Positions 1 through 32,000 of a stretch of 32,000 nucleotides of DNA are shown here, piece after piece. Below the pieces are notes generated by a model that saw only the letters and a program-made list of their open reading frames with translations, had not been told where the DNA came from and ran no database searches. Origin of the DNA: Opitutales bacterium (GTDB lineage Bacteria > Verrucomicrobiota > Verrucomicrobiia > Opitutales > PNEW01); contig CBDCNV010000002.1 in the NCBI GenBank assembly GCA_965219535.1, positions 1,440,001 through 1,472,000 of the forward strand. The letters run 5' to 3'. The position numbers were made by a program, and so were the translations under genes. Positions within the stretch are counted from its first letter, which is position 1, and each line of letters opens with the position of its first letter.

Positions 1-108
1 TCAGGCGACGGTCCCGAGACGATTGAAGGCGACACTCCGAATTTGTACGGACTTGAAGCGGACAAAGTGGCCGAGGGTGTAGGGGCGGCGAAGAGGGAAT
101 CACCCGCC

Positions 109-1167
109 ATGAGCTGGGAAGATTCACTTGGGAACATGGAGACCCTGGACAGGTGGCGAGAAGCTATTGGTCTGGACTATCCGAAAGAAAGAATAACCTC
201 CAAACGGCCCACCATTCACGGTCGGCCACTGAAAAAACTAACGGGCGCGCCCCTTACCTACGGACGGGTCGAAGGTATTGATAAACCCATATCCCGCCTC
301 GTCATGGGAGTGGATAACCAGGAGAACCTGTCCCACGCCTCCATCATGTTTGATGATTTCATCGAACAGGGCGGCAACTGTTTCGACACCGCCTATATCT
401 ACGGTCGCGGCATGCGGGAAAAGCTGCTCGGTCAGTGGATGAGAAATCGCGGCATCCGCGAAGATATCGTTCTTATCGTCAAGGGCTCACACAGTCCTCT
501 TAACTTTCCGGAGTACGCCACAAAACAACTCTTCGAGAGCCTGGAGCACCTGCAGACCGACTACGCGGACATCTATTTTCTGCACCGGGACAATCTGGAT
601 CTTCCTGCGGGGGATTTCGTCGAGGTTCTCAACGAACACTATCGAGCCGGACGCATTAAGGCATTTGGTGGATCCAACTGGACGACCGAACGCATCGACG
701 AAGCCAACGCTTACGCCGATGAACATGGACTACAGCGGTTCACGGTGTGGAGCAACAACTTCAGCCTGGCGCGTATGGTCAATCCAGTCTGGGCCGGCTG
801 CATTGCAGCTTCCGACTCGAAATCCCGGAAATGGTTAGAGAAGAATCAAATGCCACTCTTCCCCTGGTCGAGTCAGGCGCGTGGCTTCTTTACAGATCGC
901 GCAGGGCCCGATAAACGGGACGACGAGCTCTTGGTCAGCAGTTGGTATTCAAAGGATAACTTTAAAAGACGCGAAAGAGCGATCGAGCTCGCTGAGAAAA
1001 AAGGCGTCCTCCCCATCAACATCGCGCTGGCCTACGTCCTCTGTCAGCCTTTCCCCACCTTCCCACTCTTCGGTCCGCGCGTCCTCAGTGAAACCCGCAC
1101 CTCCATCCCCGCCGTAAATATCTCCCTTACCCCCGAGGAACTCCAGTATCTAAATCTGGAAGCGTAA
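109..1167 (+). CDS. aldo/keto reductase family oxidoreductase
   Basis: Long frame-1 ORF with AKR-type motifs (GNCFDTAYIYGRG, IVLIVKGSH, IYFLHRDN, FGGSNW). ATG at 109 has GAGGG 11 nt upstream. The ORF-track start at 43 is TTG. The frame has no stop back to nt 1, so an upstream start or N-terminal fusion beyond the window edge cannot be excluded. Confidence 0.75.
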   Translation: MSWEDSLGNMETLDRWREAIGLDYPKERITSKRPTIHGRPLKKLTGAPLTYGRVEGIDKPISRLVMGVDNQENLSHASIMFDDFIEQGGNCFDTAYIYGRGMREKLLGQWMRNRGIREDIVLIVKGSHSPLNFPEYATKQLFESLEHLQTDYADIYFLHRDNLDLPAGDFVEVLNEHYRAGRIKAFGGSNWTTERIDEANAYADEHGLQRFTVWSNNFSLARMVNPVWAGCIAASDSKSRKWLEKNQMPLFPWSSQARGFFTDRAGPDKRDDELLVSSWYSKDNFKRRERAIELAEKKGVLPINIALAYVLCQPFPTFPLFGPRVLSETRTSIPAVNISLTPEELQYLNLEA

Positions 1168-1252
1168 GAGAGTGAACAGCCGTCGTCGCTTCGCTATGAC
1201 GTGCCAAGGTGAACAGTGAAAGAGCGCTTATGCGCGTGTTAAGTTTTAGGTG

Positions 1253-2648
1253 TTAAGTGTTAGGTTAGGGTCGGTACAACCAGGACATGGTTTACAGATT
1301 TAGATCAAGACATGGTTTACACTTTGTGAGGGATGCTGAACGGTAATCGGGTTATATAGTTAAGTTAATGTTATGCGGTTTTAGAGGTTTGGCTGGCATT
1401 GTTGGGGCCGCAAGCGGCCCCAATGAAAGCAGCCGTTGAAAGGTCAATCTGACCGATTCTGAGAGTGGCAAAGTAAACATCGAAGTGTACCGTGTCTAGT
1501 GGTTTTAGTCCAACGCTCCAACCGGCGAGGGCGGTGGAGATAGGAATCTGGAAGCCATCGAGTTTGATAGACCCGCTTTTTGAGACCCGGCGAGTCATCA
1601 AATCATAGCTGATATCGGCAGGAGTGCCACCGTAAGGATGAGAGCTGTGCTGATAGATTTCAGAGGGCGTGCTCATGGCAAGAGCCGCATGGGGGCGTTC
1701 TTCATTGAAGGTCTTGCGCCACAGATCGAAGGCCACCTGTTGGGTGCGAAGATCGTCCTGGGCATGTTTTTGCAACTCCTCTTTGATATCGCGATGGAGA
1801 CGCTCATGGGCACCGTTATCCTGGGGTTTACCCGGACGTCCACGCTCGAGATTGATCCCTAAGGCCAGCCACCAGGCCGCCAGTTTGCTCAGGCCCAGGA
1901 CCGCATTGGCACTGGCAAAGGGACTGCCGTTGTCGCTGCGGATGCAAGCGGGAAGTCCATAGCGTTCAAAGAGTTTTGTGAAGCATTCACGCACCGCTTC
2001 GCTACGGGCTGAACTGAGCACCCGCACCTCTAATACATAGCGGCTCCATTCATCCCGTACCGTCAAAGGTTCACAACGGTTGCCATCAACGGTGTGCCAC
2101 CACCCTTTGAAGTCTACGCTCCACACTTCGTTACAGCCACTGGCCTTGACGCTGCGGTAAAGGCGTCCGCTTTTTTGAGCGCTTCTGCGCCGACGCTTTT
2201 GCACCAGTCCCGCACGTTCCAAGACCCGTTTCACGCTCGAGTCTGAGGGGGCCTTCCCGTAACGCCTCTGGTAAAGCTCGCGGATCTTGTAGGGGCCCCA
2301 CGTCGGGTGATGATGCTTGAGTTTGATCAGCGTACATACTACTGATTCGGATAGTTCCTGAACACTTCCATGCGGTCGGCGTGAGCGCTCGTGCAACCCC
2401 TCCATCCCTTCGCTCAGGAAGCGCTTCTTCCATTTATACCCTGTCGGTCGGCTGATCCCGTAGTCTTCACACAGCTCGTTCATCTTTACTCCCGGTTGCA
2501 TCGATTCCAGGGCGAATTGGTATCTTTGGTCCATTTTATTTGTTTCCTTCCATGACATCATACCCCTTACTTAGCATCCTTCTTTCTTTGGCAATCTGTA
2601 AAGGATGTCCTGAACCTTTTGTGTAAAGAATGTCTTGAACCTATACCG
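1253..2648 (-). mobile_element. IS481-like insertion sequence, copy 1 (element proper probably 1272..2648)
   Basis: 1396-nt block identical by eye to 8513..9908 (offset 7260). Short terminal inverted repeat CGGTACA (1272) / TATACCG (2642-2648). Two subterminal ARGACATNNTTTACA boxes at each end. Single DDE transposase ORF. No target-site duplication discernible. Confidence 0.85.
1371..2561 (-). CDS. DDE transposase (HTH + rve/integrase-core), IS481-like
   Basis: 396-aa ORF. N-terminal HTH (ELCEDYGISRPTGYKWKKRF). DDE core WSVDFKG ... IRSDNGSPF ... NGAHERLHRDIK. Identical copy at 8631..9821. Confidence 0.85.
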   Translation of the reverse strand: MMSWKETNKMDQRYQFALESMQPGVKMNELCEDYGISRPTGYKWKKRFLSEGMEGLHERSRRPHGSVQELSESVVCTLIKLKHHHPTWGPYKIRELYQRRYGKAPSDSSVKRVLERAGLVQKRRRRSAQKSGRLYRSVKASGCNEVWSVDFKGWWHTVDGNRCEPLTVRDEWSRYVLEVRVLSSARSEAVRECFTKLFERYGLPACIRSDNGSPFASANAVLGLSKLAAWWLALGINLERGRPGKPQDNGAHERLHRDIKEELQKHAQDDLRTQQVAFDLWRKTFNEERPHAALAMSTPSEIYQHSSHPYGGTPADISYDLMTRRVSKSGSIKLDGFQIPISTALAGWSVGLKPLDTVHFDVYFATLRIGQIDLSTAAFIGAACGPNNASQTSKTA

Positions 2649-2695
2649 ATGTCGCTATCGGGTATCGGTATCGAAATCGAAATCGGTATTGGGTT

Positions 2696-2762
2696 GGAAG
2701 ATGTCGGGCTATACCCTCGGTATACCGTTCAGGGTGGAAGATGTCGAGATGCGCTCTCGGTA
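2696..2762 (-). repeat. two REP-like hairpin units, reverse orientation (2696-2722, 2736-2762)
   Basis: GGAAGATGTCG-N9-CTCGGTA twice, 40 nt apart. This is the reverse complement of the TACCGAG-stemloop-CGACATCYYCC unit seen at nine other sites. Confidence 0.8.
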
Positions 2763-2807
2763 CAGGGGAGTAGAGGAGAAAAGACAAGTCGAGAAATTAT
2801 CAAAAAG

Positions 2808-2873
2808 CTACCGAGGGCAAAGCCCGACATCCCCCAATCACTACCGAGGGCAAAGCCCGACATCCCCCAATTT
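2808..2873 (+). repeat. 33-bp tandem duplication carrying two REP-like hairpin units
   Basis: CTACCGAGGGCAAAGCCCGACATCCCCCAAT at 2808 and again at 2841 (period 33). Confidence 0.9.
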
Positions 2874-2990
2874 CAAATAATATCCAAGTTACAATTACTA
2901 AATAGCCAAACTGTCTTTTCGTTTATTTCATAAATTGGAATTTCCATCATTGGAATTTATTTGTGATTTGGTAATTGATGTTTGTTGCTT
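2868..2990 (+). repeat. ~125-bp AT-rich module, copy a
   Basis: CAA(T)TTCAAATAATATCCAAGTTACAATTACTAAATAGCCAAACTGTCTTTTCG...TTGGAATTTCCATCATTGGAATTTATTTGTGATTTGGTAATTGATGTTTGTTGCTT. Aligns along its length with 3680-3808 and 20939-21061. Confidence 0.85.
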
Positions 2991-3010
2991 TTAAATTCTA
3001 CGTTTGACCC
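2990..3010 (+). promoter_or_regulatory. conserved 21-nt upstream motif TTTAAATTCTACGTTTGACCC (copy 1)
   Basis: Exact 21-mer, 33 nt upstream of the GNAT ATG (3044) and in the same orientation as the gene. Confidence 0.5.
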
Positions 3011-3043
3011 GTTTCGACTTTCATGAAAGAGGATTATTGAAAG

Positions 3044-3592
3044 ATGAGATTGAAATCAAAGATCGGCGAGGAGTTTATTTTGCGCGAAATATCTGACTTA
3101 GATTCAGAACTACTTGGTCAATATTTCGAATCATTATCAGCTGAAACGCGAAGAAGGTATGGCCCGCATCCGTTCACAAAAGAAATTGCCGGTGAACTTT
3201 GCACAAGAAAGCATGACAGTGCTAAGAGATTTGTTCTCACTCTTGTGGATAACACACGTTTCGTTGGGTATTTCATTTTAGAATTTCAAATGCACAAAGA
3301 TTTACTAAATCGCTATAAAGAAGAGGGAATTGTTCTTACAGATGGCAAAAATCCGTTGTTTGCACCTTCGATTGCAGATGACTATCAAAATACTGGATTA
3401 GCATCATTAGCAATGCCAGGTCTCATCAAAGCCGCGAAAGATCTTGGCGCAAAAAGTTTAGTATTAATGGGCGGAACTCAAGCGACTAATAAAAGAGCAA
3501 TCGCGTTTTATAAAAAGTTTGGCTTTGTGCATGTTTGTGATTTTGAAAATAAGTCCGGTCTCAATTATGATATGTGGTTGAGATTAGGTTAG
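3044..3592 (+). CDS. GNAT family N-acetyltransferase
   Basis: 182-aa ORF, AAGAGG 11 nt upstream. Acetyl-CoA-binding-type motif QNTGLASLAM ... NKRAIAFYKKFGF. Confidence 0.7.
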   Translation: MRLKSKIGEEFILREISDLDSELLGQYFESLSAETRRRYGPHPFTKEIAGELCTRKHDSAKRFVLTLVDNTRFVGYFILEFQMHKDLLNRYKEEGIVLTDGKNPLFAPSIADDYQNTGLASLAMPGLIKAAKDLGAKSLVLMGGTQATNKRAIAFYKKFGFVHVCDFENKSGLNYDMWLRLG

Positions 3593-3653
3593 AGAGGTTT
3601 ACCGTTCAAGGTTCACGGTTGAAAGAATGTTTTATCCTTTAGGATCAATCCGC

Positions 3654-3680
3654 TACCGAGGGCAAAGCCCGACATCTCCC
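3654..3680 (+). repeat. REP-like hairpin unit
   Basis: TACCGAGGGCAAAGCCCGACATCTCCC, preceded by the leader CCTTTAGGATCAATCCGC (3636-3653). Confidence 0.8.
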
Positions 3681-3808
3681 AATCGCAAATCACAAATTTC
3701 AAATAATATCCAAATTACAATTACTAAATAACCAAACTGTCTTTTCGTATATTGGTATTTCCATAATTGGAATTTATTTGTGATTTGGTATTTGATTTTT
3801 TGGTGCTT
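3680..3808 (+). repeat. ~125-bp AT-rich module, copy b
   Basis: Aligns with 2868-2990 and 20939-21061. Has a small insertion (CGCAAATCACAAAT) near its start and a short deletion in the middle. Confidence 0.8.
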
Positions 3809-3817
3809 AGCCAGTTG

Positions 3818-5134
3818 TCAGCGCTCTTCTACATTTTGACTTTTTGACTTTTTGACCTTTTGACGCGCATGACGCGCATATTCGTGCGCCACCGGCACTT
3901 TGATATGTGCATTGATATCTTGCACGGATTCTGGATTTTCCTCCTCTTGCTTAAATCCCCACAGCGTGCGTGCATGAGCTGCTTCGGCCCGATCGAGCAC
4001 CGGCTGTTGCAAGGTGTCACGTTCATCGGGACAGAGATGCCGCATCAACGGTTGTAGTTCAGGGGGCAGGGCTTGATACTCTGCGTGGTTAAGCGGACGG
4101 CATACGTGGTAGACATTGTACTTGTCTCCCGGGGCGAAGTCGTCGACGGACAACCACCAGGGGCACCAGCGATTCACCACCGCAACCCTTTCCCGACCAC
4201 TTGGATTGTGCCTGGCAGTCGCGTGCCAGCAACGTGAATCCTGGATATAGACAGACCCCGCTGGCGCGGATACTTGCATATCGCCGGGAATGGGCGCGGA
4301 AACCGAAATACCATCGTTCGGACCCCGTGGATTCCGCTTGTCCTTATGCGAACCCGGCACGATCCACGTGCCCCCCGAATTTTCATCGACATCGGTTAGA
4401 TACCAGATCATCACCAGGCACATGGTTACGTCGGGGCAGGGCTGGCGGATGCAGCCGGTATTAAGATAGGGGTCTTTATTGCCGTAAGCTGAAAGGTCGT
4501 GGGGCCAGTCTGTGTGCCAGCCGCGCTTTTCCGAACCTCGCATTTTCTTGAATTCGTCTACTCCCTCATTCTCGATAAATGCATCGTCGTTCTTAATGTG
4601 TCGGGTATGCATCTGCGCGATTCGAATATGGTCATCGAGAACGTGGCGTGCCACAGCGGTAGTTACCGGGTTGGCGAGATGCCGGGCGTACTGGGGCATC
4701 CAGATAATAATGTCGGGAGGTTTGGGAGGATGCCCGACTTTGCGCACTCGCCTTAACTCCACGTTGTTTGCCGCGGCCTTGCCGCTGAGTAATTCCTCTG
4801 CGTTCGCACCCTCTTGATCAAACAGGTCTTTAATGCCCTGAATATTGCGTTTAGCAGTTTCATCTGCCGCCTTAACTTCTTCGCGAATGGCGTCCACCTC
4901 GTCAGATGGTATCACATGGTCGACGACACAGAAACCGTATCGATCGAGTGAATCGGCACAACCCGCTACCACATCCTCAACGGACATCTTTGCGGAATCG
5001 AATGCATAGGCTCGAGTGCGGATAAGGTCTGCACTGACGGCCTCAGGGTCGATGGCCGATGCCAGGAGATCGCGGGTCTCCTGCAGCTCACGTTCCAGGC
5101 GCTCTACATTGGATTGTAATTCATTGATATCCAT
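3818..5134 (-). CDS. phytanoyl-CoA dioxygenase (PhyH) family Fe(II)/2OG oxygenase with N-terminal coiled-coil-like extension
   Basis: 438-aa ORF. HxD motif in GWHTDWPHD and distal His in RCWHATARHN. The last ~20 codons (HARQKVKKSKSQNVEER) are encoded by the reverse (GGTCAAAA)n/GCGC repeat module. Confidence 0.75.
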   Translation of the reverse strand: MDINELQSNVERLERELQETRDLLASAIDPEAVSADLIRTRAYAFDSAKMSVEDVVAGCADSLDRYGFCVVDHVIPSDEVDAIREEVKAADETAKRNIQGIKDLFDQEGANAEELLSGKAAANNVELRRVRKVGHPPKPPDIIIWMPQYARHLANPVTTAVARHVLDDHIRIAQMHTRHIKNDDAFIENEGVDEFKKMRGSEKRGWHTDWPHDLSAYGNKDPYLNTGCIRQPCPDVTMCLVMIWYLTDVDENSGGTWIVPGSHKDKRNPRGPNDGISVSAPIPGDMQVSAPAGSVYIQDSRCWHATARHNPSGRERVAVVNRWCPWWLSVDDFAPGDKYNVYHVCRPLNHAEYQALPPELQPLMRHLCPDERDTLQQPVLDRAEAAHARTLWGFKQEEENPESVQDINAHIKVPVAHEYARHARQKVKKSKSQNVEER

Positions 5135-5154
5135 TTTAATCGCTGGAGTGGATT

Positions 5155-5197
5155 AAAAGGTCAAAAGGTCAAAAAGTCAAAAGGTCAAAAAGTTGAC
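5155..5197 (+). repeat. (GGTCAAAA)n tandem array
   Basis: AAAAGGTCAAAAGGTCAAAAAGTCAAAAGGTCAAAAAGTTGAC. Reverse copies at 3834-3864 and 24907-24930. Short copies at 10171-10188 and 10221-10233. Confidence 0.9.
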
Positions 5198-5226
5198 GCC
5201 AAACACTGACGCGAGTGTTTTAATTC

Positions 5227-5266
5227 AGTCTAAAGTCAAAGGTCTAAGGTCGAAGGCGGGGAGGGG
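5227..5266 (+). repeat. AGTCTAAAGTCGAAGGTCGAAAGTCGAAAGCGGGG-type module
   Basis: One of seven copies: 5227-5266, 6844-6878, 9973-10008, 20848-20888, 30188-30220, 31467-31498, and reverse 17688-17715. Confidence 0.9.
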
Positions 5267-5332
5267 AAGTGAAAAATGAAAAGTGAACAGTGAGAGAGTT
5301 GCGTATAATATTTAACGGAGTTTATTATATTT

Positions 5333-5385
5333 CCCTGAACCCTGAACCCTGAACCCTGTACCGAGAGCGTAGCTCGACATCTTCC
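5333..5385 (+). repeat. (CCCTGAA)n array fused to a REP-like hairpin unit
   Basis: CCCTGAACCCTGAACCCTGAACCCTG followed by TACCGAGAGCGTAGCTCGACATCTTCC. The mirror-image arrangement is at 22398-22438. Confidence 0.85.
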
Positions 5386-5429
5386 AACCCTACACCTGAT
5401 GCTCTTCCGTTAGGATCAATCGACAATCG

Positions 5430-5456
5430 TACCGAGGACGAAGTCCGACATCTTCC
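5430..5456 (+). repeat. REP-like hairpin unit
   Basis: TACCGAGGACGAAGTCCGACATCTTCC, preceded by the leader TCCGTTAGGATCAATCGAC (5406-5424). Confidence 0.8.
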
Positions 5457-5480
5457 AAATCGAAAATCGGCAATCGATGG

Positions 5481-6350
5481 TCACGATGGTGGCTTAAAGC
5501 GTCGGTTGCGGGAAGCTGTTGTCGCACCACCGGATTCTGGCCAGGGACCTCCAAGGTGTCCCTCAGACCGGAGGGGCATGGCGGCATTGCCTGCGATGTG
5601 GTTCCAGGTTCTTACCCGGAGATCATGGTCGGTCCCGTACTCATTCCTGGAAAGTGTCGACGGGTGTTCGTTATCTAAGCGCACCCGCACATCGGGAATA
5701 TTCCCGGCGTCGTGATCCCAGGACGGTTCAGTATTCTCCTCGGTTCTCGAGTAGAGGAACTTGAACATGTAGCGCACCCGGTCGCTTCGGTTGCCCGTGC
5801 CCGCATGCCAGATGTCGTAATGAGTCAGGAGGACAGAACCGGCGTTGACCGTCGAAAACACCTGGCCTTTTAAATTCACAAGCGTGACCATAGTTTCAGG
5901 CGCAGCAACGCGCCTCTGACTGCCCGGCAGCAACACCGTGGGCCCCATGTCTTCAGTTACGTCCTGTGGATAATACATTAGCATCACGTGTTTGATGTGA
6001 TCGATATCCCTGTCCTGGTGACCCCTCCCGAAACGCTCGTCCTGGTGCCAGGGCTGGGCGCGTGTTTTGGGAGGGTTCATGTGAATGTGTCCACCCGGAT
6101 CTTTGAAGAAGCCCGGACCGAGCAGGCTGGTTAATGCACCGACGACCGAGGGGTGCTCCAGTACTACCGAGATTTTTGGCAATGCCTCGACGATACGCTC
6201 ACCTGGGTTTTCGGGCATCTTTCGGAGGCTATCACAGATCTCATCGTTGTAACCCGAAGGCAGATCTGGCTCGACGATGTGATACCCGCTGATGATGAAC
6301 GAAGCGACCTCGTCATCATTTAACAGGTTCGAGTTGTTACTTCTATTCAT
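5481..6350 (-). CDS. phytanoyl-CoA dioxygenase (PhyH) family protein
   Basis: 289-aa ORF. PWHQDERF (HxD) and DIWHAGTGNRS (distal His). Its start overlaps the stop of the upstream small ORF by 8 nt. Confidence 0.75.
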   Translation of the reverse strand: MNRSNNSNLLNDDEVASFIISGYHIVEPDLPSGYNDEICDSLRKMPENPGERIVEALPKISVVLEHPSVVGALTSLLGPGFFKDPGGHIHMNPPKTRAQPWHQDERFGRGHQDRDIDHIKHVMLMYYPQDVTEDMGPTVLLPGSQRRVAAPETMVTLVNLKGQVFSTVNAGSVLLTHYDIWHAGTGNRSDRVRYMFKFLYSRTEENTEPSWDHDAGNIPDVRVRLDNEHPSTLSRNEYGTDHDLRVRTWNHIAGNAAMPLRSEGHLGGPWPESGGATTASRNRRFKPPS

Positions 6351-6612
6351 CGATATCCACTAACTGATCCAGAATGAACTCGTAGCCGAACACGCCGACC
6401 GCTTCTGGATCGACATCCGCTCGCTGGGCCGGGAAGCTGACTACCCGCCAGCCGTCCAGAATGGCACCGTGCACGGTCTCGTATGGCATCTCTATGCCGG
6501 CTTCGATCTGTGGGGCATCAGACTCCACAGGTTCGTGGACGGCAAATCCAACGACGGGGGCTCTCAGGCTCCTCGATACGGCGTTCAAATAGAGAATTCT
6601 CTGTCGTTTCAT
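6343..6612 (-). CDS. hypothetical small protein (89 aa), possibly translationally coupled to the PhyH gene
   Basis: ORF with balanced, non-repeat composition. It ends ...GATGAATAG, which contains the ATG of the next gene. No recognisable motif. Confidence 0.45.
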   Translation of the reverse strand: MKRQRILYLNAVSRSLRAPVVGFAVHEPVESDAPQIEAGIEMPYETVHGAILDGWRVVSFPAQRADVDPEAVGVFGYEFILDQLVDIDE

Positions 6613-6654
6613 GAGGACGGATTACTCACTCAATCATGACCGGAATATGACAAG

Positions 6655-6675
6655 GGGTCAAACGTAGAATTTAAA
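6655..6675 (-). promoter_or_regulatory. conserved 21-nt upstream motif (copy 2, reverse strand)
   Basis: Exact reverse complement of TTTAAATTCTACGTTTGACCC, 42 nt upstream of the start at 6612 and oriented with that minus-strand gene. Confidence 0.5.
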
Positions 6676-6713
6676 GAGCGCTGACATAGCGCTGACGCGC
6701 GTGTTAAGTGTTA

Positions 6714-6757
6714 GGTATCGGTATCGAAATCGGGATCGAGTATCGAAATCGAGTATC
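6714..6757 (+). repeat. ATCGNN hexamer array
   Basis: GGTATCGGTATCGAAATCGGGATCGAGTATCGAAATCGAGTATC. Other arrays at 2661-2689, 9906-9925, 10095-10141 and 15029-15072. Confidence 0.9.
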
Positions 6758-6921
6758 CCTTCGACTGCGCTCAGGGCAGGCGGGTGTCAGGATTTAGTAA
6801 ACAGTGAACAGTGAAAGAGCGCTGACGCGCGTGTTTTAAAATTAGTCTAAAGTCGAAGGTCAAAAGTCGAAAGCAGGGAAGAATCTAATACATAGCCTGA
6901 CTTCATTTGAGTTTCTTGACA

Positions 6922-6942
6922 TTTAAATTCTACGTTTGACCC
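6922..6942 (+). promoter_or_regulatory. conserved 21-nt upstream motif (copy 3)
   Basis: Exact 21-mer, 92 nt upstream of ATG 7035. Followed by CTTTTCCCCTTACC. Confidence 0.5.
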
Positions 6943-7034
6943 CTTTTCCCCTTACCATTTTTATACCCCTAAACATTTCGATGATAAACGCATTCTGTAT
7001 GAGAAGTGTGAATCGTTCGCTAGAGATCTAACGC

Positions 7035-8444
7035 ATGTATACTCCTATCTGGATTAAGATCCCGGCAGGTAAATTTTGGATGGGTAGTGATCCAGCGGGC
7101 GATGTCGTACCTTACGAGAACGAAATCCCGAGACATCGGGTGCATGTCGATGAATTTCAGCTCGCACGTACGCACGTAACGAATGCTCAATACGCAGAAT
7201 TCGTCAGGAAATCCGGTTATCAAGCGCCTGGGCATTGGCTGAATGGAAAAATTCCTGAGGGCCTATCCGATCATCCGGTCACCTATGTTGACTGGCACGA
7301 TGCCCTGGCATTTTGTCAGTGGGCAGGTGTGCGACTGCCAACTGAAGCCGAATGGGAGAAGGCTGCGCGCAGCGACGATGCGCGGCTCTGGCCCTGGGGC
7401 AATCATCCACCCGATGCTCACCGTTGCAATTTTGCCAAACATATCTTTACAACCAGCCCGGTACACACATTTCTTCAGAGCGCCAGTCCGTATGGTGCAT
7501 TGGACATGGCCGGCAATGTCTGGGAATGGACAAGCAGCCTTACCCGCGCGTATCCATACAATAAGAATGACGGTCGAGAAAATCCAGCATTGGGTGAATC
7601 ACGAATTGTACGTGGCGGATCCTACACGCATGACGCACGCAATATTCGTGCTGCTGATCGGCACTCTTTTGTGCCCGGTACGAGAGGAGTATATCTCGGT
7701 TTTCGCGTTGCTCGCACGAGTCCTTCGAGAACCACGCGCTTAACTTTTGAGTGGGTCGATATTCCTTCGGGCGAATTTCAGATGGGCAACGATACGCGTG
7801 TCTTTCACGATCTGGCATTACCCAATGAATGCCCCTACCACGAGATTTCGTTAGAGGAATTTTATATAGCTCAGACACCGGTCACCAACGCGGAATATGA
7901 AAAGTTTGTGCGCGCTACCAATCATTTAGTCCCTGCTCATTGGATCGAAGGCGACATTCCACAAGGAAACGAAAATCATCCCGTGACGAATGTATCCTGG
8001 GACAGCGCTCAGGATTTTTGTGAATGGGCAAATGTACGTTTGTCAACCGAAGCGGAATGGGAAATGGCAGCACGAGGTCCAGGTTTGGGAAACGTGCGTG
8101 TTTATCCATGGGGCGACGAAATACCGCAAGAACCATGTGCAAATTATGCACGGGATGTAAAAACACATTCAACAACACCGGTCGATCAATTCCCCGGTGG
8201 CGCAAGTCCGTACGGCGTATACGACATGGCAGGTAATGTATGGGAGTGGACGAGCAGTGTGTTAGCGGACTATCCGTACTGCATCAATGATGGGCGCGAG
8301 GATTTAATGTCGCGCGCACACCGGGTATTGCGTGGGGGATCGTTTTACAGTCCGAGTGAAAGTTATATCCGTTGTGCAGCGCGCAGTTCGAGTTATCCAC
8401 AGCGCCGACGCGATCATATCGGATTTCGCATTGCAAAAAAGTAG
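7035..8444 (+). CDS. tandem double FGE-sulfatase-fold (SUMF1/EgtB/PvdO-type) domain protein
   Basis: 469 aa with two homologous halves (about aa 5-228 and 240-468). Each half has the motifs NE.P.H.V, VTNA.Y..F, HPVT.V.W, EAEWE.AAR, SPYG..DMAGNVWEWTS, RGGS and GFR(V/I)A. Confidence 0.8.
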   Translation: MYTPIWIKIPAGKFWMGSDPAGDVVPYENEIPRHRVHVDEFQLARTHVTNAQYAEFVRKSGYQAPGHWLNGKIPEGLSDHPVTYVDWHDALAFCQWAGVRLPTEAEWEKAARSDDARLWPWGNHPPDAHRCNFAKHIFTTSPVHTFLQSASPYGALDMAGNVWEWTSSLTRAYPYNKNDGRENPALGESRIVRGGSYTHDARNIRAADRHSFVPGTRGVYLGFRVARTSPSRTTRLTFEWVDIPSGEFQMGNDTRVFHDLALPNECPYHEISLEEFYIAQTPVTNAEYEKFVRATNHLVPAHWIEGDIPQGNENHPVTNVSWDSAQDFCEWANVRLSTEAEWEMAARGPGLGNVRVYPWGDEIPQEPCANYARDVKTHSTTPVDQFPGGASPYGVYDMAGNVWEWTSSVLADYPYCINDGREDLMSRAHRVLRGGSFYSPSESYIRCAARSSSYPQRRRDHIGFRIAKK

Positions 8445-8512
8445 CCAACACAGATGAAGGGGAGAAGCGCTGACATAGCGCTGACGCATCAGCGCGTGTT
8501 AAGTGTTAGGTT

Positions 8513-9908
8513 TTAAGTGTTAGGTTAGGGTCGGTACAACCAGGACATGGTTTACAGATTTAGATCAAGACATGGTTTACACTTTGTGAGGGATGCTGAA
8601 CGGTAATCGGGTTATATAGTTAAGTTAATGTTATGCGGTTTTAGAGGTTTGGCTGGCATTGTTGGGGCCGCAAGCGGCCCCAATGAAAGCAGCCGTTGAA
8701 AGGTCAATCTGACCGATTCTGAGAGTGGCAAAGTAAACATCGAAGTGTACCGTGTCTAGTGGTTTTAGTCCAACGCTCCAACCGGCGAGGGCGGTGGAGA
8801 TAGGAATCTGGAAGCCATCGAGTTTGATAGACCCGCTTTTTGAGACCCGGCGAGTCATCAAATCATAGCTGATATCGGCAGGAGTGCCACCGTAAGGATG
8901 AGAGCTGTGCTGATAGATTTCAGAGGGCGTGCTCATGGCAAGAGCCGCATGGGGGCGTTCTTCATTGAAGGTCTTGCGCCACAGATCGAAGGCCACCTGT
9001 TGGGTGCGAAGATCGTCCTGGGCATGTTTTTGCAACTCCTCTTTGATATCGCGATGGAGACGCTCATGGGCACCGTTATCCTGGGGTTTACCCGGACGTC
9101 CACGCTCGAGATTGATCCCTAAGGCCAGCCACCAGGCCGCCAGTTTGCTCAGGCCCAGGACCGCATTGGCACTGGCAAAGGGACTGCCGTTGTCGCTGCG
9201 GATGCAAGCGGGAAGTCCATAGCGTTCAAAGAGTTTTGTGAAGCATTCACGCACCGCTTCGCTACGGGCTGAACTGAGCACCCGCACCTCTAATACATAG
9301 CGGCTCCATTCATCCCGTACCGTCAAAGGTTCACAACGGTTGCCATCAACGGTGTGCCACCACCCTTTGAAGTCTACGCTCCACACTTCGTTACAGCCAC
9401 TGGCCTTGACGCTGCGGTAAAGGCGTCCGCTTTTTTGAGCGCTTCTGCGCCGACGCTTTTGCACCAGTCCCGCACGTTCCAAGACCCGTTTCACGCTCGA
9501 GTCTGAGGGGGCCTTCCCGTAACGCCTCTGGTAAAGCTCGCGGATCTTGTAGGGGCCCCACGTCGGGTGATGATGCTTGAGTTTGATCAGCGTACATACT
9601 ACTGATTCGGATAGTTCCTGAACACTTCCATGCGGTCGGCGTGAGCGCTCGTGCAACCCCTCCATCCCTTCGCTCAGGAAGCGCTTCTTCCATTTATACC
9701 CTGTCGGTCGGCTGATCCCGTAGTCTTCACACAGCTCGTTCATCTTTACTCCCGGTTGCATCGATTCCAGGGCGAATTGGTATCTTTGGTCCATTTTATT
9801 TGTTTCCTTCCATGACATCATACCCCTTACTTAGCATCCTTCTTTCTTTGGCAATCTGTAAAGGATGTCCTGAACCTTTTGTGTAAAGAATGTCTTGAAC
9901 CTATACCG
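8513..9908 (-). mobile_element. IS481-like insertion sequence, copy 2 (element proper probably 8532..9908)
   Basis: Identical by eye to 1253..2648. Same orientation. Confidence 0.85.
8631..9821 (-). CDS. DDE transposase (HTH + rve), IS481-like
   Basis: 396-aa product identical to that of 1371..2561. Confidence 0.85.
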   Translation of the reverse strand: MMSWKETNKMDQRYQFALESMQPGVKMNELCEDYGISRPTGYKWKKRFLSEGMEGLHERSRRPHGSVQELSESVVCTLIKLKHHHPTWGPYKIRELYQRRYGKAPSDSSVKRVLERAGLVQKRRRRSAQKSGRLYRSVKASGCNEVWSVDFKGWWHTVDGNRCEPLTVRDEWSRYVLEVRVLSSARSEAVRECFTKLFERYGLPACIRSDNGSPFASANAVLGLSKLAAWWLALGINLERGRPGKPQDNGAHERLHRDIKEELQKHAQDDLRTQQVAFDLWRKTFNEERPHAALAMSTPSEIYQHSSHPYGGTPADISYDLMTRRVSKSGSIKLDGFQIPISTALAGWSVGLKPLDTVHFDVYFATLRIGQIDLSTAAFIGAACGPNNASQTSKTA

Positions 9909-9972
9909 GTATCGAAATCGGGATCCCTTCGACTGCGCTCAGCGCTCAGCGCTGGCGCGCGTGTTTTAAAAA

Positions 9973-10008
9973 AGTCTAAAGTCGAAGGTCGAAAGTCGAA
10001 AGCGGGGG
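9973..10008 (+). repeat. AGTCTAAAGTCGAAGGTCGAAAGTCGAAAGCGGGGG module
   Basis: See 5227-5266. Preceded by the GC core AGCGCTCAGCGCTGGCGCGCGTGTT (9941-9965). Confidence 0.9.
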
Positions 10009-10018
10009 AAGAATTCAG

Positions 10019-10060
10019 TGAACAGTGAACAGTGAACAGTGAACGGTGAACAGTGAAAGA
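10019..10060 (+). repeat. (GTGAACA)n heptamer array, about 6 units
   Basis: GTGAACAGTGAACAGTGAACAGTGAACGGTGAACAGTGAAAG. Shorter runs at 1209-1220, 5281-5293, 6797-6817 and 17613-17620. Confidence 0.9.
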
Positions 10061-10094
10061 GCACTGATACGCGTGTTAAGTTTTAAGTATTAGA

Positions 10095-10141
10095 TATCGG
10101 AATCGAAATCGGAATCGGGATCGGTATCGAAATCGGGATCC
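10095..10141 (+). repeat. ATCGNN hexamer array
   Basis: ATATCGGAATCGAAATCGGAATCGGGATCGGTATCGAAATCGGGATC, followed by CCTTCGACTGCGCTCAGCGCTGACGCGCG. Confidence 0.9.
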
Positions 10142-10188
10142 CTTCGACTGCGCTCAGCGCTGACGCGCGTCAAAAGGTCAAAAAGTCA

Positions 10189-10218
10189 CCAGCCGTCGCC
10201 AAGGCTATGGCCGGCAAG
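10189..10218 (+). repeat. 30-mer CCAGCCGTCGCCAAGGCTATGGCCGGCAAG
   Basis: Exact second copy at 31591-31620. Reverse or degenerate copies at 30550-30583, 17740-17761, 31925-31947 and 1177-1208. Confidence 0.9.
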
Positions 10219-10324
10219 AAAGGTCAAAAAGTAAATACGTTGCTTCAAGAATTGTCTAAATGATCCAAACTTATTCACCACCGACACCCGACACCTTTCA
10301 ACTCCTCCGTTAGGATTAATCCGC

Positions 10325-10351
10325 TGCCAAGGGCGTAGCCCGACATCCACC
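10325..10351 (+). repeat. REP-like hairpin unit (degenerate flank)
   Basis: TGCCAAGGGCGTAGCCCGACATCCACC, preceded by the leader TCCGTTAGGATTAATCCGC (10306-10324). Confidence 0.7.
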
Positions 10352-10431
10352 ATCGATTGGGATCGCCGCGTCATTTAGTACAAAAAGATCGACATGATCC
10401 CTTTTGGGTTTCCTGATATCTTAGAGTGAAA

Positions 10432-10821
10432 ATGGAAAAATGTGTATTCTGTAATTTAGAATGTGATCCTGATATTAAAATTCTTTTTAAGAACGAGCGG
10501 GTGTTTTATTGCCAGCATGAAAGATATCAAGGTTCACTGAAATATTCTGGGGCCATTGTGCCTGTTAAACACCGGGAAACCGTATTTGATCTTATAGCAG
10601 ACGAAATAGACGCGACATTCAAGATGTTGATAGAAGTTAAGGATTGGCTTGCTGAGAACTATCAGCCAGATGGTTATAATGTAGGCTGGAATTGTTTTGA
10701 AATTGGTGGTCAGCAACTGCCTCTTCATGCTCATATGCATGTGATTCCAAGATTTAGGCAAGAACCACTAGCTGGAAAAGGTATCAGATCTCTCCTGAAA
10801 TCTGATCAAAACAAATGGTAA
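10432..10821 (+). CDS. HIT (histidine triad) family protein
   Basis: Histidine triad HAHMHVIPR near the C-terminus and N-terminal CVFC. ATG 10432 is preferred over the GTG at 10426 in the ORF track. Confidence 0.75.
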   Translation: MEKCVFCNLECDPDIKILFKNERVFYCQHERYQGSLKYSGAIVPVKHRETVFDLIADEIDATFKMLIEVKDWLAENYQPDGYNVGWNCFEIGGQQLPLHAHMHVIPRFRQEPLAGKGIRSLLKSDQNKW

Positions 10822-10823
10822 TA

Positions 10824-10844
10824 TTTAAATTCTACGTTTGACCC
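10824..10844 (+). promoter_or_regulatory. conserved 21-nt upstream motif (copy 4)
   Basis: Exact 21-mer starting 3 nt after the HIT stop and 107 nt upstream of the sulfatase ATG (10952). Followed by CTTTTGCCTTTCCCC. Confidence 0.5.
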
Positions 10845-10951
10845 CTTTTGCCTTTCCCCAACCAATTTTTAAATCAGCTCAGACAACTAGATGGATATAA
10901 AGCTGGATTGACGGTGCGGAGGAAGGGTCTCTATGCTTGCGAGACTGCGTC

Positions 10952-12403
10952 ATGCCAGACCATCCGAACATACTGTTCATCTTCACCGACCAGCAGCGAG
11001 CGGACACTTTGGCCTGTTACGGCAACACGCTCATCCACACGCCTAACCTCAACTCCCTGGCTGACGGGAGCTTCGTCTTCGAGAACGCCTACGTAAGCAC
11101 TCCCATCTGCGCGCCCTCGCGATCGACCATCATGACCGGCACCTGGCCCCACACGAACGGGTTAGTGAAGAACAACATACCGCTGAATCCATCCGTACAG
11201 ACGATCGCGGAAATGCTCCCGGAGGAGTACCTGACGGCGAACTACGGCAAGTGGCACCTGGGCGACGAGGTCATCCGGCAACACAGCTTCGACCGGTGGG
11301 TAAGCATCGAGGACGATTCCTCCCACCGCAAGTTCTACTCCGATCCACGGTACCTATCGGTGTTCAGCGACTACCACCACTTCCTGATCGAGAAGGGCTT
11401 CAAGCCCGACATGGAATCCGAGGGGGCTATGATTTTCTCCCAGCCCTACGCGGCTGCACTGCCGGAGGAGTACACGAAGGCCATGTTCTTGGGGGACGAG
11501 GCAGCCAGGTTCATCCACGACAACCGGGACCGGCCCTTCGCGCTCTACGTGAGCATATTCGAGCCGCACCCTCCCTACAACGGGCCCTTCAACAATCTGC
11601 ATGACCCGCAGTTGATCCCGGTAAACCCCGTCTTCATGAAGGATCCACCCGACAACGCTACCCAGCTCCACAAGTTTCGAGTCAGGGAAACCCAGATGGG
11701 AGGGGGCTTTGACGAGGACATCTCCGGGCGGCTCGACGAGGCCTACTGGCGGGCGCTGGTAGCTCGCTACTGGGGGCTGGTGACGCTGGTGGACGGGGCT
11801 GTGGGCCGAATCCTCGGGGCGTTGGAGGAGGCGGGGATAGCTGACAACACGATCGTCGTCTACACTTCCGATCACGGCGACCAGCTGGGCGACCACAACA
11901 TCATTCATAAGTCCTGCTTCTACGAACAGTCGATCAAGGTGCCGCTGCTCATGCGCGTGCCCTGGCTCGGCGAGAGGCAGACTCTCATCGAGGGTCGGTA
12001 CAGCCAAATCGATTTGGTACCCACCCTGCTAGACTTGGTCGGCGCGGACATCCCGGGGCATCTCCAGGGAGAGAGCCGGGCCGCCGTGCTGCGGGGCGAG
12101 GCGACGCTGGAAGACAACGACGTGATCATCGACTGGACCGGCCGCGTCCGCGTTCCCACCCACCCGTCAGACCAGGAGCATGTCCAGAGCACTCAACATC
12201 GCACCCTGATCTCGGCCGACGGCTGGAAGCTGACGCTGGCCCTGGGGTACCAGGGTGAGCTCTACGACTTGAACACTGACCCCTACGAAGACACGAACCT
12301 GTTCGACGAGCCGACGCACCGGGCCCGTATCCGGGAAATGTCGGCCCGCATCCGTAAGTGGCAGCGACGAACCGAGGACCCTGCTCAGCTTCCGGATGTC
12401 TGA
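10952..12403 (+). CDS. sulfatase (Cys-type, formylglycine-dependent)
   Basis: NILFIFTDQQRAD and the sulfatase signature C-A-P-S-R-S-T-I-M-T-G. Later motifs YGKWHLG and VYTSDHGD. ATG 10952 is preferred over the TTG at 10937. Confidence 0.85.
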   Translation: MPDHPNILFIFTDQQRADTLACYGNTLIHTPNLNSLADGSFVFENAYVSTPICAPSRSTIMTGTWPHTNGLVKNNIPLNPSVQTIAEMLPEEYLTANYGKWHLGDEVIRQHSFDRWVSIEDDSSHRKFYSDPRYLSVFSDYHHFLIEKGFKPDMESEGAMIFSQPYAAALPEEYTKAMFLGDEAARFIHDNRDRPFALYVSIFEPHPPYNGPFNNLHDPQLIPVNPVFMKDPPDNATQLHKFRVRETQMGGGFDEDISGRLDEAYWRALVARYWGLVTLVDGAVGRILGALEEAGIADNTIVVYTSDHGDQLGDHNIIHKSCFYEQSIKVPLLMRVPWLGERQTLIEGRYSQIDLVPTLLDLVGADIPGHLQGESRAAVLRGEATLEDNDVIIDWTGRVRVPTHPSDQEHVQSTQHRTLISADGWKLTLALGYQGELYDLNTDPYEDTNLFDEPTHRARIREMSARIRKWQRRTEDPAQLPDV

Positions 12404-12503
12404 AACATTTTATCCGAACCAACCCGTTAAAAACCTGCCTCTGCGCCACAAAATCGATTTCTTATTTGAATTAATCTGATTATTTTTATTCGAATACAAC
12501 ACA

Positions 12504-13235
12504 ATGGATAAGCGACACTGGACAGAGGGTGATCTTTCTCTTGCGAAAGGAAACATCGTTCAACATACGATCTTCCATAAAGAGGGTGAGAATAGTCCTG
12601 CATCGAACTTGCGCTATATCGAATCTTATTCCCATGGTTCGCTGGAAGCGGGAACAAGATCACTTGCCCATGTTAATGAGGGCATTCAGGAATTCTTCTT
12701 CATCCTGAATGGCACAGGAATATTAAGCACACCCTATGGAGAGCATTCGATTAGCGAGGGCGATGGCATACTCATGCCTCCAGGTATTGAACATACTATA
12801 ATAAATAACGGTAACATCACGCTGGAATTCTTAATGGTCGTTGAATCAATTGGCGATAAATCGGTTGTTAAAGCAACCAAACCACTCGTTCGCAACTATC
12901 GAGAAAGTGTTATGAGTATCAACCACTGGAGTTATCTGGGGTACCGGATTTTTGACGGGGAAGATGGTTTTAATGAGCTGGGGTATGTGGGTGTGGTATT
13001 AATCGATCCTCTTAGAACCGGTGATAATCATAGTCATGGACCCGATTTTGATGAAGTATGGTATATGTGGCGAGGTCAGGTTGTTCATATTGTTAGCCAG
13101 GAGGTCTGCATCCAAAGAGAGGGTACCGCGATTTCGGTGTGCCCCTGTCATCCAGGTCATACAATAATTAATCTGTCAAATGAACAAGTCTATTTTGTAT
13201 ATATCAGTAGCGTAAATCGAAATGATTCAGGCTGA
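12504..13235 (+). CDS. cupin-domain protein (possibly bicupin)
   Basis: 243 aa in an AT-rich gene. Two cupin-like segments: EFFFILNGTGIL...GDGILMPPGIEHTIINNG and GQVVHIV...ISVCPCHPGHTIINLS. Confidence 0.55.
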   Translation: MDKRHWTEGDLSLAKGNIVQHTIFHKEGENSPASNLRYIESYSHGSLEAGTRSLAHVNEGIQEFFFILNGTGILSTPYGEHSISEGDGILMPPGIEHTIINNGNITLEFLMVVESIGDKSVVKATKPLVRNYRESVMSINHWSYLGYRIFDGEDGFNELGYVGVVLIDPLRTGDNHSHGPDFDEVWYMWRGQVVHIVSQEVCIQREGTAISVCPCHPGHTIINLSNEQVYFVYISSVNRNDSG

Positions 13236-13782
13236 TAGTACGCAAATTAGAAGAACTATAGATAAAGTTCGTCTTCGCCTGATTCATCGTCCACATCGTA
13301 AATTGAATATTATAAATGATATAAATTATTTATGGACACAGATGAAAATTCGGCTGAAAACAAATATCATTTAATGTCTCACACTTATTATTCCGCAGAA
13401 AACTAGACATTAATTACAAGACAGGGGTATAACAATTAAAACCTTTGCTGTAAGCTGTGGGAGAATTAATTTTTTATAAACGTCCCCTTCGCGCGGTTGG
13501 GTTGGAAGCTGATCGGGTTTTGATTCGCAACGAAGCCCTTCGGACGTCGGCGACCTTCCTATTCCTCCACAACACCCAGTCGAAGCCACCCCATAGACAT
13601 CAATCCTAAAACCATTAACACCCAGTAACTCTCTCTGTAAATGATACGATTTATGATAATTACATAACTGGACTCGCTGCTAAGCTTTGGCGAGGCAAGC
13701 GAAGAGTTATTACCTTTTTTGGTTTGACTTCATTTAGCGTAGCACTCTATCAGGATAATGAATTGACAGAACCCCCTTGAAG

Positions 13783-14604
13783 ATGGCAATTGATCAACAA
13801 CAGAGAAAACAATTCGACGAACTGGGTTATCTCATTGTAGAACGACTGATCTCGGGAAACGATCTGCTTGAGCTTGACCGGATGATCGATTGTCTGCTCG
13901 ACGGTGAGCTTAAACCAGTGACAGATTACAAAGGTTGGTTACCCGATCAATTCTATACATTTTGGGAACCGGAAATGAAAGAACGAACGGATCTACCGCG
14001 ACGCGATCGTGTTCGACTCATGTCCTACATGTACCATCACCACCCCTATTTCAGGGCTATTGGCAGCCACCCCGCGATATACGAGGTGATTTCATTGCTT
14101 TACCAAACAGGGGTTCAGATATTTTGCGATACCCTGTTTAATAAGCCGGCTCACCACGGTATCAAAGCTGCGTTGCACCAGGATACTACCTTTTGGGGTA
14201 AGATCGAACCCAATGCCATGAACTTCTGGATGGCCATCGACCCCGCGACCGTTGAAAACGGATGCCTCCACATCATACCTGCAAGCCACAAGAAAGATCT
14301 ACCCCACCATGATCATCCGATCCAGGGACATATTCTCAACGACGACGAAGTGGACCTCAGTATACAGATCCCAATTGAGCTTGAGCCCGGGAACGCTATC
14401 TTTTTTGACAGCGGGTTGATCCACCGAAGCTATCCCAATCGGAGCGATCGCAGGCGCCGCGCCTATGCCGCTATCTACGGCACGGAAAATCAGCGACACA
14501 TCGAACCGTGGAAAACAACGAGCATTGCTGAGAAATCCCCGAACTACCAGTTCGAGTTGATCGCTCCCCATCAGCGCAGCGTAGCCGGCGAGGGAAAATT
14601 TTAA
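13783..14604 (+). CDS. phytanoyl-CoA dioxygenase (PhyH) family protein
   Basis: FDELGYLIVERL at the N-terminus, ALHQDTTFW (HxD), NGCLHIIPASH, and GLIHRSYPNRS (distal His). ATG 13783 is preferred over TTG 13777. Confidence 0.8.
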   Translation: MAIDQQQRKQFDELGYLIVERLISGNDLLELDRMIDCLLDGELKPVTDYKGWLPDQFYTFWEPEMKERTDLPRRDRVRLMSYMYHHHPYFRAIGSHPAIYEVISLLYQTGVQIFCDTLFNKPAHHGIKAALHQDTTFWGKIEPNAMNFWMAIDPATVENGCLHIIPASHKKDLPHHDHPIQGHILNDDEVDLSIQIPIELEPGNAIFFDSGLIHRSYPNRSDRRRRAYAAIYGTENQRHIEPWKTTSIAEKSPNYQFELIAPHQRSVAGEGKF

Positions 14605-14748
14605 ATGTAAGGTATAAGAAGTTAAGAGACTATACGTGTAAGCCGTAATAGCGAATATGCGGACGACGTAAATATCCACCTGAGGGCGGGGTGTTGCGGA
14701 GGTTTGCGGCGTCATAGTTCAGCCGCCGTGTTAGATGGCTTGTGTGCT

Positions 14749-14982
14749 TTAGACATAACCCTTGAACGTGAGGAAAGCCCCTAGCAAAGCCCAAAAGGCA
14801 CCGACAATTCTTGTCATTTTGGGACGATCCATCATCGCACCGCCAACTTTGTCCACGGTGCTTGGAGCGATGATCCTTGATGCTCCACTGACGACAAGCG
14901 CCCAACCAAACACAGTAACGATCAGGGACCAGTTCAGTGCCCAGACGTTATGTGTGTTCACAATCGAAAGTCCGGCTGTCAT
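14749..14982 (-). CDS. small hydrophobic protein (about 2 TM segments), function unknown
   Basis: 77-aa ORF with two hydrophobic stretches (WSLIVTVFGWALVVSG, IVGAFWALLGAFLTF). Loosely DUF2065-like from memory only. Confidence 0.4.
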   Translation of the reverse strand: MTAGLSIVNTHNVWALNWSLIVTVFGWALVVSGASRIIAPSTVDKVGGAMMDRPKMTRIVGAFWALLGAFLTFKGYV

Positions 14983-15233
14983 AGCGCTGACGCATCAGCG
15001 CGTGTTAAGTTTTATGTGTTAGGTGTTAGGTATCGAGTATCGGTATCGGGATCGGGTATCGGTATCGAAATCTTCCAATCCGCAATCTGAAATCCGATAT
15101 CCACAATTGATATGACCCCTTTTAACTTTCCCTTACTCGTATTTTTGCATCTATGCTTAACTTGCCTTGGGGTGCACCTCGGTGGTCGAGAGTTCGGGTA
15201 CGATATTGAATAAGGGTAAGCCATTGCGGAAAT

Positions 15234-15448
15234 CTTGAGTTTGATCAGCGTACATACTACTGATTCGGATAGTTCCTGAACACTTCCATGCGGTCGGCGT
15301 GAGCGCTCGTGCAACCCCTCCATCCCTTCGCTCAGGAAGCGCTTCTTCCATTTATACCCTGTCGGTCGGCTGATCCCGTAGTCTTCACACAGCTCGTTCA
15401 TCTTTATGCATCGATTCCAGGGCGAATTGGTATCTTTGGTCCATTTTA
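15234..15448 (-). mobile_element. internal fragment of the IS481-like transposase gene
   Basis: Matches 2316-2538 of the intact IS (transposase codons ~10-82) with an 8-nt deletion (CTCCCGGT, 2489-2496). Neither IS terminus is present. Confidence 0.85.
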
Positions 15449-15621
15449 CCCCGTAGTTTGTCGCGATACAGGCGATGTGCGGGGTTATAATAACGTTATC
15501 CAGATCCCATAGAGGATTGTTCAGATTTTTGAGAAAAATATCGCACATTCGCACCCCGTAGTTTGTCGCGATACAGGCGATGTGCGGGGTTATAATAACG
15601 TTATCCAGATCCCATAGAGGA
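15448..15621. repeat. 69-nt direct duplication (15448-15516 and 15553-15621) separated by 36 nt
   Basis: ACCCCGTAGTTTGTCGCGATACAGGCGATGTGCGGGGTTATAATAACGTTATCCAGATCCCATAGAGGA occurs twice. It encodes PLWDLDNVIITPHIACIATNYGV twice on the minus strand. Confidence 0.9.
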
Positions 15622-16537
15622 CTATCCGGCGGTAATGGTTCTTCACGAAAAACGTCTAAACCTGCACCTGCGAGATGACCATTTTTCAAGGCCTCGATTA
15701 ATTCCGGTTCTACTATCACCGTACCACGCGAAGAATTGTAGAGATAGGCGCCCGGTTTCATCGCATCGAGGAACCGCTTGTCGACAAGGTCTCTGGTTGT
15801 AGGTCCTCCGGTGACTGCCAGGACGACGTGATCCGCTTCGGCGAGAGCGCCGTAAAGCTCGTCGGTCGTATACAGTTTTTCGACCCAATCGGGTTTTTTT
15901 ATATCCTCGATGTCAACCGCGATTACACGCATCTGAAGACCGGAACACACCCGCGCGATTTGGGATCCGGTACTGCCGATACCTACGACACAGACAGTCG
16001 ATCCATTTAATTCTCCGCAGAAAAATTCCTCGCCGTTCAAGATAGTTCGGTTGAATTGCCGATTCTGTTTTCCCTGCATATGCAGTAAAATTCTTCGGCT
16101 GAAAAAGAGCATCATCGAGAGCGTATTTTCCGCAATGCCGATGGATGCTGCGCCCTTGATGTTGCACAGGGTAAAGTTGGGACGCGACTCAAATCCGTGA
16201 CCGAGGTAACCATCAAATCCCGCGCTGCCGAGTTGCAGTACACGCACGGGGGTTCCTTCCAACCAATCTGCTTTAGGATTGCCAACGACAAAATCCGCAC
16301 CCTCAAGGTGACTGCGATATTCTGCTTCAGGGATTTTGGGATCAATAACTTTCAACTCGGACCAGCCGGAGGCGGCATCTCTGAGTTGACTTAACAGTGC
16401 TTCCTTTAAAAACGGAATTGCGTAGAGAATTTGTGAGGACATAAATTAATATAGAACGGCAATTGATTTACTATCAAAATAAATTATTACATTTGATAAA
16501 AATTTTTCTCTTACGTTAGACCTCTTTTGATTTTCCT

Positions 16538-17599
16538 TTATTCGTTATCTACTCGCGTTTTCAAATTGATCGCTTTACCCAGACGAGAGGATTCCATACC
16601 TCCTAACATGATTTCCGTCACATGGCGAGCGGCCTGCGCATTGGAAAGTGGCGGTTGGGTCCCCGCTCGAATGTGATCGGCAAAATGCTGGTGCATGTTA
16701 CCCGGATTGGTATCTTCACAGTCCACCGGCTGAACGTCAACTGGCGCGTTTTCCCTGGTATAGGATGTCGGTGTATGTAGACTGACATCGGCTCCATTTC
16801 GCCCCGATAGTGTGAACTTTCCAGCTGTTCCGTGGATACTACCTTCTCCAGTACGGGCAGGATCACACCAACTGGTTTCCGCCGTAATGATGGCTCCAGA
16901 CTCGGTTTGCAAAACGAGGGTAGCGACATCCTCCAAATCTGTGGGTTTGTCAAATGTTGTAACGAAGCCAGTAACTTTGGCAAACGATCCTAAAATGGCC
17001 ACCAAAAGGGAGATCGGATAAACCCCCATGTCAAATAGTGCACCGCCACCGGCACGTTTAGCGTCAAAGAACCACAGGTCATCATCGGTTTCGCCGAAGA
17101 GATCGCGAACCTCAGCATAGTAAATCTCTGGGCCACCGTGGCTGGTTCTATAGCGTGCACCTGATACTCTACCGATTGCGCCTTCTGTAATCATCTGGCG
17201 AATTTTGTAAACCTGACTGCTAAAATGAGGTAGACACATCACCGTTTGCTTACTCTTTTCAACAGCTTCCACGAAAGCGTTTGCCTCGTTCATGTCACCA
17301 CACAGCGGCTTTTGCATCAACACATGCTTGCCAGTTTCAATAGCCTTAATTCCCCAGGAAACATGGTGAGGGTGAGGTGTTCCTATTACAATAGCATCGA
17401 CAGAGTCGTCAGAGATAACCGCCTCATAATCCTGCGTCCAATTGGGAATCCCAAATACTTCACACTGTTGTTTCAGCCGTGACTCTTTACGGCCACTAAT
17501 CAGAACTACTTCGAAGTTATCGTTTTGGTTCAGATCGGGCAGATGCAAGCGACGGACGATACCGCCCGCGCCAATCACACCTACTTTAATTTTACTCAT
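16538..17599 (-). CDS. Gfo/Idh/MocA family oxidoreductase
   Basis: N-terminal Rossmann motif KVGVIGAGGI, VDAIVIGTPHPHH, KHVLMQKPL. GGAAGGA RBS upstream. Confidence 0.85.
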   Translation of the reverse strand: MSKIKVGVIGAGGIVRRLHLPDLNQNDNFEVVLISGRKESRLKQQCEVFGIPNWTQDYEAVISDDSVDAIVIGTPHPHHVSWGIKAIETGKHVLMQKPLCGDMNEANAFVEAVEKSKQTVMCLPHFSSQVYKIRQMITEGAIGRVSGARYRTSHGGPEIYYAEVRDLFGETDDDLWFFDAKRAGGGALFDMGVYPISLLVAILGSFAKVTGFVTTFDKPTDLEDVATLVLQTESGAIITAETSWCDPARTGEGSIHGTAGKFTLSGRNGADVSLHTPTSYTRENAPVDVQPVDCEDTNPGNMHQHFADHIRAGTQPPLSNAQAARHVTEIMLGGMESSRLGKAINLKTRVDNE

Positions 17600-17830
17600 T
17601 AATTTTCCTTCCAGTGAAAGAGCGCTGATGCGCGTGTTAAGTTTTATGTGTTAGGTGTTAAGTAGAATAAACCTAACATCTCTTGCATTAGACTTTCGAC
17701 CTTTGACCTTTGACTCAAACCCAATCCGCAACTTGTCACGCCATAGCCTTGGCGACGGCGGATCGTAAATCGCAAATCCTAAATTGAAATGCCCCCTTTG
17801 ACTTTTTCGACACAAAAGCTTTACTGAGTC

Positions 17831-18661
17831 ATGCACTTTTTTGTGAGTCTGTGGAACTATCTTTACTATTCCGATCCCAAATCGCTGGACGAGGTATTGG
17901 GTGAAATCGCCGCCCACGACTTTGGTGTCGAGTTGTGGCCAGCCGTTCATTCGTTTGATCCGTATCGACCCGCCTATCATCCCAGCTTCCCATGCGCGGA
18001 CGGATACGATCAGATTTATGATCTTTTCCATATTGAGTATAGGGAGCGGTTGCGCGATGCGCTTGGCGGAATGAGATCGTGCTGGCACAGCAGAGCGTTT
18101 GACGACGATCCGAAAGACTACTCGGATTTTGACGCCTACAAGACAGAAATTGATGCGGCCGCCAGTCTTGGTAGTGAGGCCATCTCTGTGCACTATCTCG
18201 GCAAAGAGTTGACAACCCGAGAATTCACCGGGGGCGAATATGACTTTGTGAACAATGTGCTCGATTATGCCACTAATAAAGGTGTGTCCATCGCGCTTGA
18301 GACATTTGATTATGAGTCGCTGCAACGGGCGGTCGGCGAATTTCCTCAGCTCAGCGCCTGCCTCGATCCGGCCTGTATTCATACCAACTCGCCCCACAGT
18401 CTCGAAGACTTTATTGGAGCTACAGCCGATCGCATCAGTTTTCTCCACCTCTACGATACGAAAGGCAAAACAGGCCACCTCACTCCGGGGTGTGGAGAGA
18501 TTTCCCTCGAAGACTGGAAGTGTCTATTGAAATTTGTGACGGGGAGCGATTTCCAAGGACCGGCTGTTCTGGAGATTCGTCCACCGTGTGAAAAAAACTG
18601 GCAAACGCCAATTGAAGCTGCCGTTGAAGCACGCAATTTCTTCAATCGTGTAAAAATATAA
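17831..18661 (+). CDS. sugar phosphate isomerase/epimerase (xylose isomerase-like TIM barrel)
   Basis: 276 aa: ISVHYLG, SIALETFDY, CLDPACIH, FLHLYD...GHLTPGCGEI. The antisense ORF 17651..18478 has low-complexity composition and is rejected. Confidence 0.7.
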   Translation: MHFFVSLWNYLYYSDPKSLDEVLGEIAAHDFGVELWPAVHSFDPYRPAYHPSFPCADGYDQIYDLFHIEYRERLRDALGGMRSCWHSRAFDDDPKDYSDFDAYKTEIDAAASLGSEAISVHYLGKELTTREFTGGEYDFVNNVLDYATNKGVSIALETFDYESLQRAVGEFPQLSACLDPACIHTNSPHSLEDFIGATADRISFLHLYDTKGKTGHLTPGCGEISLEDWKCLLKFVTGSDFQGPAVLEIRPPCEKNWQTPIEAAVEARNFFNRVKI

Positions 18662-18662
18662 T

Positions 18663-18695
18663 AAAGGGTCAGACTGCAGAGCCTGACCCCTTTTG
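18663..18695 (+). terminator. candidate rho-independent terminator, also a member of the TGCAGAGCCTGACCCCTTTTG repeat family
   Basis: AAAGGGTCAG-ACTGCAGAGC-CTGACCCCTTTTG begins 2 nt after the stop. 7-bp GC-rich stem followed by a T run. Confidence 0.5.
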
Positions 18696-18773
18696 AGTTT
18701 CACATTTGGCCCGTGACTTACGCTTTGTAATTTTTTACCATCCATCACCGTTAGGGTCAAAAATGCTGTGAGC

Positions 18774-20816
18774 ATGAAACGCATAGATAACTATAATTTG
18801 TGGGTTGTTTACCTGCTGGCTGCAATCACCACGGTATCATTAGGCTGTTCCAGGAATAGCGACCCGAAGATTTTATCCAAACAGGACACAAGCAAACGGA
18901 GCACTGTCAGCACCGAGGGGTTCAGCTTTATTTATACGGGCCAAATCCCCACGACTTTCAGTGAAGCTCCAGAACTTTCTAAGCAAGTTGCGGAGGGGAA
19001 ACTGCCACCGGTTGAAGATCGCCTTCCAGAAGAACCCCTGGTGATTCCGCCGATCGAGCGGATTGGTCAATATGGTGGGACCTGGCGACGCGGATTCACC
19101 GGTGCTATTGACCGTCAAAACATCGACCGGATTATGCATGACCATTTGATCTACTACGAACTGGACGGGTCCACCCTCATACCGCATATCGTGAAAGGGT
19201 GGGAGATAAGCGAAGGCGGGACTATCTTTACCTTCTATTTACGCAGGGGAATGAAGTGGTCTGACGGATCGCCATTCACCGCTGATGATTTTGTCTTCGC
19301 CTATGAAGACTTGACCTTGAACGACGAGCTCAATCCGGCAAAAGCCAGTTACCTGAAAGCAGACGGGAAACTGTGCCAAATGGAAAAGCTGGATGATTAC
19401 ACAGTTCGTTACATTTTTCATCAACCTAATTACTCGTTCATCGAGAAAGTAGCGAGTCTGACAGGTGCCGGCCAAAGTGCGCGTCAATTTGAATGTCCCT
19501 TATATGCCCCCCGTCATTATTTAATGCAGTATCTCCCTAAGTATATTTCCTCGGTGGAAATGGATCGTAAAATAAAGGCCTTCAAAATGGAGAGCTGGGT
19601 TCGGCTCTTCATGCGAATGTCGAGGTTTCATGAAAATCCGGATTTACCTGTGGTGGGGCCATGGAAGACAGTTACTCCTATTACCGGCGACGTCTTTTCC
19701 CTGGAGCGCAACGCCTATTACTTTGCTGTCGATCCGGAGGGAAACCAGTTGCCTTATATCGACCGCATCGTGATGCACCTGGTTGAAGACATGGAAACCT
19801 TCAACACGCGGGTAATTAGCGGAGCAGTCGACATGCAGCATCGTCATGTCCTTCTCGACAAAATACCGGTCCTGAAACGAGAGGCAAAGAAGGGAAACTA
19901 CCGGGTGCTTTTATGGCCTAACCTGGGAGGATCTGATGCTGCAGTTTTTGTCAACCAGACGTGGCAAGGAGATCCGGAAATTGAAAAACTGATGAGAAAC
20001 CTGGACTTTCGCATTGCCCTCTCCCTCGCCATCGACCGCGACGAAATAAACGAGTCAATTTTTTTGGGAATCGGTCAACCGCGAACGTTCATACCACCTC
20101 CCGGGCACATGTTCTACCCTGGACCGGAATACGAGAATAAGTACATCGAACGCGATCTTGTCAAAGCCAATGAAATATTGGACAGGCTCGGCTTAGAGAA
20201 GAAGGCCAAGGATGGATACCGTTTACGTACTGACAGAAAGGAACCGCTGATCATATCGCTAGCGGTGCTAAGTCGGACCTTTCTAAATTTCGAGAGCATT
20301 GGTGAACTCGTGGTAAATCACTGGAAAGATATCGGTATAAATGTACAATTAAAAGTTGAGGAGCGTAGTCTGTTTTTTGCGCGTGTTGGAAATAACGATC
20401 AACAACTTACGCTATGGACCGAACCCACCCCAAATCCATGGGCCTACCCACCAACTACTATCCCGATCAACAGACAAAGCATATTCGCATCGCTTGTCGG
20501 TATGTGGTACGCAACGGATGGTCAAAAAGGAACAGCTCCAACGGGGGGCCTCAAGCAACTGCTTGATATATTTGATCAGGGCAACAGGATACCCTTAGAG
20601 AAGCGCGGCGAATTGGGCAAAGCACTGTGGCGCGTCCATGCCGACAATCTCTACGCTATAGGTATTGTTGGGAACACCCCAGCCTTAAACGGAGTGTTAG
20701 TGGTGAAGAATAACTTTCGCAATGTGCCGGATGTAGCCCCCAACAGGTCGGCTCTTCAAAACCCAGGCGTTGCTCGTCCCGAACAGTTCTTTTTTGAGCG
20801 AAGTCCAGGAAGATAA
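18774..20816 (+). CDS. ABC transporter substrate-binding protein, family 5 (peptide/oligosaccharide type), possible lipoprotein
   Basis: About 680 aa. N-terminal hydrophobic signal ending VSLGC. The SBP_bac_5-like core starts at QYGGTWRRGF. No permease or ATPase genes are adjacent. GTG 18768 is an alternative start. Confidence 0.7.
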   Translation: MKRIDNYNLWVVYLLAAITTVSLGCSRNSDPKILSKQDTSKRSTVSTEGFSFIYTGQIPTTFSEAPELSKQVAEGKLPPVEDRLPEEPLVIPPIERIGQYGGTWRRGFTGAIDRQNIDRIMHDHLIYYELDGSTLIPHIVKGWEISEGGTIFTFYLRRGMKWSDGSPFTADDFVFAYEDLTLNDELNPAKASYLKADGKLCQMEKLDDYTVRYIFHQPNYSFIEKVASLTGAGQSARQFECPLYAPRHYLMQYLPKYISSVEMDRKIKAFKMESWVRLFMRMSRFHENPDLPVVGPWKTVTPITGDVFSLERNAYYFAVDPEGNQLPYIDRIVMHLVEDMETFNTRVISGAVDMQHRHVLLDKIPVLKREAKKGNYRVLLWPNLGGSDAAVFVNQTWQGDPEIEKLMRNLDFRIALSLAIDRDEINESIFLGIGQPRTFIPPPGHMFYPGPEYENKYIERDLVKANEILDRLGLEKKAKDGYRLRTDRKEPLIISLAVLSRTFLNFESIGELVVNHWKDIGINVQLKVEERSLFFARVGNNDQQLTLWTEPTPNPWAYPPTTIPINRQSIFASLVGMWYATDGQKGTAPTGGLKQLLDIFDQGNRIPLEKRGELGKALWRVHADNLYAIGIVGNTPALNGVLVVKNNFRNVPDVAPNRSALQNPGVARPEQFFFERSPGR

Positions 20817-20847
20817 GCTTTAGGCGCATCAGCGCGTGTTTTAATTT

Positions 20848-20888
20848 AGTCTAAAGTCGAAGGTCGAAAGTCGAAGGCGGGGGAGGGG
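20848..20888 (+). repeat. AGTCTAAAGTCGAAGGTCGAAAGTCGAAGGCGGGGGAGGGG module
   Basis: See 5227-5266. Preceded by GCGCATCAGCGCGTGTT (20824-20840), which starts 8 nt after the SBP stop. Confidence 0.9.
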
Positions 20889-20912
20889 TCAAGTCGAGAA
20901 ATTACAAAACGC

Positions 20913-20939
20913 TACCGAGGGTAAAGCCCGACATCTCCC
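20913..20939 (+). repeat. REP-like hairpin unit
   Basis: TACCGAGGGTAAAGCCCGACATCTCCC. Confidence 0.8.
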
Positions 20940-21061
20940 AATTACAAATAATTTCCAAATTACAATTACCTAATAACCAAACTGTCTATTCATTTATTTC
21001 ATAAATTGGAATTTCCATCATTGGAATTTATTTGTTATTTGGTAATTGATATTTGTTGCTT
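20939..21061 (+). repeat. ~125-bp AT-rich module, copy c
   Basis: Aligns with 2868-2990 and 3680-3808. Confidence 0.85.
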
Positions 21062-21114
21062 GGTCAGTTTTCAGGAAAAAACTGTTACCGCCGTTAGGAT
21101 AAATCCACAATCGG

Positions 21115-21139
21115 TACCGAGGGCGTAGCACGACATCCC
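21115..21139 (+). repeat. REP-like hairpin unit
   Basis: TACCGAGGGCGTAGCACGACATCCC, preceded by the leader GCCGTTAGGATAAATCCAC (21090-21108). Confidence 0.75.
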
Positions 21140-21232
21140 TCAATCGAAAATCCGCAATTGATAAGGCCCCTATTGACTTTCCCCGCTTAACACTTAAAAC
21201 TTAACACGTAACACGAGCGAAGACGTATCGCG

Positions 21233-22303
21233 TCAGCGCTCATGGTTCAGCAGCCTTCGTTCCTCGTCAATGGCGGCGCGCCACTGCTCCTCCTCGCGGC
21301 GCAGCGGGCCGCCTTCCGCCGTGTCCGCTGCGAAGAAGCGCAGAACGCGCCGGTCGCCGCGCGCCTCCGCCTCCGCGACCAATGCCCGGACAAGCGGTGG
21401 GTCAGTGAAGTCGTCGCGGTGGGGCAGGCCGGCGCGCACGACGAAGGAAGTGACCATGTAGCGCCAGGCGGAGTCCGCGCGATTGGCCGAGCCGGAGTGC
21501 AGCATGTCACAGTGAAAGAACACTACGTCGCCCGCTTTGGCGTCCACCGGCACCACCGCCTCCTCCTCGGCGCCGACCGGCTTATCGCTGACCGCGGAGC
21601 GGTGCGAGTCCGGGACTACGAGCAGTGGCCCCCCCGGGCCGTCCATGTCCTGCAGGTAGCAGAGCATGTGCGCCGCCAGCGGCGGCGTGAATGGCTGCCC
21701 CCCGTCCGCCAGGTCGTCGGCACATAGCCCGGGTTGCTGCGCCACATATTGTGATGGTTGTACGCATCGCGGTGCCAACCTGCGGCTTCGGCCAGCAGTT
21801 CCTCCCGAGACGCGATCCCGGTCGACCGGCCGGTCAGCTGAGCCGGTGGGGTGCCAACCACGTAGAAGCCGTCGCCCTGGACGAAGGGGCCCATGACGCG
21901 CTCCGCCAGGTCGAGTTAGCCTCGGGCTCAACAGGAAGGGCTTGATTAGCAGCTCGGCCACCTCCGCCGCCGCCGCCAGCAGGCCTGGGAAGCCGATGGT
22001 TGCTGAGTCGGCGGGGCCACCGATGCTGATGATGTGGCCCGCCGCGGCCAGCTCCTCGCCAGTCGCTGGCTTTCCCTCCAGCTCGCCGCGCCGCGCCGCC
22101 AGCTTCGCGGCCATCCGCACGTCCAGCCGCTCCCGCACCGCCGCTACCTCAACCGCGCTGAGCACCTCGCGCAGGACAGTGAAGCCGCGGCTCTTGAACT
22201 GCTCGCTCTGCTCTGCCAGTATGGTCTCCGCCGCCGCCGTCGGTGCGCTCCCGCTCCGCACCGGCAGCAAACCTCCAACCGCCTCTTGTTTCACCTCAGC
22301 CAT
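21233..22303 (-). pseudogene. PhyH-family dioxygenase gene on a GC-rich islet, interrupted by two compensating 1-nt frameshifts
   Basis: Frame A encodes PhyH-like N- and C-terminal parts (FTVLREVL...; LCYLQDMDGPGGPLLVVPDSH; FFHCDMLHSGSAN). The central ~70 codons of frame A are Arg/Gly/Pro junk. The +1 frame there reads LDLAERVMGPFVQGDGFYVV...AAGWHRDAYNHHNMW, which contains the HxD motif. Likely start is ATG 22303 (MAEVKQ), not 22399. Confidence 0.65.
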
Positions 22304-22397
22304 TCTCGAAAATCCCCCGTTTTTAATAAAAACAATAACAATTGACGAATGATAAATATAAATATCGCTCGCATTTACAAGAATTCTAAAAGGGGTC

Positions 22398-22438
22398 ATG
22401 TCGAGCTACGCTCTTGGTACAGGGTTCGGGGTTCAGGG
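22398..22438 (-). repeat. REP-like hairpin unit plus (CCCTGAA)n, reverse orientation
   Basis: ATGTCGAGCTACGCTCTTGGTAC followed by AGGGTTCGGGGTTCAGGG. Mirror image of 5333-5385. Confidence 0.8.
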
Positions 22439-22471
22439 TGGAAGATGTCCATCCGTCGCACAAAGGATTAG

Positions 22472-22537
22472 AAAGGGGTCAGGCTCTGCATTCTGACATA
22501 AATTAAAAAATGTCAGAATGCAGAGCCTGACCCCTTT
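22472..22537. repeat. perfect 27-bp inverted repeat (hairpin/cruciform) with a 12-nt AT loop
   Basis: AAAGGGGTCAGGCTCTGCATTCTGACA - TAAATTAAAAAA - TGTCAGAATGCAGAGCCTGACCCCTTT. The right arm recurs at 26011-26039. Confidence 0.9.
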
Positions 22538-22964
22538 TGTCTTTATTTATATTTATCTGCTATTTTTTTACGCTGACTGTCGTTGATTTCACATATTGAC
22601 ACTTCAGCGCGATTCGTCGCAAGTATACAACGCGTATGACTTTCACCTATTGACCCTGTGCCAGCGACGAGAATCTTTTTTTTAGCTGCTATCATAAATC
22701 AATTACTCCTATAAGAAAAGAGCATCCGTAAGTTCTCTCATCAGCCAAGAGAAACGTTTGGGCTTCAGGGGAAAAACAAAAGAGATCATCCTCCATTTTT
22801 AAAGTATGAAGAGCACATTCATTGAACCGTAAGACTAGATAAATCGGTTTAATATTTCAAAGTGGGTTATAATAGAATTAATAACAAAACAATCTTCTCA
22901 TTTATCATGGGGTGCCTTTAGAATTATCCTTTCTATAAACATAATGAATATTAAAATATGAGGG

Positions 22965-24725
22965 ATGACCCCTTTGCCCCGCACTCAAACGCAGAGTCAA
23001 AATCCAAGCACATTGCATGAGGTCCGCCTTTTGCACGGATTGCGAGTGCCGATGCGCGACGGCGTGCAGCTCTCGGCAGATGTCTACCTGCCGCGCTTCG
23101 AGCAAGGCCCGTTTCCGACCATTGTAACACGAACGCCCTATGAAAGCGGCCGCGATGTGTTTATCGAGCTCGGGGTCTGGTGGGCTGAGCGCGGATACGC
23201 CTTTGCAGTCGAAGACTGCCGTGGTCGCTTTGAGTCCGAAGGCGTCTTCCACGCCTACTTTCCCGAAATCGAGGACGGCTACGATACTCTGGAGTGGGTT
23301 GCCGCGCAGATATGGTGCAACGGAAAGATCGCCACCTGGGGACGCAGTTACGGGGCGCTGACCCAGTGGTTGATGGCGCCGTTGCAAAGTCCGCACCTGA
23401 CCTGCATGGCCCCGCACGTAATCTGCGACGACTTCTTCAGCGACTGCCATTATATCGGCGGGGCGTTCCAGCTGATGCTGTCGATGGGGGCGATGACGAT
23501 CTGGGAGACCAATTTAGCCACAGTCGTCGGGAACCAGGCGGCCAAGCTCTTTCAGAACCGCGCCTTCTGGAACCACCTGCCGCTGATCGAACTCGACGAA
23601 TGGGCCATTGGGCGCAAGGTTCCCTATTGGCGTGAGTGGCTGGAGCACTCCACCTACGATGCTTATTGGGAACGCTGCAACACGATGGGTCGCTATGACC
23701 AGATAGCAGTCCCTGCTTTTCAGCAGTGTGGCTTCTTTGATCCCTATACGGCGGCTGGTTTTCGCAGATTCAATGGGATAAGCCAACAGGGCGCTACGCC
23801 GCAGGCGCGCACTCAGCAGCGGATCCTGGTGGGTCCGTGGTCGCACGAAGTGCCGGAGAGCACGCGGATGGGCGCTATGGATTTTGGCCCGGAGTCGCTT
23901 TTGGATATACGCGAGGAAGAGCGCCGCTTTTTCGACTGGCAACTCAGGGGGATCGAGGGCGGAATGGCCACCGAGCAGCCGATACAGATCTTTGTGACGG
24001 GGACCGGTCGCTGGCGTTACGCCGACCAGTGGCCGCTGCCTGACATGCGCTACGTGCCGCATTACCTGCACAGCAATGGCCGGGCACACTCCGATTCCGA
24101 CGACGGCGGCCTGATTCCGGAGCCCCCCGGCAATGAACCTCCCGACCGTTTTACCTACGACCCACAGGACCCCGTGCCGACCCGAGGCGGCAACCTGTCT
24201 GTGCAGATGATGAGTCAGCACGCTGAAGACCCACTTCTGGCCGGACCAGTCGACCAGCGGTCAATCGAAGCCCGCACCGATGTGCTGGTCTATACCTCGC
24301 CCGTATTGGCTGAGGATCTCACCGTCATCGGTCCGATCCAGGTGTTGCTCTATGCCGCATCGTCTGCACGCGATACGGACTTTACGGCGCGGTTGACGGA
24401 TGTCGACCAGAAAGGGCGCTCGCTGGTGCTCAGCGAGGGAATTCTGCGCGGACGCTACCGCAAGGGCACGATCAAAACAGAGCTTTTAGAGCCCGAAGAA
24501 GTCGACGAGTTCAAGATCGAACTCTGTCCGGCGTGCCACGTGTTTTTAGCCGGGCACTGTTTGCGGCTCGACATCAGCAGCAGTAATTTCCCGCGCTTCA
24601 GCCGCAATTTGAATACCGGGGAAGATGTAGCTACCGGGACCAGGATGCAGACGGCCAGGCAGACCGTGTTGCACACAGGTCAGTACCCGTCGCATATCGT
24701 GCTGCCGGTGGTCGATGCATATTAG
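22965..24725 (+). CDS. CocE/NonD family (S15 X-Pro dipeptidyl-peptidase-like) alpha/beta hydrolase
   Basis: 586 aa: VQLSADVYLP, PTIVTRTPYE, GYAFAVEDCRGRFESEG, nucleophile elbow WGRSYGA, and a C-terminal beta-sandwich-like region. Confidence 0.8.
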   Translation: MTPLPRTQTQSQNPSTLHEVRLLHGLRVPMRDGVQLSADVYLPRFEQGPFPTIVTRTPYESGRDVFIELGVWWAERGYAFAVEDCRGRFESEGVFHAYFPEIEDGYDTLEWVAAQIWCNGKIATWGRSYGALTQWLMAPLQSPHLTCMAPHVICDDFFSDCHYIGGAFQLMLSMGAMTIWETNLATVVGNQAAKLFQNRAFWNHLPLIELDEWAIGRKVPYWREWLEHSTYDAYWERCNTMGRYDQIAVPAFQQCGFFDPYTAAGFRRFNGISQQGATPQARTQQRILVGPWSHEVPESTRMGAMDFGPESLLDIREEERRFFDWQLRGIEGGMATEQPIQIFVTGTGRWRYADQWPLPDMRYVPHYLHSNGRAHSDSDDGGLIPEPPGNEPPDRFTYDPQDPVPTRGGNLSVQMMSQHAEDPLLAGPVDQRSIEARTDVLVYTSPVLAEDLTVIGPIQVLLYAASSARDTDFTARLTDVDQKGRSLVLSEGILRGRYRKGTIKTELLEPEEVDEFKIELCPACHVFLAGHCLRLDISSSNFPRFSRNLNTGEDVATGTRMQTARQTVLHTGQYPSHIVLPVVDAY

Positions 24726-24744
24726 CAGAAATTAGAAAGATGAC

Positions 24745-24803
24745 ATGGGGATTGTCAGGCGTGGGTGAATCACCAACCCCGACAATCCCCATATCACCTT
24801 TTT
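24745..24803 (+). terminator. candidate rho-independent terminator
   Basis: 12-bp outer stem ATGGGGATTGTC / GACAATCCCCAT enclosing an inner GGTGA/TCACC hairpin, then ATCACCTTTTT. Starts 20 nt after the stop. Confidence 0.55.
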
Positions 24804-24946
24804 CTCTGTCCCTGACCAAAGAACATGCCCTCCCAGGTTTCGTGCCTGGAAGGACGCTTACGATCGTCAGTGTTTATAACGTTACCTGACCCCTTTTGAA
24901 TTTCTATATTTTGACCTTTTTGACGTTTTGACGCTCGCTAGCGCCT

Positions 24947-25834
24947 CTATTCAGGTTCCATGTTAATATCGGAACGTCTAATGCAATTTAGTGGACCAGA
25001 GGGAATTTTCCAATCGGGGAAATCGCGCTTAAAAGCCTGGAGCAATAATTCTTCATCGTTCGGCAGAAAATATATTTTACTGCGCGATCGCGAGGTATTG
25101 GTGGAAGGATCATAAGATTCGCTGATTTGGGGGGCAGGATGAAGGCAATCGATCCATGCCTGGTTCAAGACACCGCATTGCGGATAAGCCCAAGCAACAA
25201 GATAGTTGTTATCCCTGGAAATACAACCGATGATAGGTAAGACGGGCCGGTCAGTACTCCGACCAAGTCGCTGCCCGGGTTCCTGCCCGGGATGTATTCG
25301 CCAGGTGGGAAAGTAATCCTGTGTCCAGGTGAGGGGAGCGTTCGCTCTTTTGGCCTGCAAATCATTGCCATAGCGTTTTGCGGGCAACCTTGAGGTATCT
25401 TTCATGCACGTTAAACCTCCATCTAGAAAAACGAAACACCGAGCGACAAATTCTTCGACGTAATTTTCAGGATCTCCCCGATGCCCAAAATTATCTGCCC
25501 GTTTTAATTGCCAGCAAGGTTCCAAGTACTCGACTTGCTGAACACTTTCTTTATCCGGACCGGTCACTTCCACCGTGAATTCCACTCCATCATCTGCCGG
25601 TTTGACAATCGTAGTTATCAATGCCTGTGCTAAATGATGAGTAAGGATTAATTGATTATTTTCCAGATGGTGGTTGCTGGCATTCCAAACCGGTCCTTCA
25701 TAGCACCAGATCTGACAATGAGAACCCGGAACAGCTGAATATTTTAAATCTACATAAGTATGACGCGTTATTTCTTCAGGCATTAGGCCTTGAATAGCTT
25801 CTTCTTTATAGTCGATTGTAACCGGATCCTTCAT
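24947..25834 (-). CDS. hypothetical protein (295 aa)
   Basis: Long ORF with AGGGAG RBS 6 nt upstream of the ATG and normal amino-acid composition. No motif recognised. Confidence 0.5.
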   Translation of the reverse strand: MKDPVTIDYKEEAIQGLMPEEITRHTYVDLKYSAVPGSHCQIWCYEGPVWNASNHHLENNQLILTHHLAQALITTIVKPADDGVEFTVEVTGPDKESVQQVEYLEPCWQLKRADNFGHRGDPENYVEEFVARCFVFLDGGLTCMKDTSRLPAKRYGNDLQAKRANAPLTWTQDYFPTWRIHPGQEPGQRLGRSTDRPVLPIIGCISRDNNYLVAWAYPQCGVLNQAWIDCLHPAPQISESYDPSTNTSRSRSKIYFLPNDEELLLQAFKRDFPDWKIPSGPLNCIRRSDINMEPE

Positions 25835-26352
25835 TATTGGCTCCCTTATAGGAGCAAGACTGTATACTTATCTTAGGAATAAGGTAGAAAAAAATGAAGC
25901 AACATATACAAGAAAGAAGATTAGAAAGAAGACAAGGGGGTTGTCATCTTTTGATTGCTTACTAGTAAATCAAAAAATTCGCAGTCTGACCCCATTTGCG
26001 GTTTCTATAATGTCAGAATGCAGAGCCTGACCCCTTTTGCTTTATCGACCCCTTTTGCTTTATCAAGTGGAGAGAGAATTAATCATGTCGATCATATTGT
26101 ATATTGGGTTTCATGAAATTGGTAGATTTGACTCCCTTCTAGCCTTTTTTCAATCCGCTTTCCGCAATCGAATGATTGCACTTATTAGTTTAATTGAACA
26201 TTAAGTCATATTTAATTAAAATCTTTTACTATTGTAGTTGAACAATGTAAAAGTAGTACGTCCTTGTATCGATGTATATTAAATATTGAATTTAAGTAAC
26301 TACCAACCTGGACCTCTTTTATACAAACCAGAATAGATGAATCTATCATGTA

Positions 26353-27339
26353 ATGGCAGATCCGGTATATGATGATAAAAATCGCCGTTGGGATATCTTC
26401 CGATTAGTTGCGCCGTGGTTCGGTCGTACAGTAACTTCTAGGTTTCTTCAAAATACATCTGAATATATTCCAGGAGTAGAGCGTATTCATCACTTAATCA
26501 GAGGGAGCTACAAACCAGCTTGGACAGATTTTCCTTTAGCAATCCAGATTACGCATAGTGGGCAGTACGAAGATAAAATAAGTTATGCCAAAGATGGTAT
26601 GTGGAGAGTCTATTATAGTCCAGAAGCTGGTCCATTAGATGACTGGCAAAACGCATCACTATTTAAACTCATTCAATATGGAGAACCGGTAATTGTGACA
26701 AATCGCATATCGGACAAAACAGACCATAGGGGGGCTAGACATCATATTATGGGGTTAGGTCTTTTTCAAAGTTTCGATGAAAATCTGCATTCTTTTTTGG
26801 TTCAAGGTGCTGGTTTTGATATGCTTCAGCAGGTTATTGGATCTACAATCAATGATGAACTTTTAGATACAGCATTGCGATTAGAAGCACTCGAAGCTTG
26901 GGTTCCTTTTATAGAAGAAGGTAAGTCCATCTATAAATTATCTGCTGAAAAAAGAGATAACGCCTTTAGAGGTGTTATATTAGATAACTATTGTAATACC
27001 TGTGCTGTAACAGGACAGCGATTCCATTTTGGAGATAACATTGAAGCAGAAGCTGCCCATATTATTAGTAAATATAAACGGGGGACTGATGATCCACGTA
27101 ACGGAATTGCATTATCACGCTCTGTTCATTGGGCATTTGATAAAGGTATTTTTACAATCTCAGACCAATATGAAATCGTGATACACCCTCGTTCGTGTGA
27201 AGCTAATTATCAACAATTCTCTTTAATGAATTTAGATCGTAAACGATTAACTTTACCTGAAGATGATTATTATTTTCCTCATCCTGAAGCTCTAAAATGG
27301 CATCGCGATAATAAATTCGGTGAGTTTTTAATAAGTTGA
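26353..27339 (+). CDS. candidate modification-dependent (type IV-like) nuclease: SRA/PUA-like N-terminal region + HNH_2-type C-terminal nuclease
   Basis: C-terminus: CNTCAVTGQRF...IEAEAAHIISKY...DPRNGIALSRSVHWAFDKGIFTI (HNH_2-type pattern). N-terminus: GSYKP...LAIQITHSGQYEDK...WRVYYSPEAG...NASL...EPVIVTNR, which parallels the SRA/YDG motif order. Confidence 0.6.
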   Translation: MADPVYDDKNRRWDIFRLVAPWFGRTVTSRFLQNTSEYIPGVERIHHLIRGSYKPAWTDFPLAIQITHSGQYEDKISYAKDGMWRVYYSPEAGPLDDWQNASLFKLIQYGEPVIVTNRISDKTDHRGARHHIMGLGLFQSFDENLHSFLVQGAGFDMLQQVIGSTINDELLDTALRLEALEAWVPFIEEGKSIYKLSAEKRDNAFRGVILDNYCNTCAVTGQRFHFGDNIEAEAAHIISKYKRGTDDPRNGIALSRSVHWAFDKGIFTISDQYEIVIHPRSCEANYQQFSLMNLDRKRLTLPEDDYYFPHPEALKWHRDNKFGEFLIS

Positions 27340-27516
27340 GATTGGTAATGAATAAAACATTCTGAATTGCTGTGACGCTGAGCTTCTCAAATGACTGTGT
27401 GAAAAGAGCGACGTCAATAGATTCTGTCAGCGACTAGTCAGGTTAAGTCTGAAATCCTGGGCGAAATATAAACACCTGATTACCGAACGTGGCTTTTACA
27501 GTGTATAATTAATAGT

Positions 27517-28251
27517 GGGTCATGCCTAGAACAGAGGGTATCTTAAGCACATATTAAGGATGTTACGATGGAGGTTTTGATGACGATGGTTAAAGCGATA
27601 TTCAGTTTCTTTGAGGTGCAGTTGGAAGGTCCTACGAGAAAGACCTTTGAACTTAGCCAATCGAAGTTTAGCAAAAGCCCAAAAAGATTCAATCCCGTTA
27701 ATGTGGGAGTGTCCCTGGGCAAACTCGTTGTCGTTGTGATTGACACGGTAATGCTTCTTATAGCCCAGATCCACGAGGCCGTTGTAAGCACGCCACCCGT
27801 CAGAATAAAGCACACTGTCAAAAGTAACTCTCCCTTGGATCACCGCATGCAGAGCGGCTCTGGAGACGTTGCGTACAACCTGGGTATAGACTTTCCCATT
27901 ACGCTTGAGCAACCCGAAGACGGGCACTTTCTTGAATGCACCCCGACCTCTTTGCCCTGGAATTCTTTTGCCTCCAAAGTAGGACTCATCCATTTCCACC
28001 GACCCCCTAAAAGGCGAGGCCTGCGCACATTGCTGCAACAAACGCTCCCGCAACAAGCGCAAATAACGGTTGACCGTGTTACGATTCAATCCTGTCAATT
28101 GGGCTATCTTCAACGCTTCCATATCCAAGCTAAAACACTTTACTAACTGCCGAAATTTGGCCTCAGAAATTTTTGAACGATGTACATACTTATTTCTCAT
28201 TTGTCTAGAATAGCTTACACATCTGATATGTGTCTATTCTAGGCATGACCC
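27517..28251 (-). mobile_element. IS1595-family insertion sequence (735 bp)
   Basis: Perfect 15-bp TIRs GGGTCATGCCTAGAA (27517-27531) / TTCTAGGCATGACCC (28237-28251). 8-bp direct target duplication TTAATAGT (27509-27516 and 28252-28259). Confidence 0.9.
27526..28200 (-). CDS. IS1595-family (ISXO2-like DDE) transposase
   Basis: 224 aa: VEMDESYFGGKR...GRGA..KVPVFGL, YSDGWRAYNGL, YRVNHNDNEF...HINGIESFWAFAK, ETEYRFNHR. Confidence 0.9.
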   Translation of the reverse strand: MRNKYVHRSKISEAKFRQLVKCFSLDMEALKIAQLTGLNRNTVNRYLRLLRERLLQQCAQASPFRGSVEMDESYFGGKRIPGQRGRGAFKKVPVFGLLKRNGKVYTQVVRNVSRAALHAVIQGRVTFDSVLYSDGWRAYNGLVDLGYKKHYRVNHNDNEFAQGHSHINGIESFWAFAKLRLAKFKGLSRRTFQLHLKETEYRFNHRHQNLHRNILNMCLRYPLF

Positions 28252-28276
28252 TTAATAGTTAATAAATTAAAGTAAT

Positions 28277-29173
28277 ATGAAAAATAACAAAATCGTCAAA
28301 TCACTCCTGCAGGATCTTAATTCATATGTATATTCTAGATCAATGACATCATTAAAAAAGGGGAGATACTTAAGTGCATGTATACGTTCATCTTTTGTTA
28401 AGACATATGAATTTATTGATTTAGCGTTTCGTAAGTTGTCGCAAGAACATGCTTTTTTTCTTGTCACGAATCTTCGAGGAATTACAGAGGATCTTATTTA
28501 TTTACGATTTATGACTACGCTAAATCTCAATGATAGAGATAATATGATTGAAGGGCTCATGGTCCTTGAAGTTTTTAATAACATATCTCATCAAAATAAA
28601 TTTTTTTGCAAATTTAGACCATTTCAACCTGTCCTTAACAATGTTCCATCTAATAATCTTATCGATAAAACGAGGCTAAAGATCCAAAAAATATGGCGAC
28701 AGAACGGCTGGCCAAATTTACAATCAAATTATACTTCTCCTCCTACTCGACAAATTGCTGAACGGACCGACCCTAATTATATGGAGATTATCTATGATTA
28801 CATATTCCGGCTCACTTCAGATACTGTACATTTTAAACCTGGAATATTACTAAGATCTGGTTGGGGGCCATCCAAAAGCATGACTAAATTCACAACCTCT
28901 AACATGTCGCGCTATTATTTCGCATTTTCTAGAATATATGGAATCTTTCTTTTCACACTGTATTTTGAATTTTTTCCAAGATTTCTTAAACCGGGCGATC
29001 GGATTCAAGGCAAAGTAGAGCAGCTGCGTGAATTAATTTTGCGAGAACAACGTTGGCCGGAAATGGTAACTTTTGAGGAAATGAATCAAGCTGTTCCTAA
29101 GAAAAACATTATTCAATTTTTAATACAATCAATCTATACTTTAGAATACAAATCGGGATTTTTTAATAAGTAA
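28277..29173 (+). CDS. hypothetical protein (298 aa), AT-rich islet
   Basis: Uninterrupted ORF in ~25-35 % GC DNA, where random ORFs of this length are unlikely. The ATG lies 25 nt after the IS1595 right end. No confident motif. Confidence 0.5.
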   Translation: MKNNKIVKSLLQDLNSYVYSRSMTSLKKGRYLSACIRSSFVKTYEFIDLAFRKLSQEHAFFLVTNLRGITEDLIYLRFMTTLNLNDRDNMIEGLMVLEVFNNISHQNKFFCKFRPFQPVLNNVPSNNLIDKTRLKIQKIWRQNGWPNLQSNYTSPPTRQIAERTDPNYMEIIYDYIFRLTSDTVHFKPGILLRSGWGPSKSMTKFTTSNMSRYYFAFSRIYGIFLFTLYFEFFPRFLKPGDRIQGKVEQLRELILREQRWPEMVTFEEMNQAVPKKNIIQFLIQSIYTLEYKSGFFNK

Positions 29174-29369
29174 ATGATCCATATCATGTTTCCTACCTTT
29201 TTTTAATTGGAAATTATTGAATAATGATTAGCCCCCATTATCCCGCCGTAGCTGAACTCTAAATCCAGTACCCTACAAACATTCCATTGAATAACTTGAC
29301 AATCTTTGGATGGGGACGTAGGCCAAACGGTTTTCTGATACACATTTATAACCGCAAAGAAAGACTCGT

Positions 29370-30167
29370 ATGATTATGTCCAACACGTTTCGTGAGAAAC
29401 TTAACGAGGGTAAGCCTACTATTGGCACCCATTATCTCTCCTCCGATCCGGATCTTCCGGAGATCATCGGGGATACGGGTTTGTTCGACTACGCTGAGTT
29501 CAGCGCCGAGTATACCGTATTTGACTTTCAACTGCTCTTTCATATGGCCCGTTCCGGTCAGTGTTCGAACCTGCCGCTCCTGATCAAGCTCGATCAGGAA
29601 GGCCAGGGTTTCTGGGCGCAGGCCGCTCTCGGTGCTGGTTTTAAATCGATCCTTTTTACCGATGTGCGCACACCCGAGGATGTCACAATTTGTCAACAGA
29701 TAATACGCCCCGATTGCCCGGGTATAGAAGGGCATATGGGCGTAAAAGTGCGTCGCCCGCTTTTTGGCGATTCCACTCCCGATAGCTACCTCGAAGATCT
29801 GAACTCGATTGTCTTTATGATCATGATCGAGAAGGGTTCCGCAGTCGACAACCTCGACGCGGTTCTTACCGCGGCGAAAGAAAAAAGCGTCGACATGACC
29901 CAATGGGGACCGGCCGATTACTCGCTCACACGCGGCAAATGGGGCAAGATAGACCGCGAGGAAATTCAACCGACCGAAGAACTCGTGATTGCGAAGTCAC
30001 TCGAATACGGTATTCATCCACGGATCGAGATTGGGAAACCCGAACAAGCCAAACGCTTTATCGATCTCGGCGTCCGCCATTTCTGTATCGGCTGGGATCG
30101 GTTTTTATATGAGGAGCATTTGGTGAAAATCGGAGAGGGGCTGAGGAAGATTACGGATGCGCTTTGA
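29370..30167 (+). CDS. HpcH/HpaI aldolase / citrate-lyase-beta-like family protein
   Basis: N-terminus FREKLNEGKPTIGTHY...PEIIGDTGLFDYAEF. Later motifs IMIEKGSAVDNLDAVL and WGPADYSL follow the HpcH/HpaI motif order. The canonical D-x-EH is replaced by AEFSAEY. Confidence 0.55.
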   Translation: MIMSNTFREKLNEGKPTIGTHYLSSDPDLPEIIGDTGLFDYAEFSAEYTVFDFQLLFHMARSGQCSNLPLLIKLDQEGQGFWAQAALGAGFKSILFTDVRTPEDVTICQQIIRPDCPGIEGHMGVKVRRPLFGDSTPDSYLEDLNSIVFMIMIEKGSAVDNLDAVLTAAKEKSVDMTQWGPADYSLTRGKWGKIDREEIQPTEELVIAKSLEYGIHPRIEIGKPEQAKRFIDLGVRHFCIGWDRFLYEEHLVKIGEGLRKITDAL

Positions 30168-30311
30168 GGCGCGATAGCGACTGCGCGCGTCTAAAGTCGA
30201 AGGTCCAAAGTCGAAAGCCGAAGAAGAGGGATAGCCACAAAAGGCACAAAAGGCGCAAAGAAGAGTTTTGAACCGCGGATATCGCAGATATGCGCGGATG
30301 TTGATTTAGAT

Positions 30312-30480
30312 CAGGTGAAACACGGTTCTTGATCTCAATGTCATCCCTCCTGCATTTGCAGGATGGATTGACTACGGCTATTCCCTAGCGCTTTTTTAAA
30401 ATGTAATTTTAAAAAACGCGTAGGAAAAATCCGACACTCAGCTAGCTGAGTTATTGCGATCATGCACCGAGTTTCACCTG
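30312..30480 (+). repeat. 169-bp multi-hairpin palindromic element, copy 1 (MITE-like or structured RNA candidate)
   Basis: 28-nt termini CAGGTGAAACACGGTTCTTGATCTCAAT / ATTGCGATCATGCACCGAGTTTCACCTG are inverted repeats with 4 mismatches. Three internal hairpins. Same length and architecture as 31721-31889. Confidence 0.85.
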
Positions 30481-30733
30481 AGCTTTCTCCCCGTTCTTCC
30501 CGAACTTCCTGTAAAAAATCTCTTTTCTTTTTATGTGTCTCTTGTGCCTCTTGCCTGCCGGCCATAGCCTTGGCGACGGCTGGTGGCCAACAATCTTAAC
30601 TTTTTTTTTATCGGCGTTCATCCGCGTTATCAGCGATTAATTCTTTTCGTTCTTCCTGTGTTTCCTGTTAAAGTTTTTTATTTTTGTTTTTTATCTTTCT
30701 CTAATATCCTTCGCTAATTAGTTTAGAGATCAG

Positions 30734-31480
30734 ATGAATCAGATCGAATTACCTCAAAGTGAAAAATTTCATTTATTTCTCCTTGCTGGCCAGTCAAACA
30801 TGGCGGGCAGGGGCTTGCTTGAGGAAGAGGATACTAATCCTCACCCGCGGGTCCTGACAATAACGAGAGATGGAGATTGGGTTCCGGCAGTGGATCCTAT
30901 CCACTTCGATAAGCCGAATAAGGGAGTTTGCCTTGGCAGAACATTCGGCATTGAGGTTGCAGAACAGGATCCGGATATCGTGGTCGGCCTCATCCCCGCT
31001 GCCTGTGGCGGCTCTCCCATTTCTACCTGGCAGCCCGGTATGTATTTTAAGGCGACGGAAAGTCACCCCTACGACGACGCCATCCAAAGAACGAAAAGAG
31101 CGATGGAGGATGGCGAGTTAAAAGCCATTCTCTGGCATCAGGGAGAGACCGATGCACGGGAGCCAGATCTCTCCACAATTTATGAAAAAAAACTGCGCCG
31201 ATTAATTGTGCGATTCAGAGACGACCTCAACAGCCCGAATCTGCCCTTCATCATCGGTCAAATGGGCCAATTTCTGGGTAGCGAGTTTGATCGCGACGGA
31301 CTCGTCAATGAAGCCCACGTTAAGATAGCAAAAGAAGATGACAACTCCACCTTCGTCCCCTCCGATGGTCTGGGCTGCCTAAGCGACAACGTCCATTTCG
31401 ACGCCAAAGCATTACGCGAGTTCGGACATCGGTACGCGGAGGTGTATTTGCGTATACGCAAATACGTGTCTAAAGTCTAA
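30734..31480 (+). CDS. sialate O-acetylesterase-like (SASA/DUF303) SGNH-type esterase
   Basis: FHLFLLAGQSNMAGRG nucleophile motif, ACGGSPISTW, ILWHQGETD, NVHFD. The final codons and the stop lie within the GTCTAAAGTCTAAGGTCC repeat module. Confidence 0.75.
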   Translation: MNQIELPQSEKFHLFLLAGQSNMAGRGLLEEEDTNPHPRVLTITRDGDWVPAVDPIHFDKPNKGVCLGRTFGIEVAEQDPDIVVGLIPAACGGSPISTWQPGMYFKATESHPYDDAIQRTKRAMEDGELKAILWHQGETDAREPDLSTIYEKKLRRLIVRFRDDLNSPNLPFIIGQMGQFLGSEFDRDGLVNEAHVKIAKEDDNSTFVPSDGLGCLSDNVHFDAKALREFGHRYAEVYLRIRKYVSKV

Positions 31481-31590
31481 GGTCCAAAGTCGAAAGCGAA
31501 GAGCGCTCTCGCGCGGGGAGAAAGAGGGAATAGCCACAGCATTAAATGAAGATTTATGAATGATGAATGCAGAATGGAGAGGGATAGCCA

Positions 31591-31620
31591 CCAGCCGTCG
31601 CCAAGGCTATGGCCGGCAAG
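31591..31620 (+). repeat. 30-mer CCAGCCGTCGCCAAGGCTATGGCCGGCAAG (exact second copy)
   Basis: Identical to 10189-10218. Confidence 0.9.
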
Positions 31621-31720
31621 CAAGAGGCACAGAAGGTACAAGAGGGATAAGAATAAATTTAACCACGAATGAACACGAATCGACACGAATAAAAGAGAGA
31701 AGAAATAGTAGTAACAAAGT

Positions 31721-31889
31721 CAGGTGAAACACGGTGCTTGATCTCAATTACATCTCACCCGTATCTACGGGAGCGATGTTACGGCTATTCCCTAGCGCTT
31801 TTTTAAAATGTAATTTTAAAAAAGCGCGTAGGAAACATCCGACACTCAGCTGTGCTGAGTTATTGCGATCAAGCACCGTGTTTCACCTG
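31721..31889 (+). repeat. 169-bp multi-hairpin palindromic element, copy 2
   Basis: Termini CAGGTGAAACACGGTGCTTGATCTCAAT / ATTGCGATCAAGCACCGTGTTTCACCTG pair at 27 of 28 positions. Internal hairpins CCCGTA-TC-TACGGG, GCGCTTTTTTAAAAT-GTA-ATTTTAAAAAAGCGC and CTCAGC-TGT-GCTGAG. Confidence 0.85.
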
Positions 31890-32000
31890 AGCTTAGTCCT
31901 ATTTCATTTATTTTTTGCCTAGCAGCCATAGCATTGGTGACGGTTGGTGTCCTACAACCTTAATTATTCATTTTATCGGCGTTCATTCGCGCTATCCGCG

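Follow-up and report, generated by a model that had tools for sequence, protein, structure and literature searches.

Several kinds of repetitive spacer have been described in bacteria, among them the heptamer arrays known as LSSRs or STRRs, TAACTGA repeats, the SDRs nested in heptamer arrays of Nostoc, and the modular mosaics of BIME and BOX elements. Heptamer LSSRs have been ascribed to slippage in a passage of PMC4679880 that cites Mrazek 2007, and REP/BIME units are known IS targets, going by references in PMC3116915. Here we describe the spacers of a 32,000-nucleotide window (the whole stretch of DNA analysed) from a marine lineage of the Opitutales (Verrucomicrobiota). Their repeat vocabulary is not confined to this contig and was found again in relatives.

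The repeats are real. Self-BLAST of the window gave 73 HSPs, nearly all within spacers; intra-window repeats make up 41.7% of the 6,828 intergenic bases outside IS elements versus 2.25% of coding bases, and cover at least 20% of 14 of the 23 spacers, which makes the claim of a prior sequence-only reading that most intergenic spacers carry modules a fair one. Spacers in the AT-rich islets lack them, as it had stated. TRF placed arrays with units of 6–9 nt at essentially all the coordinates named there; they belong to seven or more unit families, whose periods are 6, 7, 8 and 9 nt. The count of each module lies well above shuffled expectation, with 20 matches to GTCNAARGTCNAAR (0.01 expected by chance), 7 to the GC core (0.08) and 12 to a CCGAG-hairpin-CGACATC module absent from the earlier list (0.13). 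The units are contiguous, without unique spacers, and so do not form a CRISPR array, as had been said. Rfam yielded no match above threshold, and promoter-like and terminator-like sites are no commoner than in shuffles. Although the DNA comes from a metagenome assembly and low-complexity repeats are error-prone, an assembly or sequencing artefact is almost certainly the wrong explanation: every array over 9.9 kb is base-for-base equal in three independent assemblies (L033 and L034 are 99.6–99.9% identical to window positions 1–9907, without difference in array length), and the same families are present in the independent complete chromosome OY829953.1 and in JGI contigs.

Instead of the one flat vocabulary proposed earlier, at least four nested layers, different in nature, can be told apart: the 6–9-nt arrays, a directed unit of ~230 bp, the 26–30-nt modules M8 and M9, and structured elements that end in terminal inverted repeats (TIRs). 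The directed unit is built around a quasi-palindromic, GCGC-rich core in the order core-GTCNAAR-GTGAACA-core-GTGTTAR-ATCGNN-CCCTTCGACTGCGCTCAG-core; below, A1 denotes GTGAACA, A3 GTGTTAR, A4 ATCGNN and A5 GTCNAAR arrays, and M4b denotes CCCTTCGACTGCGCTCAG. The partly fixed module order noted before is both real and directional: over 13 loci of the lineage, the adjacency counts are 6:0 for A1 to core, 14:0 for core to GTGTTAR, 7:1 for core to GTCNAAR and 5:0 for GTGTTAR to ATCGNN. The unit stands in tandem at 9908–10170 and occurs twice in locus L012 (6640–7240), and in both of two orthologous spacers compared, the window and the relative share a core, after which comes GTGTTAR in the former and GTCNAAR in the latter. 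Arrays, directed units and the AT-rich module lie at the following positions.

1209–1265, plus strand: compound (GTGAACA)n, GC core and (GTGTTARGT)n; an IS481 end abuts at 1270/1271
2652–2689, plus strand: ATCGNN hexamer array, the remaining half of the target that IS copy 1 interrupts
2869–2990, plus strand: AT-rich module of ~120–150 bp, from self-BLAST; further copies at 3695–3808 and 20940–21074
3834–3864, minus strand: (GGTCAAAA)n array that runs into the 3′ end of PhyH
5155–5293, plus strand: (GGTCAAAA)n, core-like stretch, (GTCNAAR)n and AAGTGAA array
8466–8530, plus strand: doubled GC core and GTGTTARGT array, abutting IS copy 2
9908–10170, plus strand: full turn of the directed unit, A4-M4b-core-A5-A1-core-A3-A4-M4b-core; 9905–10015 folds as an imperfect palindrome (z = -4.3)
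14983–15072, plus strand: core, GTGTTARGT array and ATCGNN array, adjoining an IS481 fragment (15234–15448)
17612–17663, plus strand: A1 remnant, core and GTGTTARGT array; the neighbouring gene starts 12 nt away
20823–21239, unstranded: core, A5, M9 (20915–20935), AT-rich module, M9 (21117–21137), reversed GTGTTARGT (21186–21215) and reversed core
24907–24933, minus strand: array of the (GGTCAAAA) type, reversed; the stop of the neighbouring gene is 14 nt away
31468–31496, plus strand: (GTCNAAR)n array, from which the SASA gene takes its stop codon

The hairpin-bearing modules M8 (30 nt) and M9 (~28 nt) lie in phase inside several array families. At 10189–10218, M8 cuts the GGTCAAAA unit exactly (GTCA-M8-AAAG); it also interrupts 9-mer, AATCNNN, GTGAACA and GTGTTAR arrays, and its orientation with respect to the host array never varies. 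The 30-mer had been recognised in the sequence-only reading, to which diverged copies at ~1179–1208, 17733–17762 and ~31922–31951 have to be added. Homologous elements are known both with and without it, and downstream of PhyH2 the window has an array with M9 where the orthologous array of the relative has M8. No target-site duplications were seen, and these cleanly inserted modules resemble cyanobacterial SDRs. In the M9 hairpin, 93.5% of cells are paired and seven cells are changed on both sides; its pairing, both-side changes and covariation score were reached by none of 500 shuffles, and slid controls gave at most 52% pairing.

1179–1208, plus strand: diverged M8-type hairpin module in the GTGAACA array, by comparison with the M8 family
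2700–2864: four M9 copies (CCGAG-GGGC NNA GCCC-GACATC), 2700–2720 and 2740–2760 on the minus strand, 2811–2831 and 2844–2864 on the plus strand, the latter two a 33-nt tandem
3656–3676, plus strand: M9
5333–5452, plus strand: (CCCTGAA)n with M9 at 5361–5381, and a second M9 at 5432–5452 in an AATCGNN array; the ortholog in a relative holds M8, not M9
10165–10232, plus strand: (GGTCAAAA)n array that the 30-nt M8 (10189–10218) interrupts in phase
10327–10347, plus strand: M9
17691–17762, minus strand: reversed (GTCNAAR)n; AATCNNN array with an M8 variant (17733–17762)
22397–22439, minus strand: M9 and (CCCTGAA)n array directly at a gene start
30168–30260, plus strand: core-like stretch, (GTCNAAR)n and CACAAAAGG 9-mer array, an M8 'empty site'
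30554–30583, minus strand: M8 in a reversed 9-mer array
31591–31620, plus strand: M8; the CACAAGAGG 9-mer array around it is a 'filled site'

Two stretches formerly counted as short-repeat modules, 30311–30486 and 31720–31894, are copies of a 175-nt structured element with 61 pairs, 18 of them with compensatory changes, a result matched by none of 500 shuffles (fold z = -8.4); this element and the M9 hairpin are the only parts with supported structure. Parts of the spacers listed before as 2649–3043 and 9909–10425 begin at the ends of IS481-family elements. That the modules themselves are not IS termini is borne out.

30311–30486, plus strand: 175-nt element, copy 1; three hairpins lie inside a 27-bp closing stem that its terminal inverted repeats form
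31720–31894, plus strand: 175-nt element, copy 2
6652–6945, plus strand: 294-bp unit (core-A3-A4-M4b-A1-core-A5) with a perfect 24-bp terminal inverted repeat (GGGGTCAAACGTAGAATTTAAA), z = -7.8; solo copies of the repeat at 2990–3013 and 10824–10847
18663–18695, plus strand: terminator-like hairpin GGGTCAG...CTGACCCCTTTT, z = -13; relatives are a 28-bp perfect hairpin (22467–22541) and half copies (26009–26045)
1271–2649, minus strand: IS481-family element, copy 1, transposase 1371–2561, ends GGTATAGG...GTTGTACC
8531–9907, minus strand: IS481-family element, copy 2; haplotypes diverge exactly at 9907/9908

The vocabulary is neither genome-wide nor a general property of spacers: it is limited to accessory catabolic islands and missing from core regions of ~42% GC. 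Within the same 486-kb contig, island loci carry 2.1–8.3 tokens per kb of spacer versus 0–0.6 in core loci, at a GC content of 0.47–0.50 versus 0.42–0.45. Turnover is rapid. Haplotypes at 99.9% identity have identical spacers, and relatives with 91–96% identical genes have spacers rebuilt wholesale; synteny with such a relative extends over only ~5.5 kb and is broken in spacers. Gene adjacency is altered in L027, which joins window genes from 21.7, 5.5, 29.3 and 31.4 kb. The genes of the window are single and functionally unrelated, range from 34 to 68% GC and include AT-rich genes inserted beside a GACCCC(T)n motif.

On balance, these spacers are probably accretion zones for selfish or neutral repeats without a host function. 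The 6–9-nt arrays would arise and vary in length by slipped-strand mispairing, and whole or partial ~230-bp units would spread among nearby spacers. At the shared cores, ectopic recombination, gene conversion or template switching may exchange unit halves, and this proposed swapping would make the spacers a 'mosaic'. Arrays would serve as landing pads for in-phase insertion of M8 and M9 without target duplication, and larger TIR-bounded elements (175 nt; 130–294 bp) and the IS481-family element would insert in or beside the same arrays. Build-up only in accessory catabolic islands would reflect long, weakly constrained spacers that tolerate repeats; the outcome would be quick spacer turnover and a shuffling of gene order with breakpoints in spacers. 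A dispersed family of non-autonomous elements, one of the options raised earlier, is favoured by the clean nested insertions, the TIR-bounded units, the occurrence of both orientations at other loci and the wholesale turnover seen among close relatives. The other two options raised there, protein-binding arrays and transcribed structured spacers, are possible rivals. Current activity of M8 and M9 is unproven, because no insertion polymorphism of either was found among the 99.9% haplotypes. We found no enzyme able to mobilise the two modules or the inverted-repeat elements. About 400 kb of lineage DNA holds no Y1/HUH gene, of the type suggested as a co-distributed partner, and no IntI-like gene, and neither IS481 nor IS1595 has matching terminal repeats.

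The arrays are polar with respect to genes. Their G>C strand runs 5′ to 3′ away from the nearest ORF; the ratio is 93:30 within the lineage (p = 1e-8), 15:2 for other phyla and 16:4 in a replication with independently fetched loci, and the rule is valid for convergent, divergent and both tandem types of spacer. The same rule of proximity has been reported for G-rich heptamers of Xanthomonas and Nostoc (PMC4692102). A purely neutral or selfish model gives no reason to expect this strong GC-skew polarity, which hints at selection or a polar generating mechanism; the in-unit positions GTC-N-AA-R, conserved across phyla, suggest constraint. The orientation rule, including its counterpart in Xanthomonas and Nostoc, would suit polar insulators of transcription or translation that protect genes against read-in or antisense transcription, or that tune leaders. 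Gene-ward RNA through an array is C-rich, G-poor and pyrimidine-rich, without Shine-Dalgarno-like and AUG/GUG decoys, and would be apt for Rho loading or S1 binding; arrays next to starts lie further from the ORF (median 39–122 nt) than those next to stops (21–42 nt), leaving room for a promoter, and a role for S1/Csp/CsrA has been proposed for TAACTGA repeats (PMC4679880). We nevertheless regard insulation as unlikely, given that the arrays are short (20–45 nt), are replaced wholesale between relatives and are lacking from core operons of the same chromosome. It also counts against insulation that cyanobacteria, which are not known to have Rho, obey the same orientation rule. Fixed and free unit positions (GTC-N-AA-R; GTGTTA-R) in a pattern common to several phyla, and direct and inverted arrangements beside gene starts, could also point to cooperative sites for DNA-binding proteins, by analogy with ribbon-helix-helix proteins on heptad runs, in nucleoid organisation or repression of island genes; this is very improbable with so many unit families and periods, arrays equally frequent at stop codons and in convergent spacers, no array conservation at orthologous positions and no candidate binding protein found.

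The polarity might instead record how arrays are made. They could be scars of polar repeat addition at both 3′ ends of a DNA segment by a slipping polymerase, a primase-polymerase or a reverse transcriptase before joining, as in telomere healing: the outward-running G>C strand, on either side of a gene and for any gene orientation, has exactly the geometry of a telomere, arrays abut or overlap ORF ends, unit families drift one into the next (GTCGAAG to GTCGCAG to GTCTCAG in L017), and arrays occur only in islands of apparently acquired genes. We consider this very improbable, since most window genes have an array at just one of their sides, the shared cores and the constant order of modules point to copying of pre-formed units and not to de novo synthesis, and no repeat-adding enzyme was seen in the examined DNA; we know of no 3′-end repeat-adding enzyme of this type in bacteria. 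Quite unlikely, too, are recombination sites of an integron-like system in which repeat-bounded cassettes are gained, lost and shuffled, for all that the single, unrelated genes, the short synteny broken in spacers, the new junctions of L027, the inserted AT-rich genes and the restriction to islands would fit it. The GTGTTARGT units match GTTRRRY, the core-site consensus of attC, but a chance match among ~7 families is not unlikely (rough estimate ~0.2); the paired R''/R' architecture was not found, and the A1-core-A3 stretch has no fold (z = -0.44). An integron integrase is absent from the ~400 kb, where the one integrase present is of a generic phage type and lies in a locus poor in modules, and some rearrangement is plainly IS-mediated. 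The uniform plus orientation noted before stands for nearly all modules across the window, as cassettes would have it, but not at other loci of the same organism, where both orientations occur.

Accretion of selfish or neutral repeats is the reading that we prefer. The novelty first implied was overstated, because the kind has already been described in other bacteria: these spacers represent a known kind of bacterial 'junk' repeat, here in a new phylum.

Self-comparison of the window yields 73 repeat pairs, nearly all of them in spacers; intra-window repeats take up 41.7% of the intergenic sequence outside IS elements (6,828 bases) but 2.25% of the coding sequence, and coverage reaches at least 20% in 14 of the 23 spacers. 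Array bases are distributed likewise (896 spacer, 190 coding). A sequence-only reading had described these spacers as mosaics of shared tandem-repeat modules, and Tandem Repeats Finder (TRF) recovers arrays of 6-, 7-, 8- and 9-nt units at essentially every place where it had put them. Two consecutive GTCNAAR units occur 20 times in the window against 0.01 expected by chance, the GC-rich quasi-palindromic core GCGCTGAYGCGCG 7 times against 0.08, and M9, a hairpin module that had escaped that reading (CCGAG-4-bp hairpin-CGACATC), 12 times against 0.13. The modules are indeed missing from the AT-rich islets, whose spacers have no repeat coverage at all. The mosaic description stands for short-repeat modules and fails at 30311-30486 and 31720-31894, which belong to a 175-nt structured element; similarly, the near-uniform plus orientation holds within the window, while both strands are used in other loci of the same organism. 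Two near-identical assemblies (L033 and L034) match window positions 1-9907 at 99.6-99.9% identity with every array the same, so the arrays are real rather than assembly noise.

Several familiar explanations can be set aside. A CRISPR reading is excluded, as had been anticipated: the units are 6-9 nt long and contiguous, in place of the constant 24-48-nt direct repeats and similarly long unique spacers of a CRISPR array, and the sole 33-nt repeat (2808-2871) is an abutting doublet. No adjacent cas genes were found, the window ORFs encoding catabolic enzymes, transposases and an HNH protein (ten ORFs Pfam-scanned). In the window, no Rfam 15 covariance model reaches its gathering threshold, and the tRNA scan gave no relevant match. 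Candidate sigma-70 promoters and intrinsic terminators were rejected because site counts are the same as in shuffled sequence; site counts and Rfam together give no sign of promoters, terminators or known RNAs in the modules. The sole Rfam match is sub-threshold, to mir-5595 (45.9 bits, with the threshold at 100), a C. elegans miRNA family (PMC13048549). It falls on a perfect 28-bp hairpin at 22467-22541 that has an A run and a T run at its flanks (z = -13), and was rejected as no more than a long perfect hairpin. Half copies of the hairpin arm (..CTGACCCCTTTTG) border AT-rich inserts and also occur close to gene ends (18663-18695, 26009-26045).

The modules form four nested levels: the arrays themselves, their directed arrangement into larger units, very small inserts, and larger elements. 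The array families comprise GTGAACA, GTGTTAR, ATCGNN, GTCNAAR, GGTCAAAA, CCCTGAA, CACAAAAGG and AATCNNN. Module order had been thought partly fixed, and same-strand adjacency counts over 13 lineage loci are clearly directional.

Same-strand adjacencies of modules in 13 lineage loci
GTGAACA array to core: 6, reverse order 0
Core to GTGTTAR array: 14, reverse order 0
Core to GTCNAAR array: 7, reverse order 1
GTGTTAR array to ATCGNN array: 5, reverse order 0
ATCGNN array to CCCTTCGACTGCGCTCAG: 2
CCCTTCGACTGCGCTCAG to core: 2
GTCNAAR array to GTGAACA array: 3

These adjacencies close into a cycle, a higher-order unit of ~230 bp, which is complete at window 9908-10170 and present as two tandem units in a relative. 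Since CCCTTCGACT is the complement of one GTCGAAGG unit, the succession ATCGNN array, M4b (the module between that array and the core), core and GTCNAAR array folds as an imperfect palindrome (z = -4.3). A model in which the GTGAACA and GTGTTAR arrays form paired arms on either side of the core was rejected (z = -0.44). Arrays also enter gene 3′ ends at 3818-3864 and 31468-31496, giving C-terminal residues or the stop codon: the PhyH C-terminus ...KVKKSKSQNVEER is array-encoded, and the SASA stop codon lies within GTCTAAAGTCTAAG.

A second regularity concerns orientation relative to genes. When arrays of five families are read along the purine-rich strand, the closest ORF is 5′ of the array in 76 cases and 3′ of it in 18. 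This polarity is seen in all four spacer types and was replicated 16:4 in loci fetched later. A family-blind test, in which all TRF arrays having 6-9-nt units and three or more copies were oriented by G>C, gave 93:30 in the lineage (p = 1e-8) and, after removal of the locus-finding family, 15:2 in loci from other phyla (p = 0.002). An ORF-calling artefact was rejected as the cause, given that few lineage arrays are hidden inside ORFs and that arrays overlapping ORF 3′ ends agree with the rule 8:2. Proximity to stop codons was likewise rejected, since the rule persists where the 5′-side ORF shows its start (14:7), and transcription-linked mutation skew was rejected by inference, as it would give the opposite skew for start-adjacent arrays. 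The geometry resembles that of telomeres: the G>C strand runs 5′ to 3′ away from the gene, on either side and for genes on any strand. Rehm et al. reported that GGGAATC and GGGGAYT heptamers in Xanthomonas and Nostoc follow this proximity rule (PMC4692102); it is reported here for Verrucomicrobiota, Bacteroidota, Chloroflexota, Acidobacteriota and Armatimonadota.

The arrays host two small inserts. M8, the 30-mer CCAGCCGTCGCCAAGGCTATGGCCGGCARG, has 23 distinct copies and interrupts the GGTCAAAA unit precisely (GTCA|M8|AAAG); it also splits 9-mer, AATCNNN, GTGAACA and GTGTTAR arrays cleanly and in phase, making five families in total. Its orientation relative to the host array is constant in every case, and no target duplication was seen across all array splits examined. 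Homologous elements are known both with and without M8. M9 (~28 nt) has 41 copies, located within CCCTGAA or AATCGNN arrays, and an orthologous array downstream of PhyH2 carries M9 in the window and M8 in a relative. The M9 stem is only 4 bp long; its pairing is kept by compensatory changes (GGGC/GCCC, GAGC/GCTC, GGAC/GTCC), with 93.5% of cells paired against at most 52% in slid controls, and none of 500 shuffles matched the observed pairing, both-side-changed cells or covariation score. Inverted M9 pairs occur at window 2700-2864. M8 hairpins are weak (z = -0.8 to -1.7); REP and REPIN units, for comparison, are hairpin-forming imperfect palindromes of 20-40 nt that frequently come as inverted doublets. 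No presence polymorphism of M8 or M9 was seen among 99.9% identical haplotypes.

Larger elements occupy the same spacers. The 175-nt element, with 11 copies in the sampled DNA, is closed by a 27-bp stem and contains three internal hairpins (fold z-score -8.4); 18 of its 61 pairs show compensatory changes, and 0/500 shuffles match the compensatory-pair number, changed cells or covariation score. A second unit is bounded by the perfect 24-bp inverted repeat GGGGTCAAACGTAGAATTTAAA, with copies at 6652-6675 and 6922-6945; its length is 130 bp in relatives and reaches 294 bp at window 6652-6945, where it is filled with a layer of core and array modules. Both share with MITEs the presence of terminal inverted repeats around a short, non-coding, multi-copy element. 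In the sampled DNA, no consistent target-site duplication flanks the 175-nt element and no autonomous IS with matching ends was found, the IS481 and IS1595 ends being different.

An insertion sequence is also associated with the arrays. As a correction to the sequence-only reading, an IS481-family insertion sequence occupies both 1271-2649 and 8531-9907; with their immediate flanks (1232-2666 and 8492-9925) the two copies are 99.5% identical. Across five distinct flanking contexts, a reversed GTGTTAR array is found 0-25 bp from the IS end distal to the transposase.

IS481-family copies beside GTGTTAR arrays
Window 1271-2649: IS481 copy
Window 8531-9907: IS481 copy
L019-L021 (further lineage loci) ~9,910-11,290: IS481 copy
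L033 12873: IS481 copy

The 99.9% identical haplotypes part exactly at the other IS481 end (window 9907/9908), and no target-site duplication is definable from six copies. A 215-bp fragment of the IS481 transposase gene at 15234-15448 lies within a chimeric ORF (15012-16442) that begins as a D-2-hydroxyacid dehydrogenase gene; the order is dehydrogenase, a 69-bp exact direct duplication (15448-15516 = 15553-15621), the IS481 fragment and an array block (15002-15072).

Syntenic window genes are 91-96% identical to those of OY829953.1, a complete 4.49-Mb chromosome assigned to "Opitutales bacterium", and the window therefore belongs in Verrucomicrobiota. Its IS481 transposase is 100% identical to a protein on 8 contigs. 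Approximately 330 kb of extra DNA from the same organism or population was drawn from ENA assemblies ERZ25072670 and ERZ25067264, and eleven JGI metagenome contigs with M9 represent relatives using the same module vocabulary (76-96% identity over common window genes). Across these loci the modules are a regional feature and do not occur throughout the genome.

Module tokens per kb of spacer
Window: 7.6
L019: 8.3
L020: 4.5
L042: 4.3
L035: 3.6
L021: 2.1
L036/L040, L037/L039, L038, L041, L043, L044: 0-0.6

The module-poor set includes ribosomal-protein and histidine operons (L036/L040, L037/L039), and one 486-kb contig holds L039 and L040 as well as the module-rich L042. The same contrast is seen for TRF arrays of any 6-9-nt unit. 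GC content is 47-50% in module-rich loci and 42-45% in module-poor core loci. The former carry genes of accessory catabolism, namely for PhyH dioxygenases, sulfatases, glycoside hydrolases, Gfo/Idh/MocA oxidoreductases and SBP_bac_5 binding proteins. L042 (ERZ25072670 ctg256139, 386-407 kb) holds ~ten PhyH-family dioxygenase genes in 20 kb, with module-bearing spacers between them, and the window holds four; this suggests a lineage-specific PhyH expansion tied to repeat-rich islands. Composition of the window is strongly patchy (regions 21233-22399, 26050-29340 and 12404-13776), with one PhyH gene at 68% GC, and the AT-rich islets (33-39% GC) encode an HNH endonuclease, an IS1595 element and a DUF5677 protein. 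Because core loci are ~42% GC, the compositional outliers may be the island genes at 50-60% GC rather than the AT-rich stretches.

Comparison of relatives provides a view of spacer turnover. Spacers are the same between 99.9% identical haplotypes and have been rebuilt at 91-96% gene identity, where unit number and array family differ between orthologous spacers of the window and OY829953.1. The GNAT/PhyH spacer spans 225 bp in the window, against ~600 bp in the relative, and is made of entirely different modules; after two orthologous cores, the window has GTGTTAR where the relative has GTCNAAR. Synteny extends for ~5.5 kb, and contig L027 brings together genes from window 21.7, 5.5, 29.3 and 31.4 kb. 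A 790-bp AT-rich insert with small ORFs in OY829953.1 (L007 ~2430-3215; chromosome ~2,002,430-2,003,215) begins exactly after a TTTGACCC motif at which the window is uninterrupted (6945), a clean presence/absence difference.

Elements of the vocabulary extend beyond the lineage. The exact 27-mer GTCTAAAGTCGAAGGTCNAAAGTCGAA was found at 18 loci, against a chance expectation of ~3e-4 in 596 Gb, in Opitutales, other Verrucomicrobiota, Bacteroidales, Flavobacteriaceae, Cyclobacteriaceae, Chloroflexota, Acidobacteriota and Armatimonadota; it is intergenic in all clear cases, and the same two unit positions vary. Spacers in Acidobacteriota (L017) and Bacteroidales (L004) are mosaics of successive heptamer families arranged in opposing directions (-> <-) around a centre. 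In MAGs from five or more phyla (L001-L018), degenerate (GTC-N-AA-R)n heptamers lie beside gene ends, and stop-free arrays in other phyla give spurious long ORFs (L017). In a Candidatus Enterocola (Bacteroidales) MAG, a ~33-nt hairpin insert, GTTGTAGGGACGAACGGCTCGTGCGTCCGCGGTT, sits within a GTCNAAR array (L015 28-70) and resembles the nesting of M8 and M9. The junction pattern of GTGAACA array and core, GTGAAAGAGCRCTGAYRCGCGTG, had no match in JGI metagenomes and the GTCNAAR pattern none in viral contigs, so phage carriage is not supported.

For decades, heptamer arrays and the tiny modules nested in them have been recognised in cyanobacteria and in a small number of other groups. The closest counterparts of M8 and M9 are the small dispersed repeats (SDRs) of Nostocaceae (Elhai et al. 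2008) as characterized in papers that cite them (PMC5861425, PMC3116915, PMC4390886): these descriptions give precise-ended, dispersed modules of 21-30 nt, nested in tandem heptamers or other repeats, with neither target duplication nor a known enzyme. M8 and M9 differ from SDRs so described in their host phylum, their ~28-30-nt length, their 7-, 8- and 9-nt host arrays and their confinement to accessory islands. Among HIP1-rich cyanobacteria, SDRs are absent outside Nostocaceae, according to the relevant passage of PMC5861425. The arrays resemble long simple-sequence repeats (LSSR), STRR and TAACTGA/GGGAATC repeats in their head-to-tail 5-11-nt units, mostly heptamers, in being intergenic and in differing among close relatives (PMC4679880, PMC4692102); by TRF, the present arrays have such units, exceed chance length and lie mostly in non-coding DNA. 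GGGAATC-type heptamers also lie nearer to the 5′-side ORF whatever its orientation (PMC4692102). In contrast to LSSR and STRR, the arrays here combine seven or more unit families whose order around a GC core is fixed and directed, host nested inserts and are regional. Enterobacterial BIMEs and pneumococcal BOX elements are likewise mosaics of a few module types in partly fixed order and variable number, with palindromic potential and with IS targeting, exemplified by IS1397 insertion into BIME palindromic units (references in PMC3116915); the IS481-family element beside GTGTTAR arrays in 5 distinct contexts is the counterpart here of the latter. In contrast to BIME and BOX, the modules are themselves short tandem arrays, and neither sequence homology nor, in the lineage DNA searched, a RAYT was found. 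The 175-nt element and the GGGGTCAAACGTAGAATTTAAA unit (130-294 bp) resemble REPINs and MITEs in their terminal inverted repeats, hairpin fold and intergenic multi-copy occurrence, and differ in that the sampled DNA yielded neither target-site duplication nor autonomous partner. The three internal hairpins of the 175-nt element, with compensatory changes, are a further difference; such a pattern would be more typical of a structured RNA or single-stranded DNA intermediate. Heptamer arrays, SDRs nested in them and modular IS-targeted mosaics are already described kinds; new here are the phylum, the directed multi-family grammar, the island restriction, a covarying 175-nt element with no Rfam entry, and the generality of the polarity rule.

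The most economical reading of these data is selfish or neutral repeat accretion in weakly constrained island spacers. Slippage would generate the arrays, the modular unit would spread and be shuffled by recombination at shared cores, and tiny hairpin modules, inverted-repeat structured elements and IS would land in the arrays. One weakness of this accretion model is that no mobilising enzyme was found in the searched lineage DNA; another is that M8 and M9 showed no current polymorphism. In ~400 kb, tblastn with an IS200 TnpA query returned no RAYT/IS200 match, and an IntI query gave one weak match only, to a generic phage integrase in module-poor L038. A 150-aa IS200/RAYT-like Y1 transposase gene does lie between long inverted repeats in a Fimbriimonadaceae MAG (L016 1839-2291, minus strand), 2.4 kb from inverted GTCGAAA arrays; it is regarded as unrelated, and no link to the arrays was established.

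Integron attC sites are bounded by RYYYAAC ... GTTRRRY and are all co-oriented. A rival reading of the arrays as cassette recombination sites can draw on the GTGTTAAGT and GTGTTAGGT units, which contain GTTAAGT and GTTAGGT, fitting GTTRRRY, with complements that fit RYYYAAC.

Units fitting GTTRRRY in the window
1236-1265: GTTRRRY-fitting units
6701-6716: GTTRRRY-fitting units
8496-8526: GTTRRRY-fitting units
15002-15031: GTTRRRY-fitting units
17634-17663: GTTRRRY-fitting units

No paired inverse attC-type core site was found around the GTGTTAR units; the modules, co-oriented in the window, are mixed elsewhere, and the GTGAACA-core-GTGTTAR block does not fold. As neither an integron integrase nor the paired site architecture was found in the DNA searched, the resemblance is probably coincidence. 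Other rivals regard the arrays as polar insulators, as protein-binding arrays or as products of 3′-end repeat addition. Polarity and conserved unit positions point to a constraint that accretion does not provide, and polarity is unaccounted for by any model considered. It is conceivable, and in our view very improbable, that polarity arose by telomere-like 3′-end repeat addition when segments were joined into islands, the arrays then hosting 26-30-nt hairpin elements that insert without target duplication by an undescribed mechanism.

The lineage adds a second, unrelated phylum with SDR-like modules, so that setting the genes of Nostocaceae against those of these Opitutales could single out the enzyme. 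Repeat-bearing islands and a repeat-free core in one chromosome form a natural control, and relatives graded at 99.9%, ~94% and ~80% identity are usable for timing turnover. The repeat spacers are hotspots for rearrangement and IS insertion, and they mislead annotation through false long ORFs and C-terminal extensions. Finally, the polarity rule, holding for any unit family and in five further phyla, is testable in any complete genome and limits every model of array origin or action.

Follow-up and report, generated by a model that had tools for sequence, protein, structure and literature searches.

The 21-nt motif TTTAAATTCTACGTTTGACCC, which occurs four times in the window (the whole 32,000-nucleotide stretch of Opitutales DNA analysed here), is most likely the terminal inverted repeat (TIR) of a small mobile-element family, whose autonomous form is about 1.0 kb long and encodes a RAYT-like Y1 transposase of about 305 aa (TIRYT, TnpA_Y1 subclass 2.1). 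The window contains only non-autonomous leftovers of this family, namely a doublet, two solo arms, and a decayed copy. The motif very probably serves a protein as a recognition site, and this protein would be the transposase rather than a sigma factor or a regulator. The placement of the motif upstream of the GNAT gene, the small ORF/PhyH pair, the FGE-like gene, and the sulfatase gene is probably incidental.

Copies of the motif in the window

As the initial annotation reported, four mismatch-free copies are present—2990-3010 (+), 6655-6675 (-), 6922-6942 (+), and 10824-10844 (+)—while none is expected by chance (0 in 100 shuffles). The distances to the start codons (33, 42, 92, and 107 nt) proved correct on the sequence, and a search of the window allowing up to three mismatches yielded no additional match. 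The copies belong to the following features.

2990..3010, + strand: solo TIR arm (21-nt terminal inverted repeat), 33 nt upstream of the GNAT start
6649..6948, no strand: whole doublet, two inverted arms and a 246-nt spacer
6649..6675, - strand: left arm of this doublet, GACAAGGGGTCAAACGTAGAATTTAAA, directed outward to the small ORF 6343-6612
6922..6948, + strand: right arm of this doublet, directed outward to the FGE-like gene at 7035
10824..10858, + strand: solo TIR arm with a pyrimidine-rich tail (CTTTTGCCTTTCCCC), 107 nt upstream of the sulfatase ATG 10952, counted from the 21-mer
16502..16537, + strand: decayed copy with the core ACGTTAGACCTC, 64% identical to the 36-nt reference

The copies at 6655 and 6922 are the arms of a single 27-nt inverted repeat, 96% complementary and 246 nt apart, which explains why the 6613-7034 spacer presents one copy to each of its divergent genes. 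The 246 nt between the arms are composed of other repeat modules of the window. The solo arm at 2990..3010 has no partner arm, and its inward flank (2959-2989) shows homology to the interior sequence of a 134-nt doublet at the orthologous site of OY829953.1 (L034). The copy at 10824 starts 2 nt past the stop codon of the HIT-domain ORF 10426-10821. The degenerate copy that had been placed at 16505-16535 does exist, at 16502-16537. It faces the 3′ end of the ORF 16538-17599 and points away from the start at 16442, and is antisense to both adjacent genes. The four exact copies share the orientation of the genes they precede, as had been proposed; the decayed one breaks this rule. No transposase gene or remnant thereof was found within the window.

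The autonomous element and its deletion derivatives

Which enzyme would act on the arms? Related metagenome loci encode a Y1/HUH transposase of about 305 aa with the motifs NHYH, FQ, YIHLNP, and SS, an enzyme that occurs widely among Opitutales bacteria. In 30 of 38 full-length genes, an inverted 12-mer core (up to one mismatch) lies on both sides of the gene, most commonly as GGGGTCAAACGT about 48 nt upstream of the start, with ACGTTTGACCCC 5-23 nt downstream of the stop. This 12-mer occurs 142 times in 287 kb, as compared to about 1.3 expected occurrences (base-4 arithmetic). Around the transposase stop, in a span reaching from 25 nt upstream to 150 nt downstream, a 15-nt core (up to two mismatches) was present in 56 of 80 metagenome loci, usually no more than about 25 nt past the stop. 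The exact 21-mer itself forms the element arm in L095-L097, L015, and L029. In addition, a conserved ORF end (...NPWIAxRLNMGHPSR...), varying at third codon positions, directly precedes the motif in L029, L033, L040, L017, and L036; its homologue, P0003, continues the PF01797 Y1_Tnp ORF in L044, and the L044 transposase gene as a whole lies between the inverted sequences GGGGTCAAACGTAGAA... and ...TTCTACGTTTGACCCC. The element is thus built as a gene with flanking arms.

The full-length proteins tested, all from the related loci rather than the window, match Pfam Y1_Tnp at 46-58 bits (8/8). The sole PDB match is 4er8, the TnpA-REP structure, and the alignment spans both the HUH (SNHYH) and the tyrosine (YIHLNPVRA) motifs. 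NHYH, HVFQGRY, YIHLNP, and LSSYP are present in the proteins of L052, L081, L098, L072, and L112. The best NCBIfam match is REP_Tyr_transpos; the RayT equivalog NF047646 is matched at 64.7-74.2 bits, below its 80-bit cut-off, and the IS200 model is matched weakly, at 25 bits with its cut-off at 55. The transposase also carries a conserved C-terminal extension of about 170 aa, which has no Pfam match even at E ≤ 1 and appears all-helical in an unreliable AlphaFold model (pLDDT 47). Among the loci retrieved from OY829953.1, only transposase remnants were observed (L033 and L017), and no cognate transposase was found within 60 kb on the strain contigs L129-L132.

The non-autonomous copies form a deletion series. 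The 241-nt doublet of L017 aligns to the first ~119 nt and the last ~108 nt of the complete 1.0-kb element in L095, and is an internal-deletion derivative, since it matches both ends. From the full element, the series descends through doublets of 241, ~134, and 53-59 nt to solo arms, and the 33 inverted pairs with outward arms cluster accordingly at 53-59, 133-140, and 241-242 nt. In the doublet hairpin (-32 kcal/mol), the arms pair perfectly and leave no extrahelical bases, while a single arm with its tail has no self-fold (0 kcal/mol). The tetranucleotide GTAG is located inside the arm, not at the foot of the stem. No target-site duplication was seen around the copies, which have A-rich sequence before GGGG...CCCC and T-rich sequence after it.

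A short non-coding interior between inverted terminal repeats would also fit a MITE derived from an insertion sequence with a DDE transposase, such as the nearby IS481, IS630, or IS1595, and copies of IS481 and IS1595 do lie within the window. The ends of the IS481 copies (~1225 and ~2646), however, lack the motif, and the missing duplication and the Y1 nature of the autonomous partner make such an origin exceedingly improbable. Gene cassettes marked by integron attC or other tyrosine-recombinase sites would likewise explain pairs of 54-241 nt with conserved ends and variable centres. The arms contain ...CAAAC and GTTTG..., reminiscent of the attC R″ and R′ boxes (RYYYAAC and GTTRRRY), several doublets are spaced 0.6-0.8 kb apart in L025 and L017, and a two-gene cassette in L026 lies exactly at an arm boundary. 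The hairpin, however, is perfect and lacks extrahelical bases, the genes located between doublets differ in both strand and size, solo arms are common, and the enzyme encoded by the native element of the arms is a Y1 HUH transposase instead of an integrase. We therefore consider attC sites a highly implausible reading.

Distribution, turnover and orientation of the copies

The exact 21-mer was found at 42 loci in 17 species-level assemblies, nearly all of them Opitutales or other Verrucomicrobiota. The retrieved loci hold 78 exact copies versus 16 with one to four mismatches, and about 36 of the exact copies come from loci of OY829953.1. The TIR copies are dispersed as singles, dimers, and clusters, about 90% of them are intergenic, and the majority belong to inverted pairs with outward arms. 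They also turn over between closely related genomes: OY829953.1 is about 95% identical to the window, but its site content differs. Its orthologous doublet (L026 2198-2424) is 227 nt long and contains a different module set, and the site upstream of the SBP gene carries the motif in OY829953.1 and not at the orthologous position in the window.

Do these copies serve as promoters? The initial annotation proposed a promoter or operator, recognised for instance by an alternative sigma factor or a regulator and shared by a regulon of PhyH, FGE-like, and sulfatase genes. In the window, each of the four exact copies is directed at the next start codon, the outer-end TTGACC resembles a -35 box, and one copy has a promoter-like arrangement with 9/12 matches (TTGACC-17-CATGAT at 6661-6633). 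TACGTTTG presumably fits a Bacteroidetes-type TAnnTTTG box. Furthermore, three of the ten downstream genes checked in other loci encode PhyH. Taken together, however, these downstream genes are functionally mixed, and PhyH genes are extremely dense throughout this genome, with 5 of them in the window and 6 within 20 kb of L132. A census of the 78 exact copies revealed no bias in orientation: 33 face a gene start and 34 a gene end. In the closest relative, OY829953.1, the ratio is 20:14 for all copies and 11:11 for those within 150 nt. The spacing is equally inconsistent: the start lies between 15 nt (L132) and several hundred nt away, distances across all copies extend from overlap with an ORF to more than 1 kb, and many copies abut stop codons at 1-20 nt. 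No -35/-10 pair is common to the four window copies, the second hexamer lies within the variable tail and three of them lack it, and promoter-like sites in the region are no more frequent than in shuffled sequences (10 vs 10.6). In the native element, the motifs at the two ends are both directed away from the transposase gene, the decayed copy at 16502 runs antisense to its neighbours, and the SBP-gene site has the motif in one genome only. A regulon of this kind is accordingly very unlikely. The annotation's fallback, a promoter-carrying module of the repeat mosaic, stands in its second half: the motif is a module of a repeat system, and nothing supports the promoter.

Relic arms might instead have been co-opted by the host at some sites, with T-run doublets acting as bidirectional terminators or mRNA stabilisers and the outward TTGACC as half of a hybrid promoter. 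The short doublets of a Guaymas Verrucomicrobia genome (QNAI01), AAAAGGGG...CCCCTTTT, are perfect hairpins (-32 kcal/mol) located 3-20 nt past stop codons, the four window copies all face gene starts, and several PhyH genes lie downstream of copies in OY829953.1. Correia-type elements are known for such roles. So are REPs, according to the account of them in PMC3733652. A terminator role is nevertheless inapplicable to the window copies, because the spacer of the doublet is 246 nt long and the two solo arms do not fold. Co-option is thus an unlikely explanation overall.

Known relatives, a proposed cycle, and a second family

The mobile-element family most closely resembles the TIRYT/TIRtron elements, which are described together with TIR families of the GGGGWSAS type in PMC3733652 (Di Nocera et al. 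2013) and PMC6006769. As in those elements, a RAYT-like Y1 gene of ~300 aa lies between long inverted repeats that are themselves non-palindromic, and TIR copies occur across the genome singly, as dimers, or in clusters. TnpA_Y1 subclass 2.1, which corresponds to Bertels group 1 (Quentin et al. 2018, PMC6006769), is characterised by NH[YF]H, FQ, Y[IV]HLNP, and SS after the tyrosine (Table 1, PMC6006769); the related-locus proteins contain all of these signatures, as well as a long C-terminal extension. The TIRYT motif GGGG[AT][CG]A[CG] agrees with the outer end GGGGTCAA at 7/8 positions, the last being A rather than C or G. The C-terminal domain differs from the Bac_DnaA_C, HTH_23, and HTH_28 profiles reported for subclass 2.1 (PMC6006769) in that it matches none of them. 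The family is also distinguished by its host clade, Opitutales (Verrucomicrobiota), by a 21-mer that is identical across 17 species-level assemblies, and by the clear deletion series (1.0 kb, 241, 134, and 54 nt). Its TIR sequence was not found in the literature searched.

The REP/REPIN-RAYT systems (E. coli TnpA-REP, 4er8; Pseudomonas fluorescens SBW25 REPINs) share a homologous transposase, inverted repeat copies flanking its gene, and an intergenic, hairpin-forming inverted doublet as the dispersed unit. The REP unit, however, is an imperfect palindrome of 20-40 nt with a GTAG foot, whereas the single arm here is unfolded and its GTAG internal; moreover, the protein falls short of the cut-off for the RayT equivalog, and there are tens of copies per genome, not hundreds. 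With IS200/IS605, the family shares the Y1 HUH catalytic domain, the lack of a target-site duplication, and asymmetric ends whose short tails extend past the recognised structure, consistent with cleavage some way from the hairpin foot. The IS ends have separate small subterminal hairpins, in contrast to the one long TIR pair here. Correia-type MITEs of Neisseria are also short intergenic inverted-repeat elements, sometimes located before genes and resembling shared regulatory motifs. Unlike the 21-mer family as seen here, they have a TA target duplication and documented promoter and IHF sites, and no cognate transposase gene is known for them.

Arm recognition: If the transposase behaves like IS200/IS605 TnpA and E. 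coli TnpA-REP, it would recognise the arms in single-stranded DNA, with the two inverted arms paired as a long hairpin.

Cleavage and movement: On the same analogy, the enzyme would cut about 10-12 nt beyond the arms, thereby taking a short family-specific tail along with the element, and would copy or move doublets in trans.

Persistence: Propagation would be restricted to copies with intact arms, which may be why the 21-mer stays identical while the interiors drift. Hairpin doublets with a T-run may secondarily serve as terminators.

The motif had also been described as continuing into a looser tail, with tail-only relatives at about 10396, 15107, 17803, 21163, and 24887. Those at 17803 and 21163 were not recovered with TGACCCCTTTT at up to one mismatch, while the remaining three were (10395, 15113, and 24887). 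At this threshold, TGACCCCTTTT occurs 14 times in the window versus 0.63 expected. Some of these ends, and a second related family with the arm GGGGTCAGGCTCTGCATTCTGACAT, are located as follows.

15113..15123, + strand: tail-only TGACCCCTTTT end fused to an unrelated inner sequence
10395, 24887, 25987, 26046: other tail-only TGACCCCTTTT ends
22472..22537, no strand: hairpin doublet of the second family, arm GGGGTCAGGCTCTGCATTCTGACAT
18668-18694, 26010-26038: solo arms of the second family

The outer end of the second-family doublet, TGACCCCTTT, is the same as that of the first family.

Copies of the 21-mer and their orientation relative to genes

The window encodes a GNAT protein, several PhyH dioxygenases, an FGE-like protein, a sulfatase and sugar oxidoreductases, and short repeat modules make up a dense mosaic between its genes. 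An exact search of the window confirmed the four copies of the 21-mer TTTAAATTCTACGTTTGACCC reported in the initial annotation, and a degenerate copy lies further downstream:

2990 (+): exact copy of the 21-mer
6655 (-): exact copy, left half of an inverted repeat
6922 (+): exact copy, right half of the same inverted repeat
10824 (+): exact copy, preceded by 2 nt by the stop codon of a HIT-domain ORF
16502-16537 (+): degenerate copy

No further match with up to 3 mismatches occurs in the window, and none occurred in 100 shuffles. The distances reported from the exact copies to the next start codons are all correct on the sequence. The 6655 and 6922 copies belong together as the two arms of a single inverted repeat; the arms are 27 nt long, 96% complementary and separated by 246 nt, which explains why each of the divergent genes is preceded by one copy. 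The degenerate copy, previously placed near 16505, does exist, but it does not share the proposed gene-facing orientation: it aims at the end of a gene, and the nearest start lies behind it.

Does the 21-mer mark a promoter or operator of a PhyH/FGE/sulfatase regulon, as was originally suggested? In a scan of one genome per bacterial species, the exact 21-mer was found at 42 loci in 17 assemblies, nearly all from Opitutales, Puniceicoccaceae or other Verrucomicrobiota. Across these loci and the window there are 78 exact copies, as compared to only 16 copies with 1-4 mismatches, and with crude ORF prediction about 90% of the copies are intergenic. In the direction in which the motif points, the first gene is met at its start in 33 cases and at its end in 34, a 50:50 ratio that rests on crude ORFs (the longest of at least 90 aa, taken greedily by length, with overlaps above 45 nt rejected). 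For many copies, a stop codon lies only 1-20 nt away. In OY829953.1 alone, the 4.49-Mb Opitutales chromosome that is the closest relative of the window (shared genes ~95% identical), the start:end ratio is 20:14 overall and 11:11 within 150 nt. Thus, the orientation bias on which the initial annotation had staked the regulon is absent in the relatives. Moreover, a sigma-70 promoter scan of 2500-11500 detected no -35/-10 pair shared by all four copies, promoter-like sites were no more numerous than in shuffles, and the whole window has no Rfam match at the gathering threshold.

Two other readings were rejected. A leader peptide (ATG TTT AAA TTC TAC GTT TGA) would require an ATG triplet before the motif, which only about one third of the copies have, the others carrying ATA or ACA; an integron attC site was likewise considered as a rival explanation and discarded.

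A transposase gene between the arms, its deletion series, and dispersed doublets and solo arms

Most copies of the 21-mer form inverted pairs in which the left copy is on the minus strand and the right copy on the plus strand, so that the two arms point outward; hereafter, one copy acting as a terminal inverted repeat (TIR) is called an arm and such a pair a doublet. The doublets fall into length classes of 53-59 nt (n=10, mostly in the Guaymas Verrucomicrobia genome, assembly QNAI01), 133-140 nt (n=11) and 241-242 nt (n=7). Those of 53-59 nt are perfect hairpins (-32 kcal/mol) of the form AAAAGGGG...CCCCTTTT; in the folding computation, a single arm with its tail had no fold of its own. Those short hairpins that precede T-runs may have a second role as terminators; the copies in the window cannot be terminators, because they are solo or have a 246-nt spacer. 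Copies within one subfamily are near-identical, including the 10-12 nt beyond each arm. Between subfamilies, the doublet interiors are ~65% identical or unalignable, and the arms are identical throughout.

Four loci retrieved from other sequences (L029, L033, L040 and L036) and the 241-nt elements of a fifth, L017, contain an ORF that stops 4-20 nt before the motif and ends ...NPWIA(E/K)RLNMGHPSR(V/I)(S/T)NL.... This ORF was real coding sequence, because the loci differ from one another mostly at third codon positions. A homologue search with a 111-aa fragment yielded only four matches, of 111-169 aa and with no Pfam domain, and these led to a Y1_Tnp neighbour: at locus L044, one homologue continues, past a frameshift, a 194-aa ORF with Pfam Y1_Tnp, and the entire gene lies between GGGGTCAAACGTAGAAAATAGAAT and ATTCTATTTTCTACGTTTGACCCC.

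When metagenomes were scanned with the C-terminal alignment, 80 loci were recovered. Around the stop codon (25 nt upstream to 150 nt downstream), a 15-nt core, TTCTACGTTTGACCC, was present with up to 2 mismatches in 56 of the 80, usually within ~25 nt after the stop. Of the 38 full-length genes (~305 aa), 30 are flanked by inverted copies of the 12-mer core, one upstream (most often 48 nt from the start codon) and one 5-23 nt downstream of the stop. The exact 21-mer itself serves as an arm upstream of the gene in L095-L097 and L015, and downstream of it in L029. When at most 1 mismatch is allowed, the 12-mer core occurs 142 times in 287 kb, ~100 times the base-4 expectation, and the 12-mer ACGTTTGACCCC is a practical marker for annotating these elements in Opitutales genomes. 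The first ~119 nt and the last ~108 nt of L095, a complete ~1.0-kb element with the Y1 (HUH, single-tyrosine) transposase gene, align with the 241-nt doublet of L017, which is therefore an internal-deletion derivative.

All eight full-length proteins tested passed Pfam Y1_Tnp. The best NCBIfam family is the REP-associated tyrosine transposase, at 65-74 bits and under the 80-bit cut-off, and among PDB entries only E. coli TnpA-REP (4er8) is related. The C-terminal fragment alone matched nothing in Pfam or NCBIfam, and an AlphaFold model of this domain, based on a four-sequence alignment, was too poor to use (pLDDT 47). No transposase remnant was detected in the window by tblastn with the full-length transposases. 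The perfectly conserved upstream motif of the window is very probably a transposon end, and the regulon or promoter reading is not supported. The fallback reading of the initial annotation, a promoter-carrying module of the repeat mosaic, was right in spirit as to the module; its promoter part is unsupported.

The transposase genes are damaged in many loci: that of L044 (3420-4336) is frameshifted, with the same sequence in 12 contigs; that of L043 (4001-4510) is N-terminally replaced, with an IS630 adjoining; and that of L033 (~3160-3348) is down to a 60-aa remnant.

Turnover between close relatives and comparison with known systems

Upstream of the GNAT gene, the solo arm of the window corresponds to a full 134-nt doublet in OY829953.1. 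Both genomes have the doublet that lies between the small ORF and the FGE-like gene, with different spacer modules and, in OY829953.1, two mismatches in one arm. At the SBP gene (window 18768), the upstream region of OY829953.1 carries a 136-nt doublet of the 21-mer family; in the window, its place is taken by an arm of a second hairpin-doublet family, GGGGTCAGGCTCTGCATTCTGAC, with the end TGACCCCTTTTG in common. This second family is represented as follows:

22472-22537: doublet (-35.5 kcal/mol) with arm GGGGTCAGGCTCTGCATTCTGACAT and outer end TGACCCCTTTT
18668-18694 and 26010-26038: further copies in the window
L009, L019 and L032: copies in other retrieved loci

The second repeat probably terminates elements of a sister transposase lineage; a cousin arm, GGGGTCAGGTCAATAATTTAAAT, is found in the metagenome transposase loci L099 and L101.

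Moreover, the OY829953.1 locus orthologous to the window doublet at 6649-6948 (L026) contains, at 2425-3216, a 790-nt segment placed exactly between ...TTTGACCC and the tail, a point at which the window is contiguous (6942/6943). The segment, absent from the window, encodes a DUF4160 protein and a 169-aa HTH-like protein, a toxin-antitoxin-like pair. The end TGACCCCTTTT occurs in the window 14 times with up to 1 mismatch, against 0.63 expected, joined to several unrelated inner sequences. The turnover, the insertion and these joins fit a recombination-active element end rather than a conserved cis-regulatory site, and the turnover opposes the promoter and regulon claim, as do the orientation census and the absence of a shared -35/-10 pair.

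Short tandem duplications of arm end plus tail (e.g., TGACCCCTTTTGCTTTATCGACCCCTTTTGCTTTATC) are seen at window 26028-26062, L040 ~2440-2510 and L044 4350-4410, and likewise in L016, L007 and L038. They could have arisen at the element end through cleavage and rejoining or through slippage.

RAYT-like genes that lie between long TIRs rather than palindromic REPs have been described as TIRtrons encoding TIRYTs; their TIRs share a GGGGWSAS motif, and some belong to families of moderate abundance that comprise single copies, dimers and clusters (Di Nocera et al. 2013, PMC3733652). They were equated with TnpA_Y1 subclass 2.1 (Bertels group 1), which is characterized by NH[YF]H, FQ, Y[IV]HLNP, SS and a C-terminal extension (Quentin et al. 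2018, PMC6006769). The element fits this class well: our proteins show NHYH, FQ, YIHLNP and SS, and the arm begins GGGGTCAA. There are two caveats: the arm departs from GGGGWSAS in the last base, and the C-terminal domain matches none of the HTH profiles reported for the subclass. The unit is not a classical REP, because it lacks a palindrome and its transposase does not qualify as a RayT equivalog. A literature search for the 21-mer sequence returned only chance matches in unrelated papers. To our knowledge, the TIRYT/TIRtron class is little studied, without biochemistry, and hardly described in this phylum. The present result removes a false regulon and adds a well-resolved example, in which a full element, a series of deletions ending in 54-nt hairpins, and an arm identical across many species are all present. 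This example also offers a convenient test system for how RAYT-like enzymes without classical REP hairpins recognize and move DNA.

By analogy with the biochemistry of IS200/IS605 and TnpA-REP, the Y1 enzyme would recognize the arms on single-stranded DNA, where the inverted arms pair, and would cut a short distance outside them. Such a cut would explain the subfamily-specific 10-12-nt tails and the absent target duplications. The enzyme may propagate doublets in trans, and selection for recognition would keep the arms identical. We consider it improbable, though worth stating, that the Y1 enzyme captures or releases foreign DNA at the outer arm boundary, which would then be a live, site-specific junction, or that the C-terminal domain binds the dispersed arms and thereby modulates neighbouring genes. 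The hints are the 790-nt cassette at the boundary, the tandem end-plus-tail duplications, the many unrelated inner sequences joined to TGACCCCTTTT, and a 21-mer identical across 17 species while the interiors diverge. If the junction reading were true, doublets would be landing pads for small gene cassettes in PhyH/sulfatase-rich islands.

Other repeats and gene families of the window

The following features were also noted in the window:

3818-5134, 5481-6350, 13777-14604 and 21233-22399: four PhyH-family dioxygenase genes (Pfam PhyH) in 32 kb
1225-2646 and 8485-9906: full IS481-family copies, 98-100% identical
15234-15448: partial IS481-family copy, fused into ORF 15012-16442 (2-hydroxyacid dehydrogenase plus IS481 HTH)
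27526-28200: IS1595-family transposase gene, also at 6793-7467 of the related contig L130
2600-2990, 3640-3810, 5150-5470, 6676-6921, 9900-10360 and 20830-21220: mosaic regions
2836-2990 and 20907-21061: 155-nt AT-rich module, one copy ending exactly at the start of a 21-mer and the other continuing differently

The recurrent modules of the mosaic are TACCGAGGGCAAAGCCCGACATC (8 copies), GCGCGTGTTAAGTGTTAGGT, GTCTAAAGTCGAAGGTCGAAAGTCGAAAGC (6 copies) and ATCGGTATCGAAATCGGGATCG. PhyH genes often neighbour the 21-mer repeat because this family is very greatly expanded (six genes in 20 kb of the related strain contig L132, with expansion noted also for L129), and the association was put down to this very high gene density. 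A MITE of the local IS481 or IS1595 was rejected as the source of the motif, since the ends of these elements do not match it.

An exact 69-nt tandem pair (15448-15516 and 15553-15621) adjoins the partial IS481 copy, and the window is rearranged at the second IS481 copy relative to ENA contig ERZ25072670 ctg256379. At the IS1595 position of L129, a 188-aa ORF is called on the other strand; the presence or absence of IS1595 suggests a strain-level polymorphism.

Two divergent ORFs, for a PhyH-like protein and an S15 peptidase, both open with ATGACCCCTTT (M-T-P-F/L), at 22388-22399 (-) and 22965-22976 (+) respectively, the same string as the element end. These openings may be coincidental, result from a miscalled start, or represent an element end incorporated into the coding sequence. 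Finally, long inverted repeats at 30303-30596 and 31578-31901, comprising 63-nt arms that are 86% complementary and further pairs of 53, 43 and 37 nt, bracket a SASA-type sialate esterase gene (30734-31480).

Follow-up and report, generated by a model that had tools for sequence, protein, structure and literature searches.

A probable strain-variable defence islet in an Opitutales bacterium carries a putative SRA-HNH_2 type IV restriction endonuclease and an unrelated DUF5677-family gene

The type IV enzymes of the SRA-HNH kind, among them TagI, ScoA3IV/Sco5333, TbiR51I, MsiJI and VcaCI, are proteins of ~300–330 aa in which a base-flipping reader from the PUA superfamily, at the N-terminus, is joined by a linker to a C-terminal HNH nuclease. 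They are encoded by single genes without an adjoining methyltransferase, and the enzymes characterized so far act alone (PMC6212794, PMC6765204). Two further groups have related nucleases. In VcaM4I, of the TspA15I group, an EVE reader and an HNH_2-type nuclease form a modification-dependent single-chain enzyme, and the phosphorothioate-dependent endonucleases of SBD-HNH or ScoMcrA type (NCBIfam NF045808) combine HNH with a C-terminal extension. Besides such single-gene enzymes there are genes embedded in larger defence systems, such as the Hma-embedded candidates and BrxU in BREX. Embedding of this kind has predicted defence genes with high success (10.1101/2024.01.29.577857).

The stretch of DNA analysed here (the window; 32,000 nt) contains, just upstream of an HpcH-type aldolase gene, an AT-rich islet that spans ~3.2 kb with a 735-bp insertion sequence (IS) counted in and that consists of ORF1, an IS1595-family element and ORF2 (Table 1). 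Our reading, to which we assign a probability of about 0.7, is that this is a small strain-variable defence islet holding two unrelated and independently acting genes, ORF1 coding for a type IV enzyme and ORF2 for a stand-alone DUF5677 protein. Both reading frames (328 and 298 aa) are as the first-pass annotation of this DNA had given them, and both start codons are consistent with the N-termini of homologues.

Table 1. Features of the islet and its left edge, in window coordinates
Feature	Position	Strand	Remarks
Host-type short repeat modules TGACCCC(T/A)TTTGC	25985..26064	+	3 copies, 2 of them an exact 18-nt tandem; islet left edge
AT-rich variable islet	26065..29278	.	Limits approximate; based on G+C, repeats and strain homology
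ORF1, putative type IV modification-dependent restriction endonuclease	26353..27339	+	328 aa; SRA-like reader and HNH_2 nuclease
SRA-like (PUA-superfamily) reader domain of ORF1	26488..26847	+	Roughly residues 46-165
HNH_2 nuclease domain of ORF1 with C-terminal extension	26950..27318	+	Roughly residues 200-322
Target-site duplication TTAATAGT, left copy	27509..27516	.	8 bp
IS1595-family insertion sequence	27517..28251	-	735 bp; 19-nt terminal inverted repeats and transposase ORF 27526-28200 (-)
Target-site duplication TTAATAGT, right copy	28252..28259	.	17 nt upstream of ORF2 ATG
ORF2, DUF5677 family, putative stand-alone defence-island gene	28277..29173	+	298 aa; all-helical

Without the IS, the G+C content of the islet is 0.353, compared with 0.491 for the whole window, 0.546 for the left flank and 0.483 for the right; in 200-nt windows it runs from 0.28 to 0.41 inside and from 0.5 to 0.6 in the flanks, and the values for ORF1 and ORF2 are 0.376 and 0.332. 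The sharp drop reported earlier was recounted exactly (15 G+C in 28261-28320). The left limit is taken from the repeats and not from synteny and lies behind the last module of host type (26046-26064); at the right limit contigs of related strains become homologous to the window at the nucleotide level (from 29278 for contig L105, from 29289 for L106). Of the module TGACCCCTTTTGC the window has 12 copies where 0.95 would be expected, the final one at 26046-26058. The earlier remark that host modules are missing inside the islet holds in so far as none lies beyond 26058, but that absence is weak evidence by itself, as only ~1.2 copies of TGACCCCTTTTGC are expected per 3.3 kb. The proposed foreign origin of the islet is borne out by its foreign composition and by the different defence cargo that a related strain holds at this site. 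In contig L105, which comes from the same sample and whose aldolase is 94% identical to that of the window, the region upstream of the HpcH aldolase gene codes for EVE-McrB, McrC, an EcoEI_R_C protein and IS3/IS200 transposases, and DNA homology to the window resumes only at 29278. In a relative further removed (L109) this position is taken by a gene for a monooxygenase. The EVE-McrBC of L105, the one informative related contig, suggests that the site is a defence hotspot.

The element between the two genes has a G+C content of 0.463, which differs from that of the islet. Its transposase matches NCBIfam transpos_IS1595 (NF033547; 175 bits, cut-off 75) and Pfam DDE_Tnp_IS1595 (PF12762; 7.3e-29), its inverted repeats (27517-27535 and 28233-28251) are 95% complementary, and both copies of the 8-bp target duplication are intact. 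With an IS1595/ISXO2-type DDE transposase, short terminal inverted repeats and an 8-bp duplication it is like the rest of its family, of which it is a small but otherwise ordinary member, and the same insertion is present in two further assemblies of the same organism (L001 and L002). When the IS and one copy of the duplication are removed, ORF1 and ORF2 stand 194 nt apart on the same strand, in agreement with the gap of about 190 nt estimated at first pass. The insertion, 25 nt ahead of the ORF2 start codon, is recent and has probably separated ORF2 from its native promoter, with a presumed effect on its expression.

The C-terminal half of ORF1 is a nuclease domain. Residues 217-269 match Pfam HNH_2 over the complete domain (47.5 bits, cut-off 21, 1.6e-12), in keeping with the HNH_2-type pattern noticed earlier, and among defence models ORF1 matches the PADLOC HNH profile PDLC04132 (1.1e-15). 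We collected 524 homologues, the nearest ~50% identical; the family comprises more than 500 database proteins and was found in 259 metagenome stretches. Across 42 aligned members C217, H236, N250, H259 and D263 are invariant, and in the family profile they align with C213, H229, N245, H254 and D258 of TagI, residues whose roles are described in PMC6212794 and of which the catalytic ones matter by mutagenesis; the His-Asn-His of the catalytic site of SRA-HNH enzymes, and the Asp downstream of it, are conserved. The C-x2-C pattern to which the first-pass annotation had drawn attention does exist (C214, C217), but it is not a family feature, the consensus having Gly at 214, and because the family conserves only C217 we reject it as a zinc-binding CxxC of the TagI type. 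No structural zinc site (CxxC with CxxC, CxxD or CxxH) was found in the ORF1 HNH domain, in which the second pair is absent (S255...V258). ORF1 therefore differs from the SRA-HNH enzymes in having an HNH of the HNH_2 type without the structural zinc site (CxxC...CxxC/D), and the motif 'NG..L....H..FDkG' is common to it and VcaM4I.

The N-terminal half is assigned at the level of fold, with moderate confidence, as an SRA-like domain. AlphaFold2 (AF2) gives a model of ORF1 that is of moderate quality (pLDDT 72.6), in which residues 63-66, 76-78, 84-88, 112-120, 129-142 and 147-152 form beta strands and residues 98-109 a helix. The best 15 Foldseek matches in the PDB are all SRA domains (KRYPTONITE, SUVH5, SUVH6, SUVH9) or SRA-like (AbaSI, PvuRts1I), with E-values from 5e-4 to 0.25 and probabilities of 0.85-1.0 for ranks 1-14 and 0.57 for rank 15; for the isolated SUVH5 SRA the TM-score is 0.40-0.48 per target (probability 0.99-1.0). 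The reader of VcaM4I is an EVE domain, whereas no EVE structure is among the 50 Foldseek matches listed for ORF1. Reader residues H46, G51, K54, P55, Y72, D74, W84, Y88, N100 and P112 are invariant in the 42 members and, H46 and W84 apart, they are those from which an SRA motif order had been read at first pass. That proposal is supported by the fold matches and by a profile match to TagI, although Pfam SAD_SRA (PF02182) is not reached: ORF1 is unmatched at E-values up to 5, and only 2 of the 42 members match, at best with 0.033. The invariant Y72, D74 and Y88 follow the same order as Y55, D58 and Y67 of TagI, but with a Y-x-D spacing in place of the Y-x-x-D of UHRF1 and TagI, and with 16 residues between the tyrosines as against 12 in TagI; by alignment of sequence and profile, ORF1 is ~12 residues shorter in the segment corresponding to the 'finger' loop of TagI. 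An extra N-terminal helical segment of ~45 residues is a further difference from the SRA-HNH enzymes. Because the Y-x-D spacing and the finger segment differ, the base specificity of ORF1 could, to judge from these alignments, differ from that of canonical SRA domains.

With the family profile as query, the PDB search reaches the SRA-HNH enzyme TagI at 4.2e-5, in an alignment that takes in the second half of the SRA domain and continues through the linker and the nuclease domain; the single sequence of ORF1 gives no TagI match, and its sole PDB match is VcaM4I (0.29, or 0.07 with the family profile). Length and layout are those of the SRA-HNH enzymes, and no methyltransferase adjoins ORF1: the islet ORFs of at least 150 aa are ORF1, the transposase, an opposite-strand ORF (27568-28146) overlapping the transposase, and ORF2. 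The genes neighbouring ORF1 relatives include those for Mrr, ThsB-TIR, SLOG, HsdR and an SLFN-g3 helicase, and a paralogous HNH_2 gene and a DUF2075-type helicase are recurrent companions. From the HNH_2 domain, the SRA fold matches and the TagI profile match, ORF1 is most likely, as had been proposed, a type IV modification-dependent restriction endonuclease, belonging to a large uncharacterized family; it adds to a known kind of enzyme, SRA-HNH, and is not a new kind. Our current working hypothesis is that the SRA-like domain would flip a modified base of invading DNA, most likely 5-methyl- or 5-hydroxymethyl-cytosine, into a pocket formed by the invariant Y72, Y88 and D74, and that the HNH_2 domain would then nick or cut nearby, with H236 as general base and the metal bound by H259 and D263, the protein probably acting as a dimer, as TagI does. 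We propose that ORF1 would need neither a methyltransferase nor an immunity gene because the host would be without the modification.

ORF2, which the first-pass annotation had left unplaced and without a motif, belongs to Pfam DUF5677 (PF18928; 27.8 bits, cut-off 27.1), as do all 43 of its aligned homologues (best E-value 9.6e-14), in a family of 774 clusters at 50% identity. The Pfam model spans residues 66-191 only, and the subfamily of ORF2 has in addition a conserved C-terminal half (G195-W196, Y221-G222 and the RWPEMVTFEEMN motif at 259-270); the invariant residues include R67, E71, H185, R259 and E262. The AF2 model is confident and all-helical (pLDDT 91.2, pTM 0.89), and no relative was found in the PDB or BFVD by sequence, profile or Foldseek. 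A HEPN ribonuclease was considered and rejected, the conserved R-x4-6-H motif with the HEPN four-helix fold not being found. In L003 the DUF5677 homologue follows the AIPR gene of an Mza system immediately, with a 7-nt gap; in L018 it comes after a TIR/bSEFIR gene, and in L021 it is flanked by a GmrSD/HEC-06-like gene and by hmaB, with a 4-nt overlap. The homologue of L110 follows hsdR of a type I restriction–modification (RM) system, and that of L111 adjoins AbiE pairs. Others are alone, at least four of them monocistronic between opposite-strand genes (L005, L011, L014 and L020). Like embedded genes, these homologues are co-directional with the operons (Hma, Mza, type I RM) in which they lie or which they terminate. 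DUF5677 is not, in contrast, a described HEC family (no PADLOC match), and ORF2 itself is not inside any multi-gene system in this window. Judged by the company its homologues keep, ORF2 most likely acts autonomously against phages or mobile elements.

The reading of ORF1 as a reader of 5-methyl- or 5-hydroxymethyl-cytosine has to be set against recognition of N6-methyladenine, as in the ScoA3V PUA-HNH group, of glucosylated or hypermodified bases, or of phosphorothioate. There are PUA-HNH enzymes whose nicking is stimulated by 6mA (PMC6765204), and the spacing of the ORF1 pocket and its finger loop are unlike those of canonical SRA domains. The best NCBIfam match of ORF1, moreover, is the phosphorothioated-DNA-binding restriction endonuclease PT-DNA_restrict (NF045808; 8e-23). 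We nevertheless reject membership of that family, since the score of 80.9 is below half of the cut-off of 180, four of the five ORF1 relatives scanned match only the HNH half (profile 151-283), which with the C-terminal extension is what ORF1 and these endonucleases have in common, and the sulfur-binding domain is unmatched in members of the ORF1 family. The only nucleases found by the PDB profile search (E-values up to 10) are TagI and VcaM4I, with nothing named sulfur-binding domain or McrA there or among the 50 Foldseek matches listed. The significant fold matches are all readers of cytosine modifications, and one invariant carboxylate with two invariant aromatics would fit a cytosine pocket by the logic of TagI (PMC6212794), so that a specificity other than 5mC/5hmC appears unlikely.

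The first-pass annotation had proposed that the two genes may work together in defence, the 298-aa protein supplying immunity, sensing or a second effector. They are indeed both AT-rich and were close together on one strand before the IS arrived, and in one database protein (P0257) a classic HNH tail (PF01844, residues 1-30) precedes the DUF5677 domain in frame; P0257 is, however, a single case with a different HNH family, and its product starts within the HNH motif and may be a cut gene call. What decides is co-occurrence: no ORF1-family or HNH_2 gene lies within 6-10 kb of DUF5677 at 25 other loci (21 genome and 4 further), and no DUF5677 gene lies near ORF1 homologues at 80 metagenome loci (50 clusters at 90% identity, 49 with at least 1.5 kb downstream). 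Members of either family are found as isolated genes whose neighbours vary, and the characterized SRA-HNH enzymes need no partner. ORF1 and ORF2 are chance neighbours and not a two-gene system, and we regard the joint module as highly improbable; the expectation that ORF2 homologues would stand beside defence genes is met by type I RM, Mza, Hma, AbiE and TIR genes, but at none of the 25 loci by HNH_2. DUF5677 might instead be a passenger of mobile DNA with some other role (e.g. regulation or maintenance) that travels in variable regions: ORF2 has no PADLOC, PHROG or NCBIfam match, transposases often adjoin DUF5677 genes, one homologue is among housekeeping genes (L113), and a DUF5677 gene of Enterococcus faecalis was not among the protective ORFs reported (PMC12632615). 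We consider this rather unlikely in view of the tight, co-directional placing in defence operons, a pattern with predictive success as noted above, and of a search for plasmid or phage copies that found none. The wider proposition is one that we put forward tentatively: DUF5677 proteins would be a new family of effectors acting autonomously against phages or mobile elements, with an all-helical fold lacking relatives among solved or predicted viral structures, and would have been taken up repeatedly, embedded or appended, by systems of the type I RM, Hma, Mza and TIR kinds.

Adjacency within an AT-rich islet is not in itself evidence for a system, and here the comparative test disproves the pairing of ORF1 with ORF2. 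The ORF1 family consists of reader-HNH_2 nucleases annotated merely as 'HNH endonuclease', and recognition of their divergent SRA-like reader makes them a candidate class of modification-dependent restriction enzymes, which are useful in epigenetic mapping and in predicting the modified phages that a host resists. The importance of the locus is modest and rests mainly on DUF5677, which is a credible and testable defence candidate because of its repeated embedding in known systems. If this is true, ORF2 would provide the organism with a second, independent line of defence beside its type IV restriction enzyme.

ORF1, which encodes an SRA-like/HNH_2 protein, and ORF2, which encodes a DUF5677 protein, are situated within the AT-rich islet on either side of an IS1595-family element (see table). 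The first-pass annotation is correct in what it read off the sequence: both ORFs lie exactly where it had drawn them, and its hand count of 15 G+C in positions 28261–28320 proved exact on recount. The G+C content is 0.376 for ORF1, 0.332 for ORF2 and 0.353 for the islet minus the IS, compared with 0.491 for the window, 0.546 for the left flank and 0.483 for the right flank. The transposase assignment of the middle ORF is secure (NCBIfam transpos_IS1595, 175 bits against a cut-off of 75; Pfam DDE_Tnp_IS1595, 7.3e-29), and no further copy of the IS was found within the window. With the IS removed, the distance between ORF1 and ORF2 is 194 nt. Only 25 nt separate the IS, at its right end, from the start codon of ORF2, and the insertion has therefore probably cut ORF2 off from its native promoter. 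Consensus promoter and terminator counts in the islet were at the shuffle level expected by chance, so that the scan is uninformative on co-transcription. A short Logan contig with an identical ORF1 stops 29 nt into the IS (L002:1508–1536), which suggests that this genome has the IS in multiple copies and that these interrupt its assembly. In their final 15 nt ahead of the stop region the two ORFs are near-identical, probably through chance in AT-rich DNA.

Coordinates of features in the window and of an example arrangement in comparison locus L033
Feature	Position	Strand	Remarks
ORF1	26353–27339	+	328 aa
Final 15 nt before stop region, ORF1	27322–27336		GAGTTTTTAATAAGT
IS element	27517–28251		735 bp; 19-nt inverted repeats at ends; perfect 8-bp duplication TTAATAGT on both flanks
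IS1595-family transposase ORF	27526–28200	opposite to ORF1 and ORF2	224 aa; between both ORFs
ORF2	28277–29173	+	298 aa
Final 15 nt before stop region, ORF2	29157–29171		GATTTTTTAATAAGT
Host repeat module TGACCCCTTTTGC	6937, 10395, 10839, 15113, 18684, 22386, 22528, 22966, 24887, 25987, 26028, 26046		12 copies
Tandem duplication of TGACCCCTTTTGC region	26029–26064		exact, 18 nt; left islet edge
ORF between peptidase S15 gene and islet	24947–25834	−	295 aa
Inverted-repeat element	30308–30484, 31691–31890		about 175–200 nt; 32-nt terminal inverted repeats at 30308–30339 and 30453–30484
Other low-G+C stretches	2501–4000, 12501–13500, 22501–23000		G+C 0.36–0.44
L033, HNH_2 paralogue	3597–4559	+
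L033, ORF1-family gene	about 4560–5548	+
L033, helicase gene	5639–7504	+

The place taken by the islet holds other genes in related contigs. Contig L105, which derives from the same sample, has an aldolase gene 94% identical to that found just right of the islet in the window, and the 10 kb upstream of this HpcH aldolase (L105:66–9660) carry genes for EVE-McrB (AAA_5), McrC and an EcoEI_R_C protein, together with IS3-type and IS200/Y1 transposases and several hypothetical genes, in the exact place of ORF1, the IS and ORF2. The site is thus occupied by another type IV system in at least one related strain, and in a more distant relative (L109) a monooxygenase gene is found there, without defence genes. 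Since nucleotide homology with the window starts only at 29278 in L105 and at 29289 in L106, the right junction of the islet is at about 29278–29289. The left junction, which synteny could not fix, was placed near 26065 on the basis of base composition and of where the host-type repeat modules end. The window contains no tRNA, and no convincing flanking direct repeat of an att-type border was found. The foreign composition of the islet and the different cargo in L105 support the proposal that this is a horizontally acquired defence islet. The 295-aa ORF to its left is of intermediate G+C content (about 0.40–0.54) and belongs to no Pfam family; it lacks a nucleotide counterpart in L105 and L109, and the variable region may therefore reach further left than the AT-rich part.

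The host repeat module is present in 12 copies against 0.95 expected, most of which appear to fall in the gaps separating longer ORFs. The cyanobacterial marker HIP1 (GCGATCGC), with two sites in the window against 0.93 expected, is not informative. The inverted-repeat element to the right of the islet is found several times in related contigs (L105, L109) and looks like a MITE-type host repeat.

The nuclease half of ORF1 is readily recognized: residues 217–269 match Pfam HNH_2 (1.6e-12) and residues 200–322 the PADLOC HNH model (1.1e-15). A profile built from 42 family members matches crystallized TagI, a known SRA-HNH type IV restriction enzyme (6GHS, E 4.2e-5), over an alignment running from the SRA 'N..L....PV.V' segment through the linker into HNH. 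Residues C217, H236, N250, H259 and D263, invariant across the family, align with TagI C213, H229, N245, H254 and D258, which are respectively a zinc ligand, the general base, a structural Asn and two metal ligands (PMC6212794). The top NCBIfam match of ORF1 is a phosphorothioate-dependent restriction endonuclease model, which would make its reader a sulfur-binding domain; this was ruled out because the score is below the cut-off (80.9 bits against 180) and in four of the five relatives scanned the match is confined to the HNH half of the model. The fold of ORF1 points instead to SRA. The best 15 PDB matches of its AlphaFold2 model (pLDDT 72.6) are all SRA or SRA-like, namely those of KRYPTONITE, SUVH5, SUVH6, SUVH9, AbaSI and PvuRts1I (best E 5e-4; probability 0.85–1.0 for the first 14). 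Residues G51, K54, P55, Y72, D74, Y88, N100 and P112, which the first-pass annotation had aligned by eye with UHRF1, are all invariant across the family; the SRA-HNH reading of ORF1 in that annotation is supported by the HNH_2 domain, the TagI profile match and the SRA fold matches.

In contrast to canonical SRA-HNH enzymes, ORF1 falls outside Pfam SAD_SRA (matches in two of 42 family members, none reaching the threshold; best E 0.033), has no structural zinc site and has a Tyr-Asp spacing of Y-x-D, and its finger region, judged from sequence and profile alignment, is about 12 residues shorter than that of TagI. In view of both these matches and these departures, ORF1 is best regarded as a divergent SRA-like/HNH_2 enzyme and a putative modification-dependent (type IV) restriction endonuclease, whose target would most likely be 5mC or 5hmC. 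The database holds 524 homologues, almost all unnamed or labelled 'HNH endonuclease', of which the closest are about 50% identical, full-length and about 325 aa; a tblastn search of plasmids gave only distant 'HNH endonuclease' matches (identity no higher than 29% in the longer ones).

The 298-aa product of ORF2, originally regarded as unplaced, belongs to Pfam DUF5677 (27.8 bits against a threshold of 27.1), as do all 43 aligned homologues. An exhaustive profile search gave 774 DUF5677 clusters at 50% identity, nearly all single-domain and of about 300 aa. Among the longer relatives scanned for fusions, a confident extra Pfam domain was seen only as an HNH tail in P0257 and a transposase tail in P0329. 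In P0257 (372 aa), the sole HNH-DUF5677 case among the relatives, residues 1–30 form the tail of a classic HNH (PF01844, 21.7 bits), followed in frame by a full DUF5677; this is either a true fusion cut at the contig end or a mis-called start. The ORF2 model, a confident one (pLDDT 91.2, pTM 0.89), is all-helical with one hairpin. Foldseek found nothing significantly similar to it in PDB or BFVD; PDB searches by sequence and by profile, as well as PADLOC, PHROGs and NCBIfam, likewise gave no match, and tblastn found no copies in plasmid and phage collections. The many invariant polar residues of the family (R67, E71, Q106, R114, Q117, H185, R259, E262 and E267) suggest a putative active or binding site. 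H185 also lies in an R178-x6-H185 motif that could be read as HEPN, a reading that was rejected for the lack of conservation of R178 and the absence of any HEPN family or fold match.

It had been proposed that ORF2 is a novel partner of the nuclease in a two-gene defence module. The ORF1-family HMM, which also picks up other HNH_2 proteins, was run over 21 loci from species-representative genomes, each with a DUF5677 gene and as much as 10 kb of sequence to either side of it, and matched only in the window's own organism; four further DUF5677 loci also lacked a match. Conversely, 80 metagenome loci carrying a homologue of ORF1 (grouped into 50 clusters at 90% identity; 49 with at least 1.5 kb downstream) gave no match to the DUF5677 HMM. 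With co-occurrence counts negative in both directions across these loci, the two-gene module is rejected: ORF1 and ORF2 are independent cargo.

The recurrent neighbours of the two families also differ. A paralogous HNH_2 gene of the same orientation directly precedes the ORF1-family gene in 16 loci (neighbour cluster in 19 of 79), and a Schlafen-group-3/DUF2075 helicase gene is found within two genes in 10. The arrangement in L033 (see table) is similar to those in L034–L038, L050, L054, L061, L064 and L095; other neighbours are Mrr, ThsB-TIR/SLOG and HsdR genes. The paralogue (320–395 aa) has only the HNH half in common with ORF1, its N-terminal domain of about 200 aa being different, and the pair may form a multi-gene arrangement of two reader-HNH enzymes, one that is missing from the window.

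The neighbours of DUF5677 genes are diverse and frequently defence genes. The DUF5677 gene follows a TIR/bSEFIR gene in L018 and a type I RM hsdR in L110, adjoins AbiE pairs in L111, is near an AAA_15/AAA_21 ATPase gene in L112, and in L021 lies between a GmrSD/HEC-06-like gene and an Hma methylase, overlapping the methylase start by 4 nt; in L005 it is two genes from another DUF1156 methylase, and in one case (L113) it lies among housekeeping genes. In at least four loci it is flanked on both sides by opposite-strand genes, and thus can stand alone. Such an 'embedding' pattern has earlier predicted real defence genes (10.1101/2024.01.29.577857); counting against a defence role, the E. faecalis ORFs that gave protection did not include the single DUF5677 ORF tested there (PMC12632615). 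ORF2 is a member of a known family of unknown function, for which candidacy as a defence gene is reasonable but unproven, and ORF1 adds one member to an already known kind of enzyme.

Follow-up and report, generated by a model that had tools for sequence, protein, structure and literature searches.

Introduction

Knowledge of interspersed palindromic repeats comes mainly from Proteobacteria, and both their spread and their function are still debated. The Correia elements of Neisseria and the RUP elements of Streptococcus pneumoniae generate TA duplications and are either derived from DDE transposases or dependent on them. The BIMEs of enterobacteria are intergenic mosaics of several small repeated modules, and ERIC sequences are generally viewed as acting in transcripts. 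REPINs are hairpin-forming doublets of REP sequences that lack a target-site duplication (TSD) and in which compensatory changes are common (PMC3116915). REPs are abundant in Opitutus terrae, and RAYT/TIRYT genes have been associated with families of REP and TIR repeats (PMC3733652).

Here we describe E, an element of 171 nt that is present twice in a 32,000-nt stretch of DNA from an Opitutales bacterium (the window). E is a previously undescribed multi-hairpin palindromic DNA repeat of marine Opitutales, and no element of its kind from Opitutales or Verrucomicrobia was found described in the literature. Our preferred reading, to which we give somewhat less than an even chance, is that E is a non-coding, non-autonomous, REPIN/MITE-like structured DNA repeat of a marine Opitutales lineage that inserts without a TSD.

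The two copies of E in the window

The two copies lie on the forward strand at window positions 30311-30481 (copy 1) and 31720-31890 (copy 2), and scored 183.1 and 189.3 bits, respectively, in the family model search. An earlier note, made from the letters of this DNA, had described two copies of equal length and the same orientation; we confirmed this and placed the boundaries 1 base wider on each side. The terminal inverted repeats that it had seen are arms of 29 nt, which form the closing stem and pair at 25 of 29 positions in copy 1 (30311-30339 with 30453-30481, 4 mismatches) and at 28 of 29 in copy 2 (31720-31748 with 31862-31890, 1 mismatch). A 24-nt arm pattern allowing up to 3 mismatches matched exactly the four arms, with 0.00 matches expected (100 shuffles). 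The three internal hairpins were borne out as originally drawn. Copy 1 has hairpin 1 at 30340-30372, hairpin 2 (an A/T-rich palindrome) at 30381-30426, hairpin 3 at 30436-30451, and a junction stem at 30375-30377 and 30431-30433; the corresponding positions in copy 2 are 31750-31779, 31791-31832, 31844-31860, and 31782-31784 with 31839-31841. The inner stem of hairpin 1 had been called completely different in the two copies, which proved to be an overstatement. The stems read CCTGCA/TGCAGG and CCCGTA/TACGGG, differ at 2 stem positions that are each compensated, and are joined by intermediates (CCCGCA and CCCGCG) in other E copies.

The predicted RNA fold was -75.4 kcal/mol for copy 1 (z -9.6) and -93.9 kcal/mol for copy 2 (z -13.2), and the DNA fold of copy 2 was -62.3 kcal/mol (z -14.3). 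These folds are much more stable than chance would give, and the opposite strand gave a still stronger one, at -103.7 kcal/mol. An assembly artefact is an unlikely source of the duplication. The same arrangement was found on two contigs from different samples, L005 and L006, both of the window population. Over 11,267 bases, a single difference separates the window from L005; L005 and L006 are 99.8% identical (9 gap openings and 0 mismatches), and no difference in the positions of E copies was seen between them.

The E family and its covarying structure

A scan of genomes and metagenomes, which the earlier note had proposed, established that E is multi-copy. HMM/CM searches yielded 29 distinct copies (19 and a further 10) in related marine Opitutales, spread over seven genomes or contigs. 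The sources were the genome of the window (L005/L006), a complete Opitutales MAG, a JGI marine metagenome, and four further contigs carrying orthologues of the esterase gene described below. Two of the copies lie 1.2 and 2.6 kb past the window end (L005 13074-13246 and 14506-14678). A pattern scan of metagenomes returned six stretches, 4 of which were chance matches without similarity to E. No copy was found in the viral contigs, plasmids, and phages searched. Rfam 15 gave no match over the whole window at gathering thresholds, and permissive filters returned noise only (12.5-18.7 bits, E 2.2-8.6).

The covariation analysis, also proposed in the earlier note, indicated that the hairpin structure is kept through compensatory change, which was found in all six helices. 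Standard pairs occupied 93.0% of 1225 cells, compared to 32-43% in controls with the partners slid. Changes on both sides were present at 21 of 66 pairs; shuffles gave 10.9 +/- 1.9, and none of 500 reached 21. Variant termini also covary between the two ends of E (GAAACACGG/CCGTGTTTC versus GACTCGCGG/CCGCGAGTC). Hairpin-templated repair can produce compensatory changes in DNA palindromes without any selection.

Flanking arms and module M

The left flank was purine-rich and the right flank pyrimidine-rich at 19 of 19 copies, regardless of the orientation of E, with purine fractions of 0.55-0.76 on the left and 0.24-0.42 on the right. To our knowledge, BIMEs have not been described as following such a rule for their arms. 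The left arm of copy 1 (30168-30310; purine fraction 0.67 over the 120 nt next to E) carries arrays of the motifs GTCTAAAGTCGAAGGTC, GCCACAAAAGGCACAAAAGG, and CGCGGATATCGCAGATATGCGCGGATG, and the right arm (30482-30733; 0.33) carries complements of left-arm motifs (CTTGTGCCTCTTGCC, CATCCGCGTTATC) and includes a repeated module, M. The left arm of copy 2 spans 31481-31719 (0.72), and its pyrimidine-rich right arm runs from 31891 to 32000 and extends beyond the window end.

The core of M is a small hairpin, GCCATAGCCTTGGCGACGGCTGGTG, at 30561-30585. With its adjoining motifs (30534-30596, forward strand), M forms one arm of a 63-nt inverted pair; the second arm is an inverted copy on the reverse strand at 31578-31640 (core at 31589-31613). 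The two arms are 86% complementary and bracket the esterase gene, a pair that was absent from the earlier note. A third core lies within the right arm of copy 2, at 31925-31949. M behaves as a separately inserted module. The observation that the same modules follow both E copies in the same order was real; these modules belong to separately repeated families that are present elsewhere in the genomes. A further inverted pair said to enclose copy 1 (30268-30300 and 30611-30640) was weak and was not returned by the repeat search; it is an instance of the general mirror organization, purine-left and pyrimidine-right, of the flanks.

The esterase gene and its inversion

Between the two E copies lies a SASA-family carbohydrate acetylesterase gene (30734-31480, forward strand; PF03629, E 1.4e-62). 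Measured against the HpcH and epimerase genes, this gene points the other way in 6 of 6 related genomes examined, and it is inverted in the lineage of the window compared to them. A link between E and rearrangement of the bracketed gene, as first suggested from the window, is upheld by this difference in orientation. The companion suggestion that the gene is an excisable or amplifiable cassette was not, as neither event was seen and all seven related genomes keep the gene, with or without flanking E.

Each E copy contains the same 29 nt in both orientations, so that a flanking pair gives inverted as well as direct homology. Two copies on either side of a gene would thereby offer a probable route for inversion of the esterase segment; the 63-nt inverted pair of M could equally well have been the sequences that recombined. 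We rejected breakpoints inferred from the copies most alike, because copies of the abundant cluster-8 subfamily are 91-98% identical everywhere and similarity is therefore no guide to orthology.

Gain, loss, and movement of E

No direct repeat of any length was found in the 30-nt flanks of the 19 copies inspected for the TSD that the earlier note had proposed to look for. The T...A seen beside CAGGTG/CACCTG is part of the inverted repeat of E. At the site between the esterase and epimerase genes, four genomes carried four different E subfamilies or orientations, and two genomes had no E. Copies of cluster 8 were 91-98% identical across four genomes at unrelated (non-orthologous) positions, neighboring genes were 82.7-86.5% identical at the DNA level, and E copies did not group by position. 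E is more conserved than the adjoining coding DNA. At orthologous intergenic sites it has been both gained and lost, as well as replaced and flipped, all without a TSD. Gene order was otherwise conserved while the occupancy of E varied, which indicates that E moves and the genes do not.

Three polymorphic sites were checked for empty sites and TSDs (HAD/PhyH, upstream of HAD, and esterase/epimerase). Intergenic DNA is not alignable between species outside the repeated modules, and consequently no exact insertion boundary was readable at any of them; with no clean empty site alignable there, the ends of E as a mobile unit are putative. Similarity between some copies continues 100-200 nt past E into the arms. 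Three copies (L004b, L004d, and L008b) share approximately 120 nt on the left and 150 nt on the right, and two MAG copies share approximately 70 and 200 nt. Homologous recombination would explain this extended similarity no less well than transposition.

A partner enzyme was sought in approximately 190 kb of DNA, and none was found; this DNA contained only transposases of the IS481 and IS1595 types, together with an HTH fragment of the IS3 type. A REP-RAYT system has a single-copy RAYT (Y1/HUH) gene bordered by the repeat; no Y1 transposase was found among the annotated neighbors of E. The IS1595 adjoining the locus was rejected as a partner because its 19-nt ends (GGGTCATGCCTAGAACAGA) are unrelated to the termini of E, and the IS481 copies had no match to its arms.

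Possible explanations for E

The earlier note had offered two descriptions, a MITE-like mobile element or a structured RNA or DNA element. A multi-copy structured palindrome has held up; the structured-RNA option is disfavored, and the lack of a TSD speaks against an ordinary MITE. In the reading that we tentatively prefer, a non-autonomous DNA repeat, E would be recognized by a trans-acting enzyme, specific for sequence and structure, that is encoded elsewhere in the genome. The putative enzyme would most likely be a single-copy HUH/Y1 protein, of the RAYT/TIRYT type that has been proposed for REPs, and would copy E into the center of palindromic intergenic arms. The fold of E would matter as DNA, either as folded single-stranded DNA or as a cruciform. 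A further reading, in which E is the substrate of a structure-specific DNA enzyme that recognizes its fold as a four-way junction and, with no duplication, inserts E at the apex of palindromic intergenic arms, seems improbable to us. If it were true, E would represent a new class of TSD-less mobile element in the PVC superphylum and an active remodeling of gene orientation in a polysaccharide-utilization neighborhood.

The strongest competing explanation, unlikely in our judgment but by some way the most credible of those that follow, is that E is a DNA element maintained by the host that has no transposition of its own and whose only means of spread between intergenic regions is homologous recombination or gene conversion via the shared purine/pyrimidine arms. 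Its role could possibly be that of a cruciform-prone or protein-binding site separating transcription units. The similarity running well past E and the lack of a TSD would both be expected from such spread. Copies are also clustered in one gene neighborhood, with 4 in 5.1 kb and 0 over the 30 kb of the window before them, and purine- and pyrimidine-rich arms are present without E between them in L015. The unpaired positions of E are highly conserved as well as the paired ones, and the conservation of E above the neighboring coding DNA points the same way. However, local conversion alone is insufficient to account for copies that are 91-98% identical at non-orthologous sites of different genomes, different subfamilies occupy one site in different genomes, and no result points to a binding protein or a function.

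Alternatively, E could be transcribed, within neighboring mRNAs or as a small RNA, and work through its RNA structure in stability, processing, or insulation, a role that has been proposed for ERIC and REP sequences. A very stable fold is predicted (z between -9.6 and -14.9 overall), and every helix covaries strongly. In addition, every copy is intergenic, 140-250 nt from the ends of the neighboring ORFs, which makes co-transcription plausible. A functional RNA should accept G-U pairs and not A-C; among 1874 cells of the 29 copies, however, there were 21 G-U and 18 A-C, with no G-U excess. E occurs in either orientation relative to both neighbors, in tandem, convergent, and divergent gene contexts. 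Promoter- and terminator-like sites were at chance level, with none inside E, and no Rfam match rose above noise even at E<10. E is equally foldable on both strands. Taken together, the pair counts, the mixed orientations and contexts, and the lack of promoter or terminator signals suggest a fold at the level of DNA and not of a strand-specific RNA, and we regard a role as RNA as doubtful.

Somewhat less likely again is an ordinary MITE, in which case E would have arisen by deletion from a DDE insertion sequence with the same 29-nt ends, whose transposase moves it in trans. Long terminal inverted repeats, small size, no coding capacity, multiple copies in either orientation, variable occupancy, and termini that covary between both ends all favor this explanation. 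Nevertheless, a flanking direct repeat was absent at every one of the 19 copies, no longer element or insertion sequence with the termini of E was present in the DNA sampled, and the IS1595 ends in the window are unrelated. Moreover, the internal hairpins are conserved and covary, which is not a requirement of DDE transposition.

That E is a folded recombination site, integron attC-like or of the invertase type, with the genes between sites shuffled as cassettes, is very improbable. In its favor, similar palindromic sites follow one another with one gene or a pair of genes between them, the fold shows symmetry as DNA, one gene lying between two sites is inverted, and L008 lacks a PhyH-E-transporter block. 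Against it, gene order is otherwise conserved with variable E occupancy, and the ends of E read GTGAAAC/GTTTCAC in place of the attC core sites RYYYAAC/GTTRRRY. Furthermore, E is 171 nt long and stands 140-250 nt away from ORF ends, orientations are mixed inside one array, no integrase or invertase was found among the annotated neighbors, and those neighbors include housekeeping genes (glutamyl/glutaminyl-tRNA synthetase family, pseudouridine synthase).

The E family is an unusually clear case among repeats of this kind, with a complex covarying DNA fold, conservation above that of neighboring genes across species, gains, losses, and flips that can be seen at the same sites, and a linked gene inversion. 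Its hosts are uncultured marine Opitutales, and both raw reads and complete long-read genomes are available for them. The clarity of the case and the availability of these data make two questions directly testable, namely how much E needs its fold as opposed to its sequence, and which enzyme mobilizes it. Elements of the E type also break short-read assemblies and can mislead comparisons of gene order in these genomes; L007 and L017-L019 are contigs of 1.05-2.1 kb, of which L017 ends inside an E copy and L019 begins 22 nt before one.

Comparison with known repeat systems

Like integron attC sites, such as the VCRs of Vibrio, E forms arrays of mutually similar, structure-conserved palindromes between single genes, and attC sites function as folded single-stranded DNA. 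An attC site has the core sites R'' RYYYAAC and R' GTTRRRY, is approximately 57-141 nt long, abuts a cassette ORF, keeps a single orientation, and has an integrase nearby; E shares none of these five features, the integrase having been looked for among the annotated neighboring genes. ERIC/IRU sequences and BIMEs resemble E in being imperfect palindromes of similar size that occur independently of orientation. They differ in that E has no sequence relationship to them and no RNA-type strand signal.

Like E, the Correia and RUP elements are 100-200 bp, with terminal inverted repeats of approximately 26-30 bp, and are non-coding and intergenic, found in either orientation, and variably present between strains. 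Unlike them, E has no duplication, and the approximately 190 kb sampled held no matching insertion sequence.

The REPINs are separated from E by several features. The arms of E (TCAGGTGAAACACGGTGCTTGATCTCAAT) are not self-complementary and do not have the terminal GTAG/CGTC by which REPs are recognized (PMC3733652). Because these arms are not short REP hairpins with that tag, E is not a textbook REP doublet. Far from being a loose spacer, its 113-nt interior forms a conserved junction of three hairpins in which the A/T palindrome is invariant, and its copies apparently number tens and are clustered, compared to hundreds of dispersed copies for REPINs. Nevertheless, E and REPINs are both extragenic, form a long hairpin from two inverted ends (the closing stem of E has 28 pairs), and lack a TSD. 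Both also show frequent compensatory changes, a conserved 'master' sequence across related genomes, and families or subfamilies within each genome.

Results

E is a real feature of this genome and a family, a bacterial interspersed palindromic repeat. The 2 copies in the window, 171 nt each and on the same strand (30311-30481 and 31720-31890), were 86% identical across the aligned element, with a longest exactly shared run of 44 nt. Their termini are 29-nt inverted repeats (TCAGGTGAAACACGGTGCTTGATCTCAAT and its complement; 4 mismatches in copy 1, 1 in copy 2) enclosing a junction of three hairpins. Hairpin 1 is rich in G+C, the long A/T palindrome of hairpin 2 has a GCGC clamp (TTTTTTAAAAT-loop-ATTTTAAAAAA), and hairpin 3 is CTCAGC/GCTGAG. 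The earlier note described two such copies bracketing the esterase gene (30734-31480), and this was right except for details. It took the inner stems of hairpin 1 to be completely different; they do differ, but only by two compensated pairs. With up to 3 mismatches allowed, the arm pattern matched the four arms only (expected 0.00). Fold z-scores were -9.6 and -13.2 for RNA and -14.3 for DNA, and the complementary strand was the more stable in folding (-103.7 kcal/mol).

E had no match in Rfam, no copy in plasmid, phage, and viral collections or in the first 30 kb of the window, and no published description was found in literature searches. A gapped pattern of both termini, scanned against 185,579 species with one genome each, matched four places, all in OY829953.1 (the MAG, a complete 4.49-Mb marine genome named "Opitutales bacterium"). 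A looser pattern found genuine copies on two marine contigs in the JGI metagenomes, where four other matches were due to chance. ENA metagenome contigs L005 and L006 contain the window sequence and extend beyond its end, adding two copies at 1.2 and 2.6 kb downstream. Esterase orthologues (73-89% identity) led to four further related contigs, L014, L015, L016, and L020, with ten additional copies; 29 distinct copies were aligned. E clusters in the same gene neighborhood in every genome (HpcH aldolase, SASA esterase, two epimerases, PhyH, and SBP/permease), and isolated copies adjoin housekeeping genes. L020, the most divergent genome, has a distant E-like family (16677-16837 and 14009-14179; termini AGGTGGAACGCGCTGCCTG) of higher G+C (0.53-0.55), with the central hairpin motif CCCTAGCGC in common with E and a module inside resembling M, the small hairpin module of the E flanks. 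Four esterase-bearing short-read contigs (L007, L017, L018, and L019) were just 1.05-2.1 kb long. The first 137 nt of L017 are a partial E, and L019 starts 22 nt ahead of a copy; these short contigs, two with ends in or near E, suggest that short-read assemblies of these genomes break up at the repeats.

Among 19 copies, standard pairs made up 93.0% of 1225 pair cells, compared to just 32-43% when partners were slid by 1-3 columns. Both sides had changed in 21 of 66 pairs, a count reached by 0 of 500 shuffles (10.9 +/- 1.9). Compensated pairs were found in all 6 helices, termini included (GAAACACGG/CCGTGTTTC versus GACTCGCGG/CCGCGAGTC). A selected RNA tolerates G-U pairs but not A-C mismatches. 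The two were equally rare in E (21 G-U and 18 A-C among 1874 cells of 29 copies), so that Watson-Crick pairing alone is kept, as expected for DNA. E occurred in both orientations among tandem, convergent, and divergent gene pairs. Promoter-like and terminator-like matches were at chance level in the region around E, with 0 inside it. The fold of E is conserved and looks like a property of DNA.

On the genomic top strand, the 120 nt left of E had a purine fraction of 0.55-0.76 and the 120 nt right of it were pyrimidine-rich (purine fraction 0.24-0.42) at 19 of 19 copies examined, for either orientation of E. This rule was absent from the E-free intergenic regions of the window; the esterase/epimerase site of L015 has such arms without an intervening E. 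The arms are arrays of short motifs and their complements (GGCACAAAAG/CTTGTGCC, CGCGGATA/TATCCGCG, and TTTTACAGGAAG/CTTCCTGTAAAA). At about two-thirds of copies, a 25-45-nt left-arm piece was complementary to a right-arm piece, above all shuffles but at varying distances, so that E occupies the center of a wider intergenic unit that is loosely palindromic. The arms also contain M (GCCATAGCCTTGGCGACGGCTGGTG, a small bulged hairpin), whose presence or absence is independent. M lies at 30561-30585, 31589-31613, 31925-31949, and 10187-10211 of the window and in L004 (a stretch of the MAG) and L008; it is a clean 31-nt indel in otherwise alignable arms of the latter two and appears to be a REP-like module that inserts separately.

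Nearly all intergenic regions in window positions 1-30000 were mosaics of short repeated modules (for example, 2801-2878, 3646-3690, 5197-5298, 6673-6881, 9943-10161, and 20818-21151). These include a hairpin, TACCGAGGGCAAAGCCCGACATC, in 8 copies; GTCTAAAGTCGAAGGTCGAAAGTCGAAAGC, in 6 copies directly after stop codons; and the array modules GTGAACAGTGAAC, GGTATCGGTATCGAAATCGG, and GTGTTAAGTGTTAGGT. Module sets differed between orthologous intergenic regions of related genomes. Upstream of a HAD gene, L005 carries a CCTGAAC tandem array of ~20 units (~18450-18600).

No target-site duplication was found at 19 of 19 copies of E, and the grouping of copies did not follow genomic position. The esterase/epimerase site holds a copy of subfamily cluster-8 (+) in the window, cluster-11 (+) in the MAG, cluster-1 (-) in L008, and cluster-5 (-) in L016, and no E in L014 and L015. 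Further sites also have E in some genomes and not in others. Apart from repeated modules, the intergenic sequences of different species do not align, and this prevented the reading of an exact empty site. Cluster-8 copies were 91-98% identical at unrelated sites in four genomes; the identity of copies L004d and L008b, which differ in both genome and site, was 98%. For coding DNA near E, the window genome and the MAG shared only 82.7-86.5% identity. In L009b (L009 5025-5183), a hairpin-3-type stem on either side makes a symmetric chimera; L003c (L003 7195-7390) is damaged by a 24-nt insertion within its 3' arm, and L004d and L004e (L004 5573-5733 and 7581-7747) have deletions in the 5' arm. Taken together, the data show that E is dynamic and DNA-level in nature.

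Gene order in the window is HpcH(+), E, esterase(+), E, epimerases(+), and contigs of two samples back this esterase orientation. In the MAG, L008, L014, L015, L016, and L020, HpcH and the epimerases share one strand and the esterase is on the other; since all six relatives agree, the window orientation is derived. The inverted segment lies between two E copies and between the arms of a 63-nt inverted pair containing M (30534-30596 and 31578-31640, 86%), which likewise flanks the esterase on both sides. The earlier note overlooked this stronger pair and named an inverted pair enclosing copy 1, which proved weak. Either the E copies or the 63-nt pair could have supplied inverted homology for the flip. 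The gene had also been proposed as an excisable or amplifiable cassette, but neither loss nor amplification was seen among the compared genomes (0 of each). L008 lacks the PhyH-E-transporter block beside the third E copy. The last codons and stop of the esterase (31465-31497; compare 30186-30218) sit in a repeated GTCTAAAGTC... module that other genes also have downstream, and the repeat thus encodes part of the C-terminus, YVSKV*.

Insertion sequences were present as well. An IS481-family element with a 396-aa transposase has two full copies (1215-2649 and 8492-9908), ~93% identical to one in the MAG (L004 3907-5340). A third copy is partial (15234-15448), its N-terminal part in one ORF (15012-16442) with a 2-hydroxyacid dehydrogenase; at its junction is a perfect 69-nt direct duplication (15448-15516 and 15553-15621, 105 nt apart). 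Immediately upstream of the E cluster, a variable block (26353-29173) holds genes for an HNH_2 endonuclease and a DUF5677 protein, together with an IS1595 (ISXO2-like) element whose inverted ends (27517-27535 and 28233-28251) are 19 nt long; in L016, a gene with a SEFIR/TIR_2 domain and further small ORFs occupy the corresponding flank instead.

Discussion

The best-supported reading is that E is a REPIN/MITE-like, structure-dependent DNA repeat without target-site duplications. An enzyme encoded at another locus would probably act in trans to move it in the form of folded single-stranded DNA, and the gene inversion would be a by-product of the same E sequence being carried in both orientations. 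In the main rival, E spreads by recombination via the arms that copies share, and selection at the host level acts on a DNA function. Similarity among some copies does extend 100-200 nt into the arms. The identity of E above that of neighboring coding DNA means that its sequence is either maintained by selection or re-copied from conserved masters. One or more of the tested features of E contradicted each of three further readings: a structured RNA, an ordinary DDE MITE, and a recombinase site.

The strongest points on E are a conservation higher than that of coding DNA, a covarying junction fold that bears no RNA signature, the rule of purine/pyrimidine arms, and a gene inversion specific to one lineage. 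The enzyme and insertion mechanism proposed for E are suggested by analogy with REPINs. Opitutus terrae is rich in REPs, and RAYT/TIRYT proteins are associated with REP and TIR repeats (PMC3733652). Compensatory changes and a lack of target-site duplications have been described for REPINs (PMC3116915), and both are shared by E.
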